Program-made: the position numbers and the translations under genes
Virus record (IMG/VR): IMGVR_UViG_3300001525_000208
Span: 15,019-79,018 of that record
Reading direction: 5' to 3' (one strand)
Length of the DNA: 64,000 nt
From: a virus
Lineage: Duplodnaviria > Heunggongvirae > Uroviricota > Caudoviricetes
Shown here: positions 1-64,000 of the stretch, one piece after another
How the letters are laid out: each line of letters opens with the position of its first letter
How positions within the stretch are numbered: the first letter of the stretch is position 1
The notes under the pieces: model-generated
Told to the model about the DNA's origin: nothing
Databases searched by the model: none
The model's input: only the letters and a program-made list of their open reading frames with translations

Positions 1-14473: not shown

Positions 14474-14829
14474 TTATTCAAATAAATCTTGCCATCCTGT
14501 ATCAATAGCATCAATTAATTTTTTAGCTTGGATTATATAAAATCTATAATCAATTTTATAGTCTTTCATAGGTTTTTCAACATATTCATTAAAAATAGTT
14601 GCACCGTATCCAACATTCACATTACTTTGTCTTCCGTCTCCGAAATCTTTATACAATGTTCCACCATTAGTAGATATGTAATATCTAGTAGTTCTATTTA
14701 ATTTGTCTTCAACTACTTCGTCATCTCTAATAGTTCTAAACATTGCTGTAGATTTAGAATTTACTTTTAATCTTAAACAGAAATCATATATATCTGTACA
14801 ATTCATAATTGTTTCAGATATAGGAATAC
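14474..14829 (-). CDS. polB: Family-B DNA polymerase, exon 2 (C-terminal thumb region, including KxY-like KNY/TRYY motifs). The exon start is uncertain within 14802-14829.
   Basis: The MNCTDIY... frame is open upstream to about 14970. It contains an RYY..GG..YKDFGDG segment resembling the post-motif-C region of PolB. It lies immediately 3' of a group I intron. Confidence 0.55.
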
Positions 14830-15945
14830 CATATACAAAATAATTCTTTACTGCTAAGGGGACTATTCTTGCAGATGGGTCTTTATGATACTCTTTATAA
14901 ATTTCATAGTCTCCTTTTAATTTAATGTGTTCACATTCAGGAGAATTATCAGTGTATACTGCGATGTAGTTATTTCAAGTTATTCGTCTGATTTCTCAGA
15001 AGCTTGGACTATATCTTTATTATTAATTCTTATAATTCTATGTTTTTTAAAGATTACATCATTTATTTTCTTTTTATTAAATGTGGCTATTACATTTTTA
15101 AATCCTAATAATTCTAACTCTTTATATAATATATTTTCTGCAATTAAATCTCCATTAGAATTATAAATTGTATAAGTCCATTTAGTTAAATTTTTTGACA
15201 TTAATTCGCTTTGTTGAGTTTTTCGCTTGTTGTTATCTTTCCAATATTCTTTAAGTTTATCAGAATGATCTTTATGACATCCGTTTTCCCAATCTTTTTT
15301 AGCACGAATACCTATTTTTTCTTTTGTTTCTTCTGAACAAAAACATTTCCCTTTAGAATCCCATCTTAAATTATATCCTTTATTTGGATTTAAGGAATCT
15401 AATTCTTTCATCCAATATAATTCTTTTTCTGCTAAAAGTTGTTCTAAATTAGAATCTTTAATATCAAAATTTTCAACTAAATAATATTCAAAATTATCTT
15501 CTCCATATTTTTTGACAGCATTTAATAAATGTGGATTTTCATTATAATTCCTATTATCTATTTTAATGTCTGTCATATGTTGATGTAATCTTTTATAACA
15601 ATTTTTTGATTTACCGACATAGATTTTTCCATTTATAGAATTTTTTATTACATAAATTCCTGGAAAATTGCTGTTTCTTTTAATATTTTCATAAGTTATA
15701 TAATTAATTATTTATATAGCAATAAATCAAAATTTTGACATATAATTATTAAAATTCATAATACCCAGCGTTTCCATTTAAATTTTAAATGTACTCTACT
15801 CACTTCCGTTAAATAACGTGTTTTCGATAGTCTCTGAACCTTCTTCTACATAGAAGCTTGGCTGCTGATTAGTATACGATTAATCGTCACGATTTGCGCT
15901 TCAACTTTCCAGCAATTAACCGGGTTACGACGCAAATATTATCTT
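14802..15945 (-). mobile_element. Group I intron in polB carrying a GIY-YIG homing endonuclease gene. The 3' end is uncertain (14802-14829).
   Basis: Conserved group I elements were found on the minus strand:
- P-like AATTGCTGGAAAG (plus 15905-15917)
- Q-like AATCAGCAG (15860-15870)
- R GGTTCAGAGACTA (15825-15840)
- S-like AAGAATAGTCCC (14859-14870), which completes P7 (GACTA/TAGTC).
P1 has exon GACGU pairing with IGS GCGUC, with U.G at the splice site. The TAA that appears to end the polB ORF lies inside the intron. Confidence 0.7.
14980..15711 (-). CDS. GIY-YIG homing endonuclease (intron-encoded). The first in-frame ATG is at 15576, but the GIY-YIG motif lies upstream of it.
   Basis: PGIYVIKNSINGKIYVGKS is encoded at about 15610-15663, in frame with the MTD... 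ORF. The frame is open back to a TAA at 15712-15714 and contains no ATG/GTG/TTG. Confidence 0.7.
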   Translation of the reverse strand: MINYITYENIKRNSNFPGIYVIKNSINGKIYVGKSKNCYKRLHQHMTDIKIDNRNYNENPHLLNAVKKYGEDNFEYYLVENFDIKDSNLEQLLAEKELYWMKELDSLNPNKGYNLRWDSKGKCFCSEETKEKIGIRAKKDWENGCHKDHSDKLKEYWKDNNKRKTQQSELMSKNLTKWTYTIYNSNGDLIAENILYKELELLGFKNVIATFNKKKINDVIFKKHRIIRINNKDIVQASEKSDE

Positions 15946-17372
15946 ACGTCCCTCACGCACATCTTTGAGTATACAGTTTCTTCAATTGTTAGTCCCGTTT
16001 CTTCAGTTAATTGATCATTAACTTTTCTTATCTTATCTAAATCCTCTTTAGGTACATATAAGGTTTGCCCATCCGTGTTAGTCTGAATGAATTTCAGTCT
16101 AGGGCATACTTTGACCCATCTTTCTGCCCACATACAGATAAATATCTGTCCTGCAATAGTAGTTTTAAAGGTATATAATGGATCATATAAGAAGGATTTT
16201 TCCTCATTAGACTTGCCATATGTGCCATTCAAAATAAGTTTATATCCTTCAATTAAAACATTATCACGTTGATTTTTAGGCTTATGTTTTTCAGCTAATC
16301 GTGCATCTATAAATCCAATATATTGTTCATTGAATACAGGACCTAAATGTTCAGGATATAGTCCTAATGATTTTGAAATACTCGGGTAGAGCGAACCGAC
16401 ATCGTAGTCTACGATAACCCATTCGTCATTAGTATTCCAAATTCTTGGTCTAGCGCAGCCGTGAGAACCTCCAAGTCCAAAATCAAACTTATAATCGTGA
16501 AATATCACAGACTGTTGAAATTCACCTTTAATTCCTTTGATTGTGATATGTTTTACTGTATCTAAGAATTGATTAAATTCTTTAGACTCAATTTTACACC
16601 ATTTAGGAATACAATCTGATAATTTTATTCCTTCAGGTCTAGGAGTTCCACCTTGTCTTTTTAATTCATTTGGTAATATTCCTACTTTTCTTGCATATAA
16701 ATTTAAAATAAGCTCTTCTCCCATAGGTACATCACCCATATTGAGAACATTTACTTTAAATTTCTTGTTTAAATCCTGCCTAAGTTTAATTTTATTTTTT
16801 CCTTTATATAATGGATATTCCGTTTTACCGAGAGTAGTAAGGAAAAATAAATATGTGGCATAAACGTCATTCTTATTATAAGTAAGAATGCATTTTTCAT
16901 CACCTTTTTTACACCAAGTTGTATGATGAATAGGCATTTCTTCTACATTAGGCATCCTCATACATACTTCTAGGTCCTTGAGACTACATAATCTAGCTTT
17001 ATTATTGTAATGCCAGATTTTGTAAAGATCTAGCTGTTTTATGAGTACATTTCTTTCAGCAATAACAGAAAACTCTTGTTCAATTATCTCTTGTGACTTC
17101 TTATATAACTTTTGAGCTAATTCTTGCCCATCTAAGAATTCATAATCATTAATAAAATGACGTAAGAAATGATGCTCTAACGGGTAATCATATGAAAGGT
17201 TGTTGAACCCAACCTGTATTAATTTATCTCTATTTAAATGCTCATATAGTGATTTAGAGTCGTTTCTCCAATCACAAATAACAAATTGATAATACTTATC
17301 TTCTTTAGGACAATATCCTGTATAAGTAAATACATTACTTAGACATTCTAAATCGTATATTTCTAATATCAA
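15946..17372 (-). CDS. polB: Family-B DNA polymerase, exon 1, with a TTG start
   Basis: Exonuclease motifs:
- Exo I: DLE at residues 7-9
- Exo II: FNNLSYD
- Exo III: YNKND
Polymerase motifs:
- motif A: DYDVGSLYPSI
- motif B: KLILNGTYGK
- motif C-like: TNTDG
The track ORF ends at a TAA at 15939-15941, which lies inside the intron. The true exon ends after ...CVRDV at 15946. Confidence 0.8.
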
Positions 17373-17713
17373 TTCTTGTATACTTTAAATTTAGGTTCCC
17401 AAATTTCACCAATCTTACCTTTTTTGCAACCTAAACCAATCCATTTAATATCTAAGAAATGTTCAAAAATATAAGGAATAATTGTAAATACTATGTTTGG
17501 AATCTCGAAATCATTCCAATATATCATTACAAATGAATCGGTTTCTGTTTTTAAATAATATCCTCTAACTGTATGCGCCCAAGGATACCCGTAATCTGCA
17601 AACCATTCAGCATGGGACATATTTGCGTGTCTAGTATCTGAAAATTTTACTAGTAAACTATCTCCGTCTATATAAAAAGGTTTTCGTTTTTGATGAAATT
17701 CTTCTAATGTCAT
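17369..17713 (-). CDS. Hypothetical protein overlapping the polB start by 4 nt
   Basis: ORF with an ATGA/TTGA-type overlap to polB. No recognisable domain. Confidence 0.4.
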   Translation of the reverse strand: MTLEEFHQKRKPFYIDGDSLLVKFSDTRHANMSHAEWFADYGYPWAHTVRGYYLKTETDSFVMIYWNDFEIPNIVFTIIPYIFEHFLDIKWIGLGCKKGKIGEIWEPKFKVYKN

Positions 17714-18558
17714 AAAAGTATTTTAAGTTTAGTTGAATATTTATCTTTCAGTTTTTTTAATGCAGTTTCTTTAATTTGTCTTACTCTTTCAGTAGTCATT
17801 CCAAACCGTGTTCCAATTTCATCCAATGACATAGATTGAGTATTAATTCCAAAATACATTCTAACTATATCTTGTTCTCTATTACCTAAACTATTAAGAA
17901 CCTTATTAACTTCATAAACTTTAGATTCTTTTAATAAAGTATCATCAGTTTTACTATAACTAGGTAACATATCTCCAAGTGTACTTTCTTCTTCATCATC
18001 AATTGTAATATCTAAAGAAGAACATTTATTCATATATTTAAATACATCAGAAACATAATCTTCACTTGTATTCAAATATTTGGATATTTCTTTTACAGTT
18101 GGAGTTCTTTCTAATTGTTTTTCTAAAGTTGTTCTTGCTTTTTTAACTTTATTAATTTTAGTAATAAAAGTAATAGGGTATCTTATAGTTTTAGAAGCAT
18201 TATATATTGCAGCTACGATAGATTGTCTTATCCACCAAACTGCGTATGAAATAAACTTAAAACCTTTACTTCCATCATACTCTTGTGCTGCTTTTATCAA
18301 ACCTAAATTACCTTCACTTATCAAATCTTCTAAAGATAAACCTTGTCCTTGATATTGTTTAGCTACAGTAATAACAAATTTTAAATTTGATTTGACTAGA
18401 GTATTTAAAGCATCAACATCTCCATTTTTAATTCTATTAGATAATTCAATCTCTTGTTCTAAAGATAAAAAATTACATTTATAGATGTCTTTAAAATATA
18501 AACGAAGAGATTCTCTATCTGTAGGAGTAATTGATTTAGTTTTAGTTATTTTCTTCAT
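17710..18558 (-). CDS. Sigma-70 family RNA polymerase sigma factor (regions 2 and 4)
   Basis: Region 2-like: LVKSNLKFVITVAKQYQGQGLSLEDLISEGNLGLIKAAQEYD. Region 4 HTH: LDEIGTRFGMTTERVRQIKETALKKLK. Confidence 0.8.
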   Translation of the reverse strand: MKKITKTKSITPTDRESLRLYFKDIYKCNFLSLEQEIELSNRIKNGDVDALNTLVKSNLKFVITVAKQYQGQGLSLEDLISEGNLGLIKAAQEYDGSKGFKFISYAVWWIRQSIVAAIYNASKTIRYPITFITKINKVKKARTTLEKQLERTPTVKEISKYLNTSEDYVSDVFKYMNKCSSLDITIDDEEESTLGDMLPSYSKTDDTLLKESKVYEVNKVLNSLGNREQDIVRMYFGINTQSMSLDEIGTRFGMTTERVRQIKETALKKLKDKYSTKLKILL

Positions 18559-18629
18559 TTATTAATCTAATTTCTGATGTACAATTAGAATAATATTTAA
18601 GAGCTACTTTAGTATAACTAGTAACCCAT

Positions 18630-18956
18630 TTAATCGGATAATGTATTAGCATAATTAACAGTTTGTTTATATTCTAACATAAAATTAGCAAACACTTGTG
18701 CTAAATCTTCAGGAACTTCTGTATTCCAATAATAACTAAAAACATGAAATAATTCATGTAAAAATGTTTGGTACCTGTTTTCAATTTTAACAGGATACCA
18801 AACATTTTCAATTTTTACATTTTTAGCTATACAAATACAGTTTAAAGCATCGTTGAATTCACCATAAACATCACCATCATGTAGACTTTTGACTAATTTT
18901 ACAGTGAATTCAATTCCTGCTATTTTAAACTTTTCAGGTATTTGATAGTTCATCAA
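18630..18956 (-). CDS. Small protein with an HExxH motif (putative zinc metallopeptidase-like)
   Basis: FLHELFHVF contains HELFH. There is no other support. Confidence 0.3.
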   Translation of the reverse strand: MMNYQIPEKFKIAGIEFTVKLVKSLHDGDVYGEFNDALNCICIAKNVKIENVWYPVKIENRYQTFLHELFHVFSYYWNTEVPEDLAQVFANFMLEYKQTVNYANTLSD

Positions 18957-19313
18957 TTATTTTATAATAATCTTCATAAGATAAAGTTGAATTAGGAAAA
19001 TTTAATCTTGTTAAATCACGTAATTTTTCCCAAAGATTAAATATAACTTGATATACACCTGAAGGAAAATATTTATTAAGAACAAACATATCTGATTTAG
19101 ATATTTCTACAGGTGTGAATTGCAAGTAATCAAAATCTTCTAAAGTTAATAAATTAAATCCTTCATTAGTTCCAAAATGAAAACTATCTGTTAATCTTTT
19201 TAATTTAGATTTAGCATACATATAAAAATTATATGCGTCTTCATCTAATATTTCAAAGAATGGAACTTCAAATTCATCTGCCCAATTTACAGATTCATTA
19301 ATTAAATAATATT

Positions 19314-20522
19314 TCATTTTTTCAAATCCCATCTAAACACACGAAATTTAGGCTGGGTAGGAATTCCGTCCTCAGAGTAATTAAAGAAAGTACATTCTCC
19401 AATTTCGTTTCTATATTTAGAGTCAAAATTAGTTACATACTCTTCTTTTTGTTCTCTTGTTCCGCAGGGCATTGCTTCAAATGTACGGCCATCTTCCAAT
19501 TCACAAGTAAAAGTCATATCTTCTGAACCTCTTGCCCCGAGTTTATAATCTATTACTTTAAAATCTTCTGATTTATATGCTTTAATTTTAATAAGATTAT
19601 TACAACGAGCACCCACTTTATAAGCTTTAGTGGGATCAGTAATTACCGCACCTTCAAATCCGTCAGAAACCCATGCGTCGTGAAGCTTCTTCATATTATC
19701 CCAACCTGAAACGTAGGTGTGTTTTAGTAGTCTAATAGGTGCATCAGATTCATCTTCATTACTTTCATATATTGGAAAATTATGAACACGAACAAAAAAT
19801 TCTTCTAAGAATTCATATCGATCAGAAGCAATCATATCAGGATTGGATGAATCGTAGCAATCGTAAACCCAATATTGAAGCCAATCACAGTCGTAAGCAT
19901 TCTTTTCCATTCTTGCTGCACCACTTAGTTGTTGTAGAGTTTTACCTCTAACAAACAATTCTCCATCTAATATAACAGAAGGATTTTCTTGAAAGAACTC
20001 TATTAACATAGGATTATTTCGTAGATGAATAGTAGAATAATCGTATGTATCACCTCCTCTACTAGCAGTGTGTATTTCTCCATCTTTATAATAGAATAGA
20101 GCTTTAAGTCCGTCAAGCTTTCGCGATATAAGCCATTCTTTATCAAAGATTTTCTTATTAGTAACCTTATCGGCTTGTTTAGCTAATTGAGGTTTAATCA
20201 CACCAGCTTGATTAGTTTTAAGTTCTCCAAATAATTCGGATAATTCTTCTGTAGAATAACTATTAGGATGTCTTGTTAATTCAATATAACCTTTATCCTT
20301 ATACCCTTTAACAAAACTATTAAATTGAAGCAATGCTTGCTGGTTAAGAGTCCTTCCAGCTTTTCCAATTTTAATAATAGTATCAGGACTTCTAGTTACT
20401 TTACCTCTAACTTGTCCATATTCGCGAGTGATTAAAAATCCATTATCATAATCTTCATGCCAAGTTACTACTACAAATCTAAATTTATTATTAGAAGATT
20501 TACTCAACAAATATGTAATCAT
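19314..20522 (-). CDS. ATP-dependent DNA ligase (covalent nucleotidyltransferase). An RNA-ligase-type enzyme is not excluded.
   Basis: Motif I KLDGLK, motif III LDGELFV, motif IV DGFEGAVIT, motif V NLIKIKAYK. Confidence 0.65.
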   Translation of the reverse strand: MITYLLSKSSNNKFRFVVVTWHEDYDNGFLITREYGQVRGKVTRSPDTIIKIGKAGRTLNQQALLQFNSFVKGYKDKGYIELTRHPNSYSTEELSELFGELKTNQAGVIKPQLAKQADKVTNKKIFDKEWLISRKLDGLKALFYYKDGEIHTASRGGDTYDYSTIHLRNNPMLIEFFQENPSVILDGELFVRGKTLQQLSGAARMEKNAYDCDWLQYWVYDCYDSSNPDMIASDRYEFLEEFFVRVHNFPIYESNEDESDAPIRLLKHTYVSGWDNMKKLHDAWVSDGFEGAVITDPTKAYKVGARCNNLIKIKAYKSEDFKVIDYKLGARGSEDMTFTCELEDGRTFEAMPCGTREQKEEYVTNFDSKYRNEIGECTFFNYSEDGIPTQPKFRVFRWDLKK

Positions 20523-21128
20523 TTACGATAATATTTAACAATTTCCCAAAGATCATCTATAGTTTCTATTGGAATCTCATTATTATCCTCGTCCCACATC
20601 TTTAATTCAGGATTTCCAGATTTTTCATATAACCACCAATTTATATCGTCTACTCCACATTCATCAAATAAAAAATTGATAGTTTTATCAAATAAACTAG
20701 AGGCGTATTCTATCCAATCGCTTTCAAAGAGTGTAGGTACACTGAGAACTTCAGAAACTTCATCAATTCTATCTGACCATTCCAAATGTTTTGAAATAAG
20801 ATCGAAAAATTCTTCCTTAGTTATCATGTAAATATATATATTTAATACAGTTTTCTGAAAAGAAAACATCTTGTTTTACAAATGTTCTATAGTCAGAAAC
20901 TTCATTTTCTTCTAATTCTTCAGCCTTACAATTACATCTATCTTGTACCCATTCTAAATCCTCAGAGTAGCAACCTTTAAGAAATGATTTTGCGTCTTCT
21001 TCAGATTTAGTAGCATAGAGAACTTCAAATTGATTTTCTGAAGGAGTTTGCCAATTGTTAACTACAATATAGATTTCAGGACAATTTGTATTTCTAGCTA
21101 TAAATTCATTATCTATCATTGTAATATT

Positions 21129-21644
21129 TTATTTATTACCACTGTGTCCAAATCCACCATCTCCTCTTTCAGTTTCATTGAGAGAATCTACTACTTCCCA
21201 TTCAATCTTATTAACTTTTTCAAGGAGAGCTTGACATATACGTTCACCATCTTCAATATAGATATCCTCTAAACCAAGATTTATAACTGGAAGCATCCAC
21301 TCCCCTCTGTAATCAGAGTCTATAGTACTTGGAGAATTAGCAAGCTGCAGACCTTTCTTAATAGCCATACCTGAACGAGGTCTAAGCGATACTTGATAAC
21401 CTTCAGGAATTGCAGTAAACAACCCTGTGGGTAAAAGTGCTCTGCTACGAGGAGCTAGACGTACCATAGGTATATTATGTCCTTCTCCTGCCCAAATTAC
21501 TTCAGCATCACCGAAACCTTTAATAGGTTTATCAGGAGTTACTCTACTAAGATCAACACACACATCAAGACCTGCTGCACCTTTAGATTCATATTTAGGA
21601 AGTTTGTGATTAGATACATTAATTACTTTTACTACTTGTTCCAT
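21129..21644 (-). CDS. dut: dUTP pyrophosphatase
   Basis: dUTPase motifs GAAGLDV, PRSGMAIKKG, STIDSDYRGE and RGDGGFGHSG. Confidence 0.88.
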   Translation of the reverse strand: MEQVVKVINVSNHKLPKYESKGAAGLDVCVDLSRVTPDKPIKGFGDAEVIWAGEGHNIPMVRLAPRSRALLPTGLFTAIPEGYQVSLRPRSGMAIKKGLQLANSPSTIDSDYRGEWMLPVINLGLEDIYIEDGERICQALLEKVNKIEWEVVDSLNETERGDGGFGHSGNK

Positions 21645-22627
21645 AATTTTTAAGATATTTAATTAAACAATCAATTACATCATCTGCTTCTGAATAAAAA
21701 ACTGTAAGAAGTTTGTCTTCTGTTGTAACTACAGCAAACGGATCTAAATGCGCACCATAATAATTTTTAAGTTTCCAACCTTCTTTCTTGCCTTTCTTTG
21801 AGAGAATATCGATAAACTTAAAATTAAAAGGTAATTTTTTCAAATCTTCTATTTGTGAAGAATCATTATAAGTTACAGAAATAGTTATCATATTAATAAA
21901 AGTGTAATAGCACTTAATACTTTTAATACTGCATCCAAAATAGTTATTATTAAACCATTTTTGTATTCTTCATATCCTTGTCGTTTTATCTGCTCAGTTA
22001 AATCAAGACTGTACAATATGTACAGTTCAACTAAAGCAGAAAACAACAATAATGTTCCTAATGCTACTTTCATTTATCAAGCTTTTCGTATTCTAATCTT
22101 TTAGTAAGATATATAATTGCATCTAATTGACCTCTAGTAAGATGTATCAGATTATCATTAATACTTATATCCCAACCTTCTCCATTACCCCATTCAGTAA
22201 TAGATATAAAATCTCCTTTTTTAGCGAGATAATCATAAGTATTTAAATCATCAACTACGTTTCTAACTTTCTGAATATCCATTTTTACTTAATATTTTAA
22301 ATCCTTCTTCTAATAATTTCCAAAATACTTGTCGTTCTGAATAGTTTAAACGCATAGGTTCATCTGCTTCAAATTCTAAGATATAACCTTTATCGTGATA
22401 CCATCTAAACGCAGCGATTGTAAAAGAAATTTCAGGACTTACAAAACAACTTTTATGAATTCTATATTTAGGAGTATCGGGATTCTGATAGAATTCGTCG
22501 TTTACTTTAATATAATCTTTTTCTTTACCATAATAATCATTAGGCAACCATCTATTAATTTGATAAGTAATATGCTCAGGAGTTTTTTCTAAATAAGTTG
22601 CTTTGTCTAAACTTAAATTGTCTATTC

Positions 22628-23974
22628 TCATTTTTGAAAAATATAAGTATCACCTCTAGTTCTTGATAATGCTACATATTGTAATTGTCGTAAATTTTCA
22701 GGATCACGATTTCGCATAACATCTGTCATGTCGACATATACATTATTATAACTAGAACCTTGTGATTTATGAATAGTTAATGCGTAACCTCTATCAAAAG
22801 ATTTTTTTCTAATTAATCTTCCGTCAAATCTTAAATCTACAGGTGTTGTAAAACTATCTAAAACACTATAATATTTACCCCAAGTCATACCTCTGTATTT
22901 TGGGAGAGCATCAATTGCTTGTAATCTTAAACTATCTATATGAGCAGCTAAAGATTCAAAAATACTTGGATCTATATTTTTATCAAGTATTTTAATATTA
23001 TGGGTTTCATCATTACCTGTATCATATAAAGACAATTCAAATGCAGGTAATGACATAAAGTATGGAATTCTAATATCTATAGGTTTAGGGTCTTTTACTA
23101 ATAAATAATCCATAGAGTTCCAAAAATTGTACTTATTAATTTTCAGATTCTCACATCCCATTAATATTTCACCTTTATGCCAATGTTTAGAATCTCCAAA
23201 TATATGTTTAGCAATTGCTTCATTATAATTACTAACTCTGTTATTAGTAAATGCCAATATTTTAGATTCAAAAATGTCATGATTATCTATAGCTCTTTTT
23301 ATTCCATTTTTACACAAATTAAAAAATTCAATAAAATTAGACTCACAGAACACATTACCACTCTCACTAGTAGAAGTATTAAAGTGAAGTATTTGATGTT
23401 CTCTAAGAGTCTCTAAGATAGGCATAATAGCACTTTCTGAAGACTGTCTATAGATTTTAGTCAAATTAAATGAATCTTTCAAATCATATACTAAAGATAC
23501 TCTATCTGAATCTACAGGCTTTAACTGACATTTATCTGAAATAAATAGAATCTTACTCTTAAATTCAGAGCATTTTTTAAGCAAAATTCTAAATAAATCA
23601 TCACTTATCATTGAAGCCTCATCACAAATTACTAAACCTTTATAAGGAATCATTCCTGAATCCTTACCCATTTTAAACAATAAATCTTTAAAATCTAATT
23701 CAATTATATCTAAATTAGGAGATAAAGATAAAAGTTTATGTAATGTAGTAGCATCTCTTTTAGAATAGTATTTAATTACTGCTTTAGCTTTATGTGTTGG
23801 TGCGCAAAGACAATAATCAATACCTGTATCTTCAAGCCAATCTATAATAGTAGAAATAAGAAAACTTTTTCCACTACCTCCAGGACCCGTTAATGAAAAA
23901 GCAGGCTTATCACTTCTGATAAATTTTTTAATCTTATCAAAAGCGATAGCCTGCTCTTCTCCTAATTTAATCAT
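22628..23974 (-). CDS. Dda/RecD-like SF1B DNA helicase
   Basis: Walker A GPGGSGKSF, Walker B LVICDEASMI, and C-terminal TIHKSQGSSY typical of RecD/Dda helicases. Confidence 0.75.
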   Translation of the reverse strand: MIKLGEEQAIAFDKIKKFIRSDKPAFSLTGPGGSGKSFLISTIIDWLEDTGIDYCLCAPTHKAKAVIKYYSKRDATTLHKLLSLSPNLDIIELDFKDLLFKMGKDSGMIPYKGLVICDEASMISDDLFRILLKKCSEFKSKILFISDKCQLKPVDSDRVSLVYDLKDSFNLTKIYRQSSESAIMPILETLREHQILHFNTSTSESGNVFCESNFIEFFNLCKNGIKRAIDNHDIFESKILAFTNNRVSNYNEAIAKHIFGDSKHWHKGEILMGCENLKINKYNFWNSMDYLLVKDPKPIDIRIPYFMSLPAFELSLYDTGNDETHNIKILDKNIDPSIFESLAAHIDSLRLQAIDALPKYRGMTWGKYYSVLDSFTTPVDLRFDGRLIRKKSFDRGYALTIHKSQGSSYNNVYVDMTDVMRNRDPENLRQLQYVALSRTRGDTYIFQK

Positions 23975-24464
23975 TTAATAAAATAACCTTATTATTTTTT
24001 AAAGATTCTTGTACATCTATAATTCTTTGATTGGTCGAACCTCTCCATTTTAGATTTAAATTTCTTTTAGTATAATCATATTTACCATCTATTAATACTG
24101 TAATATATTTAAGTAATTCGGGATATTTATTTTTAATATCTTCATACGAATACCCTGTCCAAATCCAAATAGATTTATTATATATATTACAAAAATGCAA
24201 AAACTTTAAAGTTTCATCATAAGCATTATTATTAAATAGATGATAAAATGGATCTCCTCCTAATATAGAAATTCCATCAATTTTAGAATTATTAATATAT
24301 GTTTTTAATATATCATAATCCAGAGGTTCTCCTTGATCAGGATTCCAAGTTTGTGGTGACCAACAATCTTTACAGCAATTATTACATCCTGCTAACCATA
24401 TGGAACACCTAATACCTGGACCATTAATCACATCATATTTTTTATATTCAATAACATTAATCAT
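23967..24464 (-). CDS. nrdG: Anaerobic ribonucleotide reductase activating protein NrdG
   Basis: Cys cluster GCNNCCKDCWSP. It sits immediately downstream of nrdD exon 2 (the start codon abuts the nrdD stop). Confidence 0.7.
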   Translation of the reverse strand: MINVIEYKKYDVINGPGIRCSIWLAGCNNCCKDCWSPQTWNPDQGEPLDYDILKTYINNSKIDGISILGGDPFYHLFNNNAYDETLKFLHFCNIYNKSIWIWTGYSYEDIKNKYPELLKYITVLIDGKYDYTKRNLNLKWRGSTNQRIIDVQESLKNNKVILLND

Positions 24465-24538
24465 TTAGAAGTGTTTTACTCTATCGTTAATGTCTCCAAC
24501 TCGTCCTTTACTAATTCCGTTAGTTAGAACACCTATAT
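24465..24538 (-). CDS. nrdD: nrdD exon 2 (encodes YIGVLTNGISKGRVGDINDRVKHF*)
   Basis: It completes the glycyl-radical motif RRLCG|YIG. The NrdD C-terminal ...RVKH tail is present. It is preceded by a G (omega-G) at 24539. Confidence 0.7.
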
Positions 24539-24542
24539 CATT

Positions 24543-25061
24543 TTATACCCTGCTTTTCAACATATTTATTTTATTATTAAAATAATCTTTTATATTTTTC
24601 TTTTCTATATCCGAAAGTTTATCAATTTCAGTTTGAATTGCTTTATCATTTTCTTTAAATCTAAATTCTTTTTGGAAATAAACTTCACATAAATAACGCA
24701 AATACACAGCTTCCTCTTTTTTATCAAATTGCTTAAAATAATATCTTATGTTTTTATATGTAAAATCTATTTTCCATTTAAGGTTAGATTTTAATTGAAT
24801 AACTCCTCGAAATCCTGATTTGTTATTTTTACATTTATCCATATTTAACTGATTATCTTCTTTATTTATAATTCGTAAATTTGTTTTACGATTATCTAAA
24901 GAATTTCCATTAATATGATCAATTTCTTTTCCGACAGGATTTCCTAGAATTAATCTGTGAAAATATTCTTTTTGTGAATTTTGATTGCCTGTAACTAAAT
25001 AAGGTTTTTCACCTTTATCTTTTAATACAGTTCTCCATTTAAATTGTTTTGCCTCTTTCAA
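24543..25061 (-). CDS. HNH endonuclease with AP2 DNA-binding domain (intron-encoded homing endonuclease)
   Basis: EIDHINGNSLDNRKTNL is an HNH motif and SGFRGV is AP2-like. The frame stays open upstream to about 25156. Confidence 0.7.
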   Translation of the reverse strand: MKEAKQFKWRTVLKDKGEKPYLVTGNQNSQKEYFHRLILGNPVGKEIDHINGNSLDNRKTNLRIINKEDNQLNMDKCKNNKSGFRGVIQLKSNLKWKIDFTYKNIRYYFKQFDKKEEAVYLRYLCEVYFQKEFRFKENDKAIQTEIDKLSDIEKKNIKDYFNNKINMLKSRV

Positions 25062-25158
25062 ATTATCTTTGTCGAATAAATATGTATATAATACATTTCC
25101 ATATTGATCATATGTATCAATTTCACACTTATCATCTAATATTCTTATTTCATTTGGA

Positions 25159-25320
25159 TCAAAAAACTCCTCTTGAATTTGAATCTAAATTATGACCAAA
25201 TTTAGTAAATTGATGTAAATGTTTCTTACATAAACACATATTGAATTTTTTACTAAAGCTAACAATTTTTTCATTTGAAGAAATTCCACAAATTTCGCAA
25301 TACCTAATAACTTTTCGCAT
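25159..25320 (-). CDS. Small Cys-rich (zinc-ribbon-like) ORF inside the nrdD intron (53 aa)
   Basis: MRKVIRYCEICG...CLCKKHLH. Its stop overlaps the open upstream extension of the HNH frame, offset by one frame. Confidence 0.3.
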   Translation of the reverse strand: MRKVIRYCEICGISSNEKIVSFSKKFNMCLCKKHLHQFTKFGHNLDSNSRGVF

Positions 25321-25588
25321 ATAAATATAAATTAAAATAATAATAAAGGGATTAGACTATACAATCATCTAAAATTAGATGCACCTTGGTAGTCGTTGAG
25401 AGCTTCCTTATAACTATATAAATATACGTTTATAATTTTGGGATTCCACAAAATTACAGTAGTTAATTGGCTATCTCTGCTGATTGTCCAATTTTTATAA
25501 ATTTTATTTAAAATTATAAAACTCTAAGGATTTTCCAGCATATTCGGTGTTTTCTATAAATATTACTATTTATAGGGGCAATAGGTTT

Positions 25589-27635
25589 ACCCACATAATC
25601 TTCTTATAGCATATAATTGATGCGGATTAACTTCCCCACAATTAGGGCAACTAAGTTTACCTTCAGAATCCATATGAATTTCTCCTTCATACCCACAAGT
25701 ATAACATACATCACATGAAGTAGTGTTTATTTCACAATACATCATATTATCATATATACACTTAAGAATATTAAGAATAGCTTCAGGATTCTTCCTTACA
25801 TCAGAACATTCTACGTAGCTTATGCTGCCTCCTGATGAATATTCTTGAAAAGGAGCTTCAAATTCTATCTTTGAATAACCATCAATAGGATATGTAACAG
25901 GAATATGATAACTATTAGTTATATAATCTCTATCATTTACCATATACTCTTGAGGAAATTGTTTCAAAGCTTTAGCAAAAGTAGTTGTCGTACTTTCAGC
26001 GGGAGAACCATATAAAGATAAAGCTAATCCGTATTTTTCTTTATTGTAATTGGCTCTATCATACATATGTTTAATAATATCTAACCCCATTTGTTGTCCT
26101 TCTTTAGTAGGATATTCTTTTCCAAAATGATATACACATTCTGAAATTCCCATATATCCTATAGAAGCAGAACAATATCCATCTTTAATTGCTTCACCTA
26201 TTTTAGAACCTCTAGGCAATCTTGCAAAAGCACCGTAGTTCCATAAAATAGGAGCAACATCAGTACTTGTTTCAGAGATTTGACTATAAATTCTAAATTG
26301 TTCAGCTGAGATACTATCTATGATAGTATCTAATTTACTTAAGAAATCATTATAATCTTTAGATTCTAATGCAAAGTAAGGTAAATTAATAGAAATGACT
26401 CCAACGTTTAATCTGCCCCAAAATTTATAATTTCCTTCACTATCTTTCCAAGGATGAAGGAAGCTGCGACATCCCATGCTTGGAAATACATTTCCCTCTT
26501 TATATTTCTTCATTATCTTAGCAGAAATATAATCAGGTACCATTCTTTTACAAGTACATTCAGCTGCAAGTTGAGTCACATAATAATACTTAGTATCAGA
26601 TGTAATATTATCTTCATCAAGTACATATAGAATTTTAGGAAAAGCAGGATTAATATTTTGTCCTGTTGGACCTTTCATTCCTTGTATTCGTTGTTTAAAC
26701 AACTCACATATGAGAGCTACATTCTCTTGAACATACTCTTCATTCTCGTGTATATAACAAAATACTGAGCAGAAAGGGGATTGCCCATTTGTACTCGTCA
26801 TTGAGTTGAGTTGATACAACAACGTTTGCATCGAATCTTTAATTTCTTTCTCTAATGCTTCTTCTACTAATTGCTTTTTAACGTAGTCAGGGATAGTATC
26901 ATAGCTTCCGAAGAATTTTTCATAATACTCTTTACTAATTCTTACAAACGGCGCTAAATGAGACAAGGTAATACTATTTCCACCATATTGACTTGAACTT
27001 ACCGCTGTAAGTATTTGAGTTGCAATTGTAGTAGCTGTTCTAAGACTGTGAGGCTTTTCAATTTTCTTTCCGTTAACTACAGTACCATTTTGAAGCATAT
27101 CTTCCAAATTAATTAATGAACAATTTGTAATACCATGCATAAAACGATAATCTGTATCATGGATATGAACTGCACCTTTTTTATGCAATTCTAATAGTTT
27201 AGGATCACATTCTACTTCTTTATAAAGTTTTTTACATACTTCGCCAGCAATAAGATCACGCATCACATTAAATTGTTTTGCATCCTTATTACCATTTTCA
27301 GTAGTTACTTCATTAGTTTTACCTGAAACTATTTCTTCTATAGTTGTATTGAATTTACTATTATCTGATAGATTTCTAGCTAAAGCGTGTTTATATCTAT
27401 AAAGAATATACTCTTTAGCTATATCAGGATAATCAAAATCCATTAGCAGTTCTTCTATCTGATCTTGAATTTCTTCAACACTAATATCTTCCCAGATAAT
27501 TACTGAATTTACAATGTCTTGTAACGTTTCATTTGATATTACAACATTACAAGACAAAAAAGCCTTTTGAATAGCAGAATATACTTTCCGCTTATCAAAA
27601 GGCTCTTTTGTTCCATTTCTTTTTAAAATGTTCAT
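25589..27635 (-). CDS. nrdD: Anaerobic ribonucleoside-triphosphate reductase NrdD, exon 1
   Basis: Length about 680 aa. C-terminal Zn ribbon CDVCYTCG...CPNCG. It ends ...AIRRLCG immediately before an intron-borne TAA, which truncates the conserved RxCGY glycyl-radical motif. Confidence 0.8.
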
Positions 27636-27704
27636 AAAATTTAATATTTAATTGTTATAAAAATACTATATTAAATATAACAATTAAATATTAATTATCA
27701 AAAT

Positions 27705-28472
27705 TTAAAATATTCCAAGAATTTGCTTTACAAGAAGTGTTTTCTCGCACACATTGAGCAAATCTCGTTTCATAGAATCTGTGAGAATTTGAGTAAATGC
27801 ACTATATACATTATACATATCTGTACTAGGTTCAGTTACATAATAACGGGATTTCTTATCAGCGAACAACATTTCGTAAGCATCAGTTGGTGTAGTCTTA
27901 GAGATTTTTACTTTTCCAAAACCAGTATCTAGATTTGCTGAAATAGCATTCTTAGTCCAATTTCCTAATTGTTCACTAGTATTTCTATAAGAACAGTCAA
28001 ATGGAGTATTCTTAAGTTTAGTAATAAACTTAACTGTATCTTCTATAGAATCCATAATTTTAAGAACAGGACTATAATTTACAGCAGTACTAGGTTCAAG
28101 AGGACTACAACTAAGTTGATCAGGAGAAAATACGCAGAGGTTAGTACATACGTTATCTAAAGCTCCTGAATAAAATTTAACTACAGGTTTCTTAACATCA
28201 ATTCCGTAAACCATTCCTACTACTTGAGAATGATTTGAAATAGTCAATTCTTCAGGAAGAACTGCTTGTACTACTACTCTATTATATACATTCATAGTAT
28301 CATCCTGATCTTTAGTAAGTTGAGTAGGTAACTTAACTTGAACTCTAAAATCAGTAGTATATTTTTGCATACGTTCAAGAAAAGGTTCTACATAGGCAGC
28401 AGTAGGATAATATTCATTATCTTTAATAACTGTTGCTTTTCCCAAAAGAAGTTCGTCGAGTGTAATTTCCAT
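27705..28472 (-). CDS. Hypothetical protein
   Basis: 255-aa ORF with no recognised motifs. Confidence 0.4.
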   Translation of the reverse strand: MEITLDELLLGKATVIKDNEYYPTAAYVEPFLERMQKYTTDFRVQVKLPTQLTKDQDDTMNVYNRVVVQAVLPEELTISNHSQVVGMVYGIDVKKPVVKFYSGALDNVCTNLCVFSPDQLSCSPLEPSTAVNYSPVLKIMDSIEDTVKFITKLKNTPFDCSYRNTSEQLGNWTKNAISANLDTGFGKVKISKTTPTDAYEMLFADKKSRYYVTEPSTDMYNVYSAFTQILTDSMKRDLLNVCEKTLLVKQILGIF

Positions 28473-28672
28473 TAGTCGTTATTATTTTGATTTTTAAGAT
28501 ATTCTTCGAGAGTTTTACGATCAATCTTTTCCAATGCCATACATTGTGCTTTAGAAAGATATTCTGTACCATTATAAGTTACAGGTTTACAATTTTTGTT
28601 TGCTTTGTATACTCCAAATGCATACTTATTTACTTTTTTAGCCATAATATTGATAAATTAAAATGTTATTAA

Positions 28673-30232
28673 TTACATGTTTTCAAAAGTTCCACTAATG
28701 AGATGTCCGTTTTTAATAATATCATAAGACATACCCCAAGAGTTTCGACTGTAATTATATGAACTATAATCAGAAGCTCCAAATAGACTTAATACATTAC
28801 GATATGTAAATTTCTTACAACTATTCATTGAATTAGAATGTAAGTCACCCTTAATAATATGAATATTATCTCCAGTTATCCCTTCTGAATCTAACCACTC
28901 GTATATGAGTATTTGAGTTTTATCATTAAGATTCAAAGGCATAGGTTTCTTCATGTATGCATCTGCCTTTCCGTGCATTCCTAAAAATTGGTGATCGCCT
29001 ACTTTAAAATATCCGTAGAATTTTTCCCACAATGTAGTTTTAATATTAGGATCTAATACGTTCAAAGCATACATCAATGCACGATTTGCCATATATTCAA
29101 AGTTTCCACCATGATTACCACAAGGTACTGAATATACACTAATACTATTACATAAATGTTTCAAAGAATCTACAAACCAAGTCATAATAGAAAGAAAACT
29201 ATTAGCTTGTTGTCTAGGATCCATATTTTCAGGCATTTCGTGATCAAGTCTTGCAGTTCTACCTGCAATACCAGCACAGTCTATATTATCACCTAAAAGC
29301 ACTACATTTATGTGTTCAAATGCTCCAAAATCTGTAATGTTCTCTAATATATAATTAAGTCTTCTACGAACTTCTTCATCGCCATAATTAATATTTTCTG
29401 AATATAACGTTCCACTTGTTACAGCTGCACCTATATGTATATCAGAAACGTACAAATTAAGAACCTTTTCTTCTGTAGTGGATTTATCATATGTAAATCC
29501 AAAATCAATTGATTGTTCAGAAGGATGAATAACTTCAACTTTAAAAGAAGCATTCTCAAGCTGTTTTTTTAATTCAATATTCTCTTGAGCATACTTTTTA
29601 AGAAGTTTTTCATTATTTTTAATTTGATCTTCCTCAGCTTTACGGAGAAAACTATTTTCCTTTTCTCTAAGTTGAATTTCACGTAATTCTTCTTCAGTGT
29701 GTTCTTCATACATAAAAGAAGCAAAAGGTCCTGAAGCTTTAGTAATATTAAAAGCTCTCAAAATACGTTTGAAATCAACTAAAGATAAATCCGTAAAATG
29801 TCTTGCTACAACGCGTTGAGTTAAAGAATCACCGTAATATGAATACAATCGATAAATTGTATTCATTTCCTCTCTACTAAAAGTACCTGTAAGAGGTGCT
29901 TTATTTCTTTTATATATCTTATAAGAATAAGATATTATTCTACCATCTTCATTTCGATTAAGAGATATTTCAGATCTATCGTCAGTATCAATAATTTCTT
30001 CAGATACATCAGAAGGTTTATTTTTCTTAGATGTTATTTTACAAGAATCATATAAATCTAGTATCTTTTTAGATTCTTCATCAAGAACTCCACGTTTCAC
30101 GTCTTGAATTATATCGTAAATACGTTGTTCTGAAATATTGTTTTTCTTGCAATAATTTCTAATAGATTGTCCTGATTGTTTAATATCTCCTAATAGTTTT
30201 GTAATTTTAGTAATGGTAGATTTTCTAAGCAT
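28673..30232 (-). CDS. Protein with an N-terminal HTH and a calcineurin-like metallophosphatase domain
   Basis: N-terminal HTH-like SIRNYCKKNNISEQRIYDI. Metallophosphatase motifs LYVSDIHIG, LLGDNID and GNHG. Confidence 0.5.
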   Translation of the reverse strand: MLRKSTITKITKLLGDIKQSGQSIRNYCKKNNISEQRIYDIIQDVKRGVLDEESKKILDLYDSCKITSKKNKPSDVSEEIIDTDDRSEISLNRNEDGRIISYSYKIYKRNKAPLTGTFSREEMNTIYRLYSYYGDSLTQRVVARHFTDLSLVDFKRILRAFNITKASGPFASFMYEEHTEEELREIQLREKENSFLRKAEEDQIKNNEKLLKKYAQENIELKKQLENASFKVEVIHPSEQSIDFGFTYDKSTTEEKVLNLYVSDIHIGAAVTSGTLYSENINYGDEEVRRRLNYILENITDFGAFEHINVVLLGDNIDCAGIAGRTARLDHEMPENMDPRQQANSFLSIMTWFVDSLKHLCNSISVYSVPCGNHGGNFEYMANRALMYALNVLDPNIKTTLWEKFYGYFKVGDHQFLGMHGKADAYMKKPMPLNLNDKTQILIYEWLDSEGITGDNIHIIKGDLHSNSMNSCKKFTYRNVLSLFGASDYSSYNYSRNSWGMSYDIIKNGHLISGTFENM

Positions 30233-30270
30233 TTTTCAATGTTGTAAATTAAGCTGTTAAGCTGGTAAAA

Positions 30271-30300
30271 ATAAAAAAGACGGAACTATAAAGTCCCGTC
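30271..30300 (-). terminator. Rho-independent terminator for gene 30337..30888
   Basis: The minus strand reads GAAGACGGGACUUUAUAGUUCCGUCUUUUUU: a GC-rich hairpin followed by a U-run. Confidence 0.6.
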
Positions 30301-30336
30301 TTCAATTCAATTATTATATTATAAACGTATTGGTAA

Positions 30337-30888
30337 TTAAGCTTTTACACCAAATACCATGTAAGTTCCAACGTGATGTGCCTTTGAAGGAGTATAATTA
30401 AGTTCAAAAGCTACAGGTTCACCTTCAGTTACTTGCTTCGTGTAAGTACAGATGAGATCACCCTTGAAATCACGCTTTGTATAGAGTTCCTTTGCCATAC
30501 GCTCAGCAACAGTCTTGGTTTCAGTGGTAGAAACAAGTACCTTACCGGTAGCCTTATCCATAACTTGATAAGTAGTAGTGTACTTACGCTTACCCTTTTC
30601 ATTCTTACGATTTACTACAGTGTAAGGACGTTCACGAGTATCAGCAACAGCCGCATCAATAGTAACTGCAAAACCTACATTAGGAGCATTCTTAGACTTC
30701 TTTGCAAGATAGTCAAGACAGAACTGCTTTACATCAGCTTCAGTAATAGCACCTGTCATTTTGCTACGCCAATTCTTGTAAGCTTGGGTAGCGTCACCTT
30801 GAATGAAGAAAGGTGCCTTTTCAAGTGCTTCAGCCTTAGTAGATCCAGTTACTTCGAGTTTCTCAAAATTCATAAAATTTGCATTCAT
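30337..30888 (-). CDS. Hypothetical, probably abundantly expressed protein (higher GC and codon usage than its neighbours)
   Basis: Local GC is about 38% against a background near 28%. It has a strong terminator and an upstream palindrome gtcatc-N5-gatgac at 30927-30944. Confidence 0.45.
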   Translation of the reverse strand: MNANFMNFEKLEVTGSTKAEALEKAPFFIQGDATQAYKNWRSKMTGAITEADVKQFCLDYLAKKSKNAPNVGFAVTIDAAVADTRERPYTVVNRKNEKGKRKYTTTYQVMDKATGKVLVSTTETKTVAERMAKELYTKRDFKGDLICTYTKQVTEGEPVAFELNYTPSKAHHVGTYMVFGVKA

Positions 30889-31396
30889 AATTGTAAAAAT
30901 TTAAAACATTAATTCATATTGTCATCTTTGTGATGACTTCATAAAACAAATATACTATCTAGAAATTAAAACCCAAAATCCATAAATTTTTTTAGGATTC
31001 TGAATTCTCATTTATTGATTCTTATACTAATATATACCTCAAAAATTAGAATTCCAAATTCTTAAAAATGAAAATTTATTTTAAAAAGGAATATATTTTA
31101 AAAGTATTTCTCTTACTGTATTTACCATTTCCTTAGGTGGAACTTCAAAAGTGGGAAATTCTTTACATCCGTAAGAGAAATCTTCGCATACTACAGCAAG
31201 TCCTTTTATGAAATCTTCAGGTAAGAAATCATTTTTAAGAATATTTCTAATAATCTGATAATGTGTAACTCCTGATTTCTTTTCTTTAGCTTTATTTGTT
31301 ATATAATTTATTAAAGATATTAAAGCAAACTTAGTTTTAATATCTGTATTAATAAAACCCAATGAAAAATAATCAGAATACATTTGCCTCATTTTA

Positions 31397-32431
31397 TCAT
31401 ACGGAGGCGAAGTGCTTATATCTGGAGTCTGTTGCAACATAATATCCTACTAATTTAGTTAAATTTATAAATTCATGAAATCCTTTCAAAAATAACTTTT
31501 TAGTCATAGGTACTACTTTAGTATAATATTGAGGAATAGTAGAAACAACTAAGAAATTACTCTTAATAGTAGGATTTTCTAAATTATAAAATTTAGAAGC
31601 ACATAATGAAAGCAAATAACTATACATTCCCATTTCTCGATAATAACGAAAAGTATAAATTGCTTCATTAAAGATATTTACCATTTTTCCTGTTGTCTTT
31701 AAATCATTAACTGTAATAGTATTAGTATCACAATCAATCGAAAAGTTATCTAATTTAGATTTCAACTTTAAAATAAATGGTTCATAATCTTCTACTTGTA
31801 CTTCTACATCTAATAAGATTGTTTTCTCATTAGCAACTATAGGCTCTTGAATTAAACCTGTAGGATGTAATAGTTCTTGAATCTTATTATTAGAATCTAA
31901 TGCTTTTAAACAAGCTGAAAGTCTTTCTCTATTCTTCGGATCAAGATAAATTGGTATTCTAGAATCAATATTTGAAGATTCAAATTCGTATCTATTTTTC
32001 CAATAATCTTTACATTTTTCTTTTAGAGCTTCTAATTTAGAATTATTAAAAGTAGTCTTATAATATTCATATTTAGAAGCTGCTTCAATTAATTTAGAAT
32101 CAGAAGGAAATTCACCTGTTTTATTATAAACATAATCTGCAATATATCCAGCTTTACTTGTTGGTCTGTCAACAGATTCACAAATAAAGAAACTTTCAGG
32201 TTGTAATACTAATTCGTGACACGCTGAACCAAAAACTAAACTGTCAGAAAAAGCATTAAAGCCTCCATTAAAGAATTTCTCAGGACTTCCATCTTGACTA
32301 GGATTAATTAAACCTAATCTAGAATTAGAAATATAATTAGAATATTTCTTAGAGAAATAAATTTCATCTGAAATATCTTCTAATTTAAGAGTTTCTATTA
32401 ACGGTTTAATTTTTATTTTTTCTAAGTTCAT
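31397..32431 (-). CDS. Hypothetical protein
   Basis: 344-aa ORF. Confidence 0.4.
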   Translation of the reverse strand: MNLEKIKIKPLIETLKLEDISDEIYFSKKYSNYISNSRLGLINPSQDGSPEKFFNGGFNAFSDSLVFGSACHELVLQPESFFICESVDRPTSKAGYIADYVYNKTGEFPSDSKLIEAASKYEYYKTTFNNSKLEALKEKCKDYWKNRYEFESSNIDSRIPIYLDPKNRERLSACLKALDSNNKIQELLHPTGLIQEPIVANEKTILLDVEVQVEDYEPFILKLKSKLDNFSIDCDTNTITVNDLKTTGKMVNIFNEAIYTFRYYREMGMYSYLLSLCASKFYNLENPTIKSNFLVVSTIPQYYTKVVPMTKKLFLKGFHEFINLTKLVGYYVATDSRYKHFASV

Positions 32432-32946
32432 AACAACTTCGAAAAATCATCAAAAGCTGACATCATAAATAGCTCATAAGCGTTCTCAATTTCATCAATT
32501 TTAAGACTATTTACGCGTCCTACAGGACCCCAAAATTTATTAGTGGGAGAATCCATCAACAGACATGGAATACCTTTTGTATTCAAGTCTATAAAATTTT
32601 TAATTGAGTCATCTATGAAAACATCAACTTTACCTTTTAAAGCATCAGCTTTACTTAAATGATACCCAGGAACTTGGTAAAGTGGACTAAACAAATCATT
32701 ATTGGTCAAATACTTTTTAGTCCACCTTTTATTATTTACTCTAGCGCTACAAAACAGTCTTGGTTCAAAATTTGGTAATTGTAATACAGGTAATTCTAAC
32801 CAAAAATCCCTTTCGTGTATTAAAATATTATTTACATTTCGAGTAATAGCCCAATCATATTTTGGCCATTTTTTAAATCTTTTTAGATAACCGTAATCCC
32901 AATCTGCAATTACATTATCTATATCTAAACCAATTCTTAATTTCAT
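32428..32946 (-). CDS. HAD-superfamily 5'(3')-deoxyribonucleotidase-like phosphatase
   Basis: N-terminal DxDxV motif (LDIDNVIAD) and C-terminal FIDDS. Confidence 0.55.
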   Translation of the reverse strand: MKLRIGLDIDNVIADWDYGYLKRFKKWPKYDWAITRNVNNILIHERDFWLELPVLQLPNFEPRLFCSARVNNKRWTKKYLTNNDLFSPLYQVPGYHLSKADALKGKVDVFIDDSIKNFIDLNTKGIPCLLMDSPTNKFWGPVGRVNSLKIDEIENAYELFMMSAFDDFSKLL

Positions 32947-33735
32947 TACATTAATTCAACATCCATAATTTCTCCTAAAAGAAATCCACAATCGTAAGCT
33001 TCGTCTAGAAACTCTTCCCAATCACTACAATAAGGAGTATCATGGTCTCTAGCAAATTTTGAAATGTATTTGTCTTTAGCTTCATTCATTGAACGAGCCA
33101 TAACATAATCTGTCCAAACAACATTTTCATTTAAATCAGCTACAGCTATTATATATTTATTCATATCTTAGTTATTATAAGATTTAAGTAATTCGTAGAA
33201 AAAGTTTTTATCAATCATAACCAATTCACCAGCACTGCTCATATTTACTTGGCCTTCTTTAACTTCTTGACGATTCCACATTATTACAAAAGGTTTATCT
33301 TCAAGAGGACAAGCACTTCTAATTTTAAAATAATTAGGAGTGTTGGTAGTACATTTAAGTTGACAATAGAAAGGTAATTTATTTTCTGTATCTACTAAAT
33401 CAACTTTCATATCATCCATTCTTTTGGACTGACTTCTAGATGTTACAACACCTGTGTAACCAAGTTCATTTAATTCGTGAGCTATTTTCAATTCATAGTT
33501 GTTACCTTTACTTTTAGAATAAGAACCTGAACGTCTTTTCTTTTTTGCTTTTTCTTGGTCACAAAGCGGACATCCTGAATGAGTTAATACTTTTTTAGCT
33601 ATTTGATGAACTTCTCCGTGAATAGGACATTTATAAATTATGTCTTTATCTAAACCCTAATAATTACTTTCTGAAAAATCAAATTTATCTCCGTGTTTAA
33701 GCTTTACCTTTTCAACAAAAGACTCTATAGTCTGT

Positions 33736-34740
33736 TTAGCCATTGTTTTTAAGTTTTAAAATATTTGTTTTTAAAAATTCTATTGTTTTTTCTCTTCCGT
33801 ATTTCTTATAGAAATCACTAATATCTTTAGCTTTAAAAGTATTTGGAATAAAAAAATAATTTAGTTCAGGATAAGAATGTCTTATCTTTGCTAAATTGTA
33901 TTTACCTGCTCTATCATTATCATAGTGAACTACAATATATTTGAACCGAGATTTTAAATCGTCTAATACTTTTTGTTCTAAAAATAAAGTTTCTGAATTA
34001 GGAGCAATAGCAGTAATTCCTAAAGAATAATAAGTCATTGTATCTTTCATGCTTTTAGTAATTACTAAAAGTTTACCTTCTTTAGGAAGTTGTTTGAAAC
34101 CTTGTATTTTCTTTGCAGGATAATTACCTAAAAATCTATAAGATTTTCGTTTAGGAAAATACATTCTCCATAATTCAATGTCCTTTTGCTTTCCTCCATA
34201 ATATCCGTAAATTGGACAATTTTTAGAGGAAGTACTTATTAAACTACCATTAAGAAATACGTTTTTACAAGAATAAACATTAAATTTCTTTAAAATTTTT
34301 AATGTAATACCATATTTAGACCACCATTCAAGTTCATCTTCCGAAAACTCTTTTATTTCTGCTTGTAAAAATGTACTACCTTTAGTATCTATTTCTTTTA
34401 CAGGAATAATTTTTGTTTTCTTTACAACTTGTTCTTCTATTAGATTAAAATCACTTGCAATTATTTTTAATGCTTTATAGTAAGAACAATTATATTTTTC
34501 CATTACTACATTAAAACAATTATAATGTTTATTAGTAGCAAAATCATGGAAATAAACTATCCCTGACTTAGATTTATAAACACCACAAGTAGGATTTTTA
34601 TCATCCCTAAAAGGAGAAACAAAGAGTTTTTTAGTTTCTATTGCAAAACCTAAATAATGACTTAATATAGTTTCTTGATTGACTTTAGATAATATAAAGT
34701 CTTTAGTGATTTTTGATCCTATACTAAAATTAAAATCCAT
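33736..34740 (-). CDS. DNA primase (Toprim domain)
   Basis: N-terminal Cys/His zinc-binding region. Toprim-like LLVITKSMKDTMTY ... VVHYDNDRAGK (DxD). Confidence 0.55.
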   Translation of the reverse strand: MDFNFSIGSKITKDFILSKVNQETILSHYLGFAIETKKLFVSPFRDDKNPTCGVYKSKSGIVYFHDFATNKHYNCFNVVMEKYNCSYYKALKIIASDFNLIEEQVVKKTKIIPVKEIDTKGSTFLQAEIKEFSEDELEWWSKYGITLKILKKFNVYSCKNVFLNGSLISTSSKNCPIYGYYGGKQKDIELWRMYFPKRKSYRFLGNYPAKKIQGFKQLPKEGKLLVITKSMKDTMTYYSLGITAIAPNSETLFLEQKVLDDLKSRFKYIVVHYDNDRAGKYNLAKIRHSYPELNYFFIPNTFKAKDISDFYKKYGREKTIEFLKTNILKLKNNG

Positions 34741-34825
34741 ATCTTTCTAATTAGAATTTTAAATTTAGTATTATTTTAAAACAAAAACAAGGATACTAAA
34801 TAAGTACCCTTGTTTTATATTTTAA

Positions 34826-35602
34826 TTAGAGAATGCTATCAAAATCAATATCACTAGTATCTGTGGAAGTTACTTCAGGTACTAATACAGTATCAGCATT
34901 TGGAGCTATAGCTGACATTACAGTAGGCTTAGCCGTCTTATATGCGGCAGCTTGACGTGCTTCATAATCAGAGAATTCTACATTATCTCCAATAAAATTA
35001 TTACGAACATAGCAATTACCTTCCTTACTAATACCACAAACGTTAGGAATTTGTGCGTAAACAGTACCGTTATTATTACGTCCAGTAAGTTTCAATTTAG
35101 TTTTAGCACCTTTCTTAGCATTTGCTACAGTAAGTACAAGCTTGATAAAGTCTTCCATCGTTTTAATCTTCGCAGCTTGGATTTTAAGTTTTTCATATCC
35201 CGAAGGATTAACTACAGCTGCTACCTGAAGCAATGTCCATTTAAATTCCTCAAATCGAGAAGGCATTTCATATTCATGACCATCCTTGTTAGTAATAACC
35301 TTACGAGTAATATCTTCTTGAGTTGAAGGAATAAATAGATTAGTAGAAAATTTACCTTTCTCTCCACTAAAGCTAAGCTTAATTGTATTATAAGTAGCTT
35401 CAGGGTCTTTCTTACCTTTCATTGTAACTTGTTCCAATCCATCAAATGTTACATCATAAATGTCCCAAGGTTTAAGAGCACCCGATTTACTAATTGCTGA
35501 ATTTTCACTAATACCTCTAAAATCAAGATTAAGATCCATGTTAAATATATTTTTAAAATTAAATATTAAAATCAAAAGAAGAAATTTCTGTAGTATCTTC
35601 AA
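34826..35602 (-). CDS. Hypothetical protein with a hydrophobic N-terminus
   Basis: 258-aa ORF. The N-terminus MKILQKFLLLILIF is signal/TM-like. Confidence 0.35.
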   Translation of the reverse strand: MKILQKFLLLILIFNFKNIFNMDLNLDFRGISENSAISKSGALKPWDIYDVTFDGLEQVTMKGKKDPEATYNTIKLSFSGEKGKFSTNLFIPSTQEDITRKVITNKDGHEYEMPSRFEEFKWTLLQVAAVVNPSGYEKLKIQAAKIKTMEDFIKLVLTVANAKKGAKTKLKLTGRNNNGTVYAQIPNVCGISKEGNCYVRNNFIGDNVEFSDYEARQAAAYKTAKPTVMSAIAPNADTVLVPEVTSTDTSDIDFDSIL

Positions 35603-36121
35603 CTAAATCATCTAAATCTAAATTATCAACAAACTCGTCAATTACCTCAGGTTTAGCAAGATTTTCATCTTCTATAATTTCGGGTTCTTTATCACCTTTA
35701 AGAATGAAAATACCCTTTCTATTATCGTGAGGAATTAAATCAAATGTTGTACCATATTCTACGAGTTGATCATGTGATTTACCTCTATAAGCAACGGTAT
35801 TAGATTTGCTTAAACGATTTCCTCCCTTAGTACCAAAACTTTCATCAGAACCAATAATAGGTATAAATTGATTACCTTGTTTATCATATTTAATATCTAT
35901 TCTATCATCAGGCTCTACGTTTAAAGCTTTAAGAGCAGCTGAATTAAGCTCATACTTAGTATCTAAAAGTATAAGTTTCGGATTTGGATCTGTATCCTCT
36001 ACTTTAGATGTTTTAGACTTAGAAGTCTTTTTGGTTTTAACAGACTTGACTTCTCCTGTTTCTGTATTTACTACATCAAATTCACCTGTTGTAGTATCTA
36101 CAATAAGATTAAATGTCAATT

Positions 36122-36820
36122 TCATTCGTCTTCGCCGTTTTCAAATTGATTAATTCTATCAAGAACCGATTTCATATTAGGTTCAATATACTTATCGGGG
36201 AAACAACCTTCAGTTGAACGACAAGTATCATAACCATCAGTACGAGTTTTAAATCGATACTTGATAGATTCATCATCATCAATATATCGTTCTGCATACA
36301 AAATATATGAGAACAAACCATCAATATTAACAGTACTGTTTAACAGTTTACCTGTGGTGTAAAGACGCCATTCAGGTTCCATATCAGTACCATTGTTTAT
36401 AATATGAGAAATGAGAACTACATTAAGATCATCTCTCAGATTTTGTGCAGATTGAATCAAATCATAGTAATTCTTTGCACTAACTGAAAACTTTTCATAG
36501 CCTTTAGTTAATGCATTAACCATAGCTTCATTACTCATAAGATAGTTACAATCATCCAAAATAATCGTTTTAATTTCTGGACGTGTATTTGAAATTATTT
36601 GCAACATCTGAGTAATTTGAGGATAACTATTACTAGTAAGCCAATTTCCAGTAAGTTTCTTATCTTTTACTGCAACTTTTTTGTATTTTTTTCTAAAACC
36701 AGGAATCTGCAATTGCTTATTAGTACAACTAATAATAAATGTAGATTCAGGTTCCAAATACTTCAAAGATGTTGATTTACCAGTATTAGAAAGTCCTCCA
36801 AGTGCAATAAGATTGCTCAT
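36122..36820 (-). CDS. P-loop NTPase (Walker A/B)
   Basis: GGLSNTGKSTS (Walker A) and IILDDCN (Walker B). Confidence 0.45.
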   Translation of the reverse strand: MSNLIALGGLSNTGKSTSLKYLEPESTFIISCTNKQLQIPGFRKKYKKVAVKDKKLTGNWLTSNSYPQITQMLQIISNTRPEIKTIILDDCNYLMSNEAMVNALTKGYEKFSVSAKNYYDLIQSAQNLRDDLNVVLISHIINNGTDMEPEWRLYTTGKLLNSTVNIDGLFSYILYAERYIDDDESIKYRFKTRTDGYDTCRSTEGCFPDKYIEPNMKSVLDRINQFENGEDE

Positions 36821-37164
36821 TATAAAATAAAATTTAATTGTTGTTTATTTATATCATCTTGTTTTTCATTTTCTTGTTTAATCTCAGAATTTACTTCATC
36901 TTTTTCAAGAATCCAATTAGGATTCTTGTATTTATCATAATCATAGATTTCATCAGGTAAAGGAAGTTCTTTAAAATAATTAATCCAACCGTAAAAACTA
37001 CATCCGATTTCAACATCACAGTCACCGAAACGATTCTTTAAAACCATAATGCTTCGGAATACACTTTCTAATTGTTCTATGTTATATTTGCGATAAGTTT
37101 TAAGCGCGTCGCGAAAAGGATTATATAAAGCAATCATAACATTACTGTCTTGTACGGTATTCCC
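36820..37164 (-). CDS. dnaB: DnaB-like replicative helicase, exon 2 (C-terminal region following motif H4). The 5' boundary is uncertain.
   Basis: QDSNVMIALYNPFRD...FRSIMVLKNRFGDCDVEIGCSFYGWINYF matches the DnaB C-terminal region (DADVVMFLYRDEYY ... IIAKQRNGPTG ... FTRFE). The frame is open from 37200. The track ORF starts at a TTG at 37179. Confidence 0.6.
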   Translation of the reverse strand, partial: GNTVQDSNVMIALYNPFRDALKTYRKYNIEQLESVFRSIMVLKNRFGDCDVEIGCSFYGWINYFKELPLPDEIYDYDKYKNPNWILEKDEVNSEIKQENEKQDDINKQQLNFIL

Positions 37165-37993
37165 TGTATCTTTAGCCAAATTTGTTATCTTAAAGGCTCT
37201 TTATCCTTTAATTCTATACTTTTATTTATATGTATAGTTCAGACTATATCTTTCATTCATTTTATATTCTCACGAATTTTACTCTGAACAGTGCCCCGCT
37301 TTCGTGGATGATTTTATAGCCTCGTCTTTCTCGTTAGGCATCACATCTAGTCGTTTAGCTTTTTCCTCAATTTCTTGAGGGTTTAGCACAAGATTGTCCT
37401 TTTCAGGAGTTTCCCTGTTTAACGGAGTTTTATAATGACACTTATAACTTATATTTCATGCAAGATACTATATAAGGCTCTATCAATCTTTTAAATTTAG
37501 GATATTCTTTACTTGGAATATATACAAGATTATCGGACTTATTATTTAAAGTTATAAAAATATTAAATTTAACTTTAAACATTTCTTTTATTAATTCTAA
37601 CTCTTGTTTAGAAAAATTATTAGTACATAACATACATCCTCCATAAGGATTACATTTATACCCATCATCCATATACCAGATAGCTAGTCCAAGAGGTTCT
37701 ATTTTAAATAAGTCATCCTTATATACTGTTTTCACTGGACGATACCAATTATAAAACATAGCATTTAATGATATAGAGGATTTAGTATAAAAAGAATAAT
37801 TATAATATTCAGGATTTTTTCTTCCGTTTGGTGGAAGTTTGTTATTTTTTCTAATTTTTGCAATAGTAGATTCAGAATCACCTGAAATTCTGGATATTTC
37901 AGAATCTTTTAATCCTTGTTCATAAAATTCTAAAAATTGATAGATTTCAAAATAGTTTTTCTTAAATTTCTATAAATTAATTATTTTATCATT
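37165..37993 (-). mobile_element. Group I intron in the dnaB-like helicase gene with a LAGLIDADG ORF in its 5' region. Boundaries are approximate.
   Basis: Minus-strand elements:
- S AAGATATAGTCTGAAC (37237-37252)
- R-like ACGACTAGA (37346-37354)
- GTTCAGAG (37283-37290)
- P-like AATTGAGGAAAAAG (37358-37371)
- P9-like hairpin CTATAC...GTATAG
The helicase is broken exactly in motif H4. Exons 1 and 2 are in different frames, which excludes an intein. Confidence 0.6.
37442..37759 (-). CDS. LAGLIDADG homing endonuclease (intron-encoded). Its frame is continuous upstream through an HTH-like segment to the TAG that ends helicase exon 1.
   Basis: LGLAIWYMDDGY is a LAGLIDADG motif. The upstream in-frame extension (37760-37969) encodes ...LKDSEISRISGDSESTIAKIRKNN (HTH-like). 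Confidence 0.6.
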   Translation of the reverse strand: MFYNWYRPVKTVYKDDLFKIEPLGLAIWYMDDGYKCNPYGGCMLCTNNFSKQELELIKEMFKVKFNIFITLNNKSDNLVYIPSKEYPKFKRLIEPYIVSCMKYKL

Positions 37994-38740
37994 AATACTA
38001 AAGGCCGATTTTCCCTGTTTGAATCTCTCGATATTACCTTGTTCGCGATTAGCTTGTTGGATTACGACAGGACTTATCTTACATTTCTCTCTTAGTACTA
38101 CTAAGTATGCAGATAAGTTATCGATTTCTTTCTTTAAAGTATTCCCTTGCTGAGGTCTTATTAATCCTATATGATCTATAATTACATTATATATCAAATT
38201 AGGATTATAAGGAGTATAAATGAGTCGGTTTTCACTTTCGGAAAAAGTTCCCATTTCCTCAAGTCGTTTCTTTAAAATTGAATAAACTGTATTAGCATTT
38301 ACTTGTTTATCGTAAATTTCCAGTTTACTTTCAATTTTATCTATCCAAGGTTTACACTTTTTGATTAATTCGTAATATTCCTCAGATAATACATAATCTC
38401 GTTCTCTAGATAGTATCTTTTTATAAGATAGTTCAATTCCATAGGTTTCAAATAAATACATAGACAATAACTTTATAAACAACGAAGTTGCATTCATTTC
38501 TAGAGAGAAATAAATAATTTTAAAGTCATCATCGTCAATATGAGCTTGTAAAGGTTTAAAAACATACGAGTAAAGTGCAAAACTCGTCTTACCTGCACCC
38601 GAATTACTCAGGATAAGTGTGTAAGTTTCACGAGTTACACCATCTATTATGCTTTCTAACTTAGGAAGACCCATAGGTATACCTTTATTTAAACCTAATC
38701 TACCTCTTTCAATTTCATTAAAGACACTGTCTGAAATCAA
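37994..38740 (-). CDS. dnaB: DnaB-like replicative helicase, exon 1 (RecA-like ATPase core)
   Basis: Walker A LSNSGAGKTSF, Walker B/H2 IIDHIGLI, and H3 VVIQQANREQGN. It stops within H4 (KSAFSIN...) at the intron boundary. Confidence 0.7.
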
Positions 38741-39354
38741 AGCATTTTAATTGTATTAAAGTTAATATTAGCTATTTCCCCGTTTTTAAGTGCTTCTAAT
38801 TCATTCCACCATTGATTTATTACAAATGAACTAATAGAGCAATTTAAAAATGTAGTATTATCTTTAGCCCATTGAACTAATTCTATAATTTTAGAATGAG
38901 TTTCAGGATTCCATTTAATACTTTTACCATAAAAACGAAAGAAATCTTCTAAAGAATTAAATTTCTTTGCTACTCCTCTTAATGCTACTAAAGATTCTCC
39001 AATATAACCAAATGCAGGATATATTTCAAAAAGTTCTTTTCCTAATTCAAAAGAAGCTTTATAGAATCGTTTTACAAAGGCTTTATTTAATTGAACTTCT
39101 TCCAAATCAAAAGCTGTGCCTGCTTCGGGAATTTTATAACTTTTTAGAATAACACCTTTAGATTGTAAAGATAAAAGAAGATCTCTAAATTTAATATTTA
39201 CTTTGGTGAGTATATTATTAAATTTAAATAAATATTCATCTTCATCTTCTTTAGCTAATAGAATAGTTCTAATAGCAGTCAATTCAGTAGGAGTAAGATT
39301 ATAAAAATCTAATAAATTTAATTCTTCGTCAAAATTTAAATTAAAAGTTTTCAA
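38737..39354 (-). CDS. Hypothetical protein
   Basis: 205-aa ORF, start-stop overlap with helicase exon 1. Confidence 0.4.
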   Translation of the reverse strand: MKTFNLNFDEELNLLDFYNLTPTELTAIRTILLAKEDEDEYLFKFNNILTKVNIKFRDLLLSLQSKGVILKSYKIPEAGTAFDLEEVQLNKAFVKRFYKASFELGKELFEIYPAFGYIGESLVALRGVAKKFNSLEDFFRFYGKSIKWNPETHSKIIELVQWAKDNTTFLNCSISSFVINQWWNELEALKNGEIANINFNTIKML

Positions 39355-39553
39355 GCAGTTAAAAGTTTATATTATTACTTCTAACTGTAATAGTTTAATC
39401 TCGTTTAAGAGTGTTTAATTACATATGGTTCAAAAAATTCACGTTCCAATTGTTTCAAATCGGATTCAATTTTATCTATATTATAATAAAAAGGTAAATC
39501 TTTAATATTAATATTAGATAAATAAATAAGTTTTAATAATCTTTCTTTAGTCA

Positions 39554-40807
39554 TCAGAATCTAAATACCATTTCTTTAAGTTTCTTACGATAAGGTTTAG
39601 GCTCATTTCCTAATAATACTTGTTCAAGTCCTTCTTCATCGATAGTTATATAATTTGCAGATTTATGACTATTTTTGAACCAAGTTACTTCTACTGTATC
39701 ATCAAGAATAAGATTAAATATAGATGCTATCTTTCCTTCTTCAAATCGAATTACACGACCTCTTCTTTGAGAAGATTTAATTTCAGATGAATCTAATCCT
39801 AATATAATTGCTACTGATAATCCTTTTACATCTAAACCTTCATTAGCTTTTTGAACTGTATTTAATACTCCTGTTTTAGAAGTATTAAATTCAGTAATCA
39901 TATTAGCTGCTACTTTTTTACTTAGACTTCCCTTATAAGTGTTACCTATTCCAATAGAATCTGCCATTTTAACACTATTAGAAAATGTAATTATTTTTCT
40001 ATCGTTATAATGTTGTATAATTTTTCTAGCAATTTCTATTTTCTTAGGATGCTTATTTATAAAAGATTTTCTATCTCGCATTGCTCTATTAAAATTAGCG
40101 GAATAATAATTAATAGATGCTAGTAGCTTAGTGCGTTCTTCAGGAGTTCCTTTAGGACAAAGCATATCACGATATGCATTTCTAAGTTTCCATCCATCAG
40201 AACCGAGTAGTTTCATACAAAAATTAAAATCATAATTAAAAAAAGCAAATGCTTCATTAAATAACCTATTAGAATTGTTGTATTCTTCAATGTTATCTGC
40301 TTTTAATAATACAAGATATTCTTTATAAGTAGAAATCCAATTATTAGAAGTAGCTTCCATTAAAGTGATTTCGTCAACAACAGGACAATAAGCTTTTATG
40401 ATTTTTTCTTTTCCATCAATTCGATTTAAAGTAGCAGTAAGACACAATATTAATCTATAGTGTATTTTTTGAAAAATTTGTTGAAATGTATCAGCGGCAG
40501 CACGATGTGCTTCATCAATCACTAATAAATCACAATAAGATTCTCTTTTAATAGCACTATTAATAACTAATATTTCTACATTTAAACTTAAACCCCATTC
40601 ATCTATTTGTGTTGTCCACTGTTCTTGTAATGTGGTTGTGGGAACAACTATAATTACTCTAAATGAAGGGTATTTTTTAAGAACTGAATTTATACAATTC
40701 AGTGCAATTCGGGTTTTGCCTACTCCCGTTGGAGCAATAACTGTTCCGCAACATTTATTTTTAATCCAAGATACTCTACATTGTTCTTGTCTTTCACTTC
40801 TCGTCAT
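39554..40807 (-). CDS. SF2 DEAH-box helicase
   Basis: Walker A VIAPTGVGKT, DEAH box LVIDEAHR, and a motif VI-like QRRGRVIR. Confidence 0.65.
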   Translation of the reverse strand: MTRSERQEQCRVSWIKNKCCGTVIAPTGVGKTRIALNCINSVLKKYPSFRVIIVVPTTTLQEQWTTQIDEWGLSLNVEILVINSAIKRESYCDLLVIDEAHRAAADTFQQIFQKIHYRLILCLTATLNRIDGKEKIIKAYCPVVDEITLMEATSNNWISTYKEYLVLLKADNIEEYNNSNRLFNEAFAFFNYDFNFCMKLLGSDGWKLRNAYRDMLCPKGTPEERTKLLASINYYSANFNRAMRDRKSFINKHPKKIEIARKIIQHYNDRKIITFSNSVKMADSIGIGNTYKGSLSKKVAANMITEFNTSKTGVLNTVQKANEGLDVKGLSVAIILGLDSSEIKSSQRRGRVIRFEEGKIASIFNLILDDTVEVTWFKNSHKSANYITIDEEGLEQVLLGNEPKPYRKKLKEMVFRF

Positions 40808-41681
40808 CTTTCAAGGTAATACCTTTAGATTCAGCAACCAACTTAAGTTGGCGCATTCGTTCAAGCCATTGATCAATATGATATTGAACTTCTTCTTCTA
40901 GTTTAAATAGAATTTTATCTCGAAGAATTGTAAGTTGATCCTTAGTGAGTTCTGAATATTTTTTACTTTGCAATTTATACATTGCTCTGAATTCTCTATA
41001 AGTAAGACCTCCTTTAGGATTAATATGTAAAGAAATATTATTTCTAAGTTGAAGTCTAGTTTCTACAACTTTTAAACGATCAATTACCTTACCATTTTCA
41101 TCTACTTCGTGAAGATCTTTCATTTCTTGTGGAGTAAACCAAAGACCCATATTACAAAGGAAGTTATTAGTAATATGTTTCTTATTAAATGCACCTAATG
41201 CATCCAAACAAGCTTTGTAAATCATATCAATAGTAATTTCAGAGAATTCAGGAGGGGTTGTAGAAATTACTGTAATAGGAGTAGTCGCCCAAACTTCTTT
41301 AGGCAATACTTCTTTATTTTGTTCCAAGAAAGTTTTTAACGCTTGAAAATAAGAGAAACGAGGATAAGGTTTAGCATTCGTTTCAGGATCTCCTTCCTCG
41401 AGATACTTCAAATACAATTCAGCATTACAACAAGCACGTTGTTGTTTAATAAGATCTAACAAAACATAACGTCCTGGATTCTTGTTATCCTTATTATAAA
41501 GCATTGTTCTACAATGATTATAAAAAGTTTGAAGTTGTTCAGGAGTAGCATCAACAAGTTTGATTTCTTCTTGTACTCTTTGTTTATTTACAAATCTTTT
41601 TGCACTTTTCCAAATAAATGAATTAATGTCATTACGTTTGGCTTCTAAAGCTTCTGTAAGCTTATCTGCGAGAATACTCAT
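40794..41681 (-). CDS. Hypothetical protein
   Basis: 295-aa ORF overlapping the helicase start. Confidence 0.4.
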   Translation of the reverse strand: MSILADKLTEALEAKRNDINSFIWKSAKRFVNKQRVQEEIKLVDATPEQLQTFYNHCRTMLYNKDNKNPGRYVLLDLIKQQRACCNAELYLKYLEEGDPETNAKPYPRFSYFQALKTFLEQNKEVLPKEVWATTPITVISTTPPEFSEITIDMIYKACLDALGAFNKKHITNNFLCNMGLWFTPQEMKDLHEVDENGKVIDRLKVVETRLQLRNNISLHINPKGGLTYREFRAMYKLQSKKYSELTKDQLTILRDKILFKLEEEVQYHIDQWLERMRQLKLVAESKGITLKDDEK

Positions 41682-43386
41682 AATTATAAAATAATATTTT
41701 TTGTTGTTTCATTTGGTTTATCTATAAATTTTATGAATTGTATGCCTGTGTATCTATAAGGTAAGAACTTTTCACCATCGAAATACTTATCAGCACCTGC
41801 AATATGTACTTCGTATGTGAGATACCCTATATCTTCTAAATTTAATATTTTATGTTCCCAATTAGGATACATAGTACATAAGACATACTTATCATAAACA
41901 TCTTCAGTTTCTAGATTCCTAAATACATAATTAATATATCCTCCTGTTTCTTCACATCGAGCCATTAACTTTGCTAGTATTGTTGTCATGAGCTAATTTA
42001 TAAGCAGTACATCCATATTTAGCCATGTCACTAACACAATTCTCTTGTCCTTGGAAACAGGGATATAAACCACAATCTTTACAAGATCTATCCTCAAATT
42101 TTAAAACAACACCATCCTTATCTCGGATTCTAGCCATAAAATATAATAAAATACAAATAGTTAATTCAATAAAAGAATAACAATCAGCACAGAACTTAAT
42201 CCAAATCCTCCTATAGTCCAATTTCTTAAATTACGAATTTTACGTTTATTCTTATTAATAGTATTATTTAAGTTATTAATGGTTGTGTTGTTATTATTAA
42301 TAACTTGCATACATGTATTAATCTTTTCTTTTTGTAAAGAATCAGATTGTTCCCAAATATTATTAATAGATTGCAAATTAATAATTTTAGACTGTAACTG
42401 AGGAACTAATTTAACATAATAAGAATGTTCTGAAAATATTAAATTAGTTTGTTTTAATTGTGTCGGAGTTATTACAATTAAAGAGTCGTTTAGAATTTTC
42501 GGATAAATAGTTTGAGAAAAACTTACAATCGGAATCAACAGGCTGAGTAAGAATAGTACTAATGTCTTTTTTGTGTTCATACTTAATTTTAAATATAGTA
42601 CTATCAATTATATTAATAGAATCTTTAAGTTGACATCTAACCGATTGCAATGAATCGTATTTTATAGATATTTTATTTAAAGAATCTATTAATATAGAAT
42701 TATCTTGATTTGAACTATTATGATTACAACTTTTAAAAATTAAAATAACTGTAACAATAATAGCCCAAATCCAAGAAATATATTTCATTACTTATTATTT
42801 TTATAATAAGTTACCATTTTCTTTAGAAAATCAAAATCCATATTAGCAATACGCTTAATAAGATTCTTTTCGTCAGTAGGAAGTTTATCCCAACTTGCCT
42901 TTTTATTTTCAGCATCAAGATATCGATTCATTTTATCTCGATAACCTTTAATTTGAGATCCTGGATTTTCTTTAAAATATTCAGATTCTTGAAGAAGAAG
43001 TGCAGTTACTACTTTAGTATTAATCATTCCTGATTTGGTAGCATAAAGTACTGAATCTGAATTCTTTGCTCTATTATAAGCTTTAAACTTACCTACATTT
43101 TCGTCAAATTTATCTTCAGGATTACAAATTGAAAATCCAACAGATACTTTTTTAACTACTTCATCTTCAGGATCATCTTCAAAACCTTGTCCTTCAACAT
43201 AACAATCTACTGTATGATAAAGAGTAGCAAATTCTTTTTCTCCTCCTTCATAATAGTCATCGGAATAATCCTTGAATCTTTTAGGAAGAATTGTACTTAC
43301 AGCGGCAATAACAAATTTATGTTCTTTACCTTCAAAATCAATAAATGAATCAATGTGGTACTGAACACGTTCTTTAATATTTTCCA

Positions 43387-43938
43387 TTATTTTCTAGAAT
43401 TAATATAAAAATTATAAATAGAATTTTCTTTAATTAACCAAGATGCAGAATCTTGAGACATCTCAGCTATAGTTCTTGAAATAGATTCTTCTTCGCATTG
43501 TTCTGAACAAAGATTACCTTCGATTGGACCATTACCCATAATCCAATTAAATGTCATATAATCTTTAAGTTCCAATGCTTTATTAATAATATTATAAATA
43601 CTATTAGTAGTTTCTACTTCAACATCTATTGTAATATTAAAAGGAATTTGCTTGTTCTCAATATTAACGTCAATTTCTTTTACGGCAGGAAATTGAAAAC
43701 AAATGTCATTATAATTAAGAAAATCTACTATCCATTTTTGATGATTCTCTTCTTCTTTTGCTCTAAGTTTATAATATTCTGCTAACTTAGGAAGACCTTC
43801 AGTATCATAAAAATTAGCAAATGTTAAATACAAATGTTTATTGTACAATTCATTACTAATTTGATTAATAAGAAGTTCTGCTAGAGAATCGTCCATAGAA
43901 CAATATTTACGATTTGTGTCGTTTTCTATTACGGACAT
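43387..43938 (-). CDS. Hypothetical protein, possibly ferritin-like
   Basis: Weak E..H motif EEENHQKW in a predicted helical protein. The assignment is speculative. Confidence 0.2.
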   Translation of the reverse strand: MSVIENDTNRKYCSMDDSLAELLINQISNELYNKHLYLTFANFYDTEGLPKLAEYYKLRAKEEENHQKWIVDFLNYNDICFQFPAVKEIDVNIENKQIPFNITIDVEVETTNSIYNIINKALELKDYMTFNWIMGNGPIEGNLCSEQCEEESISRTIAEMSQDSASWLIKENSIYNFYINSRK

Positions 43939-44464
43939 AAGGTTCTACTATTTTTAATTTATTTTTATCTATATAAGATTTAGGTGCTTGAACCCAATCT
44001 ATAAATTTACCAATGATATGATCTGATTCTTTAGTATATTTAGCATACTTCTTTATTTTTAAAGGAGTATTTGCTTTACAGTATTTAACTCCGTGTAATT
44101 CTGTCCTGTCTTTCCATATTTTGTATATACTAATCATATATACAAAACAAGGACCTTCTATTACAGAACTACCATCATTTGTTAGATAAAATGTCGCCAT
44201 TTAAATACTTAGTCAGATTCTGCAATTCTTGTCTGTATAACTTTAAATATTCATTCATATTTAAAGCATCATTCTTACGTTTATTAATACATCTATAATG
44301 TATAATTCGTTTAATTGCAGATTCTAAAGTAAGTCCGTAAGCAGCATTTTTAAACTCTTGGCGAATTTCTCCTGACCGTGAATTTACGGTATGGAGAAAT
44401 TCTAAATCCCAAAAATTACTATCATTTGATATAGGAGTAAGTCTAAAATCAGATTCTTCTATTA

Positions 44465-45250
44465 TCATCGATTAATTCCATACATAATATTTCCATTGCT
44501 AGTTACAGTAGGAACTTTACCATCCCACTTTTCAATCCACATTTGTTGAATCAAAAGAGGAGTAAGAGCTTGTTGCTTAAGTTCATTAGCTTCACGTTCT
44601 GCTTTAGCTGTTACTACAAGTTTTTGTGCTTGTGCTTCTGCAACTTTAACTTCATTAGCTGCGCGTTGTGCATCTTGAATTGCTTTATTCTTAGCATTAA
44701 CTGCATCTACAATAGTTTTAGGATAAGCAAGTCCTGATGTCATTTGTTCAAGATGAAAATTCTCTTTCTCAAGTGCTGAAGCAAGTTGCTTTTCTACAGC
44801 TGTTTCAATTGAATCTCGTTTACTTACAATTTCATCGGTAGTAAATTTATTCAATTGAATACGAAACGCATCTCTCACATAGTTGAATAGTGTAGTTTTA
44901 ATAATTTCATCTACATCTTTACGATATTTTTTAAAGATTGTAGGAGATTTACCATCAACTACTTTAAGTGAAATTGTAGGATCAACTGTAAATTCTGAAC
45001 CATCTTTAGCGTTAACAGTAAAAGGTTCATAATCTACAGTTTGTACATAAGTAGGATACTCATATACTTGTTGTGTAAAAGGATTATAAAATACAGTTCC
45101 CGATACCATTGATACTTGATCTACACCTCGATCATCTCCAAAAAGATTTACAAGAATACCTTCAGAACCAGCATCAATACGTTCACACGAAGTAAGAGAA
45201 GCTATAGTAATTGTACCTATAGCAAAGCATTTAATTAAATTTTTCACCAT
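44465..45250 (-). CDS. Predicted lipoprotein (lipobox LTSC), possibly with an SPFH/band-7-like domain
   Basis: N-terminus MVKNLIKCFAIGTITIASLTSC. A coiled-coil-rich C-terminus. Confidence 0.35.
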   Translation of the reverse strand: MVKNLIKCFAIGTITIASLTSCERIDAGSEGILVNLFGDDRGVDQVSMVSGTVFYNPFTQQVYEYPTYVQTVDYEPFTVNAKDGSEFTVDPTISLKVVDGKSPTIFKKYRKDVDEIIKTTLFNYVRDAFRIQLNKFTTDEIVSKRDSIETAVEKQLASALEKENFHLEQMTSGLAYPKTIVDAVNAKNKAIQDAQRAANEVKVAEAQAQKLVVTAKAEREANELKQQALTPLLIQQMWIEKWDGKVPTVTSNGNIMYGINR

Positions 45251-46442
45251 ACTTTTTAAAAATATAATAACTAGCGATGATATAACTTAGAAATAAAATA
45301 ATAGCAAGAGTAAGTGTTATACTACTTGCTACTTGTGTAAGAGAAGTTACAAATGTAAAGAAAACGCAAGATATAATAATGTATATAAAATAAAATATAA
45401 ATGTTTTCATATTAACAACATTTTACAGATCCTGGTTTTTTACGGCTTGCTTTCTCACGTTCAGGAAGATTATCCCACCACTTCATACAGTTTTGAAGCC
45501 ACTTGAGTTTATTCTTATACTTCATAATAAATTAATTTACCTTTTTTGTTTTGAATAGAATAAATTTCATACTTTCGTATCATATAAGGTACGATAGTTT
45601 CCATACATCTTGATATTAAAGGAGGAAAACTAGCTAACATTTGTATAAATGTTTCCGTGTTTTTAGAATCCTTTCCTTTATCTTTACAGTATTCTGATAT
45701 TAAATTTAATGAAAATTCAATATCAAAAGTACTATTTAATTGTTTAACTAATAATTTTTTATCCATTAGTCCCACCAATATCTCATTCTATATTCTCTAA
45801 TCAAATTATATAAATGCCAAATTTTTTGTTCTGCTAAAAATTCTCTTATTATTTTAGCAGAAGGAGAAAGTTCAACATTTAATTCTGAAAAATAATTTGG
45901 ATTCCAATCATTAAGTTTTCCTTCATATAAATCTTTTTCAAGAAATCTATTAATATTTTTAATATTAATAGTTTTATAATTAAAATCCATGTTCATTATC
46001 TTTTCTAATAATGAAATACATAATTTTAAATCTCTTACTATACTTTCTCTATCTGACGTAATATTAGAATTTTGAAAGTATTTTAGCATCCGCTTCATTT
46101 TATAATGTTCTATTCGTAATAGAAATCCATAATCCCAATCAAAATCTTTTCTTAGAAGTCGAGTCCACCCTCTCCGTCTTTTGTTTTTTCTCATAATAAA
46201 TTGTGTCTTTTGGAATTATTAATGTTAATGTATCGGAATCAATTATTGTTATAGTATCTTTATTTATTACAATTTTAGGATTTTGAACATTTATATAAAC
46301 TTTAAATAAATATATACTACATCCTAAACAAATAATTGCAAATAATCCAATTAATATTGAAAATATTCTTTTTTTATTATTATATAATAATGCAGCTATT
46401 ACAAACAAAAATACTCCGAATAATAAAAATAATACATTCATT

Positions 46443-46871
46443 TTAAATTTGTTGTGATGCTAAAACAGCTAATCTATCACATTGATTATTAAACTTGGTT
46501 TCTTCAGAAGAATCTTTTTGATGACCTTTGATGTGTTTAAATTCTATATTGGGACACAAATTGGAAATTCTCTGATATTCCTTATCAAAAAGTTTCCAAA
46601 GTTTAATATTCTTTTTTCGATTCCAATTTAATGATGCACAACCAATACAATACATACTATCTGATATAATAGTAAGTTTCTCAATAGGTTTAATAAAACA
46701 TTTTAATCCTAGAATAATAGCAAGAAGCTCCATTTGATTATTGGATGTATGTTTAAACATCTTAGAATATTCAAATATTTTTTTGTTATTATTAATGATT
46801 ATAAATGCTATTCCACCTTGATCTCGACTTGAACTATATGCTCCATCAGTCATTAAACGATAACCATTCAT
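46443..46871 (-). CDS. rnh: Ribonuclease H (type 1)
   Basis: TDGAYS near the N-terminus, MELLAIILGLK, and C-terminal HxxD-like residues. Confidence 0.65.
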   Translation of the reverse strand: MNGYRLMTDGAYSSSRDQGGIAFIIINNNKKIFEYSKMFKHTSNNQMELLAIILGLKCFIKPIEKLTIISDSMYCIGCASLNWNRKKNIKLWKLFDKEYQRISNLCPNIEFKHIKGHQKDSSEETKFNNQCDRLAVLASQQI

Positions 46872-47530
46872 AATTACATTGTTGTCCTAATTGTATATCT
46901 GTAATTAATTTATAAAAATATTTAGCGACGTGTCTTGCTTTTTCTTTTGAATTATATGATAGAAATCCATAAGCTGAAAAAGAATCACCAACACTATAAT
47001 ATGAATTAAAAGCAAGAAGTCCATGATAAGTTCCACAACAAGCGTATGAATCAAATAAATATAATTTTTTACCATCAACAGCAATTGTCGCTATATAATG
47101 TGAACGTTTATCTCCACAATATCTTATTATAGGCTCATATCTAACTCCTGAAGTTGCAAACTCTTTTTCATTATTTGTAATAGCTATTTTTATTAATTGT
47201 AAACAAGCTATTTTATATTCAAATGAAGTTGGAGAAAGATGAATTAAACTATTCAAAGAAAAATTACCAATATTATTTTCTTTACAATAATCTATAGCAT
47301 CTTCGATTGTTTTAATATTTTTCCAATATTCAATATCTTCAAAAATAATTTTTCCATTTGAATATTTAGCAATTTTGTCATCAGGAACTTCAATTGTAAT
47401 TGTTTGTATTGACATGGTATACAAAATAAAAAGACTCCAAACAATTAATCTTGTTCAGAGTCTTCAGTTAATATTGTTTTAATTATTTGAATTGAATTTA
47501 ATTCTTTATCTACCCATTCGTCAAAATCAT

Positions 47531-47920
47531 TCATACAGTTTTACTTATTTGTTTGATTTTTTGAATATATTTTGGATCAGAAGCATATCTTATTCTTTTT
47601 AAAAAAGATAAATAATGTTCTCCTACTTTATATCGAGATTGTATTTTATTCTTATAGAATAAAATAGAGTAACTCCAATGTCGGAATGTGTATAATCCGT
47701 TTTTATGTTTTAATCCAAATAAATTATTATGATTTTTAGTTTTTAAACCACTCTCTTGAATGGCTTGAGCTACTACATAATTAGTATGACTTATGTTATG
47801 ATAATTACATACTAATATGATATTCTCTTTAGTAGGAGTTAAATGTTCGAATTGTTTCTGAGCTTTTAATTGTATACATAATATACAACAAATACAAAGT
47901 AATAATTTTTTTAACTCCAT
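47531..47920 (-). CDS. GH73-like N-acetylglucosaminidase with an N-terminal signal/SAR-like segment
   Basis: Hydrophobic N-terminus LLLCICCILCIQLKA. AQAIQESGLKT...NLFGLK glucosaminidase motif. Confidence 0.55.
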   Translation of the reverse strand: MELKKLLLCICCILCIQLKAQKQFEHLTPTKENIILVCNYHNISHTNYVVAQAIQESGLKTKNHNNLFGLKHKNGLYTFRHWSYSILFYKNKIQSRYKVGEHYLSFLKRIRYASDPKYIQKIKQISKTV

Positions 47921-47930
47921 AAATTAATTT

Positions 47931-48506
47931 TTAATAGTTTACATTTAAAGCATCAGGTACTTCAGGTTGAATTTTAGATAAAATATCTAAATTTTTATTT
48001 AAATCTTGTTGAGATTGTTTAAACGAAGGTGTTTCGGATACATCAGAAATTGATCTACGATAACTAGGTCCGTTCATTATACCTGATAATCTATTTACAT
48101 AATTATCATAAGTATCTGTATAATAATTACCTTTCTTTAAATTTCTTGCTAAAGAATCAGATGTAATAGTAGGAATTTCATGAACTTTATATTTATTTAT
48201 TAATAAATCAACAAAACCTTTAACTCCATCATCAAAAGTTTTGAAATTTTTAAATCCTCTTTTTACTTTTGTTCTAACTCCGTTTATAAGTTCATGAGTA
48301 GTTACAGAAGTTCCGTTATCATCTTTAATACCATAGTAATTATAATCTCCTGATTTACTAGTCCCCCATCCCGACTCTAATAAAGCTACACTCGTTAAAC
48401 CTTTAACTAAAGCGAAATTATTTATTTTATATTTATTTGCTAAGTAATCTCTGATTTTCTCAGTTATCATTTTAGCAAATTGAGATTTATTAAAAGTCAT
48501 AATCAA
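47931..48506 (-). CDS. GH73-like N-acetylglucosaminidase (second copy)
   Basis: ALLESGWGTSKSG...NYYGIK glucosaminidase motif. Confidence 0.55.
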   Translation of the reverse strand: MIMTFNKSQFAKMITEKIRDYLANKYKINNFALVKGLTSVALLESGWGTSKSGDYNYYGIKDDNGTSVTTHELINGVRTKVKRGFKNFKTFDDGVKGFVDLLINKYKVHEIPTITSDSLARNLKKGNYYTDTYDNYVNRLSGIMNGPSYRRSISDVSETPSFKQSQQDLNKNLDILSKIQPEVPDALNVNY

Positions 48507-48788
48507 AAATATAATTTAGATAATATCCAATACCCAACTTTTAAATACCAAGGATTCTTATTAATATCTACATCCTTAGTATGACTTCTAAATAAATGAA
48601 GATTGTATAACAAATTATGTCCTCTCCATTCATTTATCATAGTATCTTTATCTAATTGATTAATTACATAATCAGATTGAGGATAGTTATACTTTATTAC
48701 AGATAATACAAAACTCATATCTGCTTTACTTTTAATCAGATAAGAATCATATATTGTAATATTATCTTTAGTTACTTTATAATTTAAA

Positions 48789-49394
48789 TTAGGAATTGAT
48801 TTCATTTAAATACTTAATTATTCCATTATAATGAATATCTACTATAGTTTGCTTACCTTTATCTGATAATAAAAATTCTACATCTTCCTTATTATCTTGA
48901 AAAAGATTTTCAGTAAGTACAGTAGGACAATTAGTATCTCTACACATAGCAAGGTTTTGAGTCCAGTATTTTTCTTTTGGAACTGAACGATTACCTTGTA
49001 AATTTGATTTTTCTGCTTCTAAATAAATAAATTTTGCTAATTTTTTAGAATTATTGGAAGCATTTAAAGATACAAATACTTGCCAGCCACTTGCAGAATG
49101 CCATTTTCCATCAGCACCTGCTGCATTATTATGTATTGAAATAGCTATAGCTTTTTTATTATTATCTTTATAAACTTTATTAATACGTCTACATCTTTCT
49201 TTTAAAGATATATCAGTATCTACTTCGGGAGTTACAATAAATACATTATAACCATTACCTTTTAATTTTAAAGATAATAATTTTACTATTTCTCTAGCAC
49301 AAGCATACTCTTTTAATTTTTTATCAGGAGAACATTTTCCTGGAGTTGAAGAAGCATGTCCATTATCTAGACATATAATATAATCAGACTTCAT
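48789..49394 (-). CDS. N-acetylmuramoyl-L-alanine amidase (Amidase_3)
   Basis: ICLDNGHASSTPG, ISIHNNA and E...S motifs of MurNAc-LAA. Confidence 0.75.
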   Translation of the reverse strand: MKSDYIICLDNGHASSTPGKCSPDKKLKEYACAREIVKLLSLKLKGNGYNVFIVTPEVDTDISLKERCRRINKVYKDNNKKAIAISIHNNAAGADGKWHSASGWQVFVSLNASNNSKKLAKFIYLEAEKSNLQGNRSVPKEKYWTQNLAMCRDTNCPTVLTENLFQDNKEDVEFLLSDKGKQTIVDIHYNGIIKYLNEINS

Positions 49395-49712
49395 TTAAAA
49401 ATGATTTTATTTTTTCTTGTATTTCTTTTGATTGTAGTTTAAGCCATTTATTAGCATTATCTAAATTAGATACTTCTTTATAATATAGATAATCAATAAT
49501 ATTGTTATCTGAAATATCTTCATGATCTAAATAAAAATCAATAGGATCAATTTCATTTAATATAGGAGGTTCCCAATTATGAAGAATTTTTTAAAGTTTG
49601 TTTATTTAGTAGTATTCCCATTATTAAATAAATTTGTTAGAGGTATAGATAAAGAAAATGGGTATAAAGTTCGTCTTTATAATTTTTACTCATATACATA
49701 TATTAAAATTAG

Positions 49713-49785
49713 AGCTTCTACTCAGATTCGAACTGAGAACAACTTCATTACAAATGAAGAACTCTACCAATTGAGCTATAGAAGC
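49713..49785 (-). tRNA. tRNA-Thr (anticodon UGU)
   Basis: Manual fold: acceptor GCTTCTA/TAGAAGC, D-arm GCTC..GAGT, anticodon stem CTTCA/TGAAG with loop TTTGTAA, T-arm CTCAG-TTCGAAT-CTGAG. Confidence 0.8.
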
Positions 49786-49964
49786 AGAAAAGTATATTAA
49801 ATAAATTTAATTTCCATCATTTATAAAATATACTTTTATAATCAATAATTGACTAGTTTGTGTATTTCCGTAATACTCAGTTTTCTTTCTGAGAACGACT
49901 TTTGTAACGGACAAAAGAATAACAGCTTATACAATCTTTTAATTCCTTAATAAGAAGGAATGGA

Positions 49965-50037
49965 AATGTGGGCCTGGGGAATATTGAAATCCCGATCTTC
50001 GGTTTATGAGACCGCTGCTTTAACCTCTAAGCTACAA
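49965..50037 (-). tRNA. tRNA-Met/Ile2 (anticodon CAU)
   Basis: Acceptor GGGCTTG/CAGGCCC, anticodon loop CTCATAA, T-loop TTCAATA. One mismatch in the anticodon stem. Confidence 0.7.
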
Positions 50038-53000
50038 GCCCTATGATTTATATTACAAGCATTTATAAGCTTGTTCTATAAATCTATCAATGTATTTATC
50101 ATTATAAAAACAATCTATATTATATCTAAATTGTACTTTTCTTCCAACTTTATATTTAGATTGAATATAATTAAATACTTTTTGACCTTTTCTCCAATTA
50201 TCAGGGAGAGTTTTTATATTTTTAAAAATATCTCCTCTAAATTCTTCAAATGTCATAAAATGTGTTGATTTTATTGTCTTTATAATCTCTTACTATCGTA
50301 GAAGATTTTCTTGGAAAATGTTTAATATAATTTTCATAAGATTGTGCAAAACTAAAATTGGTAATAAACGCACATAATAAAAATATATATCTAAACATTA
50401 TAAATCTTTATTTAAAATTATCTTAAATCTTTTTAAATTGAGCATAAGTATGATTTAAAATAACAGGTTTATTATTTTGAGGATTTAATTCCTTAGTTCC
50501 ATCAGGATTAAGAATTTGAATCTTACAAAAAGAACATCTTTTTTCAACAATAATACCGTGTTTTCCTAAATCATTCTTATGCGTATGAGTAATTACTACT
50601 TCATCTCCTTCTTTATATAGAGTACGTAGTTTCATATTCTGTTATTTGTTTTTTAATATTTTCAATTAAAACATCTAATTGTTTTTTTCTCTCTTCTTTA
50701 TCTTGAATACAAGAAAGTTTAAAACAAGGTCTACTATAATTTTTAAATTGAAATTTTATAGGAATATTTTCCTCAGAGCCATAATAATCTAAAATTACTT
50801 TAGCTATTATAGCTTCCATATTTTTCTTTTTAAGTTTCATTTAAAAAATAAAATTTTAAAATCAATTTTGCAATTCTTTATCTAAAGATGGAATATAACA
50901 CGGAACAGCTAATATATCTTTAATTTTTAGTTCTGTTTCATATTCATCAACATCTGTACTTAATAATTGATCACAATCATCATAAATTCTATATTCTTCA
51001 TAATGACAAGTATTATAAGCTGTAATTAATATATTATTATAATACAATAGAAAGTTTTGTTGCCAAGTATGTGAATCTAATGCAATACAATTAAAATCTA
51101 ATATAACAGCTTTAATAATAGAGTTATTATTAGATATATTAATTATATCATATTGTTTATAATCATTCATAATTTTTAAATTCTTCAATATTATTAATAA
51201 CTATAGGTTGCCCATCTAAGAATAGAAAATAATCTGCTAGGGTATCTACATAATAAGTAGGGCCTGAGGACATTGTGACAGAATCATCTATTATTTTTGT
51301 AATAAGTACTATTCTATTACCAACTTTATCTCTCAAATACCCAAAACAATCATGCTTCTTAGCTTCTTTAATAAACTCTGAAGTTTTACATACTTTCTTT
51401 GTGTATTTGATTCTAAGAGGAATTTTGAATTCAACACATTCTTTTATTCTTTCAGGATCAGTAGTTTGTTTATAATTATTGGTTGTATTATCCCAATATT
51501 CTACTTTTTTATTCTTAAGTAATGCATCAAAGCATTTAATAATAATATCTTGTTTAGTCATATTTATTCAATATAATCATCAGTAGTACCAATTAATTTA
51601 GCTGTTTTTTCATTGTAAGGGAGACAATAAGTATACCAACCATTAATAGTAGTATAAGGAGCTTCTTTGCAAGATTTATCTTTATAACTAAAGAAATCAA
51701 TAGTCCAAGTATCAAGTTTATTATCTCTTACAACAACCTTGTCAAAAGGTTTAAAATGGTATTTTTCTTTCTTTTTAAGACTAAAGTTGTCCCAGTTTCT
51801 TACTTCTTTTGAAGGGAAGAGAAGACATTCTCCATTTATGTTATATTGGCCATAACTATTAAATGTAAAAAATCCTATTTCTTCATCAACAAAAACAGTT
51901 AGATCTCCATTATCTAAAATTCTACTCAAATATACGTCACCACAGAGAGGGCTATAAAGTTTGAATCCTTCACGTAAGAAAGCTTGATAATATCCTTGAG
52001 TTGCATCTTTGAGTAAATCTGCTATATTATTCATATGTCACTGTTTTTAAGTTATATTCTATGTTATTGAATTCTCCTTCTGTAGTATCAGAGATTTCTT
52101 TACCATCACCATCTTTATAAAATCTTTCAAAAGCTTCTGTAGGACTTGTAGCATCTATTTCATATACTCTAGTCCTAGTAAGATGTTCTATTTGTGTTAT
52201 TTGATATGTTTTCATAAGGATTTCAATAAAAAACAAATCATAAAGTATATAAATACTAGAGTAAATACATACTAAATGATAGGTTACAATTATAAAACCA
52301 AACAAAAATGTCTATTATTCTACTAGTTTACCAAAAGGAGTATTATCAGCAAATTGAAATGAATCTAATGCTTCTTTAAAAGTATAAGCTAGATGTTCAT
52401 CAGGATAAGCATCTAGCATAAGTTCATCTTCAGCTACTGATATAATAGGTTGTTTAATACCTTGTTTAGTGAATGTAATCCAACTAAAAGGTTGATGTTT
52501 GAGCATTTCTTCCCAACATTCTTCTTTAGTTTCAAAAGAAACATATTTAGGTTCAGGTTTTACTCTGAAAGTAATATCTGCTTCCATAAAGGTTTGAATG
52601 TCTACAATTTTAAGTTCATCTAGGTCTATCCAAGCCCCTGTATCATAGACACCATTATCTTTATATTGAATAGTTTTACCTTCTGAATATGCTTTAAGAA
52701 TAGGAAGTATGTCTTTAATTTGATTTGATGTCATAATTTAAAAATAAATACGTTTATACTTTATATTACCACATTTTGTACATTGAAGGAGAAATCCTTT
52801 AGCACATTGCTCATGAGTTTTATCGTACAAAGGAACTTCATTTAATAAAGTCCAATGATGACGATGAAATAATAAATCGTAAATTCTAGTAAACATATCT
52901 AAACATAATTAAAATCTAATAAAATGAGGAAACCTTGTTAATGTCTTATTTTACATCTCATTGAGAAAACCTCTTTGTCTACATATTACTATGTAGTTCT

Positions 53001-53310
53001 GCTTATTTGTTTTACTGTGGATTCTAAAAGCATTTTCTTATGTAACATCGTCCTATTTTATATAGGATTAAAGATATACAGCCACAAACTCTATTAAAAG
53101 AGATAGTATAATTAAAATTATGAAGAAGATTAAAATAATAAAAGAGAGTGTATAAAATAGTTTAATGTTTCATCACTATTAATACACTCTCTTGTCGTAA
53201 TTAAATTACCTGTACTGCTGCTTGGTCACAGTCCTACCACCCTTCGTATATCTTGTTGCACAAGGGCGAAAAAGTCACCAATTTGTAGATTATTGGGAAC
53301 TGAAACATAG

Positions 53311-53384
53311 TGACTCCGACGAGATTCAAACTCGTGACAAATAATTTAGAAGATTATTGCTCTATTCAGCTGAGCTACGGAGTC
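53311..53384 (-). tRNA. tRNA-Arg (anticodon UCU)
   Basis: Acceptor GACTCCG/CGGAGTC, D-arm TAGCTCAGCTGAATAGAGC, anticodon stem ATAAT/ATTAT with loop CTTCTAA, T-arm CGAGTTTGAATCTCG. Confidence 0.8.
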
Positions 53385-53534
53385 ATATTTACAATAATAA
53401 TATTTATATTATAAATAAAAAAGAGTAGTTATAAAACTACTCTTTTCACTTATAAATTAAGTCTTACTTGAACCATATAAATAATTCATTTTAAAATATA
53501 ATTTTAAGTTAAACAATTTATTAAGTAAGACTTT

Positions 53535-54092
53535 TTACCAAGTATAATTAGGATCACATAATACTAAATATTTGCTATAATTATAATCTTCATTACCAAG
53601 TCTTACATTATGACCATTGATGTTTTCTATTTTAGCATCAGGCATATAAGGACTATAATCATAATGTCTATATGTAGTATATGTAATATCCCATAAAACT
53701 TGATAACGATATTTATAATCACTTTTTAAATCTCCTTTTAAATTCTTTTTGGGAATTTTACAAAGAAGATAAGGTTCATCCCAAGATAACCAAAGCATAT
53801 ACTCATGATAAATCAATCTTGCATAATAGAACTCATTATCTTCAAATAAAGTTATTTCCCATAATTGGCTAACTCCAACAGGCCACCCTGTGGGTCCAAC
53901 TTCGACATCAAATCCAGTTTTTGCTTCACTTAATACTAGATTAGCATTTGGAATATTAATGTCATGATCTAGGTTGGTAATATTAAAATCTAGATTTTTC
54001 TTACTAAACACTCGATGTTGAAATCGAAAGATACTCCAACTAATAAATACGACAATTATTAGTCCTAAGAGAATACTTATAAAATATATCAT
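53535..54092 (-). CDS. Hypothetical membrane-anchored protein
   Basis: N-terminal TM segment MIYFISILLGLIIVVFISWSIF. Confidence 0.4.
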   Translation of the reverse strand: MIYFISILLGLIIVVFISWSIFRFQHRVFSKKNLDFNITNLDHDINIPNANLVLSEAKTGFDVEVGPTGWPVGVSQLWEITLFEDNEFYYARLIYHEYMLWLSWDEPYLLCKIPKKNLKGDLKSDYKYRYQVLWDITYTTYRHYDYSPYMPDAKIENINGHNVRLGNEDYNYSKYLVLCDPNYTW

Positions 54093-54109
54093 ACAGATTA
54101 ATTATTGGT

Positions 54110-54260
54110 TACAATTAAAACCCTACTAGTTTGACTAAAAAGTCAGGGACTAGTAGGAAAAAGAACAACGTTGTTGCTGTATAGAGAGTCGAACTCTATA
54201 ATTGACCATCACAGCAAGAATATTCTCCATTTGAGAATATTCTGATTAATTAATTACTAA
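54110..54260. repeat. Cluster of perfect palindromes and hairpins in a non-coding region
   Basis: - cctactagt...actagtagg, with a nested tgact-aaaa-agtca (54122-54157)
- 12-bp palindrome aacaacgttgtt (54164-54175)
- tatagag-agtcgaa-ctctata inside gctgt...acagc (54176-54215)
- an 11-bp stem agaatattctc...gagaatattct (54216-54245). Confidence 0.6.
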
Positions 54261-54383
54261 TTAATAGGAATCATACAACTAGGAGTAAGTAAAGTTGTTG
54301 ATGCCAATAAGTTACTAATTGCTTTTAAAATTCTTTTCATAATCTAATATATTTTAGTTAATAATAAGTTATCTTTAGAATTG

Positions 54384-54470
54384 TAGCTCGAACGGGACTC
54401 GAACCCGTAAGTTCTTTTCAGAACAGTAGATTTTCATAAGAGTTTCACATCTCTCTTGGACTATGTCTTC
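54384..54470 (-). tRNA. tRNA-like element or fragment. It has a canonical T-arm and acceptor 3' half plus a variable-arm-like hairpin, but no convincing 5' half or anticodon arm.
   Basis: Minus strand has ACGGG-TTCGAGT-CCCGT followed by TCGAGCT, preceded by GTTC-TGAAAA-GAAC. No matching 5' acceptor strand was found within 150 nt. Confidence 0.3.
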
Positions 54471-54582
54471 TCCTTATTATTTATAACTTAGGAGGTTGGT
54501 ATATAGTCTCTACACATTTATGTAATAAAATTACAATTTAGCTCGGCGTTATTATCATTTTAAGGCTGATACCTTCACCGAA

Positions 54583-54873
54583 TTAGCCAACTTCTACATC
54601 AGAGATTTCTCCCTGTGTACTCATACCTATATTTTTACCTCTATAATTATCCGTAAAAGCATGACAATTAGGACATAATACTTGAAGATTACAAAGCCTT
54701 AAATCATCCTTAATACCATTTATATGATGTAACTCTAATTTAATAGGCTTTTCTAACCATTCAGTTCTTCCACAACACTCACATTTATATTCTTTTACAT
54801 TTTCTTTTAGTAATCTTTCACGAAGATGATTAGTGTTTATAAATGTAGAATGTTCTACTAAGATTTCAGACAA
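54583..54873 (-). CDS. HNH endonuclease (free-standing)
   Basis: Two CxxC pairs and ELHHINGIKDDLRLCNLQVLCPNCH. Confidence 0.65.
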   Translation of the reverse strand: MSEILVEHSTFINTNHLRERLLKENVKEYKCECCGRTEWLEKPIKLELHHINGIKDDLRLCNLQVLCPNCHAFTDNYRGKNIGMSTQGEISDVEVG

Positions 54874-55435
54874 AGGTTGTTTTTGTTTAATTTGTCTATA
54901 TCTTTTTCCCTAATTCCATACTTTTCCAGTCATATGAGAGGTATCTAAATTTAATTCATCAATTTTTCGTTTTATAGTATCATAGTTACTTCCTGCAACT
55001 TTAAGTCCTATTTTTCGTAGAACTTTTGCATAAGATAAGCTAGTTTTTACTGCTTCAATAAATTGAATATATCAAATTAAATTTAGGTGAATTTATTTTC
55101 TTCAAAGTCTACTGCGTTTACCTATTTCGCCATCGAGCCGATAACTAGTTTATTTTATTCCTAAACTAGTAAAAGAATACTTTTTAATCTTCACATACAA
55201 CTACTGAATCTGTATTAATAGAATCAGAATCAACTACAGTAGAATCTTGTTCAGAAGATGATTCTACATGTTTGTTACAACTAATAAATGAAGTACTAAA
55301 AAGTACTGCAAATACAAAAATAAGCTTTTTCATATTAAATATATTTTTAATTATTAATATTCAAATTAAAAATTACTCTATTCTCACGAACCAAGTAATT
55401 CAAGTTATCAAACGTTATTTCACATAATATAATTG

Positions 55436-55517
55436 TTGGAATAATAGGAATCGAACCTATATTATCTGGCCCAAAATCAGATGTAATAACCATTATACTA
55501 TATTCCAGTTTGTAGAA
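55436..55517 (-). tRNA. tRNA-Gln (anticodon UUG)
   Basis: Acceptor TGGAATA/TATTCCA (U1-A72, as in bacterial tRNA-Gln). Anticodon loop TTTTGGG with a 4-bp stem plus A.C. T-arm ATAGG-TTCGATT-CCTAT. Confidence 0.65.
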
Positions 55518-55582
55518 CCGATATTCACATATGAGTTCTACTTCAACTATAATCACTTAAAACATTTAACGAACTATGCTTG

Positions 55583-55656
55583 CGCTTTAGGTAGGATTCG
55601 AACCTGCGACCCTCTGATTAACAGTCAGATGCTCTAACCAACTGAGCTACTAAAGC
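55583..55656 (-). tRNA. tRNA-Asn (anticodon GUU)
   Basis: Acceptor GCTTTAG/CTAAAGC, D-arm TAGCTCAGTTGGTTAGAGC, anticodon stem TCTGA/TCAGA with loop CTGTTAA, T-loop TTCGAAT. Confidence 0.8.
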
Positions 55657-56990
55657 TTAGATAATATTTTATTAATATTATCATTTTAATTACTAATACT
55701 GTTTATAAATATACTCTTTATTTTTTTAATTACAAAAATGCTTAACTGTTAAATGATTTTAAGAGCTAATTATGATTTTTGTAATGTTGAGTTTACAATC
55801 CAAGATACTATAAATACAGATTCAATTTTCGGATTTAATTCGTGAATATTAAAACCCCTTTCTTTAATATCATTAATAATATTATCTTTAGAATCTAATA
55901 AATCGGGTGTAAGTTCTACTAAACAATAAGATTTATTATTTCTTGCTTTATTAGTGATTATATTATTTAAATCTTTAATAAAATCACTAATCCGTTTGTC
56001 TAAGGATTCCAATTTTCCTGTAATTGAAAGTAATCTTGCATCTTCACTTGTAATTGGTTTTTGTTTCGGTGAAATAATTGTTTTTAAAATATCTGTCATG
56101 GTTTGTAAATTTTATAACCTTTCTTTAATAAATAATTAATACAATATGATTCTTCATTGAATACTAATTCAGTATTAGTAGAATTACGTTTTCTAGCATA
56201 ACATTGTTTAGTTTTCTCATTTTTGTATTCTTTAATTTGAGTCATTAAATTTGCGATTTTTTCTTGGAGAATATTAGTTGGACTAAAATAATACTCTCTT
56301 TTATCTCTAATTATAGAATTAGTATTAATTAATTTTTGAAGAAGTGCTAATCCGTTAGGATATTGTTTGAATTCTTTTTCAAGTTCGTAACGTAAAAATC
56401 TACGACCTTTACTTGCTAATCTGAAAGAATTAATTTCTATTGTAATATCTGAAATTGTCATTGTTGTTTGAATTTTATCTTGTTATTAAATAAGGTATTC
56501 TCTAAGATACTTATTTTACTAAGCACTTAAAGAATACCGAGCCTTTAGTATATTCCACCTAAAGGGAGATTTCTACATTAAAGATTGATATAATATGTTG
56601 AATTTCATGCATATAGTGAATGTCAGCAATGAAGACTGATAAGCTTCCAAAACCTGTAATAATTTCTAGATATACACCAATGCAATCACTTTCCATGTTC
56701 AAACGAATTCTTCTATTATCATCAATATATTTAACAATATTCTTAATATACTGATTTTCTTTATGTTTATAGAAGTGATTTGATTTGAGATGTTTTTTGA
56801 AGATTTCACATGGTTTTATTTCTTCTAAAGGTACAGTTAATGTATCTTCATCTTGAAATTGAATCTTAGCGAAAGTTTCACTTACACCAAGAATAATTAC
56901 TACATCATGGTGATAAGTTACAATGTCGTTGATTTTGAGATCTGTTGCTTTCATTTTGTTGTTGTTTTAGTGAGTGAATAAATGGATTTG

Positions 56991-57062
56991 TCCTCATAAT
57001 AGGAATCGAACCTATAACTATATCTTATAAATGATTTGTTTTACCAATTAAACTATATGAGG
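56991..57062 (-). tRNA. tRNA-like gene with a degenerate anticodon arm (possibly Ile-UAU; the loop contains TTTATAA)
   Basis: Perfect acceptor CCTCATA/TATGAGG, D-stem GTTT/AAAC, and T-arm ATAGG-TTCGATT-CCTAT. The 17-nt anticodon-arm segment AATCATTTATAAGATAT cannot form a 5-bp stem. Confidence 0.45.
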
Positions 57063-57636
57063 TTGTTTTAGTGCAATAAAAGTATCTATTCTCACGAACC
57101 AATACTTTTGGATGAAAAATCGTTTCATCTGATTAAATTCAATAACTCACTAAAACGTAATTAATTCTATTTGTCTGAGTAAAGCTCTTTGAGCCTTAAT
57201 CTCTTTTCTAAAGAAATCATACACTCTTTTTCTTTTATCAGTTCTTAAGTCTGAGAGTGTAGATTTATTGAGAATTCTCCCATTTCTGTTCATACAAACA
57301 GTATAAAGGGAGATGAGTTTATGCAGTTCTTCAATGCCATTAAATTCTTGGCAAGGAAAATACATATTTCTGCATACTTTGATGTTCTTTTTAACTGCTT
57401 CTTTTGAAGCTTCAGCTAAAGAAGAATATTGTTGATTATCTCTTGTGAGAGTGTTGTCTTGGATGAAGTATATGTAATACATAGTTGTTATTGATTTAAT
57501 TGTGATTCATAATTTTCAATTAGTTTAAGATCTTCGTGATTAGTCATCTGATAACCTACAAAAAAGCTAAGAAGACAAAGACAAATTACTAAAAGTGGAA
57601 TATTACGTTTCATTGTTGTGAATGGTTATTAAAAAG

Positions 57637-57720
57637 TACCTCTAATGGGATTTGAACCCATACTTCCTTATGGAAATAGCATTTTAAGTGCTACGTGTCT
57701 ACCACTTCCACCATAGAGGC
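57637..57720 (-). tRNA. tRNA-Leu (anticodon UAA), type II
   Basis: Acceptor GCCTCTA/TAGAGGT, anticodon stem TAGCA/TGCTA with loop CTTAAAA, long variable arm TTTCCATAAGGAAGT, T-arm ATGGG-TTCAAAT-CCCAT. Confidence 0.8.
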
Positions 57721-58645
57721 TTTGTTAATTATTATTGTTTGTTCTTTTTATCTTGAGTGTAACAAATAGTCATTAATAAACAACCATTTGTAAATGTTGA
57801 TAATGCTAATCCTACTACAAATGCAATAGTACAAGGGTCATTGTTTAAAAGACCTATACAAGTACAAATAAGTAGAACTAAAGTACAGCAACAAGAGAAA
57901 ATTAATGATTTCATTTTGTTTGGTTTTATATAACTGAGGTTTTAGATATTATTTTCATACCAATCTGCTACAGTGTCAAATTCTTCTTCTGTAAGGTCTG
58001 ATACTGTAGTATAGTAGTTACAAGCTGTTATGTATTTAGCTTGTGAGCAAGTGGACTCTATAATAGAATCCAATTTGTTAAGGCATTCTTGTTTTGTCAT
58101 TATCTTATACGATTTAATTTATACTATTGCGAGGTTTCACAGACACAGAGCCATTATCTATATGATAGTTTCTCTCTGTGTTTCGTCCAGTCTCATCAGT
58201 ATGAATTTTAACGTCTCCTGGATGACGATTTTTTACTTTTTAGCAAACAAGAAATGAACATTAATTTGATAGTTTGACCTTATACTAACTATTCAAGGTT
58301 TTGTTGATAAAATGGTTAATTCGTATTAAGTTGGGATAATTTTGGATTTGGTTGGTGTGGGTGATGGTTGTGTTGGGAGGGTGGTGATGAGCTGCTTCGT
58401 TCTTAACATATCACGAACGATACACCAATACACCTTTCCATCAATTAACCAATCTTCTCCACCACGAATACTCATCCATTTACCAGACTCAACATCTTTG
58501 TACAAACTGTCACCATACTTACGTACTTTGACAGTCTTAAGTCTTTCGTCAGGATGCATAATATGTATACATATTAAAATCTAAAAACTTAAGTTACTTC
58601 GAATGACTCGTTATAACCTAAATTTTTAGATTTTTTCAACATATA

Positions 58646-59131
58646 CTACTCTGCATCTATGGTAGGAATATTAGTATTTACGAGAGCATCACCATCAAAA
58701 TTGAGAGTTTTGATAGTCATCATGTCCGAAAACTTAATCTTCTTACCTCCGAAATACTTAACTGCTTCGTCAATTGAGGCAAACTCACGGAACTTTTCTG
58801 CACAAGAACCAGTAGTATGAACTCGGTTACCTGTAGGAGTCATGTCGTCATTATATACGGCACGAGACTTCCACATAATTGACGGATAGAATCGCTTAGC
58901 GCAATTCTTAGTACCTGTTGTTGCGTTGGATACATCAACAAGAATGAACTGAGCACTATTGGTTCCAATCTTCTGATTGTAAACCTTGTACTCTTCAGGC
59001 ATTACGAACTCATCACCTTTCTCAAACGAGTTAAGGTCTACATCACGAGTTGCGCCAGTAAATGCATTACCAGCTACTTCAATACCTTTTGTCTTAGAAA
59101 GACGATCGATTTCAACAGTCATTGCTGCCAT
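58646..59131 (-). CDS. Hypothetical protein inside the GC-rich segment
   Basis: 161-aa ORF. Local GC and amino-acid composition (A/G/T/V-rich) differ from the rest of the window. Confidence 0.4.
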   Translation of the reverse strand: MAAMTVEIDRLSKTKGIEVAGNAFTGATRDVDLNSFEKGDEFVMPEEYKVYNQKIGTNSAQFILVDVSNATTGTKNCAKRFYPSIMWKSRAVYNDDMTPTGNRVHTTGSCAEKFREFASIDEAVKYFGGKKIKFSDMMTIKTLNFDGDALVNTNIPTIDAE

Positions 59132-60016
59132 TGTCTTGGTGTGGATTTACCTATATCACCCACGAGGTTTTAATAAAAATTGGAATCACTGTCTTAGGTG
59201 GATTCATAACCTACGTATACATTTATACTCCTATACGCAGAGTAGACAAGCGGTTGCTTGCCTACATCGCTATCGCAAGTTATACCTTTGGCTATTTTTT
59301 ATAATATATATTGGCTATCTTTACCCCCTTTCCGACCTCGGCAACGGATGCCCGATGAGGGGCACCACGTTGTGAGGTGTGGGAATCAATAGCAATTGTA
59401 AAACGCTATCGTGGAAAGGTTGTAAACCTTTTCGGTTTCGTTTGCAATGTATTCAAGTTCTTTGCCTTGTTCAACACAATCGCAAAGAACTTTAAAGACT
59501 CTGCGTTTTATCCAATCTTGCGAGTTTTTCGGTTTGAGTGGAACGTTATTGTAGATAATTGCAAATTCGGGATGCCTAATGCTTTGCAGTGCAACGTATG
59601 TTTTTGTTTGCTCTATGATTGCGAAGCGGTCAAATTTGTATTCGGAATTGTCGGAAATGATTGCTTTAAAAATGTTGTTCATTGTTGTATGAGTTTTTTT
59701 GTTGTTGGTGGAGTTGAGTATAAATAAGCCTTTTTACAACGTGCTTAGGTTGTGTTTGTTTTATTTCTCTGTAACGTAAGATATAAGAGAGAAAACGAAC
59801 TTAAAGAAAAGTCCATAGAATAAAAACATTAGGAAAAGATTAAGTGCGTAAGGTTCGGTATAGCCAAAAACCAAAGTTGCAACAATCATAAGAACTAACA
59901 CCAATGCAGATGTTATGCCAAAGAAAAGAATATTTTTCATTTTCGTAAAATTTTGATGAGTTGTAAGTGATTAAATATGCACGTTGATTAAACGCTCAAC
60001 GTGCAAAGCGTGTGTG

Positions 60017-60439
60017 TTAAACGAAATCAATAACTAAAACACTTGCTTGCCCGTTGTCAGTTAAGAAATAGTCCTTTGTTAGATTAAGGATTTTATCCTT
60101 AACTTGTGCAAACATAGCGTCCATTACGTTTTCGTTGGTTTTGTCGGTGATGGAATCGGCTGCCTTTTTCATCGCCTCAACCGCTGCGCCGTGTGCGGTG
60201 TGTGGCTTTGCGTTCTTATCAAGTTTAACCTTGAAAAGCGATGAAGCGTAAACTGGAATGTTTTTATTAGTAAGGAAAATGGGGCAGTTGGTTACGCTTT
60301 CCTTAAACTGAACTTGCGAAAAACTCCAACCGATAATTTGAAGTTTGCCTTCTTGCAAACCTCCGAAATTAAATTGTTGGTTGAAGGCTTCGTTCTCTTT
60401 GCGTTTGTCTTCTGCGACGATTGTAGCGTTAAATGCCAT
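60017..60439 (-). CDS. Hypothetical protein inside the GC-rich segment
   Basis: 140-aa ORF with atypical (higher-GC) composition. Confidence 0.4.
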   Translation of the reverse strand: MAFNATIVAEDKRKENEAFNQQFNFGGLQEGKLQIIGWSFSQVQFKESVTNCPIFLTNKNIPVYASSLFKVKLDKNAKPHTAHGAAVEAMKKAADSITDKTNENVMDAMFAQVKDKILNLTKDYFLTDNGQASVLVIDFV

Positions 60440-60906
60440 AGTAATAAAATTTTAAGTGAGTAATTAAATGAGTGATTGTGTGCGAGCCGAGGGCGTACCC
60501 CCTGTTCGATAGAACAGTATAGGAATATATATGCTGGCTATTTTCCATCCGATGGGGGGAGGGGGTCCCCACCGGAGGTCTACCCACCCGCCCATCACCA
60601 TCAAAAATTTTACTCCAAAAAATCCACCCATATAACATAAGAAGGAATTTTTATCTAACTCATTGATTATCAGTGACTTACAAAATTTATAGTCATTATC
60701 AGATGTGTCACAATTTTAATGACTTTGAATTTTAGATTTAATTTTTTGAAATATAAAAATTATGACTATGTTTAATAATAAAAGTAAATCGTATGAAACA
60801 ATTCTGCCAAGTGTATATTATTTAAATCCTGAATATTTCTTTAAAGGTAAAATTTTAGATAGAACTAATATTATTAAAAATATAGTTGAATATAAATTTG
60901 TATAAA

Positions 60907-60940
60907 ACAAAAAACGCAGATTCTTTAATTAGAATCTGCG
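60907..60940. terminator. Hairpin terminator (bidirectional), 3' of late gene 60946..62145
   Basis: aacgcagattct-ttaatt-agaatctgcgtt is a 12-bp perfect stem flanked by A/T runs. Confidence 0.6.
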
Positions 60941-60945
60941 TTTTA

Positions 60946-62145
60946 TTATTTAATTCTTCGAATTAATCCACCGTTTTTATAATTATTACTTTTAGATGCC
61001 TATATCTGTTTCTTAACTTCATCAACAGCTTCTTGAGAAACACCTAAACCTTTTAATACTCTTTGACCTTCTTTCATTGCATTTCCAGTATCATCAAAAA
61101 TATCTCTACCTGTTGCTGCATTATATCCATCATCAGTTGCACTTAGTATACTTACAATATCATCTCCATGAAATTTATTTAATGTAACAAGTGATCCTAG
61201 ATCTAACAATGTATGAACTATATTCTTAGCAGAAACATCATTTATTAATGATTTAGCATCAAGACCAAAATCAGGAAGATTCTGTGCAATCATATGATAT
61301 ACTTTATATTTAGAAGGAAATAAACTAACAACATTATTCCATACTGATAATCCTGAAGCTATTCTTTGTAATACTTCATTATCACTATCTGCTAATAAAC
61401 CAACTCCATCACCTAATAATGAAAATGCATCTACTCCTAATTGAACTTTATCCCAAGTACTCTATCCTTTAAACCACTGACCTGCTTTAATACCATATTT
61501 TTTGGCATAACTGGCTACTTGTTTAGCAATTTGACCTGCGTATTTAGAAGCGTAATTGACTAATTTAAAAGCTTGTGGTGCAAAAGATGCTGCACCTTCT
61601 AGTAATATTGGTGAAAGAATAAGTCCAGCGGCTACAGCAGCAGTAAAGTTACCTGCACTTTCAAAAGCATCATGAATTTCTGCATATCCTTTAGGATTTC
61701 GAATAGATTCAAAATTACCTGCTTCAGTTAAAGTTTTAGGTTTAGCCCAAAGATTATTACTGGAAATCCAATCACGAAGGTTGTCTTGTTGCTAAACATC
61801 ATCTATTAATATGTTATAATTTTTATCTACTAATACTGTTTTACCGTCTACTGTATTAATAAATGAATAACCTTTTTCTTTAGCAACTTCAGGAGGCATA
61901 ACAAGTTCTCCTTTATTATTATATCTGAATCCTTGTTTTATCTATTCATTAGTAAGTTTATTCGTTCCATATCTAATTCCTTGTTTAACTTCATTTTGTG
62001 CTTCATTTCTTTTATCATTTTCACGCCAAAGTTCTACTTCAGAATCTTCTGAGAATAAATCGTTATTCCAACTTTTATTAACTATAGAATTATTTTTAAT
62101 TGGTTTGACAGGGTTTCCTGAAACTTTAATTTCAATATCAGCCAT
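60946..62145 (-). CDS. Late protein (about 400 aa), readable only with TAG translated. It has four in-frame TAG codons.
   Basis: Track ORFs 61942..62145 and 61000..61293 share one frame. The intervening stops at plus 61942-44, 61792-94, 61462-64 and 61000-02 are all CTA, which is TAG on the minus strand. The frame terminates with TAA at 60946-48. Confidence 0.6.
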
Positions 62146-62160
62146 AATTTTAAGTTTATA

Positions 62161-62216
62161 CTATTTTTGAATTATATTTACAATAATACTATTTTTGAAT
62201 TATATTTACAATAATA
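62161..62216 (+). promoter_or_regulatory. Tandem 28-bp direct repeat carrying a Bacteroidetes-type promoter (-33 TTTG and -7 TAttTTTG), oriented toward gene 62265..62687. A third, inverted copy of the core lies at 62284-62304.
   Basis: ctatttttgaattatatttacaataata appears twice (62161-62188 and 62189-62216). TTTG at 62166-69 and TATTTTTG at 62190-97 are spaced 20 nt apart. Confidence 0.5.
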
Positions 62217-62264
62217 CTGAAAAGTTCTTCATCGTAATTTCAGACGATTTACAAATTTTAATAT

Positions 62265-62687
62265 TTGGAATTATTGAAAAATTATATTATTATTGTAAAT
62301 ATAATAATTAAATACTTATTGATAATGAAAAATGAAATAATTAATGAATGGTTGAAGAGTTTTGGAACTCTTATTAATAAAGAAAAATCAGAAGGAGTTA
62401 CTCATTACGAATTTGACTTTGAAGGGTCACCTGTTCATATTTGGACAAGTGACGGAATGCTTAAATTAGAGTATAAATATAACAATCTTGAAGATGAGTT
62501 TTTAAAGTATTGTGAATCTTTAGATGATGATATTTTTGTAGAAGCTTGTGAACGTTTTAATGAATATAAACCTATTAGAGAATTTTCAAAGAATATAAAT
62601 TCTGAAGATATTAAATTTTTTAAGACTATAGTTGAAAAAATTGTCTGTGAAAAAATTAATTATTATAAAGAAATGATAGAAAGATAA
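62265..62687 (+). CDS. Hypothetical protein (standard code, TAA stop)
   Basis: 140-aa ORF downstream of the promoter repeat. Confidence 0.45.
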   Translation: MELLKNYIIIVNIIIKYLLIMKNEIINEWLKSFGTLINKEKSEGVTHYEFDFEGSPVHIWTSDGMLKLEYKYNNLEDEFLKYCESLDDDIFVEACERFNEYKPIREFSKNINSEDIKFFKTIVEKIVCEKINYYKEMIER

Positions 62688-62688
62688 A

Positions 62689-62713
62689 CAATAACTACTC
62701 TTTAAAGAGTAGT
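62689..62713 (+). terminator. Palindromic hairpin downstream of 62265..62687
   Basis: aactactcttt|aaagagtagtt is a perfect 11-bp palindrome followed by tctatt. Confidence 0.4.
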
Positions 62714-62719
62714 TTCTAT

Positions 62720-62793
62720 TGGAGTGTAGTATAAAGGTTTAATTACGATGGTCTCTAAAACCGAAGATCTGAGTTCGAGTCTCAGCGCTCCGA
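62720..62793 (+). tRNA. Amber suppressor tRNA (anticodon CUA), type I. Its acceptor and D-arm resemble the phage tRNA-Gln(UUG), so Gln identity is predicted.
   Basis: Manual fold:
- acceptor TGGAGTG/CGCTCCG (two G.U)
- U8
- D-arm GTAT-AAAGGTTTAA-TTAC with GG
- anticodon stem ATGGT/ACCGA with loop C-U-CUA-A-A (CUA at 62755-62757)
- 4-nt variable loop
- perfect T-arm CTGAG-TTCGAGT-CTCAG
- discriminator A. Confidence 0.75.
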
Positions 62794-63020
62794 CTATTTA
62801 ATTCAATACCTGATATGTTAGATAAATTTACTAATTACTTATTAAAGAAAATGTATAATCAATCTATTAATATTTGTAATAATATAGATAAAATTGTACG
62901 TATTTCAAATAAACAAAACACTCAAGATTTTATAAATTGGCAAGATGCTTTAAATAAGATAAGTGTAAAATAATTAATTTTAAACCAAGCGGGCCTATTC
63001 AGGTTCGCTTTTATTTTTAT

Positions 63021-64000
63021 ATGGCGAAAAAAACATACGAACACAGACCTATTGCGGTAGCACAAAGTGATGCTACTAATGTAAATTCTCGAATTAGATC
63101 TTTCTTAGAAACTCTACGTGCTAATGATAGAGCTAAAGCGGTTGAAGATATTAATGAAGATTCTTATTGGGGTTAGTTTAATCCTGAAGGAGGATGGGTT
63201 ATTTTGCGAGAAACATATACGCTCAAACCCACTTTATATTATAAAGATGCGTCTGATAAACTACACGCTGTACCTGAAAAATATATTAATTCTATTATAA
63301 AGAATCATCATGGACTTTATAGAGATTGGAATGAAGCAGAAACTGATTATTAGAATAATTTAATAAAATTTGGACTTACTCCTACTGTAGTAAGTGCAGC
63401 TCCTGTAGATAATAGAAGTGAAGCTATTAAAGAATATGAACGAAGAGGAAGACGTGCTGCTTATGAACACGATCAAGCAGAAGCTGACGCTTAGAAGGGT
63501 ATTAATATTGCATTGAATGCTATGTCACCTGGTTATTATATAGATAAGACAGGCATACTAGATAATATGTCTGAAGCAGATGCAGAAATTACTAAGGTTG
63601 GGGCTGATTTCGCCCCTGTTATTCTGACAGCTGGTGCTCAAGCTGGTGCTCAAGCTGGTGCTCGGATTGCAAACAGTTTAGTTAAAAGAGCTGCACGAAG
63701 AGCCACGCAAGCTTCAGCTAGAGAAGCAGAACAAGTTTTAGCTAGAGAAGCAGAACAAGTTTTAGCTAGAGAAGCAGAACAAGCAATGGTCAAAAGAGCG
63801 AAAGAATCATTGGCTAGACAAGCTTCAGCTAGAGAAGGAGAAACTATTGTTAATAGACCAGTTAATTTTGAAGACTTGGTGGCTGCTTATTCTAAAAAAG
63901 GTAAAAAAGGTAAAAGAGCACCTTAGCCGAATAGAACTACAGTTGAAACACCTGTTAAACCTGCAGAACCTGTTAAACCTGCAGAACCTGTTGTTGAAAC
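63021..64000 (+). CDS. Late protein, 3'-partial, readable only with TAG translated. It has four in-frame TAG codons and internal tandem repeats (GAQA x3, AREAEQVL x3, PVKPAEP x2+).
   Basis: ATG at 63021. In-frame TAGs at about 63174, 63351, 63492 and 63924, with no TAA or TGA to the window end. Nucleotide tandem repeats at 63630-63662, 63717-63784 and 63951-63990. Confidence 0.6.
63717..63784 (+). repeat. 24-nt tandem repeat (2.8 copies) encoding AREAEQVL
   Basis: gctagagaagcagaacaagtttta is repeated exactly twice, then a third copy is diverged at its end. Confidence 0.8.

Follow-up and report, generated by a model that had tools for sequence, protein, structure and literature searches.

A family-B DNA polymerase gene of a phage appears to be split by a group I intron carrying a GIY-YIG homing-endonuclease gene

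Introns in phage polymerase genes are documented in three papers (PMC3428280, PMC11878797, PMC3984707), and excerpts of a fourth (PMC7886860) describe group I introns in core genes, PolB among them, of crAss-like phages of the Delta and Zeta groups. The introns in crAss-like phages were identified through protein domains, and the excerpts present them without RNA structures or splice junctions; the same excerpts give the Zeta group genomes of 145-192 kb and many tRNAs. The T4-type td intron with its GIY-YIG endonuclease I-TevI and the DNA-polymerase introns of SPO1 (I-HmuI), cyanophage Pf-WMP3 (I-PfoP3I) and the Bastillevirinae are self-splicing group I introns of the IA type that interrupt a highly conserved motif of an essential DNA-metabolism gene, carry an endonuclease gene in a peripheral loop and are proposed to be mobile by homing. 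The intron described here would be built likewise. The SPO1 and Pf-WMP3 endonucleases are HNH nickases, whereas the one encoded here is of the GIY-YIG type. In contrast to the T4-type, SPO1 and Pf-WMP3 introns, the open reading frame (ORF) here lies in the P8 loop and runs through the P8 3' strand, the P7 3' strand and P9, stopping just short of the splice site, P2 is absent, and the endonuclease is frameshifted.

The uncultured phage cr3_1 (MT774381) has a PolB that is a distant homologue of the one studied here (25-30% identity by tblastn), with an intron in the same codon context, RDI^NNY (^ marks the splice junction). The cores of the two introns are related (blastn, 73.8% over 136-148 nt), and the cr3_1 intron likewise shows an S element together with a GAAA-capped P9 hairpin. 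Its two flanking CDSs are each annotated 'DNA polymerase' and are separated by a 714-nt ORF. An intron core in Salmonella phage vB_SenM-pSJ21 (OK539833) is 81-82% identical over about 80 nt (P4-P6-R) and scores 61.7 bits on RF00028. It too lies between two 'DNA polymerase' CDSs but, unlike the present intron, has no endonuclease ORF. Related introns are thus already known at the same codon in PolB genes of crAss-like phages, and the intron described here is a further one of this kind.

The window (the whole 64-kb stretch of phage DNA that was analysed) contains a replication module with DnaB, primase, a SNF2-type helicase, Thy1 and NrdD. Contigs of its relatives reach 160-186 kb, which together with a tRNA cluster in the window fits the Zeta-group description; with the replication module and the presence of two introns in 64 kb, this is circumstantial evidence that the phage may belong to the crAss-like Zeta group (Crassvirales). 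The reading that we favour, with a probability of roughly 0.93, is that the family-B polB gene of this phage is split by a group I intron with a GIY-YIG homing-endonuclease gene, an intron that would be removed by splicing and would have spread by homing. The features are collected in Table 1.

Table 1. Positions of the polB exons, the predicted group I intron and its elements in the window.
Feature	Position	Strand	Remarks	Basis
Group I intron	14976..15945	minus	970 nt; begins after U15946, last base G14976 (omega-G)	
polB exon 1	15946..17372	minus	codons 1-475 and first two bases (GU) of V476	ORF list; homologue alignment
polB exon 2	14474..14975	minus	third base of V476, then NNYIAVYTD..., stop TAA 14476..14474	
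P1 exon strand GACGU	15946..15950	minus	last U wobble-paired with G (U·G) at the 5' splice site	
Internal guide sequence UAUUUGCGUC	15929..15938	minus	pairs with both exon ends	
Catalytic core, 5' part	15762..15925	minus		Rfam alignment; model R1 pair counts
P3	15925..15920 with 15768..15763	minus		
P4: P AATTGCTGGAAAG with Q AATCAGCAG	15917..15905 with 15870..15862	minus		
P5/P5a/P5b	within core 15762..15925	minus		
P6/P6a	15861..15839	minus		
R GGTTCAGAGACTA and P7 5' strand	15840..15828	minus		
P7.1	15818..15807	minus		
P7.2	15791..15775	minus		
P8 5' strand UUAUGAAUUUUAAUAAUUAUAU	15740..15761	minus	long AU-rich duplex with 15039..15018	
P8 3' strand AGAAUUAUAAGAAUUAAUAAUA	15018..15039	minus		
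S element AAGAUAUAGUCC (AAGATATAGTCC)	15006..15017	minus	within endonuclease ORF 3' end	
P9 hairpin CUUCUGA-GAAA-UCAGACG	14985..15002	minus	GNRA tetraloop	
GIY-YIG homing-endonuclease gene	14980..15692	minus	in P8 loop; ATG 15692..15690, stop TAA 14982..14980	

The polB reading frame ends early, as an earlier note on this DNA had observed: 17372..15939 encodes 477 aa, and the TAA at 15941..15939 lies 42 aa past TNTDG. The same note had described a downstream frame open to 14474 that encodes the end of PolB, which holds, and had named a KNY in it as the KxY motif, which probably does not; the positional equivalent of KxY is more likely the NNY at the junction. Joining 15946 to 14975 (GACGU^AAAUA) gives an in-frame 642-aa protein that aligns without gaps across ...CVRDV^NNYIAVY... 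with 15 full-length uninterrupted homologues (drawn from 120 matches listed; nearly all 636-655 aa, with 97-100% coverage). Among the matches listed, more than 100 uninterrupted homologues are collinear with it and gap-free. At the DNA level, the spliced coding sequence of 1929 nt aligns with the intron-less gene of the relative L098 over its full length; L098 and L099 read GA(T/C)GT^AAATAA with no insertion, L099 having GGGACGT^AAATAA. PHROG 1252 'DNA polymerase' matches residues 5-634 and spans the junction continuously (E 1.8e-136). The insertion point falls within codon V476, in RDV^NNY, a conserved strand of the palm, and D475, V476, N477, Y479, Y483, K494, K496 and G497 are among the residues invariant in the homologue alignment. 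The first 56 codons of exon 2 (14974..14807) are conserved and contain no ATG, GTG or TTG, so this part is not translatable on its own. From these comparisons we infer that the correct polB product is a single 642-aa PolB joined at GACGU^AAAUA by splicing; the ligated mRNA would read GGGACGU^AAAUAACUAC at the junction.

The family-B motifs are present in exon 1 together with an exonuclease region: DYDVGSLYPS (motif A, DxxSLYPS), KLILNGTYGK (motif B, KxxxNxxYG) and TNTDG (motif C, xTD). Pfam gave no DNA_pol_B match to the polymerase and only DNA_pol_B_exo2 at 13.6-14.1 bits, below the cut-off of 24, and neither the protein nor a profile retrieved anything relevant when used to search PDB sequences; identification needed structure prediction and a fold search. 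The AlphaFold model has a pLDDT of 87.7 and a pTM of 0.82. Foldseek against the PDB returned family-B polymerases for 50 of the 50 matches listed (9°N, KOD, Tgo, Pol alpha and RB69), with E values of 2e-13 to 4e-11, probability 1.00 for all and TM scores of about 0.4-0.5. The predicted fold is that of family B. The annotations of distant phage homologues vary between DNA polymerase II and family B.

The guide bases GCGUC (15933..15929) form P1 with GACGU, the last bases of exon 1, with U·G at the 5' splice site and the TAA inside the intron, which agrees with the P1 proposed in the earlier note. The adjoining UAUUU (15938..15934) forms P10 with AAAUA, the first bases of exon 2. Both pairings covary in relatives with an intron at the same site: P1 is GAUGU/GCAUC in L072 and L078 as against GACGU/GCGUC, and P10 is CAAU/AUUG in L085 and UAAC/GUUA in L078. 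The locus has the U·G, the guide, P10 and the terminal G14976 that define group I splice sites, and the junction agrees with the intron-less alleles. A junction slid by 1-2 nt is compatible with the DNA, since intron and exon 2 both begin with AA; it was rejected because only the chosen position places a U directly ahead of the 5' site and a G directly ahead of the 3' site.

The P, Q and R elements reported in the earlier note are present on the minus strand. Rfam Intron_gpI (RF00028), the check it had suggested, matches 15980..15739 with an E value of 7e-9, but the 39.3 bits, obtained in a 291-nt search, are below the gathering threshold of 50 bits. An E-value search over 5 kb reported no match, and a gathering scan of the whole window found no intron, so both introns of the 64-kb window escape standard Rfam annotation. 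The low score and the 5-kb miss arise because about 750 nt in the P8 loop break the model, and only the 5' two-thirds are scored. ORF-less members of the intron subfamily, found with model R1 (the proposed P3-P7.2 structure), reach 88-100 bits on RF00028, above the gathering score.

Model R1 found 101 related cores, from which 87 distinct sequences were counted. In the alignment of these, which was built with model R1 itself and so leans towards the proposed structure, paired cells make up 91.7% (58.7% in shuffled controls, 30-44% with partners slid), double-sided changes occur in 39 of 39 core pairs, the covariation score is 0.442 (0.03-0.07 in controls), and 0 of 500 shuffles reach any observed covariation measure. 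P3, P4, P5, P6, P7.1 and P7.2 all show compensatory changes in this model-fitted alignment, as a group I core should. Closer to the window, L001-L004 (about 95% DNA identity) and L005-L008 (about 80%) have the intron at the same place, with compensatory changes in P3, P5, P5b, P6a, P7.1 and P7.2. When the mini-intron lacking the ORF was folded as a single sequence, only 14 of 39 core pairs and none of P1 were recovered (z = -1.4), a result that is uninformative for an AU-rich core with a pseudoknot. The G+C content of the core is 40%, against 25-32% in the window; the host phage is AT-rich. With P7.1 and P7.2 and no P2, the intron is likely of an IA-like type, a subgroup assignment that depends on the presence of P7.1 and P7.2.

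The two predicted P8 strands can form a duplex that is weaker in the window (-6.2, compared with -3.6 +/- 1.4 in shuffles) than in L005, L080 and L085, where equivalent duplexes of different sequence reach -9.4 to -10 kcal/mol (about -4.5 shuffled). In the S element, UAGUCC would provide the 3' strand of P7 and pair with G-(A)-GACUA of R, with the A bulged; the GACUA/UAGUC and G-C pairs are invariant across relatives and hence silent on covariation. Relatives have this S element downstream of their own, related cores. P9 hairpins with a 4-nt loop and a stem of 5 bp or more were present in 67 of 83 distinct segments following a GATATAGTC match, compared with 12% of shuffles; 58 of these 67 hairpins have GNRA loops, and there are 45 distinct stems.

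A GIY-YIG ORF had been placed after R. A GIY-YIG coding region is there (PF01541 on residues 11-100 of the product after frame correction; 39.1 bits, with the cut-off at 22.6), but the ORF is not intact. PHROG 314 'homing endonuclease' matches with an E value of 1.1e-20, and PHROG 7168, likewise a 'homing endonuclease' group, matches too. The 3' end of the ORF overlaps the P8 3' strand, S with the P7 3' strand, and P9. In the DNA alignment the A-run 15676..15674 has one A fewer than its counterparts in L001 and L005, and this 1-nt deletion puts the ATG at 15692 in a different frame from the GIY-YIG domain; a three-frame translation contains no ATG, GTG or TTG before the GIY motif in the GIY-YIG frame. 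The ORF is intact in L005 (241 aa) and frameshifted at a different place, near the C-terminus, in L001-L004. A look-up of the window's truncated 198-aa ORF returned no exact copy on record. Judging from these sequences, the endonuclease is probably inactive, which would reflect decay once the intron had become fixed, unless the missing A stems from an assembly error; a regulated recoding site behind the ATG is a weaker, speculative option. Since the ORF is broken here, present-day mobility is doubtful. Intron-plus and intron-minus polB alleles both occur among close relatives.

The earlier note had drawn the 3' end of the intron differently, with S AAGAAUAGUCCC at 14870..14859, which would make exon 2 start at about 14850-14828 and 14975..14860 intronic. 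The proposed 12-mer does resemble the S consensus, and its UAGUC could pair with GACUA of R. However, AAGAATAGTCCC at this position belongs to exon 2 and not to the intron: it codes for the conserved A-R-I-V-P, which lines up with S-(A/M)-R-I-V-P in most of the uninterrupted homologues in the alignment, apart from a few conservative substitutions. The 39 codons 14975..14860 (NNYIAVYTD...HKDPSARIV) align to every uninterrupted homologue, invariant residues included, and the one G of that region whose phase would suit a 5' exon ending in GU^ would remove conserved residues. The better S, listed in Table 1, is followed by the P9 hairpin and then by a G giving the exact in-frame junction. The alignment of uninterrupted homologues refutes the earlier 3' boundary, whose chance of being correct we consider negligible, and puts the 3' splice site after G14976, about 120 nt upstream.

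Split family-B polymerases are known in some T4-like phages, and the locus could be read as a split gene without RNA splicing, making a 477-aa N-terminal and a separate C-terminal protein with a free-standing endonuclease cassette between them. A 110-aa ORF from ATG 14806 is a candidate for the C-terminal piece, and gene callers annotate the polB pieces as separate genes in relatives, as does GenBank for cr3_1. Such a split would nevertheless forfeit 56 conserved start-less codons (14975 to 14807) and the invariant NNY strand, and the DNA between the pieces keeps a full group I core, compensatory changes and a guide matching both exon ends. That the two exon frames join exactly under the U/G rules also counts against it, and we regard it as very improbable. 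We give as little credence to a decayed, non-splicing intron in a polB pseudogene of a defective or misassembled genome. Decay would fit the frameshifted endonuclease, here and elsewhere in L001-L004, and the window's Rfam score below the gathering score, but every core helix is intact in the window, lineages about 80% identical keep the core helices through compensatory changes, both exons retain open frames and invariant catalytic residues, and several independent samples yielded assemblies with this arrangement. An intein or a group II intron was rejected on the exon-frame stops in the insert, the different frame of the endonuclease and the group I RNA core.

For the group I intron, the following course can be proposed. 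The primary transcript would fold into the P3-P9 core, and the guide would bring the last bases of exon 1, where the U·G marks the cleavage site, into line with the first bases of exon 2. An external guanosine would then attack after U15946, the freed exon 1 would attack after the terminal G14976, and the ligated mRNA would encode the 642-aa polymerase. The intron may have spread by homing through the GIY-YIG endonuclease encoded in the P8 loop, which would cut intron-less polB alleles near GGGACGT^AAATAAC.

Insertions in this PolB family occur in different relatives at at least five positions, around residues 130, 325, 370-390, 435 and 476, and all except that at about 130 are at or adjoin catalytic motifs. 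The motif-A intron site D-x-D-V^G-S-L-Y-P-S (residues 325/326) is occupied in L094, L086 and L073, and the exon resumes at residue 326-327 in L071, L074, L082, L083 and L096. That one lineage with guide GCGUC colonised two polB sites ending in GACGU, RDV^NNY (476/477) and motif A (325/326), is a speculative and rather unlikely idea; if true, the two-site pattern would fit ectopic spread by reverse splicing, with an RNA guide of 5-6 nt, and not only endonuclease homing.

The window intron is a well-supported but unremarkable case of an established type of mobile element and leaves the understanding of group I intron function unchanged. Its main value lies in annotation, as gene callers, and GenBank for cr3_1, report the polymerase as two or three genes. 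Introns are reported to be abundant in the genomes of large gut phages, and this case contributes a mapped junction and an RNA structure backed by covariation.

The phage family-B polymerase gene polB is split by a real group I intron (15945..14976, minus strand) carrying a GIY-YIG endonuclease gene. The earlier note had proposed such an intron; its kind stands, but its 3' boundary had to be shifted and the endonuclease gene is broken rather than intact. The stop codon lies at essentially the distance past TNTDG that the note gave (about 40 residues), and its P, Q and R elements were all found downstream. A 10-nt guide, UAUUUGCGUC (15938..15929), is complementary to both flanks of the predicted junction: GACGU is paired by GCGUC (P1), with the proposed U·G at the cleavage site, and AAAUA by UAUUU (P10). 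Joining U15946, the end of exon 1, to A14975, the start of exon 2, gives GAC GU/A AAU AAC in frame (slashes mark junctions), and translation across this predicted junction yields a product of 642 residues, ...YSKMCVRDV/NNYIAVYTDNSPECEH... None of the first 56 codons of exon 2 is ATG, GTG or TTG, so these codons could not be expressed without splicing. An intron reaching past 14870..14859 was rejected. The S-like AAGAATAGTCCC placed there by the note encodes A-R-I-V-P, which together with the preceding 39 codons is conserved in uninterrupted homologues; this stretch is therefore exon 2, and a better S lies upstream.

Features of the window (coordinates are those of the window)
Feature	Position	Strand	Remarks
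polB ORF	17372..15939	minus	477 aa, TTG start; DYDVGSLYPS, KLILNGTYGK and TNTDG motifs of family-B polymerases
polB ORF stop TAA	15941..15939	minus	42 residues past TNTDG
P, AATTGCTGGAAAG	15917..15905	minus	downstream of polB ORF
Q, AATCAGCAG	15870..15862	minus	downstream of polB ORF
R, GGTTCAGAGACTA	15840..15828	minus	downstream of polB ORF
S, AAGATATAGTCC	15017..15006	minus	within last codons of endonuclease ORF
P9 hairpin, GAAA loop	15002..14985	minus	3' of S, then G14976
Final TAA of GIY-YIG coding region	14982..14980	minus	
TAA closing open frame after GIY-YIG region	14476..14474	minus	
Second group I intron	37219..37484	minus	Rfam Intron_gpI 45.3 bits (gathering 50), E 2.3e-10, 600 nt searched
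ORFs around second intron	37970..38740, 37442..37759, 36820..37179		
RAGATH-1 hammerhead ribozyme (RF03152)	58137..58228	minus	65.2 bits (gathering 56.3)
271-aa ORF	5419..6234	minus	thymidylate-synthase profiles match C-terminal half only (residues 128-271)

Searching a large protein collection with the spliced polymerase gave 1274 matches. Among the 120 listed, nearly all are 636-655 residues long, with 62-84% identity over 97-100% of the query; two are shortened products of 477 and 491 residues. The junction falls without a gap in an alignment with 15 full-length homologues, in which RDVNNY is almost invariant. Once spliced, the coding sequence is 1929 nt long, exactly the length of the intron-less gene in L098, the closest relative, and the two align over their whole length. 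At the site, intron-less alleles read GGGACGT/AAATAA in L099 and AGAGATGT/AAATAA in L098, and the same insertion occurs at the same place in L001-L004 (four assemblies, ~95% identical) and L005-L008 (four, ~80%).

Pfam and PDB sequence searches did not recognise the polymerase. PHROG 1252 ('DNA polymerase') matches residues 5-634, spanning the junction. Phage homologues at a greater distance (32-35% identity) carry the annotation DNA polymerase, in some cases specified as family B or polymerase II. An AlphaFold model of the spliced product (34 input sequences, pLDDT 87.7) was compared with the PDB using Foldseek, and the 50 listed matches are all family-B polymerases (E 2e-13 to 4e-11, probability 1.00). 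In the model, the junction is the turn of a β-hairpin (463-475/478-483) following motif C and its helix, which we take, from general architecture and by position, to be the usual place of KxY in family-B enzymes. NNY at the junction thus appears a better KxY candidate than the KNY (519-521) favoured by the note, which is helical in the model.

The Rfam group I model (Intron_gpI) matches 15980..15739 at 39.3 bits (E 7e-9, 291 nt searched); the search suggested in the note thus gave a match, but short of the gathering score of 50, and over 5 kb no match was reported. The score is low because ~750 nt sit in the P8 loop; ORF-less members of the subfamily score 88-100 bits. Comparison with L005 revealed compensatory changes in P3 (C-G to U-A), P5 (U-A to C-G), P5b, P6a (two pairs), P7.1 (three pairs) and P7.2. 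We wrote the structure P3-P4-P5-P5a-P5b-P6-P6a-P7.1-P7.2 for 15933..15762 as a covariance model, R1, and ran it on 97 loci from viral and metagenome contigs, gathered by protein similarity and exact DNA patterns. It gave 101 matches, with a single one in the window. For 87 distinct sequences, standard pairs fill 91.7% of cells (58.7% with shuffled 3' partners, 30-44% with 3' partners slid by 1-3 columns), the covariation score is 0.442 (0.110 and 0.03-0.07, respectively), and 39/39 pairs change on both sides (mean 33.9 and 24-30). The alignment was fitted to R1 itself and is biased towards the structure; the margin over the controls is large. P7 is invariant in all sequences, which is compatible with the fold but carries no covariation signal. 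Thermodynamic folding of an ORF-deleted construct gave no information on structure.

The 3' domain finds support as well. P8, between 22 nt after P3' and 22 nt before S, is predicted to be a long AU-rich duplex with equivalents of different sequence in L005, L080 and L085; in the window it is only modestly more stable than shuffles (-6.2 vs -3.6 +/- 1.4 kcal/mol). After a match to GATATAGTC, 67 of 83 segments show a P9 hairpin with 5 bp or more and a 4-nt loop (shuffles, 12%); 58 of these loops are GNRA, and 45 stems are distinct. In same-site relatives, P1 changes along with the exon (GAUGU/GCAUC in L072 and L078), as does P10 (CAAU/AUUG in L085, UAAC/GUUA in L078). In the window, L005, L080, L085, L072, L078 and phage cr3_1, U is the last base of the 5' exon and G that of the intron.

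The endonuclease ORF fills the P8 loop, its 3' end being read through P8 3', S/P7 3' and P9. The GIY-YIG domain named in the note was confirmed on the frame-corrected product (MKILKE...PGIYVIKNSINGKIYVGKS...) by Pfam (39.1 bits, cut-off 22.6), and this product also matches phage homing-endonuclease families. The window's ATG at 15692 lies in a different frame from the domain (15676..15674 is AAA, vs AAAA in L001 and L005), and no canonical start codon is available in the GIY frame itself. The ORF of L005 is intact (241 aa, ending 6 nt into exon 2); in L001-L004 the 5' end is intact and a different 1-nt deletion costs the last ~18 residues. These frameshifts could be assembly errors, and no record with an exact copy of the window's shortened ORF was found. 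Two independent A-run lesions would also fit decay of the endonuclease after fixation of the intron.

In this AT-rich phage (G+C 25-32%), the window constitutes the replication module, encoding a Dda-like helicase, NrdD, exonucleases, primase, helicases, ligase, sigma factor and Thy1. The sigma-factor gene upstream of polB in L005 (3150..4004) encodes 170 residues, vs 284 in L006 and L007; as locus coordinates are otherwise equal, this suggests that L005 has a point lesion or differs in assembly. The second intron, missed by R1 and thus of a different subfamily, lies between a DnaB-like replicative helicase ORF (PHROG 19) and a 119-aa ORF (...VLKNRFG...) resembling the C-terminal part of the helicase. 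The 5' part of this intron is overlapped by a 105-aa ORF containing LAGLIDADG-like 'LAIWYMDDGY'. The RAGATH-1 ribozyme lies within a cluster of eight tRNA genes (49713..62793).

The polB intron core resembles cores in other phages' polymerase genes. Phage cr3_1 (Crassvirales) has a distantly homologous PolB with a related, ORF-containing intron in the same codon context (RDI/NNY); in GenBank (MT774381; L100 1190..4555) the PolB halves are two 'DNA polymerase' CDSs with a 'hypothetical protein' between. Felixounaviruses, such as Salmonella phage vB_SenM-pSJ21 (OK539833; L101 1..2768), have an ORF-less relative of the intron between two CDSs listed as 'DNA polymerase'. Both records, MT774381 and OK539833, leave the introns without annotation. 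Other PolB homologues are interrupted near residue 130 (L014, 1.4 kb), at 325/326 in motif A (L016, L064, L087), at ~370-390, at motif B (L019, L072), near 435, at motif C (L015, R1 match of 38.8 bits) and between 405 and 433 (L064, two introns by Rfam); L064, L072 and L087 each have more than one interruption. Motif-A introns of the same subfamily, with guide GCGUC, follow ...D-x-D-V (GACGU/) at the 5' exon ends of L094, L086 and L073, and the exon restarts at residue 326-327 in L071, L074, L082, L083 and L096. The hot sites 325/326 and 476/477 of PolB share this 5-nt guide target.

In crAss-like phages of the Delta and Zeta groups, Yutin et al. 2021 (PMC7886860) report that PolB and further core genes contain group I introns; they describe Zeta genomes of 145-192 kb with many tRNAs, and the window's relatives resemble this description. 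Phage polymerase introns with homing endonucleases have long been known (PMC3428280, PMC11878797, PMC3984707). The polB intron is of this already known kind; it helps annotation, and its general interest is modest.

Follow-up and report, generated by a model that had tools for sequence, protein, structure and literature searches.

Phage T4 carries group I introns in its td, nrdB and nrdD (sunY) genes, with the endonucleases I-TevI, I-TevII and I-TevIII. Group I introns with HNH-type endonucleases occur at conserved sites in the DNA polymerase and RNR genes of the Bacillus and Staphylococcus phages SPO1, Bastille and Twort, according to the references of a 2014 review (PMC3984707), which places every phage intron then known in protein-coding genes. 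In the human gut, the Zeta/Delta crAss-like phages (145-192 kb) contain up to 14 introns per genome and combine suppressor tRNAs with stop-codon recoding in late genes, while their PolB is broken into several fragments by group I introns whose endonuclease ORFs include LAGLIDADG members, and the intron ORFs themselves contain recoded stops (Yutin et al. 2021, PMC7886860, in the sections available).

The window analysed here, the whole 64-kb stretch of DNA, resembles the latter phages in encoding a primase whose best annotated matches are from crAss-like phages, in having related contigs of 150-187 kb, in the presence of a tRNA(CUA) together with in-frame TAGs in genes, and in containing four group I introns, in polB, nrdD, dnaB and tRNA-Leu(UAA), all located with their split genes on the minus strand (Table 1). 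In some of its genes TAG is decoded as sense. Taken with the gut origin, this one protein (the primase), the contig sizes and the recoding suggest that the source is probably a crAss-like phage, large and divergent, that infects gut Bacteroidales. The introns in Yutin et al. (2021) were located via endonuclease domains, without ribozyme structures or splice sites in the sections available (PMC7886860), whereas both are defined here, and nrdD, dnaB and tRNA genes, which are hosts here, are not among the intron hosts named in those sections.

As in T4 (PMC3984707), three group I introns occur in nucleotide-metabolism genes of a single phage, GIY-YIG or HNH ORFs occupy peripheral loops, a stop codon lies just within the intron and nrdD serves as a host gene; one T4 endonuclease is likewise defective. 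The window differs from T4 in phage lineage and insertion sites, with its nrdD intron falling exactly between the glycyl-radical Gly and the adjacent Tyr, and in its LAGLIDADG ORF and its dnaB and tRNA hosts. In SPO1, Bastille and Twort, the hosts are a family A polymerase and a class I RNR (nrdE), rather than the family B polymerase and class III RNR (nrdD) found here. The "unusually high" load claimed in a first-pass annotation therefore stands against the classical phages but not against the Zeta/Delta phages (PMC7886860) or relatives of this phage, among which higher loads occur, with nrdD in at least seven pieces in one of them (L047). Because such a load has already been described for large crAss-like phages, the locus is a good new example rather than a new kind.

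Predicted group I introns in polB, nrdD and dnaB

The first-pass annotation placed an intron in each of polB, nrdD and dnaB, which span 14474..38740 as given beforehand, and the boundaries, in-frame splicing, motif restoration and covariance models agree in confirming, at sequence level, that each gene is split by a group I intron with a homing-endonuclease gene, for which self-splicing is predicted. All four introns in the window are preceded by U and terminate in G, and the spliced coding sequences of the three protein genes are multiples of three. Intron removal restores the blocks RD/VNNY, RxCG/YIG and SIND/AKDxGN (the slash marks the junction), and the comparison with intron-less relatives proposed at the outset showed these uninterrupted at all three sites (28-82% identity). 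Neither stops nor frameshifts occur in the exons, and the functions are essential and single-copy within the window.

Table 1. Coordinates of the interrupted genes, introns, core elements and endonuclease ORFs in the window
Feature	Position	Strand	Description	Basis
polB exon 1	17372..15946	-	475 codons + 2 nt, ends ...GACGU	ORF list
polB group I intron	15945..14976	-	970 nt, ends ...CUUG	RF00028 + element reading
polB intron core elements	P 15917..15906, Q 15870..15861, R 15839..15828, S 15017..15006	-		
GIY-YIG homing-endonuclease gene	15692..14980	-	P8 loop of polB intron	Pfam PF01541, 39.2 bits
polB exon 2	14975..14474	-	starts A AAT AAC TAC = (V)NNY	in-frame join
nrdD exon 1	27635..25589	-	ends ...RRLCG + first nt of Tyr	
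nrdD group I intron	25588..24539	-	1050 nt, ends ...AAAUG	model R1
nrdD intron elements	P2 25575..25554, P 25544..25532, Q 25485..25476, R 25400..25390, P8 25381..25366, S 25364..25354	-		
HNH (HNH_3) homing-endonuclease gene	25320..24543	-	P9 region of nrdD intron	Pfam PF13392, 30.8 bits
nrdD exon 2	24538..24465	-	YIGVLTNGISKGRVGDINDRVKHF followed by stop	
dnaB exon 1	38740..37988	-	251 codons, ends ...SIND	Pfam DnaB_C
dnaB group I intron	37987..37177	-	811 nt, ends ...AUUUG	RF00028
dnaB intron core elements	P 37422..37409, Q 37395..37386, R 37359..37348, S 37252..37241	-		
LAGLIDADG ORF	37969..37442	-	175 open codons	Pfam PF03161 (LAGLIDADG_2), 69.4 bits
dnaB exon 2	37176..36820	-	starts AKDTGNTVQDSNVMIALY	
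tRNA-Leu(UAA) exon 1	55139..55105	-	acceptor, D arm, 5' anticodon stem, ends GUAGACUU	sequence
[quoted passage not shown]
tRNA intron elements	P2 54615..54600, P3 54591..54587, P 54584..54572, Q 54550..54541, R 54515..54504, S 54469..54458	-		
HNH endonuclease ORF	55071..54583	-	within tRNA intron, probable P1 loop; open frame from 55071, one TAG	
tRNA-Leu(UAA) exon 2	54434..54383	-	starts AAAAUCUAC; variable arm, T arm, acceptor	

The PolB motifs DYDVGSLYPS, KLILNGTYG and TNTDG can be read directly in the translation of exon 1; a Pfam search returned no match for polB, and the spliced product gives a single continuous alignment, covering 98% of its length, with hundreds of phage DNA polymerases. 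The insertion site is the invariant RD/VNNY block, approximately 35 residues past motif C, which is uninterrupted in seven relatives (L001-L005, L009 and L012). P1 is formed by GACGU/GCGUC (IGS 15933..15929), and two P7.1/P7.2-like hairpins lie between P7 and P3' (15818..15775), giving an IA-like appearance by eye. The Q-P6-R signature of this intron was found in more than 120 viral contigs. The GIY-YIG gene is frameshifted, with ATG 15692 and the first ~9 codons out of frame with the GIY...YVG domain (ORF 15576..14980), and an intact homologue in L322, which begins MKIKIEHSFPGIYAIRN, agrees with the two-frame reconstruction of the window copy.

The first exon of nrdD matches the Pfam models NRDD (458.8 bits), ATP-cone and Gly_radical (model positions 8-100 of 106), and the second, of only 24 codons, lacks a start codon. 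The junction RLCG/YIG bears out the proposed location at the glycyl radical, being at the glycyl-radical Gly itself; CG/YIG is uninterrupted in L016, L017 and L019, while homologous introns occur at the identical site in L045 and L047. Unspliced read-through would meet a TAA at the junction, its U supplied by the exon and its two A's by the intron. P1 pairs GGGUAA with UUGCCC (25581..25576). The HNH gene, which has a Cys-rich N-terminal part, is frameshifted at a T6 run (25166..25161) and so divided into two ORFs (25320..25159 and 25061..24543); its L045 orthologue is a single intact ORF of ~240 aa, and the L047 copy is frameshifted at another position. Pfam upheld the three proposed endonuclease classes, GIY-YIG, HNH and LAGLIDADG, but not the AP2 domain assigned to the second: only HNH_3 was detected in the window copy, and AP2 in the L045 orthologue scored 26 bits, under the 33.3-bit cut-off.

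In dnaB, the junction SIND/AKDTGN aligns to LSD/LRESG of the G40P helicase (3bh0), in agreement with the proposed insertion at motif H4, and IND/AKD is uninterrupted in L014 and L015 (79-82% identity). P1 is formed by UAAUGAU/GUCAUUA with the IGS at 37439..37433, which places the LAGLIDADG ORF in the P1 loop; an insert separates P7 from P3', and two 3' hairpins follow S. The ORF shares its frame with dnaB exon 1, a TAG (37972..37970) being the sole separator. Its first canonical start is ATG 37759, with none upstream of most of the ORF, and the Pfam model is matched at positions 54-168 only.

The core elements fared unevenly against covariance models. With Rfam Intron_gpI (RF00028; gathering score 50 bits), neither a search at the gathering threshold nor an E-value scan of 26 kb found anything, no single match reached 50 bits in any of the four introns and there was no match on the nrdD intron; once the scan was narrowed, the other three scored 39-46 bits. 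In scans of ~1 kb these were 39.3 bits (E 3e-8, 15980..15739) and, for the second half, 22.1 bits (E 0.0044, 15050..14987) in polB, and 45.3 bits (E 3.6e-10, 37484..37219) in dnaB. The misses are a sensitivity problem, caused by the AT-rich composition of the introns and their interruption by ORFs. A custom model (R1), built from 20 unrelated phage introns and independent of the window, matched the nrdD intron at 134.6 bits in a whole-window search (E 1.5e-31, 25553..25350). The nrdD family alignment (A2) has 95.8% of its cells paired versus 35-41% with partners slid, 31 of the 47 pairs show compensatory change, and the window intron forms 46 of the 47. P1 and the exon sequence change in concert (GGGU/GCCC, GGAU/GUCC, GGAGGU/GCCUCC). 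Family covariation refers to the nrdD and tRNA types, the polB and dnaB introns being judged on single sequences and Rfam.

An intron within tRNA-Leu(UAA)

The HNH ORF at 54583..54873, initially described as free-standing, is only the C-terminal part of an endonuclease ORF located in the fourth group I intron. This intron interrupts the anticodon loop at the classical 34/35 site (CUU/u...g/AAAA); with its intron option ARAGORN reported an interrupted tRNA at 54383..55139, and the spliced sequence was recognised as an 87-nt tRNA-Leu(taa) with a long variable arm. RF00028 scored 46.5 bits (E 1.5e-10, 54630..54438). Of the cells in the family alignment (A5), 99.6% are paired versus 29-44% when slid, with compensatory change in 20 of 35 pairs, and the window intron retains the core pairs of its family. 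The P1 guide is probably GAGU at 54622..54619, a weak pairing of 4 bp.

Known tRNA-Leu(UAA) introns share both the insertion point and the compact core lacking a P7-P3' insert, and an HNH endonuclease gene has been reported in one from Bacteroidota, but the window gene is phage-borne. No report of a phage tRNA intron later than the 2014 review was found in the literature searched. Among tRNA introns, 321 of 333 are without an endonuclease gene (PMC13011429). The homologues of the HNH (169 aa, 73-89% identity) are carried by the same tRNA intron in L208-L212 and MAG contigs, and this intron has been assembled in more than 20 independent contigs. By alignment, the window copy is missing its first ~8 codons, including the ATG, and its TAG occupies a position that is Gln in all homologues. 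Its intron has also lost ~90 nt at the 5' end relative to L208 and L209, and a second, intact tRNA-Leu(UAA) is present.

Probable homing, endonuclease decay and alternative explanations

The core structures, U(-1)/terminal-G boundaries, exact motif restoration and existing intron-less alleles point with high probability to a crAss-like phage with four predicted self-splicing group I introns acquired by homing. In each, a peripheral loop of the ribozyme core (P1-P9) houses the homing-endonuclease gene: P8 in polB, the P9 region for nrdD, P1 in dnaB and probably also P1 in the tRNA. By the established group I mechanism, the RNA would fold after transcription, an external guanosine would attack the U-G pair in P1, and the freed 5' exon would attack past the terminal G and join the exons, yielding intact PolB, NrdD, DnaB and tRNA-Leu. 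The introns would have arrived when an endonuclease cut the intron-less allele of a co-infecting relative and repair copied the intron into it, the target being unable to change because a catalytic motif is encoded there. The GIY-YIG and both HNH ORFs look disabled, two by frameshift and one by start loss, and the LAGLIDADG ORF may be, given that no canonical start lies upstream of most of it, while the ribozyme cores look intact. Damaged endonucleases with intact cores are expected late in the homing cycle, when the ribozyme would be retained through selection on the host gene as the endonuclease decays.

Lesions in at least three of the four endonuclease ORFs, the shortened tRNA intron and the intact second tRNA-Leu(UAA), which makes the interrupted copy dispensable, would also suit introns that are real by descent but of which at least one no longer splices, the host genes being pseudogenes and the metagenomic genome itself defective or mis-assembled. 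This is improbable: only endonuclease ORFs carry lesions, in keeping with the homing cycle, the family pairs are kept in the nrdD and tRNA cores, and the exons of the three single-copy essential genes are undamaged. An assembly that joins strains with and without the introns into chimeras, or errors in homopolymers, could be suspected from the probably metagenomic source, the lack of a record for any tested window protein in an exact-match index and the homopolymer position of the nrdD HNH frameshift. The endonuclease frameshifts, in particular the last, could be assembly errors, but as an origin of the introns artefact is extremely improbable, with exon-intron boundaries that are base-exact, independent assembly of the nrdD intron at the same site in two other contigs and the recurrence of the tRNA intron.

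Simple insertion of endonuclease genes, with separate polypeptides reassembling without RNA splicing as for nrdA and gene 43 of some T4-related phages, would account for endonuclease ORFs between gene halves and could make use of the downstream starts listed for dnaB exon 2 (TTG 37179) and polB (ATG 14806). However, every ORF is flanked by a ribozyme core with covariance-model support and, in the nrdD and tRNA types, covariation, and exact in-frame restoration under the U/G rule in four of four cases is not expected of simple insertions; such a history is very unlikely, falling between the two preceding alternatives in probability. The polB ATG, the first in exon 2, lies 56 codons in, well beyond the VNNY block, which would be lost, and in nrdD, with no start in exon 2, the radical Gly would be parted from its adjacent Tyr. 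With no usable start ahead of the conserved blocks in the second exons, splicing of the predicted introns would be needed for both polB and nrdD.

Interrupted genes and their predicted splicing

By its ORF list, the region from 14.4 to 38.8 kb of the window is occupied on the minus strand by genes for replication and nucleotide metabolism. Three of them (polB, nrdD and dnaB) are interrupted, and a tRNA-Leu(UAA) gene is interrupted as well (Table). All four inserts follow a U and end in G, and their removal yields coding sequences of 1929 (polB), 2121 (nrdD) and 1110 nt (dnaB), all multiples of three, in which motifs that are uninterrupted in relatives are restored, as well as a tRNA that folds as tRNA-Leu(UAA). 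ARAGORN identifies the latter in the joined halves as an 87-nt tRNA-Leu(UAA) and, with its intron option, as an interrupted gene. The core elements P, Q, R and S are discernible by eye in the right order in the polB, nrdD and dnaB inserts. In the P1 helices of polB (GACGU/GCGUC), nrdD (GGGUAA/UUGCCC) and dnaB (UAAUGAU/GUCAUUA), likewise drawn by eye, the 5' splice site is marked by a U-G wobble. That of nrdD (GGGU/GCCC) covaries with the exon across its intron family, and that of the tRNA intron is a weak guess comprising a 4-bp ACUU/GAGU pairing only. The polB and dnaB introns look IA-like, judging from hairpins inserted between P7 and P3', none of which occur in the nrdD or tRNA introns.

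An intein reading is rejected, since the polB, nrdD and dnaB inserts do not keep the reading frame and contain many stops. A group II reading is rejected as well, as there is no reverse-transcriptase ORF and the core is of group I. The sequence features support the identification of all four inserts as group I introns, with splicing predicted. The first-pass annotation had proposed such introns in polB, nrdD and dnaB, and the in-frame joins, P1 helices, cores and covariance models bear it out for each gene.

Table. Positions of the interrupted genes and of neighbouring features in the window
Feature	Position	Strand	Remarks
polB 5' part	17372..15946	-	Reading frame stops two codons past ...VRDV
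polB insert, between exons	15945..14976	-	ORF with GIY-YIG domain
polB 3' part	14975..14474	-	Frame picks up at NNYIAVY...
nrdD 5' part	27635..25589	-	Ends ...RRLCG; TAA arises across junction
nrdD 3' part	24538..24465	-	74 nt, about 1 kb on, coding for YIGVLTNGISKGRVGDINDRVKHF and stop; directly upstream of nrdG
dnaB 5' part	38740..37988	-	Ends ...FSIND
dnaB 3' part	from 37176	-	Resumes with AKDTGNTVQDSNVMIALY
Interrupted tRNA-Leu(UAA) region	55180..54340	-	5' half GGCTCGATGGCGAAATAGGTAAACGCAGTAGACTT; 670 nt including HNH ORF; then AAAATCTACTG..., long variable arm, T arm, acceptor stem
Interrupted tRNA gene, ARAGORN intron option	54383..55139
Second tRNA-Leu(UAA), intron-less	57636-57720	-	Same anticodon loop as interrupted copy
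tRNA-like element	about 54170-54215	-	Acceptor-like stem and T arm, GCTGTGATGGTCAATTATAGAGTTCGACTCTCTATACAGCA; by eye
tRNA	56990-57062	-	Unassignable by ARAGORN (four-base 'ttat' anticodon call); Rfam tRNA 57.4 bits
RAGATH-1 hammerhead ribozyme	58137-58228	-	65.2 bits (gathering score 56.3), E 1e-8
tRNA with anticodon CUA	62720-62794	+	Amber suppressor
Recoded frame	1..3075	+	Open only with TAG as sense; 14 in-frame TAGs
Recoded frame	62199..60946	-	Open only with TAG as sense; 5 in-frame TAGs

Covariance models and the sensitivity of Rfam scans

The Rfam group I intron model (RF00028) matches nothing over the whole window at the gathering threshold. A scan of 13.5-40 kb with E values as high as 10 allowed is also empty, and scans of about 1 kb are needed to reveal the cores. 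In such scans the 5' two-thirds of the polB intron are matched at 39.3 bits (E 3e-8) and its P8'-P7'-P9 segment at 22.1 bits (E 0.0044), the two matches being separated by the endonuclease ORF. The dnaB intron is matched at 45.3 bits (E 3.6e-10), and the tRNA intron at 46.5 bits (E 1.5e-10; 54630..54438, directly past the HNH ORF). Each single match falls below the 50-bit gathering score, and the nrdD intron yields none even in a scan of this size. Since narrow scans recover three of the four introns, the misses in wide scans are attributed to speed filters, to the AT-richness of the introns and to the ORFs inserted in them. With default settings the Rfam model thus overlooks phage introns of this AT-rich, ORF-split class, so that gene calls in such phages will be systematically wrong, with split polB, nrdD and dnaB genes, 'missing' tRNAs and 'free-standing' HNH genes.

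Covariation was counted for two families, the nrdD-type and the tRNA-type. Scanning with the 15-mer AATCAGCAGAGATAG gave about 120 matches, which is about chance level given the length of the query and the size of the collection. The pattern of R...S elements from the nrdD intron, used instead, led to 28 more viral loci. In an alignment of 24 nrdD-type sequences, with helices P2, P3, P4, P5, P5a, P6, P6a, P7 and P8 drawn, standard pairs fill 95.8% of cells, as against 35-41% when the partners are slid by 1-3 columns. Compensatory change occurs in 31 of the 47 pairs, the observed values are reached in none of 500 shuffles, and the window's intron makes 46 of the 47 family pairs. A custom covariance model (R1), built from 20 nrdD-type introns with the window and two same-site orthologues left out, matches the nrdD intron at 25553..25350 over its full length (134.6 bits, E 1.5e-31). 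For the tRNA-type core (15 sequences), 99.6% of cells are paired, against 29-44% when slid, with compensatory change in 20 of 35 pairs. The cores that the first-pass annotation had read in the three protein-coding genes are thus supported by covariance models, RF00028 for polB and dnaB and R1 for nrdD. Further R/S pairs sought by regular expression in the window, non-exhaustively, revealed no convincing fifth intron.

Insertion sites, endonuclease genes and apparent TAG recoding

Intron-less relatives, a comparison that the first-pass annotation had suggested, define the three protein-coding sites. Residues 5-633 of the spliced PolB form one tblastn piece against hundreds of phage polymerases, and the IMG/VR relatives with 61-65% identity are uninterrupted. 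The junction falls in an invariant RD|VNNY, kept down to 37% identity, about 35 residues past motif C (TNTDG), and is inferred from the motif order in family B polymerases to be the KxY region at the palm-thumb border. A phmmer search of spliced PolB against PDB sequences gave no meaningful match, and the polB region matched none of 50,697 phage records by megablast. Two proteins of the window were also looked up by exact sequence and neither is on record. The polB genes of other related contigs contain inserts elsewhere, at residues ~130 (L006), ~378 (L011) and ~436 (L007), with the window's site uninterrupted; in the 273-nt insert of L007 the P, Q, R and S elements are clear. The dnaB gene is continuous in two contigs with 79-82% identity (L014, L015; SIND|AKDSGN), and its junction aligns with LSD|LRESG in motif H4 of the G40P helicase, in agreement with the H4 location first proposed.

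The nrdD junction, RxCG|YIG, lies one base into the codon for the Tyr that follows the radical Gly, so that the glycyl-radical location also holds. The gene is uninterrupted in contigs L016 and L017, and the same Gly|Tyr site holds homologous introns in contigs L045 and L047. By splitting the radical-bearing Gly from the neighbouring Tyr, this site presents a clean case of an endonuclease target that is unable to mutate. The L045 nrdD (3001-7340) contains three insertions, at residues 387, 603 and 682. In L047 (IMGVR_UViG_3300014039_000013, 160 kb) tblastn finds the gene, at 600-7300, in at least seven pieces, with insertions after residues ~285, 337, 388, 410, 603 and 682, an extreme intron load for a single gene. 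Some of the L047 and L045 inserts carry endonuclease ORFs, with R- and S-like elements visible, and such elements are also seen by eye in the ORF-less inserts of relatives. As RF00028 gave no match on ten intron-bearing relatives and 6.7 kb of L047, the extra insertions there are called introns from the visible R and S elements alone. An insert of ~265 nt at nrdD residue ~392 is found in many gut-phage genes of 44% identity. Estimates of intron load in this lineage have up to now relied mainly on endonuclease domains. For four introns, the present analysis gives predicted splice sites exact to the base, along with structures and homing sites, and it adds alleles that lack introns or have been invaded several times, with which they can be compared.

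The first-pass annotation assigned the intron ORFs of polB, nrdD and dnaB to three endonuclease families. Pfam confirms GIY-YIG (PF01541, 39.2 bits against a 22.6-bit cut-off), HNH_3 (30.8 against 24.8 bits) and LAGLIDADG (PF03161, 69.4 against 25 bits), while the AP2 domain ascribed to the nrdD HNH ORF is unconfirmed, being unreported in the window's ORF at E up to 1 and reaching 26 bits, below its 33.3-bit cut-off, in the L045 orthologue. The LAGLIDADG match covers only model positions 54-168 of 168, and the ORF has one motif (LAIWYMDDG), no canonical start before residue 71 and, by eye, an apparent N-terminal helix-turn-helix; a protein of this composition could act as a homodimer.

At least three endonuclease genes, the GIY-YIG, the nrdD HNH and the tRNA-intron HNH, appear to have decayed. 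The ATG and first ~9 codons of the GIY-YIG gene (15692...) are out of frame with the domain, and an intact homologue in contig L322 (MKIKIEHSFPGIYAIRN) agrees with a two-frame reconstruction of the window copy. The tRNA-intron HNH gene is without its first ~8 codons, in an intron ~90 nt shorter in its 5' part than in contigs L208 and L209. The nrdD HNH frameshift lies at a T6 run (25161-25166), and assembly error at homopolymers is an alternative explanation for the endonuclease lesions. The L045 orthologue of this gene is intact and that of L047 is shifted elsewhere, pointing to independent lesions. The lesions are confined to the endonuclease ORFs, with exons and cores intact, a distribution that fits the phase of the homing cycle in which the endonuclease decays. 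Reading the nrdD HNH as a single 263-codon frame with TAG as sense is rejected, because it gives an N-terminal part unlike the L045 orthologue, which the other frame resembles.

The phage appears to use TAG as Gln in some genes, given its suppressor tRNA, two frames open only with TAG as sense, and a TAG in the tRNA-intron HNH gene where every homologue has Gln. In the HNH gene of L208 (167 kb; about 1985-1995) an in-frame TAG occurs elsewhere (ETxDVEVG), where the catalogued protein P0007 has Q, so that relatives share the TAG recoding. The frame of dnaB exon 1 continues into the LAGLIDADG ORF across one TAG, five codons beyond the 5' splice site. A coupling of TAG suppression to intron-endonuclease expression and splicing, with stop recoding as a gate, is a speculative and improbable arrangement. 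Under it, tRNA(CUA) would read TAG as Gln late in infection and ribosomes would continue beyond dnaB exon 1 into intron sequence, giving a fusion of the DnaB N-terminus with LAGLIDADG and an unfolded ribozyme; homing would be switched on and the early helicase off in one step.

Phage lineage and the intron in tRNA-Leu(UAA)

The best annotated matches of the primase are crAss-like phages (35-37% identity), the matches of the large recoded ORF are all human-faecal phage records without annotation, and the sources are human gut, with related contigs of 150-187 kb. Yutin et al. 2021 (PMC7886860) describe the Zeta-group crAss-like phages as having genomes of 145-192 kb with suppressor tRNAs, and as carrying group I introns and inteins at an 'unprecedented density', with as many as 14 introns in one genome, a PolB split into four fragments and intron ORFs with recoded stops. 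The window, from a putative crAss-like phage, fits this description in its primase, human-gut origin, related-contig sizes, TAG recoding and tRNA(CUA). The presence of several endonuclease-bearing group I introns in the replication and ribonucleotide reductase genes of one phage has long been known from T4, Twort and SPO1-type phages (PMC3984707), and higher densities are known in such gut phages. The load that the first-pass annotation regarded as unusually high is therefore ordinary for this lineage.

Of the four introns, the one in the tRNA gene is the least expected. The HNH gene at 54583..54873, previously taken as free-standing, is borne by this intron, which raises the count from three introns to four. 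Its junction, CUU/u...g/AAAA, is the classical 34/35 site of tRNA-Leu(UAA). According to a 2014 review (PMC3984707), every phage intron known at the time interrupted a protein-coding gene, although phages have many tRNA genes. A phage tRNA intron that bears an endonuclease gene contradicts this generalisation; the literature searched contained no later description of a group I intron in a phage tRNA. A 2026 survey of complete bacterial genomes lists endonuclease genes in 12 of 333 tRNA introns, one class among them being HNH in tRNA-Leu(UAA) of Bacteroidota (PMC13011429). The window's intron belongs to the same element family, and Bacteroidota is the putative host phylum.

There are more than 800 close homologues of the HNH protein, mostly of 169 aa. 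All those inspected are encoded within tRNA genes interrupted in the same way. Some are on ENA contigs, including one of 167 kb, and others on GTDB MAG contigs with the labels Bacteroides, Bacteroidales or Paludibacteraceae, of which several measure 140-186 kb. Since contigs labelled Bacteroidales bear introns of the phage intron's family, a further speculative and improbable idea is that phage tRNA genes serve as the vehicle by which endonuclease-bearing tRNA introns move between hosts. In two MAG contigs (L213, 186 kb; L214, 140 kb) the same HNH-intron family is found in a tRNA with a 3' exon starting AAGCTC, which ARAGORN calls tRNA-Leu(tag), and the element is thus not limited to the UAA isoacceptor. 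In L208 and L209 (about 1420-1500), a TTTG...TAnnTTTG motif resembling the Bacteroidetes promoter consensus is seen by eye ahead of the ATG of the intact HNH gene; the corresponding stretch is absent, with the start codon, from the window's intron.

The window's second tRNA-Leu(UAA) differs from the interrupted copy in its anticodon stem (TAGCA/TGCTA versus GTAGA/TCTAC) and may thus not be a target of the HNH endonuclease. A tRNA-like element is situated just downstream of the interrupted gene, and the tRNA-rich region contains the RAGATH-1 hammerhead ribozyme.

What the first reader, a model, noticed from the sequence alone, without database searches (positions are those of the whole stretch)
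24465..27635. nrdD interrupted precisely at the glycyl-radical motif (CG|Y) by a 1050-nt group I intron with an HNH-AP2 endonuclease
The 682-aa NrdD ORF ends ...RRLCG directly followed by TAA, so it lacks the Y of the RxCGY motif and the C-terminal tail. Group I elements P, Q, R and S are found 3' of that point. At 24538 the sequence resumes after an omega-G with AT ATA GGT..., which encodes YIGVLTNGISKGRVGDINDRVKHF. This restores CGYIG and the NrdD tail, and it ends 1 nt before the nrdG start. The intron houses an HNH-AP2 ORF and a small Cys-rich ORF. The arrangement parallels the T4 nrdD (sunY) intron but is inserted at the catalytic glycyl-radical codon.
Basis: partly seen in the sequence, partly recalled or inferred. 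Interest (0 to 1): 0.75.

Follow-up and report, generated by a model that had tools for sequence, protein, structure and literature searches.

The report
Self-splicing intron splitting phage nrdD
A phage gene for anaerobic DNA-precursor synthesis (nrdD) is split exactly at its catalytic glycine by a mobile self-splicing group I intron whose own nuclease gene is broken; it is a clear example of a well-known kind of selfish element, at an insertion site I could not find described.

Summary
On the minus strand, nrdD exon 1 (27635-25589) ends ...RRLCG plus the first base of the Tyr codon. A 1050-nt insert (25588-24539) follows. Exon 2 (24538-24465) supplies YIGVLTNGISKGRVGDINDRVKHF*, and nrdG starts at the next base. 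The joined 706-aa protein aligns end to end with solved NrdD structures, and G682 corresponds to T4 G580, the radical glycine.

The insert is a group I intron. It has a U.G pair at the 5' splice site, a terminal G, a P10 pairing with exon 2, and P2-P9 helices including the P3/P7 pseudoknot. Twelve family members support these helices by covariation. Near-identical relatives show the site both empty (L198) and occupied (L199).

Two corrections. The "Cys-rich ORF" and the "HNH ORF" are one HNH endonuclease gene broken by one extra T. AP2 is only weakly supported. The Rfam match is sub-threshold (16 bits). Splicing is inferred, not shown.

The same site carries introns in other gut phages, including cultured Enterocloster phages whose nrdD is annotated as a truncated CDS. 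T4's nrdD intron sits elsewhere. Verdict: a real, ordinary mobile intron and a new member of a known kind. Interest is modest.

The parts
25589..27635 (-). nrdD exon 1: ATP-cone plus class III RNR barrel, ending ...RRLCG and the first base (T) of the Tyr codon. G682 is the glycyl-radical glycine.
   Evidence: Pfam finds NRDD, ATP-cone and Gly_radical. G682 aligns with position 580 of T4 NrdD (Ala in the solved chain; that G580 is the radical site and the crystal form is G580A is from my own knowledge).
24539..25588 (-). Group I intron, 1050 nt, beginning AAACCUAUUGCCCC and ending ...GGGUAUAAAAUG (terminal G at 24539).
   Evidence: Empty-site relatives.
25576..25592 (-). P1 and P10. Exon GGGU (25592-25589) pairs with the internal guide GCCC (25579-25576), giving U.G at the splice site. 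ACCUAU (25586-25581) in the P1 loop is complementary to AUAGGU of exon 2 (24536-24531).
   Evidence: Read directly from the sequence. In same-site relatives the guide changes together with exon 2: L032 AUAUUGGU/ACUAAUAU, L030 AUUUA/UAAAU, L105 UUUAGUU/AACUAAA.
25343..25575 (-). Ribozyme core P2-P8: P2 hairpin with GUAA loop, P3 CACC/GGUG, P4 UGCUG/CAGCA, P5, P6, P7 A-C(bulge)-GACUA/UAGUCU, P8 CAUCUAA/UUAGAUG. Only 4 nt (CCAA) lie between P7 and P3', so there is no P7.1/P7.2.
   Evidence: Rfam RF00028 full-model match 25598-25347, 16.1 bits, E = 0.071. Covariation over 12 family members: 89% of cells paired against 32-44% for slid controls, 17 pairs with double changes, P3 and P7 100% paired. 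nhmmer family profile E = 1.9e-44 (the window intron is one of the 12 sequences that profile was built from, so its own match is circular).
24543..25320 (-). Intron-encoded HNH homing-endonuclease gene in the P9 loop, split into ORFs 25320-25159 (53 aa, zinc-finger-like CxxC...CxxH) and 25061-24543. The second reading frame is open from 25184.
   Evidence: HNH_3 30.7 bits, cut-off 24.8; phrog_99, 5.9e-24; end-to-end alignment with the intact endonuclease of Enterocloster phage CB473P1, E = 2e-27.
25161..25166 (-). T6 run carrying the +1 frameshift that breaks the endonuclease gene. It creates UUU-UGA.
   Evidence: L199, whose intron is 95% identical, has T5 here and an intact 258-aa ORF.
24539..24562 (-). 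3'-terminal module: hairpin UGUU-GAAA-AGCA, then GGGUAUAAAAUG. It overlaps the last codons and the stop of the endonuclease gene.
   Evidence: The same module lies immediately before exon 2 in related introns with and without an ORF. Its stem covaries: CACU/GGUG, GAGC/GCUU, UGUU/AACA, CUAG/CUAG, UCGG/CCGA, UCGA/UCGA, UUGA/UCAA, UCUG/CAGA.
24465..24538 (-). nrdD exon 2: AT ATA GGT ... TAA, giving (Y)IGVLTNGISKGRVGDINDRVKHF*. It has no start codon of its own.
23967..24464 (-). nrdG (activase), whose ATG directly abuts the exon 2 stop codon.
   Evidence: Fer4_12, 1.5e-37. The same stop/ATG abutment occurs in the intron-less relative L198.

Best explanation
This is a mobile group I intron inserted in phase 1, after GGG-T, at the glycyl-radical Gly-Tyr of a phage class III ribonucleotide reductase gene.

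Inferred mechanism. nrdD, the intron and nrdG are transcribed together. The intron folds (P1-P10, with the P3/P7 pseudoknot). An external guanosine attacks after the U of GGGU, which is held by the guide GCCC. The freed exon 1 then attacks after the terminal G at 24539, with exon 2 aligned by P10. The ligated mRNA encodes a complete 706-aa NrdD carrying RRLCGYIG. Unspliced RNA would give a 682-aa protein that stops right after the radical glycine and lacks the C-terminal tail.

The intron spread by homing. Its HNH endonuclease cuts intron-less nrdD alleles at this highly conserved sequence, and repair copies the intron in. In this window the endonuclease gene carries a one-base frameshift. This copy is therefore probably no longer mobile on its own, though it should still be splicing-competent.

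Shown: sequence anatomy, fold covariation, and empty and occupied alleles. Inferred: splicing, homing and endonuclease inactivity.
For: - Exon restoration: the spliced protein is full length against Pfam NRDD (1e-142, 1-562/562) and against PDB 9d3x (5.3e-107) and T4 1h78 (2.1e-93), aligned through ...RVKH.
- Empty site in near-identical genes: P0001/L198 (97% aa identity over the 301-aa query, same neighbouring genes) reads TGCGGAT|ATATTGGG without interruption. Its tail is 24/24 identical to exon 2. L001 (78% identity) is also uninterrupted.
- Occupied site in a sibling: L199 carries the same intron at the same position, differing at 55 of 1050 aligned positions.
- Fold: Rfam RF00028 aligns over its whole model, starting at the exon junction. 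The covariation test supports P2, P3, P7 and P8, with 0 of 500 shuffles reaching the observed score on four of five measures (149 of 500 on the fifth, further pair types) and slid controls far lower. The 3' hairpin covaries. P10 changes together with exon 2.
- The same-site intron in Enterocloster phage CB457P1 scores 36.6 bits, E = 5.8e-8, against RF00028.
- Endonuclease: HNH_3 is above Pfam's cut-off. 187 homologues were found, mostly 250-260 aa.
- Exon 2 is under purifying selection.
- The intron is more similar to L032's intron (87% nt) than the flanking exons are to each other (76% nt).
Against: - Rfam's curated threshold is not reached: 16.1 bits against 50. The match appears only when 321 nt are searched, and was absent from the 4-kb and 64-kb scans.
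- There is no transcript or biochemical evidence for splicing of this copy.
- P1 has only 4 base pairs.
- The endonuclease is frameshifted, so present-day mobility is doubtful.
- The covariation alignment was selected through a shared 19-mer, and the structure was derived from the window sequence. Both inflate the paired percentage somewhat.
Confidence: 0.9

Rival explanations
1. Dead insertion: the element is a decayed intron that no longer splices. nrdD would then be a pseudogene producing only a 682-aa protein without the C-terminal radical-domain tail.
For: The endonuclease gene is already broken. The Rfam score is low. Phage nrdD may be dispensable.
Against: - Every core pairing is intact in the window copy, and substitutions relative to L199 keep the pairs: A-U to G.U in P2, C-G to U.G in P3, AGCA to GACA in the 3' hairpin.
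- Exon 2 is 100% identical in protein to the tail of an uninterrupted relative and shows mostly synonymous change.
- The exon 1 ORF is intact over 682 codons, and nrdG is retained directly adjacent.
Confidence: 0.06
2. The gene works as a split protein. The 24-aa tail, or a longer C-terminal piece, is translated separately and assembles with the 682-aa body, as in the intron-less split nrdA of phage Aeh1, or by analogy with a spare-part glycyl-radical protein.
For: Split RNR genes that function without splicing are reported (PMC3653736, read).
Against: - Exon 2 begins in mid-codon.
- It has no ATG, GTG or TTG in frame.
- It is preceded in frame by the endonuclease stop codon.
- The radical glycine would sit on the last residue of one chain and its partner Tyr on the other.
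Confidence: 0.01
3. The insertion is an assembly artefact or chimera, not a real feature of the phage genome.
For: The window appears to come from a metagenome assembly. No exact copy of the two window ORFs I looked up (the 682-aa nrdD ORF and the 53-aa ORF) is on record.
Against: Independent contigs from other samples carry the same intron at the same base (L199 at 95% nt identity, L032, L030). Cultured Enterocloster phages carry introns at this site or one base upstream of it.
Confidence: 0.01
4. The endonuclease frameshift is programmed. UUU-UGA preceded by GGAG resembles, from my own knowledge, the RF2 +1 frameshift site, so a full-length enzyme would still be made at a low level.
For: The sequence AGAGGAG-UU-UUU-UGA-U would give ...GVF-DPNE... 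after a +1 slip. L032's homologue has a different +1 disruption in an A7 run.
Against: - The 95%-identical L199 copy has T5 and a plain 258-aa ORF.
- P0122 is an intact 258-aa homologue (83% identical to the window enzyme) that reads ...FLCKKHMHQF... without a break where L032's copy is disrupted.
- Most of the 120 listed homologues (187 found) are single ORFs of about 255 aa.
- The disruptions are therefore idiosyncratic, as expected for decay or for a sequencing error.
Confidence: 0.03

Closest known systems
Phage T4 nrdD (sunY) group I intron with I-TevII
   Same: [quoted passage not shown]
   Different: - T4's insertion point lies between query residues 232 and 263, more than 400 residues before the radical glycine.
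- Its endonuclease is GIY-YIG, not HNH.
- The window intron lacks P7.1/P7.2, which, from my own knowledge, are characteristic of T4's IA2 introns.
- The window family's profile does not detect any T4 intron.
Unannotated nrdD introns at or next to this site in Enterocloster phages CB457P1, CB473P1 and probably CB473P3 (not read), and in gut metagenome phages (MT835556, IMG/VR L030, L032, L105, L139; ENA L199)
   Same: - The host gene is the same. The position is the same (after the Gly codon plus T) in CB457P1, MT835556, L030, L032, L105, L139 and L199, and one base upstream in CB473P1.
- They share the 3' module, stem-GAAA-stem-GGGUA... followed by the terminal G.
- CB473P1, L030, L032 and L199 carry the same HNH endonuclease family.
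   Different: - CB457P1 and MT835556 have no ORF in the intron.
- L105 and L139 have the window-type intron 5' end. L105, which I read in full, also has the window-type 3' end and a GIY-YIG-like endonuclease.
- CB473P1's intron sits one base upstream (phase 0, after GGT), with the endonuclease gene ahead of P7 rather than in P9.
- GenBank annotates nrdD as a CDS that stops just inside the intron.
Group I introns at catalytic motifs of other phage RNR genes (Twort nrdE, SPbeta bnrdE/bnrdF, T4 nrdB) and fragmented nrdD of Jug gut phages
   Same: [quoted passage not shown]
   Different: These are different genes or different sites. None of the papers I could read names the glycyl-radical Gly-Tyr as an insertion point.
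HNH-AP2 homing endonucleases
   Same: An HNH_3 catalytic motif is followed by a GxRGV...KW...EEA segment. Several homologues have Pfam AP2 hits.
   Different: The window protein itself gives no AP2 hit. The gene is frameshifted. No solved structure matches by sequence.

Membership tests
Group I intron | 5' splice site after a U that forms a U.G pair with the internal guide sequence (P1) | tested here: met
   GGGU|AAACCUAUU-GCCC: the U at 25589 pairs with the G at 25579, followed by 3 G-C pairs (read directly).
Group I intron | Terminal guanosine at the 3' end, and a P10 pairing between the guide sequence and exon 2 | tested here: met
   The intron ends ...AAAAUG at 24539. ACCUAU pairs with AUAGGU of exon 2. 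The guide and exon 2 change together in L032, L030 and L105.
Group I intron | Conserved core P3-P8 with the P3/P7 pseudoknot and a bulged-nucleotide G-binding P7 | tested here: met
   P3 is 100% paired with 3 of 4 pairs covarying. P7 is 100% paired, with A-U, G-C and U-A at the closing pair and an invariant G-C next to the bulge. P4, P5 and P6 are invariant, so uninformative. Overall 89% paired against 32-44% for slid controls.
Group I intron | Score at or above Rfam RF00028's gathering threshold (50 bits) | tested here: not met
   16.1 bits, E = 0.071 in a 321-nt search. Nothing was found in the 4-kb or 64-kb scans. The 780-nt ORF in P9 lies outside the match. The ORF-less same-site intron of phage CB457P1 reaches 36.6 bits, E = 5.8e-8.
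Group I intron | Guanosine-dependent self-splicing | not testable with these tools
   This needs an in vitro transcript with GTP, or RNA from infected cells.
T4-type (IA2) nrdD intron | Same insertion site and a P7.1/P7.2 extension | tested here: not met
   The site differs by more than 400 codons. Only CCAA lies between P7 and P3'. The profile does not hit T4 introns.
HNH homing endonuclease | HNH catalytic motif | tested here: met
   Pfam HNH_3 at 30.7 bits, above the 24.8 cut-off. phrog_99 at 5.9e-24.
HNH homing endonuclease | Uninterrupted reading frame | tested here: not met
   +1 T in the T6 run at 25166-25161. L199 has T5 and an intact 258-aa ORF.
HNH-AP2 endonuclease | AP2 DNA-binding domain | tested here: inconclusive
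   There is no Pfam AP2 hit for the window protein even at E <= 10. The L030 homologue scores 26 bits, below the 33.3 cut-off. Several homologues carry precomputed PF00847 hits.
Class III RNR (NrdD) | Full NRDD domain, catalytic Cys loop, C-terminal Zn-ribbon cysteines and the RxCGY glycyl-radical motif, with an adjacent NrdG | tested here: met
   All are met, but only after splicing. NRDD 1-562/562. MGCRSF at 387-392. CDVC...CPNC at 641-666. RRLCGY at 678-683. NrdG Fer4_12 at 1.5e-37.

The most novel reading that the evidence does not exclude
The Gly-Tyr codon pair of the NrdD glycyl-radical loop is an undescribed, widely used homing hot spot. Intron ribozymes and endonuclease genes appear to have assorted independently there. 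Evidence for this: two registers one base apart; endonuclease genes that are HNH, GIY-YIG-like or absent; and the endonuclease gene sitting in P9 in one lineage and ahead of P7 in another.

Because a stop codon follows the radical glycine directly, unspliced RNA would encode a complete but tail-less NrdD. Splicing efficiency could then gate anaerobic dNTP synthesis. For example, the dimeric enzyme might be poisoned by the tail-less form.
Probability: 0.05. Interest if true: 0.55.

Novelty: new member of a known kind. Interest (0 to 1): 0.3.

Why it matters
- Annotation: gene callers end nrdD at the radical glycine, so the enzyme looks truncated and inactive. This has happened in GenBank records of cultured Enterocloster phages, where the intron endonuclease and even nrdG are labelled hypothetical.
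- Detection: Rfam's group I model misses this intron family at normal settings.
- Biology: the case adds a clean example, with empty, occupied and decaying alleles in 95-97% identical genomes, to the rule that homing endonucleases target the most constrained codons of essential enzymes. Here that is the radical-bearing glycine itself.
- It does not change any concept.

Tried and rejected
- Rfam scans of 4 kb, of the whole window and of five related loci (45 kb) found no group I match. A scan of the 2.4-kb locus L066, which holds an ORF-less family member, also found none. Only very short search spans recovered it.
I used an nhmmer profile instead.
- My first covariation count used one bracket type and mis-paired the P3/P7 pseudoknot. 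I discarded it and redid it with separate brackets.
- The 14-base pattern GGGTAAAS...TGCCCCT gave mostly chance hits. Only 3 of the 80 loci returned (of at least 119 matching stretches) had intron cores.
- Exact-sequence look-ups of the two window ORFs found nothing.
- The promoter and terminator scan was no better than shuffles, with no signal ahead of the endonuclease gene.
- A PDB sequence search with the endonuclease found nothing.
- A weak tblastn hit of the C-terminal domain at 33408-33644 lies in an unrelated 107-aa ORF and was dismissed as chance.
- A programmed +1 frameshift was considered and largely rejected.
- Intein, group II intron and translational bypass were rejected by reading the sequence. 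There are in-frame stops immediately after the junction, I saw no reverse-transcriptase ORF or domain V, and the gap is 1050 nt.
- The intron subgroup (IA, IB and so on) was not assigned.
Full report
**What is there**

On the minus strand a 682-aa ORF (27635-25587) ends ...AIRRLCG and is followed directly by TAA. Take the T of that TAA as the last exon base. Then exon 1 is 27635-25589, the insert is 25588-24539 (1050 nt, AAACCUAUUGCCCC...GGGUAUAAAAUG), and exon 2 is 24538-24465. The join reads GGG T|AT ATA GGT and encodes ...RRLCGYIGVLTNGISKGRVGDINDRVKHF*. The nrdG ATG (24464) follows immediately.

The 706-aa product matches Pfam NRDD over the entire model (1-562/562, 1e-142), together with ATP-cone and Gly_radical. 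It aligns to the last residues of solved NrdDs: 9d3x at 5.3e-107 and T4 1h78 at 2.1e-93. G682 falls on T4 position 580. From my own knowledge that is the radical glycine, mutated to Ala in the crystal form. NrdG is a Fer4_12 radical-SAM activase (1.5e-37). The window holds no second nrdD or glycyl-radical domain.

**Is the insert a group I intron?**

Rfam's RF00028 found nothing in 4-kb or whole-window scans. When only 321 nt were searched it aligned over its full length (model 1-253), starting at the exon junction, 25598-25347. The score was only 16.1 bits (E = 0.071) against a gathering score of 50. I therefore tested the fold independently.

The sequence shows the following features directly.
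- P1: GGGU/GCCC, with U.G at the splice site.
- P10: a 6-bp pairing, ACCUAU with AUAGGU of exon 2.
- P2: a 9-bp hairpin with a GUAA loop.
- P3: CACC/GGUG.
- P4: UGCUG/CAGCA.
- P7: A-C(bulge)-GACUA/UAGUCU.
- P8: CAUCUAA/UUAGAUG.
- A 3' module: UGUU-GAAA-AGCA followed by GGGUAUAAAAUG.

A 19-mer from the P5'-P4'-P6 region recovered 22 IMG/VR loci carrying related introns. On a MAFFT alignment of 12 of them (not fitted to structure), 89% of pair cells are standard pairs, against 32-44% when the partners are slid. Seventeen pairs show changes on both sides. P3 and P7, which form the pseudoknot, are 100% paired with compensatory changes. None of 500 shuffles reached the observed values on four of the five measures; on the fifth (further pair types) 149 of 500 did.

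The 3' hairpin stem covaries through nine variants and always sits just before exon 2. In same-site introns the guide sequence changes in step with exon 2. The ORF-less same-site intron of Enterocloster phage CB457P1 scores 36.6 bits, E = 5.8e-8, against RF00028.

There are only four nucleotides between P7 and P3', so the P7.1/P7.2 extension of T4-type introns is absent. I did not assign a subgroup.

**Empty and occupied alleles**

A Logan contig (L198) with the same gene order encodes an NrdD fragment (P0001) that is 97% identical to the window protein over the 301-aa query. It is uninterrupted here (CGAAGATTATGCGGAT|ATATTGGGGTT). Its tail is identical to the predicted exon 2 product, and its stop codon abuts nrdG in the same way. 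It has a different intron at NGQ|SPF.

An ENA contig (L199) carries the same intron at the same base, with 55 differences in 1050 positions. L001 (78% identity) and L002 are intron-less, while L030 and L032 are occupied.

Relative to L198, four of the 15 differences in 146 nt cluster within 15 nt of the junction. All four are synonymous, and they make the exon complementary to the guide sequence. This fits co-conversion, or adaptation of P1 and P10.

Exon 2 differs from relatives by 9-11 synonymous and 4-6 nonsynonymous codons. The intron is 87% identical to L032's, while the adjacent exon is 76% identical.

**The endonuclease**

The 53-aa Cys-rich ORF (25320-25159) and the HNH ORF (to 24543) are one gene. 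Removing one T from the T6 run at 25166-25161 gives a 258-aa protein. That protein passes Pfam HNH_3 and matches phrog_99. It aligns end to end, straight through the frameshift point, with the intact endonuclease in the nrdD intron of phage CB473P1 (E = 2e-27). L199 has T5 and an intact 258-aa ORF.

L032's copy is broken elsewhere, in an A7 run, while L030's copy is intact. Most of the 120 listed homologues (of 187 found) are about 255 aa. The frameshift is therefore a recent, idiosyncratic lesion or an assembly error, and a programmed event is unlikely.

Pfam AP2 does not hit the window protein. It hits L030's protein below threshold, and several homologues have precomputed hits.

The gene lies in the P9 loop, and its last codons encode the 3' hairpin.

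**How common, and how new?**

T4's nrdD intron lies more than 400 codons upstream and carries GIY-YIG I-TevII. The family profile detects only the glycyl-site introns among the nrdD loci, and no T4 intron.

The same site is occupied in several other genomes.
- Enterocloster phage CB457P1, with an ORF-less intron.
- Enterocloster phage CB473P1, in phase 0 (one base upstream), with the endonuclease gene ahead of P7.
- MT835556.
- A different NrdD clade (...KIVG|YLVK...). L105 and L139 show the same junction and intron 5' end. L105, read in full, carries a GIY-YIG-like endonuclease.

Of the 120 best C-terminal NrdD protein clusters, 5 stop at or just after the radical glycine.

In relatives, other interruptions fall at SQYG|G, NGQ|SPF, MG|CRSF (the motif aligned with T4's MGCRSF; from my own knowledge its Cys is the thiyl-radical cysteine), N|VGV and SGG|S. 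Most of these fall in short motifs that are identical or nearly identical in T4 NrdD or 9d3x.

Papers I could read describe split phage nrdD genes and intron-rich gut phages. None names this site. RNRdb reports more than 100 curated RNR introns without listing their sites.

**Verdict**

It is a textbook mobile group I intron, a new member of a known kind. Three points are notable: its position at the radical glycine, the clean set of empty, occupied and decaying alleles, and its mis-annotation in public records. Splicing and homing remain inferred.

Noticed in passing
window 14474-17372 (-): The DNA polymerase gene is also split. ORF 17372-15939 matches phrog_1252 positions 56-500 and ORF 14806-14474 matches positions 553-652. 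Between them lie group I-like motifs (AATCAGCAG at 15870, TCAGAGACTA at 15837, TATAGTC at 15013) and a homing-endonuclease ORF at 15576-14980 (phrog_314). A GIY-YIG-like motif lies upstream of that ORF's ATG, in its frame, but out of frame with the ATG further upstream (about 15691), so this endonuclease gene may be disrupted as well.
   Followed up: partly
window 58137-58228 (-): RAGATH-1 hammerhead ribozyme, 65.2 bits, above Rfam's gathering score of 56.3.
   Followed up: no
window 49713-62793: A cluster of eight tRNA genes, seven on the minus strand and one on the plus strand. The window is 28.3% G+C.
   Followed up: no
window 27641-27694: A perfect 19-nt inverted repeat (TTAATATTTAATTGTTATA / TATAACAATTAAATATTAA, 16-nt spacer) lies immediately upstream of the nrdD start codon. 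It overlaps the best promoter-like match in the region.
   Followed up: no
L032 (IMGVR_UViG_3300014039_000013), locus 2-8273: An nrdD 83% identical to the window's is broken into eight tblastn segments. The interruptions fall near residues 218, 285, 337, 388, 410, 603 and 682. Most of these lie in short motifs shared with T4 NrdD or 9d3x.
   Followed up: partly
L064 (IMGVR_UViG_3300033475_000009): An intron of the same family, with nearly the same flanks (AATGTGGGT|...|ATATAGGT), sits in a different gene. That gene reads GLGGIGSHL...DTVNVG|YIGKNKAQ, which looks ThiF/E1-like by eye. This suggests ectopic transposition to a look-alike site.
   Followed up: no
L052 / L054 (Enterocloster phages CB457P1 OP172753 and CB473P1 OP172755): GenBank annotates nrdD as a CDS that stops just after the radical glycine. 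The downstream nrdG and the intron HNH endonuclease are annotated as hypothetical proteins. Exon 2 (YIGTHYWNYGRTEEIRDRFVHLGDNE..) is unannotated.
   Followed up: yes
L199 (ENA ERZ27245998 k119_192325), locus 328-4271: The sibling nrdD is mosaic. Residues 1-285 are only 74% identical to the window protein, while residues 285-706 are 94-100% identical. Introns lie at about 285, about 409 and 682. This looks like recombination at intron boundaries.
   Followed up: no
phage records CP069348.1 (Clostridioides phage pCD1602_4) and MK250020-28 (Prevotella Lak phages): Short blastn matches (76-83% identity) to the 5' part of the intron core. The Clostridioides phage match starts in the exon and may be another same-site nrdD intron.
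   Followed up: no

What the first reader, a model, noticed from the sequence alone, without database searches (positions are those of the whole stretch)
36820..38740. DnaB-like helicase split inside motif H4 by a group I intron whose LAGLIDADG ORF is in frame with exon 1 through a TAG
Exon 1 has Walker A, H2 and H3 and stops at KSAFSIN... with TAG. The downstream ORF 36820..37179 encodes the rest of H4 and the C-terminal DnaB region (QDSNVMIALYNPFRD...KNRFG...). It is in a different frame, so this is not an intein. Between them lie a LAGLIDADG ORF and then the core elements P, R, S (AAGATATAGTCTGAAC) and P9. The LAGLIDADG frame is continuous with exon 1 except for the TAG. In a phage that encodes an amber-suppressor tRNA, late-infection readthrough could produce a helicase-endonuclease fusion. 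That possibility is speculative.
Basis: partly seen in the sequence, partly recalled or inferred. Interest (0 to 1): 0.7.

Follow-up and report, generated by a model that had tools for sequence, protein, structure and literature searches.

The report
Self-splicing intron with decayed endonuclease gene
The replicative helicase gene of a large gut crAss-like phage is interrupted by a self-splicing group I intron that carries a cut-down homing-endonuclease gene; the amber-codon link to the helicase frame is real but looks like a by-product of two deletions, so the case is largely ordinary for this phage group.

Summary
On the minus strand a DnaB-family helicase is split inside motif H4 (…KSAFSIND | AKDTGNTVQD…) by an 811-nt group I intron (37987..37177). 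The 5' exon ends in U and the intron ends in G. Removing the intron restores the sequence of 120 uninterrupted homologues.

Five introns at this site all form P1, with compensatory changes. The guide sequence lies after the intron ORF, so the ORF sits in the P1 loop.

A TAG 15 nt inside the intron is followed, in the exon-1 frame, by 175 open codons (HTH plus one LAGLIDADG domain). The phage encodes tRNA-CUA and reads TAG as a sense codon, probably Gln, in other genes.

Comparison with the closest full-length intron (1482 nt, 381-aa endonuclease) shows two deletions:
- 66 nt: the back-up TAA, the ATG and about 9 codons.
- 630 nt: three HTH repeats and the first LAGLIDADG domain.

The in-frame link is not conserved among relatives. 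Readthrough to a 432-aa fusion is therefore possible, but most likely incidental.

Two points keep a functional run-on reading open at low probability. The remnant shows no relaxed constraint. An independent relative fuses exon 1 in frame to the same C-terminal domain. Recoded intron endonucleases in early phage genes are already published.

The parts
37988..38740 (-). Helicase exon 1: 251 codons, TTG start overlapping the stop of the upstream gene. Contains Walker A (GAGKT), Walker B (IIDH), H3 (QQANRE) and the first half of H4 (SIND).
   Evidence: Pfam DnaB_C. Junction fixed by 120 intronless homologues. L126 has the same TTG start context.
37177..37987 (-). Group I intron, 811 nt. The 5' exon ends in U (37988) and the intron's last base is G (37177).
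37970..37972 (-). TAG, sixth codon of the intron in the exon-1 frame. It is the only stop between exon 1 and the endonuclease remnant.
   Evidence: The same leader and TAG occur in L136 and L137.
37445..37969 (-). Endonuclease remnant ORF, 175 codons, with no start codon of its own before ATG 37759. HTH about 37844..37939. Single C-terminal LAGLIDADG domain 37445..37834, with motif LGLAIWYMDDG at 37661..37693.
   Evidence: Pfam LAGLIDADG_2 profile positions 54-168 of 168 and HTH_23. PDB I-SceI family chains match only their C-terminal half. Alignments.
37442..37444 (-). TAA stop of the remnant ORF, two bases upstream of the guide sequence. It overlaps the proposed 3-bp P10.
37925..37931 (-). 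Junction of deletion 1: a net 66 nt missing relative to L137 intron positions about 57-129. The missing stretch held the back-up TAA, the ATG and about the first 9 codons of the endonuclease.
37816..37817 (-). Junction of deletion 2: 630 nt missing relative to L137 intron positions 238-867 (HTH repeats 2-4 and LAGLIDADG domain 1). The flanks share GAAGAAAA.
37434..37439 (-). Internal guide sequence GUCAUU. It pairs with the last six exon-1 bases AAUGAU (37993..37988) to form P1, with a U.G pair at the splice site.
   Evidence: 100% paired in five introns, two compensatory pairs.
37190..37427 (-). Ribozyme core. P3 37427..37421 / 37300..37294. P4 37418..37413 / 37393..37388. P5 37408..37405 / 37400..37397. 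P6 37387..37358. P7 37352..37348 / 37246..37242. Inserted hairpins between P7 and P3' 37347..37301. P8 about 37293..37253. P9 37237..37232 / 37219..37214. P9.1 37211..37205 / 37196..37190.
   Evidence: Rfam alignment, RNAalifold, coordinates checked, pair counts.
36820..37176 (-). Helicase exon 2 (AKDTGNTVQDSNVMIAL...NFIL) with its TAA stop at 36820..36822.
62720..62794 (+). tRNA with anticodon CUA (amber suppressor). It resembles the window's tRNA-Gln(UUG) and lies just upstream of a TAG-containing ORF.

Best explanation
This is a mobile group I intron, probably of IA type, inserted in the most conserved motif (H4) of the replicative DnaB-family helicase of a large TAG-recoded crAss-like phage.

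Splicing. The RNA should splice itself. The six last exon-1 bases pair with a guide sequence 548 nt downstream (P1). The 3' end is G. Ligation gives ...SIND-AKDTG... and a normal 369-aa helicase.

The intron ORF. The P1 loop carries the remains of an I-SceI-family, multi-HTH LAGLIDADG homing-endonuclease gene. Two deletions removed (i) its start codon, with the back-up TAA of the leader, and (ii) three HTH repeats and the first nuclease domain.

The TAG. The TAG 15 nt inside the intron is the usual 'gate' stop that releases ribosomes running off exon 1. It was inherited from the full-length ancestor. Because the first deletion is a multiple of three, the remnant now lies in phase behind that TAG. 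While TAG acts as a stop, ribosomes fall off, the intron folds, and helicase is made. Once the phage's tRNA-CUA decodes TAG, ribosomes on unspliced RNA would run 176 more codons to the TAA that abuts the guide sequence. This would yield a 432-aa fusion and probably hinder P1 formation.

Shown: gene structure, splice junction, RNA pairing, the deletions, TAG used as a sense codon.
Inferred: self-splicing, the timing of suppression, and that the fusion is an incidental by-product.
For: Junction and restoration of the conserved helicase.

Group I core: Rfam E = 8.6e-10. 21 of 58 pairs compensatory in 3 introns. On five introns, 87.6% of cells paired against 36-46% for slid controls, 18 compensatory pairs, and 0 of 500 shuffles reaching the observed values.

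P1 in five introns: AAUGAU/GUCAUU (window, L137), AACGAU/GUUGUU (L084), GACGAU/GUCGUC (L001), GAUGAU/GUCAUC (L134).

Mobility:
- 78 of 80 IMG/VR relatives lack the intron.
- A 92.7% identical relative (L126) is intronless. Mismatches against it are about twice background, 12-14 per 100 nt, within -100..+200 of the site, which resembles co-conversion.

Decay of the endonuclease:
- Only the C-terminal half of I-SceI-like enzymes is matched.
- Full-length homologues are 381-389 aa.
- Deletions of 66 and 630 nt against L137.
- The ATG and back-up TAA are present in L136 and L137.

The in-frame link is not conserved: L084 and L136 are out of frame, L001 and L137 are separated from exon 1 by TAA.

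TAG as a sense codon:
- 14 in-frame TAGs in 1..3075(+), 4 in 62958..64000(+), 5 in 60946..62199(-).
- These positions align mostly with Q or TAG in relatives.
- tRNA-CUA is present.

Literature:
- A gate stop just after the 5' splice site is the rule, and ribosome entry into an intron harms splicing (PMC3073962).
- Zeta-group crAss-like phages (145-192 kb) combine dense introns with TAG or TGA recoding of late genes (PMC7886860).
Against: - The remnant shows no sign of relaxed constraint. Window versus P0136: dN/dS 0.09 at dS 0.77, with 7 window-specific against 5 P0136-specific amino-acid changes. All family-invariant residues of the C-terminal domain are kept.
- Both window deletions are multiples of three.
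- An independent relative (P0158 / L134, seen in three contigs) also has exon 1 fused in frame to just this C-terminal domain. All three frame-preserving outcomes together have a chance of about 1/27, before allowing for ascertainment and the small sample.
- The Rfam score is below the family's gathering threshold.
- No RNA data show splicing.
Confidence: 0.7

Rival explanations
1. The cut-down protein (HTH plus the C-terminal LAGLIDADG domain) is still functional, for example as a splicing helper (maturase) or a DNA- or RNA-binding factor. It would be made only as a run-on from helicase exon 1. In this phage its synthesis would be gated by the amber suppressor, tying an intron protein, and perhaps the shut-off of helicase splicing, to the switch in the phage's genetic code.
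For: - There is no start codon of its own, yet 175 codons stay open in a 28% G+C genome.
- dN/dS is 0.09-0.11 with no significant acceleration, both in the window and in L134.
- The 66-nt and 630-nt deletions keep the frame.
- An independent in-frame exon1-C-domain fusion without any stop occurs in P0158 / L133-L135, from at least two samples.
- A C-terminal fragment of the LAGLIDADG maturase I-AniI is reported as sufficient to promote splicing (Downing et al. 2005, RNA 11:437, listed in the references of PMC2647301).
- Full-length endonuclease genes of this intron family often carry in-frame TAGs: L139 11, L001 6, L141 1.
Against: - Only two truncated examples are known, and both were found in ways that favour in-frame cases.
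- Intact young remnants are expected anyway, because older ones are quickly deleted.
- The TAG and its position were inherited from full-length relatives, where readthrough adds only 21 residues.
- The closest full-length relatives (L137, L084) have no TAG in the endonuclease gene.
- To my knowledge no maturase is known for any phage or bacterial group I intron.
- A fusion to two thirds of a helicase has no evident use.
Confidence: 0.15
2. The remnant is translated on its own from the internal ATG at 37759 as a 105-aa single-domain LAGLIDADG protein. It would dimerise, as I-CreI does, and still cut intronless helicase genes, so the intron would remain autonomously mobile.
For: - ATG 37759 opens a 105-aa ORF holding the whole C-terminal domain, with the motif aspartates intact.
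- Single-domain LAGLIDADG enzymes act as homodimers (established knowledge).
Against: - That Met is a conserved internal residue of the full-length enzymes (L084, L001, P0136), not a new start.
- A homodimer of one half of an asymmetric monomer would need a near-palindromic target, and the helicase site is not one.
- This form would lack the HTH region.
- Every full-length relative needs four HTH repeats and both domains.
Confidence: 0.07
3. The insertion is not removed at the RNA level. The helicase would be a pseudogene, or would be made as two separate polypeptides.
For: - The Rfam score is below the gathering threshold.
- The related intron in L001 gives no Rfam hit at all.
Against: - Exon 2 has no start codon of its own outside the intron.
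- Both exons are as conserved as in intronless relatives.
- P1 and the core helices co-vary across five introns.
- The helicase is a core replication gene of these phages (PMC7886860).
Confidence: 0.03

Closest known systems
Phage group I introns with homing-endonuclease ORFs (T4 td/I-TevI, nrdB/I-TevIII; the intron-rich Zeta and Delta groups of crAss-like phages)
   Same: - A self-splicing intron in a highly conserved motif of a DNA-metabolism gene.
- Sporadic distribution among close relatives.
- A gate stop just inside the intron.
- An endonuclease ORF whose 3' end touches ribozyme elements.
- Decayed endonuclease genes, as with the defunct I-TevIII of T4.
- Zeta-group genomes of 145-192 kb with up to 14 introns and recoded late genes (PMC7886860; PMC3073962).
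   Different: - The ORF sits in the P1 loop, so the guide sequence is 548 nt (about 1240 nt in full-length copies) from the splice site.
- The endonuclease is an I-SceI-like LAGLIDADG enzyme with four N-terminal HTH repeats.
- The gate stop is a codon that the phage itself reads as sense in other genes.
Recoded intron endonuclease in an early gene of TGA-recoded 'Agate' phages (Borges et al., bioRxiv 10.1101/2021.08.26.457843)
   Same: - An intron endonuclease gene inside a standard-code early gene carries the reassigned stop codon.
- The authors already proposed that in-frame stops hold back endonuclease synthesis until late in infection.
- Relatives of this intron show the same thing with TAG: L139 11, L001 6, L141 1 in-frame TAGs.
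   Different: - Here the reassigned codon is TAG rather than TGA.
- In the window itself the single TAG lies in the leader, ahead of a start-less remnant, rather than inside a complete endonuclease gene.
Fungal mitochondrial group I introns whose LAGLIDADG ORFs are fused in frame to the upstream exon (endonuclease/maturases such as I-AniI, bI3, bI4)
   Same: - An intron ORF continuous with the upstream exon.
- A LAGLIDADG protein.
- For I-AniI, the C-terminal fragment is reported as sufficient for maturase activity (Downing et al. 2005, listed in PMC2647301).
   Different: - The setting is a phage, with coupled transcription and translation.
- Continuity needs suppression of one TAG.
- It arose by a recent deletion and is not conserved among homologous introns.
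- There is no evidence of RNA binding or of proteolytic processing.

Membership tests
Group I intron (Rfam RF00028) | Conserved core P3-P9 with the P7 pseudoknot | tested here: met
   Rfam gives 45.3 bits, E = 8.6e-10, below the gathering score of 50. On five homologous introns, 87.6% of cells pair against 36-46% for slid controls, with 18 compensatory pairs. P7 GACUA/UAGUC is invariant.
Group I intron (Rfam RF00028) | 5' splice site after a U that forms a U.G pair with the internal guide sequence (P1); 3'-terminal G | tested here: met
   Exon AAUGAU pairs with guide GUCAUU (37439..37434). All six pairs form in five introns, with two compensatory positions. The intron ends in G at 37177.
Group I intron (Rfam RF00028) | Precise removal restores the host reading frame | tested here: met
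   The spliced sequence ...KSAFSINDAKDTGNTVQD... equals that of 120 intronless homologues. The DnaB_C match lengthens to profile positions 1-246 of 255.
Group I intron (Rfam RF00028) | Self-splicing with a guanosine cofactor | not testable with these tools
   This needs in vitro transcription and splicing, or RNA from infected cells.
Subgroup IA of group I introns | Extra hairpins P7.1/P7.2 between P7 and P3' | tested here: inconclusive
   A 47-nt insert (37347..37301) lies at that position and folds into a hairpin of -6 kcal/mol. Covariation in it was not examined.
I-SceI-like monomeric LAGLIDADG homing endonuclease (Pfam PF03161) | Two LAGLIDADG domains in one chain | tested here: not met
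   Only profile positions 54-168 of 168 are matched. PDB chains 6x1j and 1r7m match only their residues about 116-227. The first domain (IIGSxLGDG...) is absent.
I-SceI-like monomeric LAGLIDADG homing endonuclease (Pfam PF03161) | A translation start of its own | tested here: not met
   There is no in-frame ATG, GTG or TTG between the TAG and ATG 37759. The ATG of L136 and L137 falls within the 66-nt deletion.
I-SceI-like monomeric LAGLIDADG homing endonuclease (Pfam PF03161) | Motif acidic residue and conserved residues of the retained domain | tested here: met
   LGLAIWYMDDG and the C-terminal MKYKL are intact. All 11 invariant columns are kept.
DnaB-family replicative helicase (Pfam PF03796) | RecA-like core with Walker A, Walker B, H3 and H4 | tested here: met
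   DnaB_C scores 58.6 bits against a cut-off of 27. PHROG 19 'DnaB-like replicative helicase' matches at 2.6e-23. It is 25-32% identical to crAss-like 'replicative DNA helicase' genes.
Stop-codon-recoded (TAG to Gln) crAss-like phage | Suppressor tRNA-CUA plus genes with in-frame TAG at positions that are Gln in relatives | tested here: met
   tRNA-CUA at 62720..62794. There are 14, 4 and 5 in-frame TAGs in three long ORFs. TAG columns align with Q 93 times, TAG 84 times and K 57 times. Assignment to the Zeta group rests on genome size of relatives, gene order and the literature, not on a phylogeny.
Intein | An in-frame insertion without stops, with Hint splicing blocks | tested here: not met
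   The insert is 811 nt (not a multiple of 3), contains stops in the exon frame, and gives no Hint-domain hit.
Programmed exon-intron ORF fusion (mitochondrial type) | In-frame continuity of the intron ORF with the upstream exon, conserved among homologous introns | tested here: not met
   L084 and L136 are out of frame. L001 and L137 are in frame but blocked by TAA and have their own ATG. Only the window (through a TAG) and L134 (no stop) are continuous, and both are deletion derivatives.

The most novel reading that the evidence does not exclude
The start-less C-terminal LAGLIDADG domain is a retained, functional protein, for instance a splicing helper. It would be translated only as a run-on from helicase exon 1. 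In this phage the run-on would be gated by the amber suppressor, so the switch in genetic code would both turn on an intron-encoded protein and place ribosomes on the guide sequence, shutting off helicase splicing. That would be the first maturase-like or code-gated intron protein in a phage.
Probability: 0.12. Interest if true: 0.7.

Novelty: new member of a known kind. Interest (0 to 1): 0.35.

Why it matters
The practical value is for annotation. In large recoded crAss-like phages, core genes appear as fragments. This case gives an exact splice junction, the guide-sequence pairing and the ORF-in-P1-loop layout for a helicase intron that recurs in gut metagenomes.

Conceptually it is a clean example of a conflict. 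The stop codon that normally keeps ribosomes out of an intron is one the phage itself decodes as an amino acid in other genes. Together with relatives whose endonuclease genes hold up to 11 in-frame TAGs inside a standard-code early gene, it extends to TAG-recoded crAss-like phages the published idea that recoding delays endonuclease synthesis.

It also offers a simple system, TAG versus TAA at one position, to test how translation and splicing interfere. If the remnant proved functional, it would show a homing endonuclease being domesticated in a phage.

Tried and rejected
- Rfam at gathering threshold, and a whole-window E-value scan, did not report the intron. Only the local scan did. The L001 intron gives no Rfam hit even locally.
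- An exact look-up of the 256-aa exon-1 product found no record. The window's own genome seems absent from the collections.
- The first endonuclease protein search found only distant relatives (49% identity or less). The junction-spanning query was needed to find the close full-length genes and the fusion P0158.
- My first reading of the 5' end (ATG changed to ATT plus a 10-nt frameshifting indel) was wrong. L136 and L137 show a single deletion of about 66 nt instead.
- An alternative junction that I first guessed from sequence similarity (…SAF|KITNLAKD…) was rejected by the homologue alignment. The similar GCCTTTAAG stretch is the 3' strand of P9.1.
- PHROGs gave nothing for the two TAG-containing ORFs, so their 'late or structural' nature is inferred, not shown.
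- An intein and a two-polypeptide split helicase were considered and rejected (see the membership tests and rival explanations).
- RNAalifold also paired the guide sequence with the 3' splice-site region. I did not pursue this possible P10-like or competing pairing.
- The representative-library search gave many short C-domain proteins. The two I checked (P0215, P0217) are gene-caller fragments of TAG-containing full-length endonuclease genes, not further truncated remnants.
Full report
**What is in the sequence.** The gene lies on the minus strand. ORF 38740..37970 (256 aa) matches Pfam DnaB_C over profile positions 1-182. The ORF 37179..36820 holds the rest of the helicase. A search with the joined exons found 488 homologues. 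The best 120 are uninterrupted proteins of about 360-370 aa, many from contigs of 150-210 kb. All of them read KSAF[ST]IND-AKD[ST]GNTVQD across the break. This fixes exon 1 as 38740..37988, the insert as 37987..37177 (811 nt) and exon 2 as 37176..36823. The 5' exon ends in U and the insert ends in G, as a group I intron requires. 811 is not a multiple of three, so an intein is excluded. The spliced 369-aa protein matches DnaB_C over positions 1-246 of 255 and PHROG 19, 'DnaB-like replicative helicase'. The break falls inside motif H4 (ND|AKDTGNTVQDSN). This follows from the known DnaB motif ...DLRESGSIEQDAD....

**Is it a group I intron?** Rfam does not report it at gathering threshold or in whole-window scans. 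A local scan gives Intron_gpI at 37219..37484(-), 45.3 bits (gathering score 50), E = 8.6e-10. The conserved P7/P9 stretch also matches intron regions of crAss-like and Clostridium phages. Stronger evidence comes from four further introns at the same helicase site:
- L001, IMG/VR, 1505 nt.
- L083/L084, ENA assemblies, 1479 nt.
- L137, 1482 nt.
- L134, 570 nt.

On an alignment of the five, the structure P1, P3-P9.1 plus the P7 pseudoknot forms 87.6% of possible pairs. The figure is 36-46% when partners are slid by 1-3 columns. 18 of 50 pairs carry compensatory double changes, against 3-6 in the slid controls, and 0 of 500 shuffles reach the observed values.

P1 is especially clear:
- Window and L137: AAUGAU / GUCAUU.
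- L084: AACGAU / GUUGUU.
- L001: GACGAU / GUCGUC.
- L134: GAUGAU / GUCAUC.

All six pairs form in each intron. The guide sequence (37439..37434) lies after the intron ORF, so the ORF occupies the P1 loop. The ORF's TAA (37444..37442) sits two bases upstream of the guide. A 47-nt insert between P7 and P3' suggests subgroup IA, but I did not test that.

**The TAG and the ORF behind it.** In the exon-1 frame the intron reads KIINL, then TAG (37972..37970). It then runs 175 codons without a stop, to TAA at 37444..37442. There is no in-frame ATG, GTG or TTG before ATG 37759. The 175 residues match Pfam LAGLIDADG_2, but only profile positions 54-168 of 168, and weakly HTH_23. Solved I-SceI-family structures match only with their C-terminal halves.

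**The amber suppressor is real and in use.** ARAGORN and Rfam find a tRNA with anticodon CUA at 62720..62794(+). It resembles the window's tRNA-Gln(UUG) in the acceptor and D arms. Treating TAG as a sense codon joins fragments into long frames:
- 1..3075(+): 14 TAGs.
- 62958..64000(+): 4 TAGs, directly after the tRNA.
- 60946..62199(-): 5 TAGs.

In five IMG/VR relatives of the first protein, the TAG columns align mostly with Q (93) or TAG (84). One relative has no TAG at all. Apart from the exon-1 frame, only two minus-strand ORFs of 150 aa or more end in TAG. One is a piece of the TAG-containing 60946..62199 gene. The other (58646..59146) was not examined. The helicase is 25-32% identical to 'replicative DNA helicase' genes of crAss-like phages, and the gene order is that of their replication block. 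Zeta-group crAss-like phages are described as 145-192 kb, very rich in group I introns, and recoded (TAG to Gln or TGA to Trp) mainly in late genes (PMC7886860). The window fits that description, although I did not build a phylogeny.

**How the in-frame link arose.** Full-length endonucleases of this intron family are 381-389 aa. They have four HTH repeats and both LAGLIDADG domains (Pfam LAGLIDADG_2 positions 1-168 in L084). The closest is P0136 on L137, 88% identical.

L137, and the short contig L136, share the window's leader exactly, AAAATAATTAATTTATAG.... Their exon-1 frame continues past the TAG for 21 codons to a TAA. The endonuclease ATG follows.

Aligned with L137, the window intron lacks two blocks:
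- A net 66 nt. This held the back-up TAA, the ATG and about nine codons.
- 630 nt. This held HTH repeats 2-4 and LAGLIDADG domain 1, and is flanked by GAAGAAAA on both sides.

So the TAG is inherited. It is the ordinary 'gate' stop that most group I introns place just after the 5' splice site to keep ribosomes out (PMC3073962). The deletion then put the remnant behind it in phase.

Among relatives the phase relation varies:
- L137 and L001: in phase, but blocked by TAA.
- L136: out of phase, with a T-run one base shorter.
- L084: out of phase.

My earlier reading of the 5' end was wrong and is superseded.

**Mobility.** Of 80 IMG/VR loci with this helicase, 78 are uninterrupted at the site. 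L126, from a Logan assembly, is 92.7% identical in DNA over 3.3 kb and has no intron. Mismatches against it rise to 12-14 per 100 nt within -100..+200 of the insertion point, against roughly 5-6 elsewhere. One other variable patch lies 1.3 kb away. This pattern resembles co-conversion of exon flanks during homing, but I consider it suggestive only.

**Most likely mechanism.** While TAG acts as a stop, ribosomes leaving exon 1 terminate 15 nt into the intron. P1 forms over 548 nt, the intron splices, and a normal helicase is made. When tRNA-CUA is active, ribosomes on any unspliced transcript would continue for 176 codons to the TAA next to the guide sequence. The product would be a 432-residue fusion: 251 helicase residues, KIINL, probably Gln, then the 175-residue remnant. 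These ribosomes would probably also cover the guide sequence. That would be expected to reduce splicing, as shown for I-TevI when its translation is deregulated (Gibb and Edgell 2010, cited in PMC3073962). I regard this as an incidental consequence of the deletions. The timing of suppression and the self-splicing itself are inferred, not shown.

**What argues for something more.**
- The remnant shows no relaxed constraint. Against P0136, dN/dS is 0.09 at dS 0.77. With L084 as outgroup there are 7 window-specific and 5 P0136-specific amino-acid changes.
- Both window deletions keep the frame.
- Protein P0158 (L133-L135, at least two samples) comes from the L001 lineage. It is a helicase exon 1 fused in frame, with no stop at all, to just the same C-terminal LAGLIDADG domain, in a 570-nt intron. 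Its dN/dS against L001 is 0.11.
- A C-terminal fragment of the I-AniI maturase is reported as sufficient to promote splicing (Downing et al. 2005, listed in PMC2647301).

Three frame-preserving deletions have a chance of about 1/27. But the sample is two lineages. Both were noticed partly because they are in frame. Old neutral remnants would not survive to be seen. I therefore give a functional run-on protein about 0.12-0.15.

**Comparison with what is known.** Group I introns with homing-endonuclease genes in conserved motifs of phage replication genes are classical. Their density in large recoded crAss-like phages is published (PMC7886860). The idea that a reassigned stop codon inside an intron endonuclease gene delays its synthesis has been stated for TGA-recoded Agate phages (bioRxiv 10.1101/2021.08.26.457843). 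Relatives of this intron show the TAG version clearly. The endonuclease genes in L139, L001 and L141 carry 11, 6 and 1 in-frame TAGs and no other stop, inside a helicase gene that itself has none. Those in L084 and L137 carry none. The window is thus a new member of a known kind. Its particular points are the ORF in the P1 loop, the guide sequence abutting or overlapping the ORF's end, and a gate stop that is a sense codon in the phage's other genes.

**Verdict.** Novelty is that of a new member of a known kind, and interest is moderate to low (0.35). The most novel reading not excluded is a retained, run-on-translated, suppressor-gated intron protein.

Noticed in passing
window 58137..58228 (-): RAGATH-1 hammerhead ribozyme, 65.2 bits (gathering score 56.3), inside the minus-strand tRNA block.
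   Followed up: no
window 56990..57062 (-): A tRNA-like gene (Rfam tRNA, 57.4 bits) for which ARAGORN reports a four-base anticodon 'ttat' in an eight-base loop. It could be a quadruplet-decoding or otherwise unusual tRNA.
   Followed up: no
window 1..3075 (+), 62958..64000 (+), 60946..62199 (-): Long frames with 14, 4 and 5 in-frame TAGs. TAG positions align mostly with Gln or TAG in relatives, and one relative (L128) has none. PHROGs gives no match, so their functions are unknown.
   Followed up: partly
window minus-strand block, about 3100..60900: Apart from the exon-1 frame of this intron, only two minus-strand ORFs of 150 aa or more end in TAG. One (61000..61461) is a piece of the TAG-containing 60946..62199 gene. 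The other (58646..59146) was not examined.
   Followed up: partly
L084 3289..4574: A second intron in the same helicase, at ...SIMVLK|NRFG.... It carries a GIY-YIG-type ORF with in-frame TAGs and an apparent frameshift. Protein P0196 ends at the same site.
   Followed up: partly
L139 about 1800..3400; protein P0189: A further insertion site seven codons downstream (…AKDSGNT|V…). L139 has introns at both sites, leaving a 21-nt micro-exon between them. Its endonuclease gene holds 11 in-frame TAGs.
   Followed up: partly
L132 (MT835492.1) about 1646..2022: In a more distant faecal phage the helicase is interrupted inside Walker A (…SSGIG | KSSAALY…) by about 375 nt. This could be an ORF-less intron.
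   Followed up: partly
L133, L134, L135 (protein P0158); L134 intron 2132..2701: Helicase exon 1 reads without any stop into a C-terminal LAGLIDADG domain, as far as a TAA overlapping the guide sequence. The intron is only 570 nt.
   Followed up: yes
proteins P0215, P0216, P0219; L139: In several relatives the endonuclease ORF runs past ...KYKL into ...HSKTPLNGE..., which is the translated P3/P4 part of the ribozyme. The ORF therefore extends into the catalytic core.
   Followed up: no
L003 2383..4969: Three Rfam group I intron hits (84.9, 75.6 and 45.2 bits) within 2.6 kb of a 17-kb viral contig.
   Followed up: no
window 37434..37441 with 37174..37178: RNAalifold pairs the guide sequence (GUCA) with the 3' splice-site region (UG|GC), with changes that keep the pairing in the three introns compared. 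This may be a P10-like or a competing pairing.
   Followed up: no

Follow-up and report, generated by a model that had tools for sequence, protein, structure and literature searches.

The tRNA gene with a CUA anticodon in the window, that is, the whole 64,000-nucleotide stretch of AT-rich gut-phage DNA analysed here, probably specifies a phage amber suppressor that inserts Gln at TAG (code 15), is charged by the glutaminyl-tRNA synthetase (GlnRS) of the host and has its relatives in a family of CUA suppressors from other phages. From codon substitution in homologues, TAG is almost certainly read as Gln in the recoded, presumably late genes of this phage. The likeness between the suppressor and the tRNA-Gln(UUG) of the same phage is real, yet it is too unspecific to establish descent of the former from the latter.

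TAG distribution and gene layout

In-frame TAG codons occur in three genes of the window (14, 4 and 4 codons), whereas the genes of the long minus-strand block, written in the standard code, contain none (Table 1). The products of the block include NrdD, a DNA polymerase, a Dda-like helicase, a ligase, a primase, a sigma factor and ThyX, among others. Its 77 ORFs terminate at TAA (43), TGA (28) or TAG (6), TAG being the least used stop, and in five of the six cases a second stop follows the TAG within 18 codons. With respect to the recoded genes, the homologues of ORF 1-3075, 68 in the databases, show a weak Pfam match to PDDEXK_1, and the 399-aa protein has only two near-identical homologues, P0069 (88%) and P0070 (81%).

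Table 1. Features of the window discussed in the text.
Feature	Position	Strand	Remarks
Recoded ORF	1-3075	+	C-terminal 1024 codons of a ~1577-aa protein; 14 in-frame TAGs
Replication and nucleotide-metabolism block, standard code	3126-60451	-	57 kb; no TAG inside genes
Seven tRNA genes	49.7-57.7 kb	-	Thr-UGU, Met-CAU, Arg-UCU, Gln-UUG, Asn-GUU, odd tRNA, Leu-UAA (ARAGORN)
tRNA-Gln(UUG)	55435/55436-55507	-	ARAGORN; Rfam 62.4 bits
Odd tRNA	56990-57062	-	8-nt anticodon loop (ARAGORN)
Recoded gene, 399 aa	60946-62145	-	4 in-frame TAGs; transcribed away from the suppressor
Small TAG-free ORF (MKNEIINEWLK...)	62322-62687	+	upstream of the suppressor; homologue at the same place in L127-L130
Nine-pair hairpin AACTACTCTTTAAAGAGTAGTT	62693-62714		directly 5' of the suppressor, just past the stop of the small ORF (62687)
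CUA suppressor tRNA	62720-62794	+	ARAGORN; Rfam RF00005 50.1 bits (gathering threshold 29)
Terminator-like hairpin followed by a T-run	62987-63010	+	between the suppressor and the ATG of the recoded gene at 63021
Start of recoded gene	63021-64000	+	4 in-frame TAGs inside the window; 699 aa in relative L129

The succession of small ORF, hairpin, CUA tRNA and terminator-like hairpin suggests a short standard-code unit that would supply the suppressor before the recoded genes, and the small ORF may be co-transcribed with the tRNA. A scan for terminator-like sites returned two in the region, against 0.1 expected from shuffled sequence. The transcription unit and the timing of suppressor expression are what we infer, and such a layout agrees with the description of recoded gut phages (bioRxiv 10.1101/2021.08.26.457843).

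The amino acid encoded by TAG

The initial annotation had proposed that TAG is read as Gln on the grounds of the 5' architecture shared by two tRNAs together with the U35 requirement of GlnRS. The assignment is borne out, but by codon substitution in 76 homologues and not by that architecture. Counting Q in a protein alignment would be partly circular, because Q had been written for TAG in the protein sequences of the databases: the stored homologue proteins differ from the standard-code translation, and 14 and 19 of their Q are TAG codons. The comparison was made on the real codons in the DNA of 76 distinct homologues of ORF 1-3075. All 1171 in-frame stops found in these relatives are TAG, and 25 of the relatives have none. 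The sense codons placed opposite the 14 TAGs of the window specify Gln in 218 cases, Lys in 88, Ser in 84 and Glu in 81, and at four conserved TAG columns CAA or CAG accounts for 94, 78, 83 and 91% of the relatives. In the reverse direction, the TAGs of the relatives face Gln in the window 201 times (6.5-fold over composition), Lys 159 times (1.6-fold), Glu 94 times (1.65-fold) and Trp 3 times. Summed BLOSUM62 scores reach 19.2 for Gln, 10.7 for Glu and 7.1 for Lys. In the relative L124, whose gene is 87% identical, five of the 14 TAGs of the window are CAA and six are TAG. The positions of TAG are thus those of Gln codons in the homologues.

It is very improbable that TAG is read as a different amino acid (Lys through LysRS, Glu or Trp) or by something other than the suppressor tRNA. 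Such a reading would draw on the fact that U35 and A73 are also determinants of LysRS, lysylation of amber suppressors being possible (PMC1483225); besides, Lys is the second commonest residue opposite TAG, and TAG column 112, with 86% Lys in the relatives, speaks against Gln. However, Gln leads both tallies and fills the conserved columns, its enrichment far exceeds that of Lys and Glu, Trp is essentially absent, and TAG and CAA exchange between genes as similar as those of the window and L124. Moreover, for two crAss-like gut phages the reading of TAG as Gln has been demonstrated by proteomics (PMC9523058).

The suppressor and the tRNA-Gln of the phage

[quoted passage not shown] One of them, on the plus strand, is a phage-encoded cloverleaf with a CUA anticodon. 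It has U1/G72, G2-C71, G3-C70, G10-C25, U35, A37, A38 and A73, and its CCA end is not encoded. The tRNA-Gln(UUG) also has A73 and no encoded CCA, with UUUUGGG as anticodon loop and an A31/C39 mismatch; its blastn matches are tRNA-Gln genes only, in crAss001-like Bacteroides phages, with 87.5% identity over positions 7-62. It had been annotated at first as spanning 55436-55517, an interval that does contain the gene but that includes 10 nt of 5' flank of this minus-strand tRNA. The suppressor is identical in four close relatives, L127-L130 (88% protein identity), and gives no information on descent there; an identical tRNA-Gln is present in L127, the sole locus of the four extending far enough.

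The 5' strings quoted in the initial annotation for both tRNAs are exact, and reading of the sequence bears out U1, the GTAT D-stem and the closing TTAC as common to both. The tRNA-Gln begins UGGAAUA UA GUAU AAUGGUUA UUAC A and the suppressor UGGAGUG UA GUAU AAAGGUUUAA UUAC G; they have in common U1-G2-G3-A4, U8-A9, the GUAU/UUAC D-stem with its U13/U22 mismatch and a similar D-loop. The extent of the similarity was measured with a fixed-position map derived from the ARAGORN bracket output (positions 1-13, 22-33, 37-43 and 49-73), which omits the anticodon, the D-loop and the variable loop. Over the mapped positions the two tRNAs agree at 34 of 57, distributed as 15/18 in the 5' part (positions 1-13 and 22-26), 5/14 in the anticodon arm and 14/25 in the T arm, 3' acceptor strand and discriminator. 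The similarity ends at position 26, and what lies beyond is at background level. Overall identity to the suppressor is 63% for the tRNA-Gln and 65% for the tRNA-Met(CAU) of the window.

The 5' score was placed against 510 distinct sense tRNAs: those of about 130 phage loci and of the genomes of three crAss-like phages, together with a few reference tRNAs from T4-like phages, other phages and E. coli (two sequences). The median of this set is about 7/18 and only two tRNAs reach 15/18, so that the 5' similarity is above background. The second of them is the tRNA-Asn(GUU) of IAS virus, UGGCAUA UA GUAU AAGGGUUUA UUAC G, and near-identical D-arms are found in the tRNA-Trp of Aeromonas phage Ah1 (GUAU AACGGUA UUAU G) and in the tRNA-Gly of crAss001. 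The D-arm is not specific for Gln, since the tRNA-Asn of IAS virus scores equally and near versions exist in Trp and Gly tRNAs. D-arms of this type are present in the tRNA-Gln genes of crAss001 and cr126_1 as well, and in a Gln-versus-Trp position model, whose leave-one-out accuracy is 0.75 for this region, the suppressor's D-arm favours Gln by no more than +0.3 in log-odds. When the 5' half of the suppressor alone was submitted to blastn, AT-rich chance matches were returned, none of them on an annotated tRNA. The shared 5' architecture is best read as a D-arm type common among the tRNAs of AT-rich gut phages combined with a Gln-type first nucleotide.

Similarity beyond the 5' part

The anticodon arm of the suppressor, GGU-CUCUAAA-ACC, corresponds to the canonical arm of tRNA-Trp save for U instead of C at position 35. 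Several tRNA-Trp genes each agree with it at 12 of 14 positions, GGU-CUC.AAA-ACC being identical; no other isotype comes near the mean identity of 0.77 that it reaches with 15 phage tRNA-Trp genes, and its log-odds in the Gln-versus-Trp model is -9.1, that is, towards Trp. Outside the arm the same model gave -3.1. With the whole suppressor as query, blastn against 50,697 annotated phage records returned eight matches, seven on annotated tRNA-Trp genes and one in an unannotated record. The tRNA-Trp of Cronobacter phage S13 coincides with the suppressor at 43/57 positions, including 21/25 in the 3' part, and at 31/43 outside the arm. Clustering of the suppressor with Trp tRNAs had been named beforehand as an outcome contrary to a Gln origin, and it was found in part: seven of the eight blastn matches are tRNA-Trp, and the S13 tRNA-Trp scores 43/57 versus 34/57 for the tRNA-Gln.

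The acceptor end, in turn, is not of the Trp type. Bacterial tRNA-Trp combines G73 with a purine 1 that pairs with U72, where the suppressor reads U1/G72 and A73; of the 22 tRNA-Trp genes compared, 21 have G73. With 18-24/43 positions (0.42-0.56) outside the arm, the tRNA-Trp genes from crAss-like phages of the gut are rather distant from the suppressor. A scan of bacterial genomes with the T arm and 3' acceptor strand of the suppressor returned two loci. One is a tRNA-Pro(UGG) in a Kerfeldbacteria genome that matches 24/25 of the 3' part and 33/43 outside the arm, so that matches of the 3' half are not isotype-specific; the second locus, on a contig of a Clostridia MAG, encodes a CUA suppressor (L217) that is equidistant from its co-resident tRNA-Trp and tRNA-Gln (26/43 each). 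Hence three modules give three answers as to isotype: Gln or Asn for the D-arm, Trp for the anticodon arm, and Pro for the T arm with the acceptor.

A 20-class position model ranked Trp, Phe, Ile and Ala before Gln, but a leave-one-out accuracy of 0.71 and the mis-ranking of the true tRNA-Gln make it too inaccurate for a decision. In a five-class comparison Gln (-44.0) and Trp (-40.9) were clearly ahead of Lys, Glu and Asn, whose scores lay between -50 and -54. By ranking, log-odds and blastn the whole body is not closer to tRNA-Gln than to other isotypes. We conclude from these comparisons that the body of the suppressor is of a Gln/Trp type.

The arm type is also found at 12/14 positions in Ser, Phe and Arg tRNAs and in the Met-CAU of the window. 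Viral contigs were scanned for GGTCTCTAAAACC with GTTCGA after it, a pattern that required the anticodon arm by design; at least 120 loci were returned, with more than 100 distinct suppressor bodies among the matches listed. An ancestry from tRNA-Met(CAU), considered for its 18/20 identity over the anticodon arm and variable loop, was rejected because the arm occurs on these more than 100 listed suppressor bodies and in other isotypes.

A family of phage CUA suppressors

Of 617 tRNAs compared over the 43 positions that exclude the anticodon arm, those most similar to the suppressor of the window were phage CUA suppressors of other contigs: L025 and L214 (35/43 each), L027 (34/43), L215 (33/43) and L066 (32/43). 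The tRNA-Trp of phage S13 is among the first, and the tRNA-Gln of the window, with 29/43, is ninth of the 617, behind six suppressors and one tRNA-Trp. The suppressor L217 from the bacterial-genome scan reaches 35/43, and L062, with only 28/43, nevertheless carries the common features of the family. These eight suppressors (that of the window, L025, L027, L066, L214, L215, L217 and L062) have a UUCGAGU T-loop on a CU(G/C)AG or CCGAG stem. Five of them have an acceptor stem of the UGGGGUG/CGCCCC type, and without exception the first pair is either a wobble, a mismatch or U-A (U/G, U/C, U/G, U/G, U-A, U-A, C/U and U/U). Searches of the viral loci with specific DNA patterns returned only L025, or seven loci, and none in the contigs of the phage's own family.

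The 3' strand of the D-stem is GUAC, AUAC or GCAC in the related suppressors and UUAC in the window. The latter is hence a derived state and not an inherited one. The existence of closer suppressors elsewhere, together with the derived UUAC, argues against a recent duplication of the phage's own tRNA-Gln. The evidence favours that the suppressor belongs to an older and widespread family of phage CUA suppressors, present in unrelated contigs.

Origin of the suppressor

In the initial annotation the suppressor was regarded as a paralogue that had diverged from the tRNA-Gln(UUG) of the phage. Such an origin within the genome would imply a duplication, the changes U34C and G36A and a reshaping of both the anticodon arm and the T arm. 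We consider it unlikely. The 5' likeness on which the proposal was based stands: with 15/18 positions and similar D-loops, the tRNA-Gln is the best of the seven other tRNAs of the window and joint best of the 510, both molecules have U1 and A73, and the tRNA-Gln genes of crAss001 and cr126_1 have the D-arm of the suppressor. Furthermore, crAss-like phages offer a documented precedent of a tRNA-Gln that became a suppressor through a mutated anticodon (PMC7886860), and in other phages the tRNA-Gln is the closest co-resident tRNA for 7 of the 20 CUA suppressors that have a co-resident tRNA-Gln. Nevertheless, the likeness is not diagnostic of descent from Gln. It stops at position 26, an Asn tRNA equals it, the D-arm hardly discriminates Gln from Trp, suppressors from unrelated contigs are nearer (32-35/43) than the own tRNA-Gln, and the odd tRNA at 56990-57062 is nearer to the tRNA-Gln (32/43, with an identical T arm, by hand count) than the suppressor is.

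The other origin, which we hold as possible although doubtful, is that the suppressor family arose from a tRNA-Trp(CCA) by the single change C35U, sufficient to redirect the molecule to GlnRS, and that U1, a weakened 1-72 pair and A73 reinforced Gln identity later. The anticodon arm, identical to that of tRNA-Trp but for position 35, the blastn matches and the S13 tRNA-Trp point to this origin, and the end of the L215 suppressor, CGCCCCU-G-CCA, is that of the E. coli tRNA-Trp. Against it, the arm is perhaps convergent, because other isotypes and many suppressor bodies carry it; the tRNA-Trp genes of gut crAss-like phages are distant outside the arm, the suppressor lacks the nearly invariant G73 of tRNA-Trp, the tRNA-Pro matches its 3' half better still, and the L217 suppressor is as far from its co-resident Trp as from its Gln tRNA.

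Charging and proposed mechanism

In E. coli the determinants of GlnRS comprise U35, the pairs 1-72 and 3-70 and the pair 10-25, and an amber tRNA-Trp is glutaminylated (PMC9976931). The same amino acid would therefore be expected whichever of the two ancestries holds. The elements of the acceptor end and core (a weak 1-72 pair with U1, G2-C71, G3-C70 and G10-C25) are all present in the suppressor and, along with U35, make charging by GlnRS the most likely route; the determinants C35 and G73 of bacterial TrpRS are absent. Among the identity elements that the initial annotation had listed for GlnRS, G10, U35 and A37 were found, but position 73 is A instead of G. Compared with the E. coli set U35, G36, A37, U38 and G73, the suppressor keeps U35 and A37 and differs by A36, A38 and A73. 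Of these, A36 is unavoidable given the CUA anticodon, and A73 is also found in the tRNA-Gln of the window phage, crAss001, cr126_1 and IAS virus. The ORFs of at least 300 aa of the window gave no match to a synthetase or release-factor family, the 399-aa ORF being without any PHROG match. A host enzyme is the default for charging, although a phage synthetase may be encoded elsewhere, the window being only part of the genome.

In the mechanism that we propose, the CUA tRNA would act as a phage amber suppressor, placing Gln at the TAG codons of the recoded genes (code 15), while the replication block is in the standard code. The short standard-code unit directly upstream of the recoded plus-strand genes would deliver the suppressor, whose charging would most likely be accomplished by the glutaminyl-tRNA synthetase of the host. 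Many Firmicutes lack GlnRS. If the host were one of them, a suppressor with C34 would have to be charged through GluRS and an amidotransferase, a route that is not expected to work well.

The family might, tentatively, be the equivalent in nature of the amber suppressor of E. coli tRNA-Trp, with C35U, a tuned acceptor and a spread among unrelated phages of gut and rumen. The acceptor tuning (U1, an unpaired or wobble 1-72 pair and A73) would favour GlnRS and allow the tRNA to evade TrpRS. If true, a Trp-derived family would give a mechanistic explanation of the regular reassignment of TAG to Gln in phages. A recognizable suppressor family with a weak, mismatched or U-A 1-72 pair could help to explain the recruitment of GlnRS.

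Two considerations of method follow. Short tRNA modules such as the D-arm, the anticodon arm and the T arm can each indicate another isotype (Gln or Asn, Trp, and Pro, respectively) and are unfit as a basis for deciding from what a suppressor descends or which amino acid it inserts. For the amino acid, a clean answer comes from substitutions counted at the level of real codons; a protein-only test would be circular.

Comparison with known systems

Recoding of TAG to Gln in gut-phage genes by suppressor tRNAs is already established, and the window is one more lineage of it. Recoding of this kind with a phage CUA suppressor has been described in crAss-like phages (PMC7886860), where one TAG suppressor was apparently gained from bacteria, and across gut phage clades (bioRxiv 10.1101/2021.08.26.457843). 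Like the code 15 gut phages (crAss-like, Lak and other clades), the window is AT-rich, has replication genes in the standard code with the TAGs confined elsewhere, shows TAG aligned with Gln, and places a CUA tRNA beside the recoded genes, no synthetase having been found. Unlike the described code 15 phages, its lineage is absent from the annotated phage genomes. The large recoded protein has its best matches in unannotated metagenomic records (25-41% identity), the database search with the DNA polymerase returned no close relative (at most 36% identity to any record), PHROGs gave no match for the three recoded proteins, and homologue searches with ORF 58646-59131 and with the 699-aa downstream protein returned none. 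The contigs of the relatives measure about 60-200 kb, roughly 50 of the relatives being recoded at TAG and 25 being in the standard code; a link to the crAss-like zeta group, with genomes of 145-192 kb and mixed codes (PMC7886860), is only a lead.

Two E. coli suppressors offer a frame for the tRNA itself. The supE suppressor is a tRNA-Gln2 changed from CUG to CUA that inserts Gln and maintains the whole tRNA-Gln body, including G73 and U38. The suppressor of the window resembles it in CUA, U1, G2-C71, G3-C70, G10 and A37, and differs in that its anticodon arm, T arm and discriminator are unlike those of the tRNA-Gln genes compared. The second is the E. coli tRNA-Trp amber suppressor, named Su7 or supU, in which CCA has become CUA. 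Like it, the suppressor of the window combines U35 with a Trp-type anticodon arm, has a GGxG acceptor stem and would be expected to carry Gln, with which the E. coli molecule is charged (PMC9976931), but the latter keeps A1-U72 and G73 where that of the window has U1/G72 and A73. Finally, the alpha-group crAss-like phages provide the same idea of a phage tRNA-Gln turned into a stop-codon suppressor (PMC7886860). In that case a single point mutation, TTG to TTA, in a gene otherwise identical produces a tRNA that reads TAA, whereas in the suppressor of the window only the 5' third is Gln-like and the codon read is TAG.

Relationships of the CUA suppressor

The suppressor was compared with window tRNA-Met(CAU) over 20 nucleotides that span the anticodon arm plus the variable loop: 18 are identical (GGTCTCATAAACCGAAGATC in tRNA-Met(CAU), GGTCTCTAAAACCGAAGATC in the suppressor), and the two that differ are anticodon bases. 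We judge this likeness to reflect convergence on one type of arm, gene conversion inside the phage being a conceivable alternative. The same anticodon arm occurs in CUA suppressors of other viral contigs. In L010 and L037 the suppressor shares 81% of the positions outside the anticodon arm with the co-resident tRNA-Ser(UGA), from which we conclude that phage CUA suppressors carrying that arm have several independent origins, and some of these may insert Ser. Two further viral contigs, L058 and L082, hold a second CUA suppressor whose D-arm is the same as that of window tRNA-Gln (UA GUAU AAUGGUUA UUAC) and whose variable arm is long; the amino acid that it inserts may differ.

Nearer to window tRNA-Gln(UUG) than the CUA suppressor is an odd tRNA with an apparent anticodon loop of 8 nt, AUUUAUAA, for which ARAGORN leaves the anticodon ambiguous between UUA (ochre suppressor) and UAU (Ile). 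Counted by hand on the sequences, it agrees with tRNA-Gln(UUG) at 32 of 43 fixed positions outside the anticodon arm, and both have the same T arm and the same positions 66-68. No counterpart of this tRNA was detected in the close relative L127.

Features in the window and in other viral sequences
Feature	Location	Strand	Remark
tRNA-Met(CAU)	window 49968-50041	-	
CUA suppressor, compared segment	window 62748-62767	+	
Odd tRNA	window 56990-57062	-	Rfam, 57.4 bits
tRNA-Gln(UUG)	window 55435-55507	-	
RAGATH-1 hammerhead ribozyme	window 58137-58228	-	65.2 bits (gathering threshold 56.3)
DnaB_C helicase-domain ORF	window 37970-38740 (whole feature 37442-38740)	-	TAG stop
SPFH/Band 7 gene	window 44465-45250	-	nucleotide similarity to annotated phages
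Second CUA suppressor	L058 8759-8847; L082 972-1060		viral contigs
18 tRNA genes	IAS virus NC_049978.1 2463-4861		RefSeq strand opposite to ARAGORN strand

Other elements and database records

The RAGATH-1 ribozyme sits between the tRNA cluster and the suppressor, and a 63-nt stretch at this site matches uncultured crAss-like phage cr131_1 with 98% identity. Past the TAG of the DnaB_C ORF the reading frame stays open for 175 more codons, and this extension resembles, by eye, a putative LAGLIDADG homing endonuclease; the whole feature may represent either an intervening element or the product of TAG read-through, within a block that otherwise uses the standard code. Between positions 40000 and 64000 no protein-coding stretch has DNA-level similarity to annotated phages except the SPFH/Band 7 gene, whose nucleotide identity of 72-76% to IAS virus and Prevotella Lak megaphages hints at a Bacteroidales host.

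The large protein collection stores the recoded-phage proteins (P0001-P0070, loci L124-L130) with TAG already given as Q, and when the encoding contigs are looked up their DNA does not translate to the stored proteins. Since TAG is translated as Q beforehand, inferring its meaning from these proteins alone would be circular.

Anticodon loop of tRNA-Gln(UUG)

The anticodon loop of window tRNA-Gln(UUG) is UUUUGGG, with G37 and G38. It differs from the loop of crAss-type tRNA-Gln genes, which is UUUUGGC.

Follow-up and report, generated by a model that had tools for sequence, protein, structure and literature searches.

The minus-strand locus at positions 60946 to 62145 of the window (the whole 64,000-nucleotide stretch of phage DNA analyzed here) is very probably one functional and monocistronic gene, carried by a TAG-recoded crAss-like gut phage, with TAG read as glutamine and a product made late. 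An earlier note on this DNA had proposed that reading through the TAG codons gives one protein, and this is borne out by conservation, by exchanges between TAG and Gln codons, by the absence of internal starts, by domain continuity at TAG-118 and by the presence of a tRNA(CUA). The locus offers a worked example of stop-codon recoding in gut phages that goes with the expression class of a gene and not with its strand or genome block: a lone gene on the strand of the replication genes matches the main module in its extent of recoding and has its promoter-like region in common with the suppressor-tRNA unit. The gene and its TAG codons are as follows.

60946..62145, minus strand: protein-coding gene of 399 codons, terminated by TAA, in which four in-frame TAGs serve as sense codons
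61942..61944, minus strand: TAG codon 68, TAG alike in the window, L001-L004 and L005 lineages
61792..61794, minus strand: TAG codon 118, within the N-domain conserved block LVDK-YNIL--DV#-Q--L-DWI
61462..61464, minus strand: TAG codon 228, where the N-terminal half meets the C-domain
61000..61002, minus strand: TAG codon 382, CAG (Gln) in L001 and TAG in L005 and L015

The frame runs from an ATG at 62145-62143 to a TAA at 60948-60946, i.e., 399 sense codons followed by a stop codon. The description of one frame ending at TAA 60946 thus stands, with a product of 399 rather than 400 amino acids, the earlier figure having counted the stop. The four CTA triplets reported in the frame of ATG 62145 match TAG codons 68, 118, 228 and 382 exactly, and they divide the gene into segments of 67, 49, 109, 153 and 17 codons. 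Frame 0 contains no TAA or TGA in 399 codons, compared with 27.2 on average and never fewer than 10 in 20,000 shuffles of the gene (Poisson P(0) of ~1.6e-12), and the other five frames of the same stretch contain 12 to 73 TAA/TGA each.

Translation with code 15 followed by a homologue search, the check proposed in the earlier note, yielded full-length orthologues (P0001 and P0002). Full-length orthologues are 89% and 82% identical to the window protein and come from five independent assemblies. The orthologues preserve the frame, the sole indel being an in-frame change of 4 codons, and dN/dS ranges from 0.12 to 0.70, below 1 in each inter-TAG segment. Even the 17 codons past TAG-382 show 0 nonsynonymous versus 4 synonymous changes when compared with L001. 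Judged by these comparisons, the 399-codon frame is one gene under purifying selection throughout.

The encoded protein belongs to a two-domain family, without annotation so far, whose domains are variously combined.

61567..61938, minus strand: N-domain, codons ~70-193, shared with the N termini of proteins of 455-1142 aa
61579..61656, minus strand: Gly/Ala-rich hydrophobic segment, codons 164-189, with a Kyte-Doolittle 19-residue mean of up to 1.73
61003..61398, minus strand: C-domain, codons ~250-381, with motifs PD--(Y)D, H--LD and DD-Y-A-TG-D

Homologues of the N-domain were collected by exhaustive profile search, alignments, HMM matches in related loci and tblastn. They carry an equivalent G/A-rich segment, which at codons 164-189 of the window gene might form a membrane-active helix. 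In other phages, the N-domain forms the N terminus of a 760-aa HExxH protein whose gene is preceded by that of a lytic transglycosylase. The C-domain is found as a standalone protein of ~160 aa in ~90-kb phages, at least one of which is classified as Crassvirales, and two ~90-kb phage genomes in standard code, one of Crassvirales, have it as the last gene after a giant ORF of 4,253-4,683 aa.

Scans of the protein, its neighbors and ten homologues against Pfam and PHROGs returned nothing above threshold, and PDB profile searches with the N-domain and the C-domain gave nothing meaningful. Neither the protein nor the 700-aa HExxH partner encoded near it in relatives had a tblastn match in annotated phage genomes. 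A scan of IMG/VR with the full-length alignment found no relatives, and one with the N-domain profile found a single locus, L013. For the structure and representative searches, P0001 and P0002 stood in for the window protein with TAG translated as Q. AlphaFold2 gave poor models (pLDDT of 35 for the full-length protein, and of 52 for the C-domain with 26 sequences), and Foldseek found no match at E<=0.001 in BFVD or PDB. As there are no Pfam, PHROG or PDB relatives and the AlphaFold models are poor, we infer the function of the protein from its position. The adjacent module of the relatives encodes a glucosaminidase (7 TAGs), a 71-aa protein with 2 TM segments and the 700-aa HExxH protein, which suggests that the protein belongs with this cluster of a peptidoglycan hydrolase, a holin-like protein and a large HExxH protein. 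On the basis of this context, we tentatively propose that it may be a late protein that is internal to the virion or ejected, or that acts on the cell envelope.

The gene diverges from a transcription unit that contains a suppressor tRNA gene, across a promoter-like intergenic region.

62149..62216, minus strand: tandem 28-nt promoter-like repeat upstream of the 399-codon gene
62288..62305, plus strand: third exact copy of the 18-mer TATTATTGTAAATATAAT, facing the divergent gene at 62325-62687
62325..62687, plus strand: TAG-free gene of 120 aa that precedes the suppressor tRNA, divergent from the 399-codon gene
62720..62794, plus strand: suppressor tRNA with anticodon CUA, Rfam tRNA score of 50.1 bits, labeled 'Pyl' by ARAGORN

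The tandem repeat holds two exact copies of TATTATTGTAAATATAAT, at 62171-62188 and 62199-62216; the pair is kept in L001, where both copies carry an identical A-to-T change. With its plus-strand copy, the 18-mer occurs three times exactly in the 64 kb, all in this one intergenic region, and the layout is the same in L001. Being found at this junction only, it cannot be assigned to a known late-promoter class. The 62325-62687 gene has no TAG, CAA or CAG codon, and its L001 orthologue likewise has 0 TAGs. The tRNA(CUA) lies 575 nt from the 399-codon gene on the other side of the divergent region, and it is found at the same position in L001-L004.

In a host using the standard code, translation of the gene at phage entry would end at codon 68 (or at 118, 228 or 382), and the full-length protein would be made only after the suppressor tRNA has built up. 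Such a dependence on accumulated tRNA would make it a late product despite its location on the 'early' strand. The TAG content, the position and the homology to late-module proteins likewise point to a late gene.

A more elaborate and, in our view, unlikely proposal is that the gene represents an uncharacterized modular family of late phage proteins in which an N-module for delivery or anchoring is joined to swappable C-modules, with TAG-228 as a switch. The N-module (~120 aa plus the Gly/Ala-rich membrane-active segment) would serve as the delivery or anchoring unit, and the C-modules would differ between phages, some having an HExxH metalloprotease-like domain and this one the DD-Y-A-TG-D domain. 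Located where the two modules meet, TAG-228 would determine whether an N-module-only product or the fusion is made, depending on suppression.

Quite improbable is the related possibility that suppression is partial on purpose and yields a ladder of 67-, 117-, 227-, 381- and 399-aa products, with TAG-228 as a programmed switch, beyond a mere timing gate, and with two functional forms, one of 227 aa that has the N-domain only and the other the full-length fusion. The position of TAG-228 at the domain boundary, the existence of both domains apart from each other elsewhere, and the TAG kept at this site in the window, L001-L004 and L015 would agree with such a scheme. However, TAG-68 and TAG-118 lie upstream, so that the 227-aa product already needs two read-throughs, and L005 has TTA (Leu) in place of TAG-228 with no other change. 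Moreover, common descent suffices to explain the TAGs retained among these relatives, given a dS of 0.15-0.36, and selection need not be invoked.

Glutamine is most likely what the phage tRNA(CUA) inserts at UAG, as far as codon exchanges and tRNA resemblance can tell. In orthologues of the 399-codon gene, TAG interchanges with CAA or CAG at codons 205, 288 and 382, i.e., three of five variable sites, and TAG-CAA interchange also occurs in the neighboring gene. In orthologue alignments of the 973-aa protein, Gln is the top partner of TAG (9/47, against a background of 3.3%; P=2e-5). The tRNA(CUA) resembles phage tRNA-Gln(UUG) in its U1 and D-arm, and this likeness suggests a Gln aminoacylation identity. 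Proteomics of two TAG-recoded crAss-like phages provided evidence for genetic code 15, with TAG read as Gln (Peters et al. 2022, PMC9523058). It is very unlikely that TAG encodes another residue, pyrrolysine or Leu. Leu is suggested by TTA/TTG partners of TAG at two sites in the gene and its neighbor (ACG/TCG being found at one), but Gln is the commonest partner, is significantly enriched and agrees with the code-15 proteomics. Pyrrolysine is suggested by the ARAGORN label, but 'Pyl' is that program's generic name for any CUA anticodon. Pyrrolysine decoding was rejected in view of the Gln enrichment and because the tRNA does not have the architecture of tRNA-Pyl: it is an ordinary 75-nt cloverleaf that scores 50 bits with the general model and closely resembles phage tRNA-Gln in its 5' half. 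Q residues in database proteins do not constitute independent evidence for Gln, because their genes were called with TAG as Q. The Q of P0003 at the TAG-382 site was dropped for this purpose, as its DNA (L015) reads TAG, and the Q of P0007 at position 118 was likewise left out.

If TAG were a true stop, the locus would consist of separate small genes (67, 49, 109, 153 and 17 codons) or of two genes split at TAG-228. The earlier note had regarded matches of the segments to distinct small database proteins as grounds for rejecting a single gene. Such entries exist, but the criterion is misleading. P0004 (67 aa) is identical to segment 1, and P0049 (97 aa) is as long as M285..TAG-382, a likeness by length alone; both are the type of fragment that standard-code calling yields on recoded relatives. 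Genuine standalone C-domain proteins, of ~160 aa, are present in other phages, and in L015 the N-terminal half of the orthologue has decayed through frameshifts and TAA/TGA stops while the C-domain is intact, an ATG one codon past the TAG-228 equivalent opening a C-domain-only ORF. This survival argues that fusion of the two parts is not obligatory. However, a search for in-frame ATG, GTG or TTG codons found none between codons 84 and 284, and the next in-frame start after TAG-118 is 167 codons on, which leaves segment 3 and residues 1-56 of segment 4 without a start codon. Startless segment 3 (codons 119-227) is the most conserved of all, and the startless part of segment 4 includes the start of the C-domain. 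In addition, TAG-118 lies in an ungapped block common to 11 distant homologues, and the TTA at 228 in L005 and the CAG at 382 in L001 fuse the flanking segments there. True stops at these positions are therefore highly improbable. For annotation, the lesson is that database fragments (67 and 97 aa) and full-length versions filled in with Q are both unreliable at face value. That the gene is a decaying pseudogene with accumulated nonsense mutations, for which four premature stops under the standard code and the truly decayed N-half in L015 could be cited, is scarcely credible, as every 'nonsense' codon is a TAG (0 TAA/TGA against ~27 expected), there are no frameshifts, unlike in the L015 decay, dN/dS is <1 in all segments including that past the last TAG, TAG is as dense as in recoded neighbors that look essential, and a tRNA(CUA) gene lies next to it.

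The gene can be compared with the rest of the window, in which the plus-strand recoded module begins beyond the tRNA.

63021..64000, plus strand: first TAG-bearing gene of the plus-strand recoded module, with 4 TAGs in 326 codons, leaving the window

In L003, the orthologue of this gene encodes 699 aa with 6 TAGs and is followed by the glucosaminidase gene. TAG makes up 4/19 (21%) of the Gln-equivalent codons of the 399-codon gene, and 14/46 and 4/13 of those of plus-strand genes. On the same strand as the 399-codon gene, however, six large genes to which PHROGs assigned replication functions have TAG at 0/80 Gln-equivalent codons, and the minus-strand replication block of ~57 kb is essentially without TAG. 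The contrast of 0/80 with 21% on one strand indicates that recoding tracks gene class, not strand. The claim that recoding occurs on both strands is thus true but nearly trivial, since a genetic code is not bound to a strand; what the window shows instead is a dependence on gene class. The 399-codon gene is an exception on its strand, probably because it is functionally part of the plus-strand module. Many other minus-strand ORFs with in-frame TAGs were considered as further recoded genes and rejected, as they were mostly upstream overextensions or had terminal TAGs with backup stops; such stops follow 0-3 codons on in five of the eight TAG-terminated ORFs of the replication block. A few homing-endonuclease-like ORFs within the early block carry one TAG each, comparable to a case in a TGA-recoded lineage (Borges et al. 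2021, bioRxiv 10.1101/2021.08.26.457843).

At its 3' end, the gene is followed by a hairpin.

60911..60944, minus strand: intrinsic-terminator hairpin with a 14-bp stem, 5 G-C pairs, a 6-nt loop and a T-run

The strong hairpin described directly after the TAA was found as reported: it starts 1 nt past the stop, and the T-run TTTTTTGTTTT follows the stem. Folded with RNAfold, the 51 nt around it (60900-60950) gave -19.8 kcal/mol. With a G+C-containing stem-loop and a T-run downstream of a stop codon, it is a predicted rho-independent terminator. It is probably bidirectional, as an A-tract and a T-tract lie on its two sides, and it is probably common to the 399-codon gene and the convergent 47-aa ORF at 60762-60905. 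Farther on, the GC-rich stretch 60440-60760 was considered as a structured RNA and rejected, given no Rfam match and a folding z-score of -1.3 over 60465-60625.

The only family match obtained for the protein was to Pfam PF14449 PT-TG, the pre-toxin TG domain of polymorphic toxins, at a sub-threshold 16.7 bits (E=0.0075). This weak match covers DDGYNA-TG-D at residues 329-370, and the PT-TG family is similarly modular, with domains in varied combinations. Unlike in PT-TG proteins, no toxin domain follows the match, and since the gathering threshold is 23.5 bits the protein is not a member by the Pfam criterion.

In podoviruses, internal virion or ejection proteins are exemplified by T7 gp14-gp16, of which gp16 carries a lytic transglycosylase. 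The N-domain homologues recall such ejection clusters in that their genes lie beside those of very large proteins and of an SLT or glucosaminidase peptidoglycan hydrolase, and in that they carry a hydrophobic Gly/Ala-rich segment. In contrast to them, there is no sequence or structure similarity to characterized ejection proteins, and the neighborhood could equally be a lysis cassette.

In Jade phages, recoded lysis genes are preceded by a 'code-change module' (Borges et al. 2021, bioRxiv 10.1101/2021.08.26.457843). In the window too, a standard-code unit composed of the 120-aa gene and the suppressor tRNA lies directly upstream of heavily recoded genes, which in the relatives of the window include those for a peptidoglycan hydrolase and a holin-like protein. 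Unlike in Jade, the window yielded neither a tRNA synthetase nor a release factor, TAG is recoded instead of TGA, and the phages are of different lineages.

The closest parallel is with crAss-like phages. The best annotated relatives of the primase are from Crassvirales (~36% identity), and the C-domain family is present in the Intestiviridae genome MH552500. As the hallmark structural genes (crAss-type MCP, portal and TerL) lie outside the window, these two kinships are indirect indications that the phage is crAss-like. Like Crassvirales that use code 15, the window belongs to a low-GC (~28%) gut phage, with relatives' contigs of ~100-109 kb; only non-replication genes carry in-frame TAGs, the phage encodes a tRNA(CUA), TAG and CAA/CAG replace each other, and replication genes use the standard code. 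TAG-to-Gln recoding of late genes through suppressor tRNAs has already been published for crAss-like phages (Yutin et al. 2021, PMC7886860; Borges et al. 2021, bioRxiv 10.1101/2021.08.26.457843; Peters et al. 2022, PMC9523058), in which it is a well-documented means of timing late proteins, and the 399-codon gene is a clean but ordinary case of it. In the crAss-like layout described by Borges et al. (bioRxiv 10.1101/2021.08.26.457843), structural and lysis genes adjoin as a single alternatively coded unit. In contrast, one recoded gene here stands apart, divergent and monocistronic, on the replication strand, and its promoter-like region is common to the suppressor-tRNA transcription unit.

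The reading frame of the minus-strand target gene opens with the ATG at 62145 and runs through 399 sense codons to a TAA at 60948-60946. The four in-frame CTA triplets named in the earlier note are all present in this frame, at plus-strand positions 61942, 61792, 61462 and 61000, i.e., as TAG at codons 68, 118, 228 and 382; the single frame described there holds, and its 400 aa become 399, the larger figure having included the stop. The open frame is not due to chance: 20,000 shuffles of the gene itself, in sequence of 28% GC, gave a mean of 27 and a minimum of 10 in-frame TAA or TGA codons against none observed (P~1.6e-12), and the five other frames of the region contain 12 to 73 apiece. The hairpin terminator said to follow the TAA was found 1 nt past the stop:

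60944-60911, minus strand: terminator hairpin, 14-bp stem with 5 G-C pairs and 6-nt loop, then TTTTTTGTTTT

The 51-nt stretch holding this hairpin has a folding energy of -19.8 kcal/mol. An A-tract on its far side and a small convergent ORF suggest that the terminator is bidirectional. That 47-aa ORF (60762-60905, plus strand) preserves only the C-terminal end of a RepL-like gene, which is intact, at 147 aa, in L001, one of the loci of close orthologues; MT835539 shows 85% identity across 60812-60899. Where the rest of the RepL-like gene would lie, the window has a GC-rich stretch free of ORFs (60440-60760, core about 60480-60610). Rfam gave no match to it, and its folding z-score over 60465-60625, -1.3, is unremarkable.

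The homologue search proposed in the earlier note returned two relatives only from 5.8 billion proteins, both full length: P0001 (399 aa, 89% identical) and P0002 (395 aa, 82%). Five contigs supplied the DNA behind them, four from ENA (up to 109 kb long) and one from Logan. In-frame TAGs occur there at codons 61, 68, 118 and 228 in loci L001-L004 and at codons 68, 118, 205, 288 and 382 in locus L005 (window numbering). Between genomes, TAG is exchanged with CAA or CAG at codons 205, 288 and 382; its non-Gln partners are TTA at codon 228 and ACG/TCG at codon 61. The sole length difference among the orthologues is an in-frame deletion of four codons. All five inter-TAG segments had dN/dS ratios (Nei-Gojobori) of 0.12-0.70 in all three pairwise comparisons, and the 17 codons past TAG-382 showed 0 non-synonymous and 4 synonymous changes relative to L001. 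Within the gene, constraint is strongest in segment 3 (codons 119-227). As no ATG, GTG or TTG occurs in frame from codon 84 to 284, with comparable gaps in the relatives, translation of this segment requires ribosomes to have read past TAG-118. When 1.84 billion representatives were searched exhaustively with HMMER, 23 relatives came up, and 11 of these share a conserved block without gaps around TAG-118, LVDK-YNIL--DV[x]-Q--L-DWI.

A reading of the locus as several small ORFs, for which the earlier note had pointed to matches between single segments and distinct small proteins, can draw on database entries that do exist: P0004 (67 aa) is segment 1 exactly, and P0049 (97 aa) has the length of the stretch from M285 to TAG-382, a comparison by length only. 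Such fragments are what standard-code gene calling yields on recoded relatives, and they do not refute a single gene. The codon swaps, the dN/dS ratios, the missing internal starts and the ungapped block at TAG-118 together exclude the small-ORF reading. A pseudogene is excluded by the same set, including the dN/dS of each segment and the single in-frame deletion. The orthologues and these lines of evidence agree on one protein produced by read-through of the TAGs. The gene calls behind the full-length entries used code 15 (TAG read as Gln), so the Q at their TAG sites was inserted by the gene caller; the Q at position 382 of P0003, another database match, was dropped as evidence for Gln since the DNA of L015, a relative with a decayed N-terminal half, has TAG there. 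This annotation pitfall, of fragments and caller-inserted Q, is worth recording.

The identity of the inserted amino acid was addressed through the tRNA and through alignments.

62720-62794, plus strand: suppressor tRNA, anticodon CUA, 75 nt (ARAGORN and Rfam)

This tRNA occupies the same position in L001-L004, and its first ~27 nt (U1, the acceptor 5′ strand and the D-arm) closely match the phage tRNA-Gln(UUG) at 55435-55507. A pyrrolysine identity was rejected, as the ARAGORN label "Pyl" is given to anticodon CUA and means nothing more. The gene from 63021 onward shows one TAG/CAA and one TAG/TTG exchange with its orthologue. The 973-aa protein encoded at 154-3075, with 14 TAGs, was aligned to its counterparts in the recoded MT837483 (32 TAGs) and the non-recoded MT835470; the commonest partner of TAG was Gln (9/47, against a background of 3.3%; P=2e-5), followed by E, K and R. 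With the swaps in the target, the tRNA likeness and this enrichment, decoding of TAG as Gln in this phage appears statistically well supported, and proteomics on two other crAss-like phages agrees with it (PMC9523058). The MT835470 orthologue (MT835470.1 31818-35085, from a 117-kb faecal phage) is devoid of TAG; next to the 32 of MT837483, this indicates that the genetic code differs among fairly close relatives.

A second unusual tRNA (56990-57062, minus strand; Rfam tRNA score 57 bits) has an 8-nt anticodon loop, AUUUAUAA, for which ARAGORN proposes a 4-base anticodon 'ttat', and a T-arm identical to that of tRNA-Gln(UUG). Its possible roles are ochre suppression (anticodon UUA reading UAA), decoding of AUA as Ile (anticodon UAU) and frameshift suppression; no such tRNA was called by ARAGORN in L001. 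Near the tRNA cluster, between minus-strand genes, lies a RAGATH-1 hammerhead ribozyme (58137-58228, minus strand; 65.2 bits, gathering score 56.3), whose stretch gives 2 of just 3 DNA-level matches for 58000-64000 in the phage collection, to cr131_1 and cr272_1, both annotated as crAss-like.

The 179-nt region between the target ATG and the divergent ATG at 62325 contains three exact copies of the promoter-like 18-mer TATTATTGTAAATATAAT, which has no further exact copy in the 64 kb. The target is faced by two of them, within a tandem repeat of 28 nt, and the divergent gene by the third; the arrangement is the same in L001, with an identical A-to-T change in both tandem copies. Having its own promoter-like element and its own terminator, the target looks monocistronic. 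The divergent unit comprises, in order, a TAG-free 120-aa gene, the suppressor tRNA and the first TAG-containing gene. The two directions would be active at once, and the mRNA of the target would then appear together with the tRNA that decodes it. A phage sigma factor gene in the replication block (17710-18558, minus strand; PHROG 351, E=3.5e-69) is a candidate regulator of this 18-mer at the 62.2-kb junction.

The distribution of TAG was examined along the three parts of the window:

154-3075, plus strand: TAG-rich gene
3.1-60.5 kb (~57 kb), minus strand: replication block
62145-60946, minus strand: target, then plus-strand genes from 62325

By PHROGs, the minus-strand block is devoted to replication and nucleotide metabolism (NrdD, Dda-like and other helicases, ligase, DNA polymerase, primase, exonucleases, sigma factor and ThyX). 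The share of TAG among Gln-equivalent codons, TAG/(CAA+CAG+TAG), was as follows:

Target, minus strand: 4/19
154-3072, plus strand: 14/46
63021-63998, plus strand: 4/13
Six large replication genes, minus strand: 0/80

Recoding thus tracks gene class, and the target is a member of the recoded class located on the other strand. The proposal that recoding is not strand-specific stands in substance and needs rewording, as gene class decides. In five of eight TAG-ended ORFs of the replication block (ends 5232, 7176, 9247, 22263 and 57150), a TAA or TGA follows within 0-3 codons, and in two further ones (56559, 58646) a second stop lies 15-18 codons downstream. Such backup stops are expected if TAG turns leaky late, and look like insurance against late read-through. 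Most other in-frame TAGs of the minus strand, taken from a mechanical ORF list, were rejected as recoding because they fall ahead of the true start, where the ORFs are over-extended. This does not apply to two or three homing-endonuclease-like or accessory ORFs of the block, which is otherwise free of TAG; each has a single, apparently internal TAG:

33168-33743, minus strand: TAG at codon 29, after a good N-terminus
54583-55071, minus strand: TAG in an HNH-type 'WN#GK' stretch
24543-25274, minus strand: one TAG

In a TGA-recoded lineage, comparable recoding has been reported for an intron endonuclease within an early gene (Borges et al., bioRxiv 10.1101/2021.08.26.457843). Elsewhere in the block (37442-38740, minus strand), the ORF of a DnaB-like helicase fragment (256 aa) is closed by a TAG, past which the frame stays open into a LAGLIDADG endonuclease ORF (174 aa); this suggests a helicase split by an intron or intein-type insertion; the DNA polymerase ORF (15939-16961, minus strand) matches just positions 183-500 of a 663-position profile, suggesting another split gene.

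The target protein and 10 homologues had no Pfam or PHROGs match apart from a sub-threshold PT-TG hit over the motif DDGYNA-TG-D of the target (16.7 bits against 23.5). PDB profile searches found no relative, AlphaFold models were too poor for use (pLDDT 35 and 52), and fold searches gave no match. Analysis of the sequence delineated the following three regions:

~70-193: N-domain, also the N-terminus of 455-1142-aa proteins, several with an HExxH motif near the C-terminus
164-189: hydrophobic, Gly/Ala-rich segment (Kyte-Doolittle mean 1.7)
~250-381: C-domain, also a standalone ~160-aa protein on ~90-kb contigs

In other phages (loci L006, L008 and L010), the N-domain protein is encoded after a lytic transglycosylase flanked by proteins of ~925 and 145 aa, in the order ~925-aa protein, transglycosylase, 145-aa protein. 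At the equivalent positions, the lineage of the window has a protein of 699 aa with 6 TAGs, a glucosaminidase, a two-TM protein of 71 aa and an HExxH protein of 700 aa, in a module that adjoins the target in relatives and lies past the right end of the window. With 7 TAGs among its 246 codons, the glucosaminidase of L001 (6101-6841) is the gene densest in TAG in this analysis, and the holin-like two-TM protein after it (5896-6111) has one; this agrees with the tendency, already published, for recoding to favour lysis genes. In L014 and MH552500 (Crassvirales, Intestiviridae), which use the standard code, the C-domain gene comes last, after a giant ORF of 4,253-4,683 aa, and abuts the replication block. 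In L015 (7300-8456, 100-kb relative), frameshifts and TAA/TGA stops interrupt the N-terminal half, and the C-domain persists as an intact 151-aa ORF with three TAGs, its ATG one codon past the equivalent of TAG-228, which looks like domain loss in progress. These contexts place both domains on the non-replication side, which in such genomes encodes virion, ejected and lysis proteins. The tentative best guess from this context is a virion-internal or ejected protein, or a late protein acting on the envelope; we infer that the gene is late.

The nearest annotated relatives of the primase are Crassvirales (~36% identity), and nearer ones (52%) belong to unannotated ~120-kb human faecal phages; the hallmark genes by which a putative place in the Crassvirales would be judged fall outside the window. 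Recoding has been proposed to time late and lytic genes, and "code-change" units in the standard code have been described ahead of lysis genes that are recoded (Borges et al., bioRxiv 10.1101/2021.08.26.457843); the locus fits the published picture in every tested respect. It is a clean case that will not surprise a specialist, and its modular protein family is worth recording. The differences from published crAss-like recoding are modest: the target is inverted and sits apart from the main module, in a head-to-head pair with the suppressor-tRNA unit, and its protein family is unannotated.
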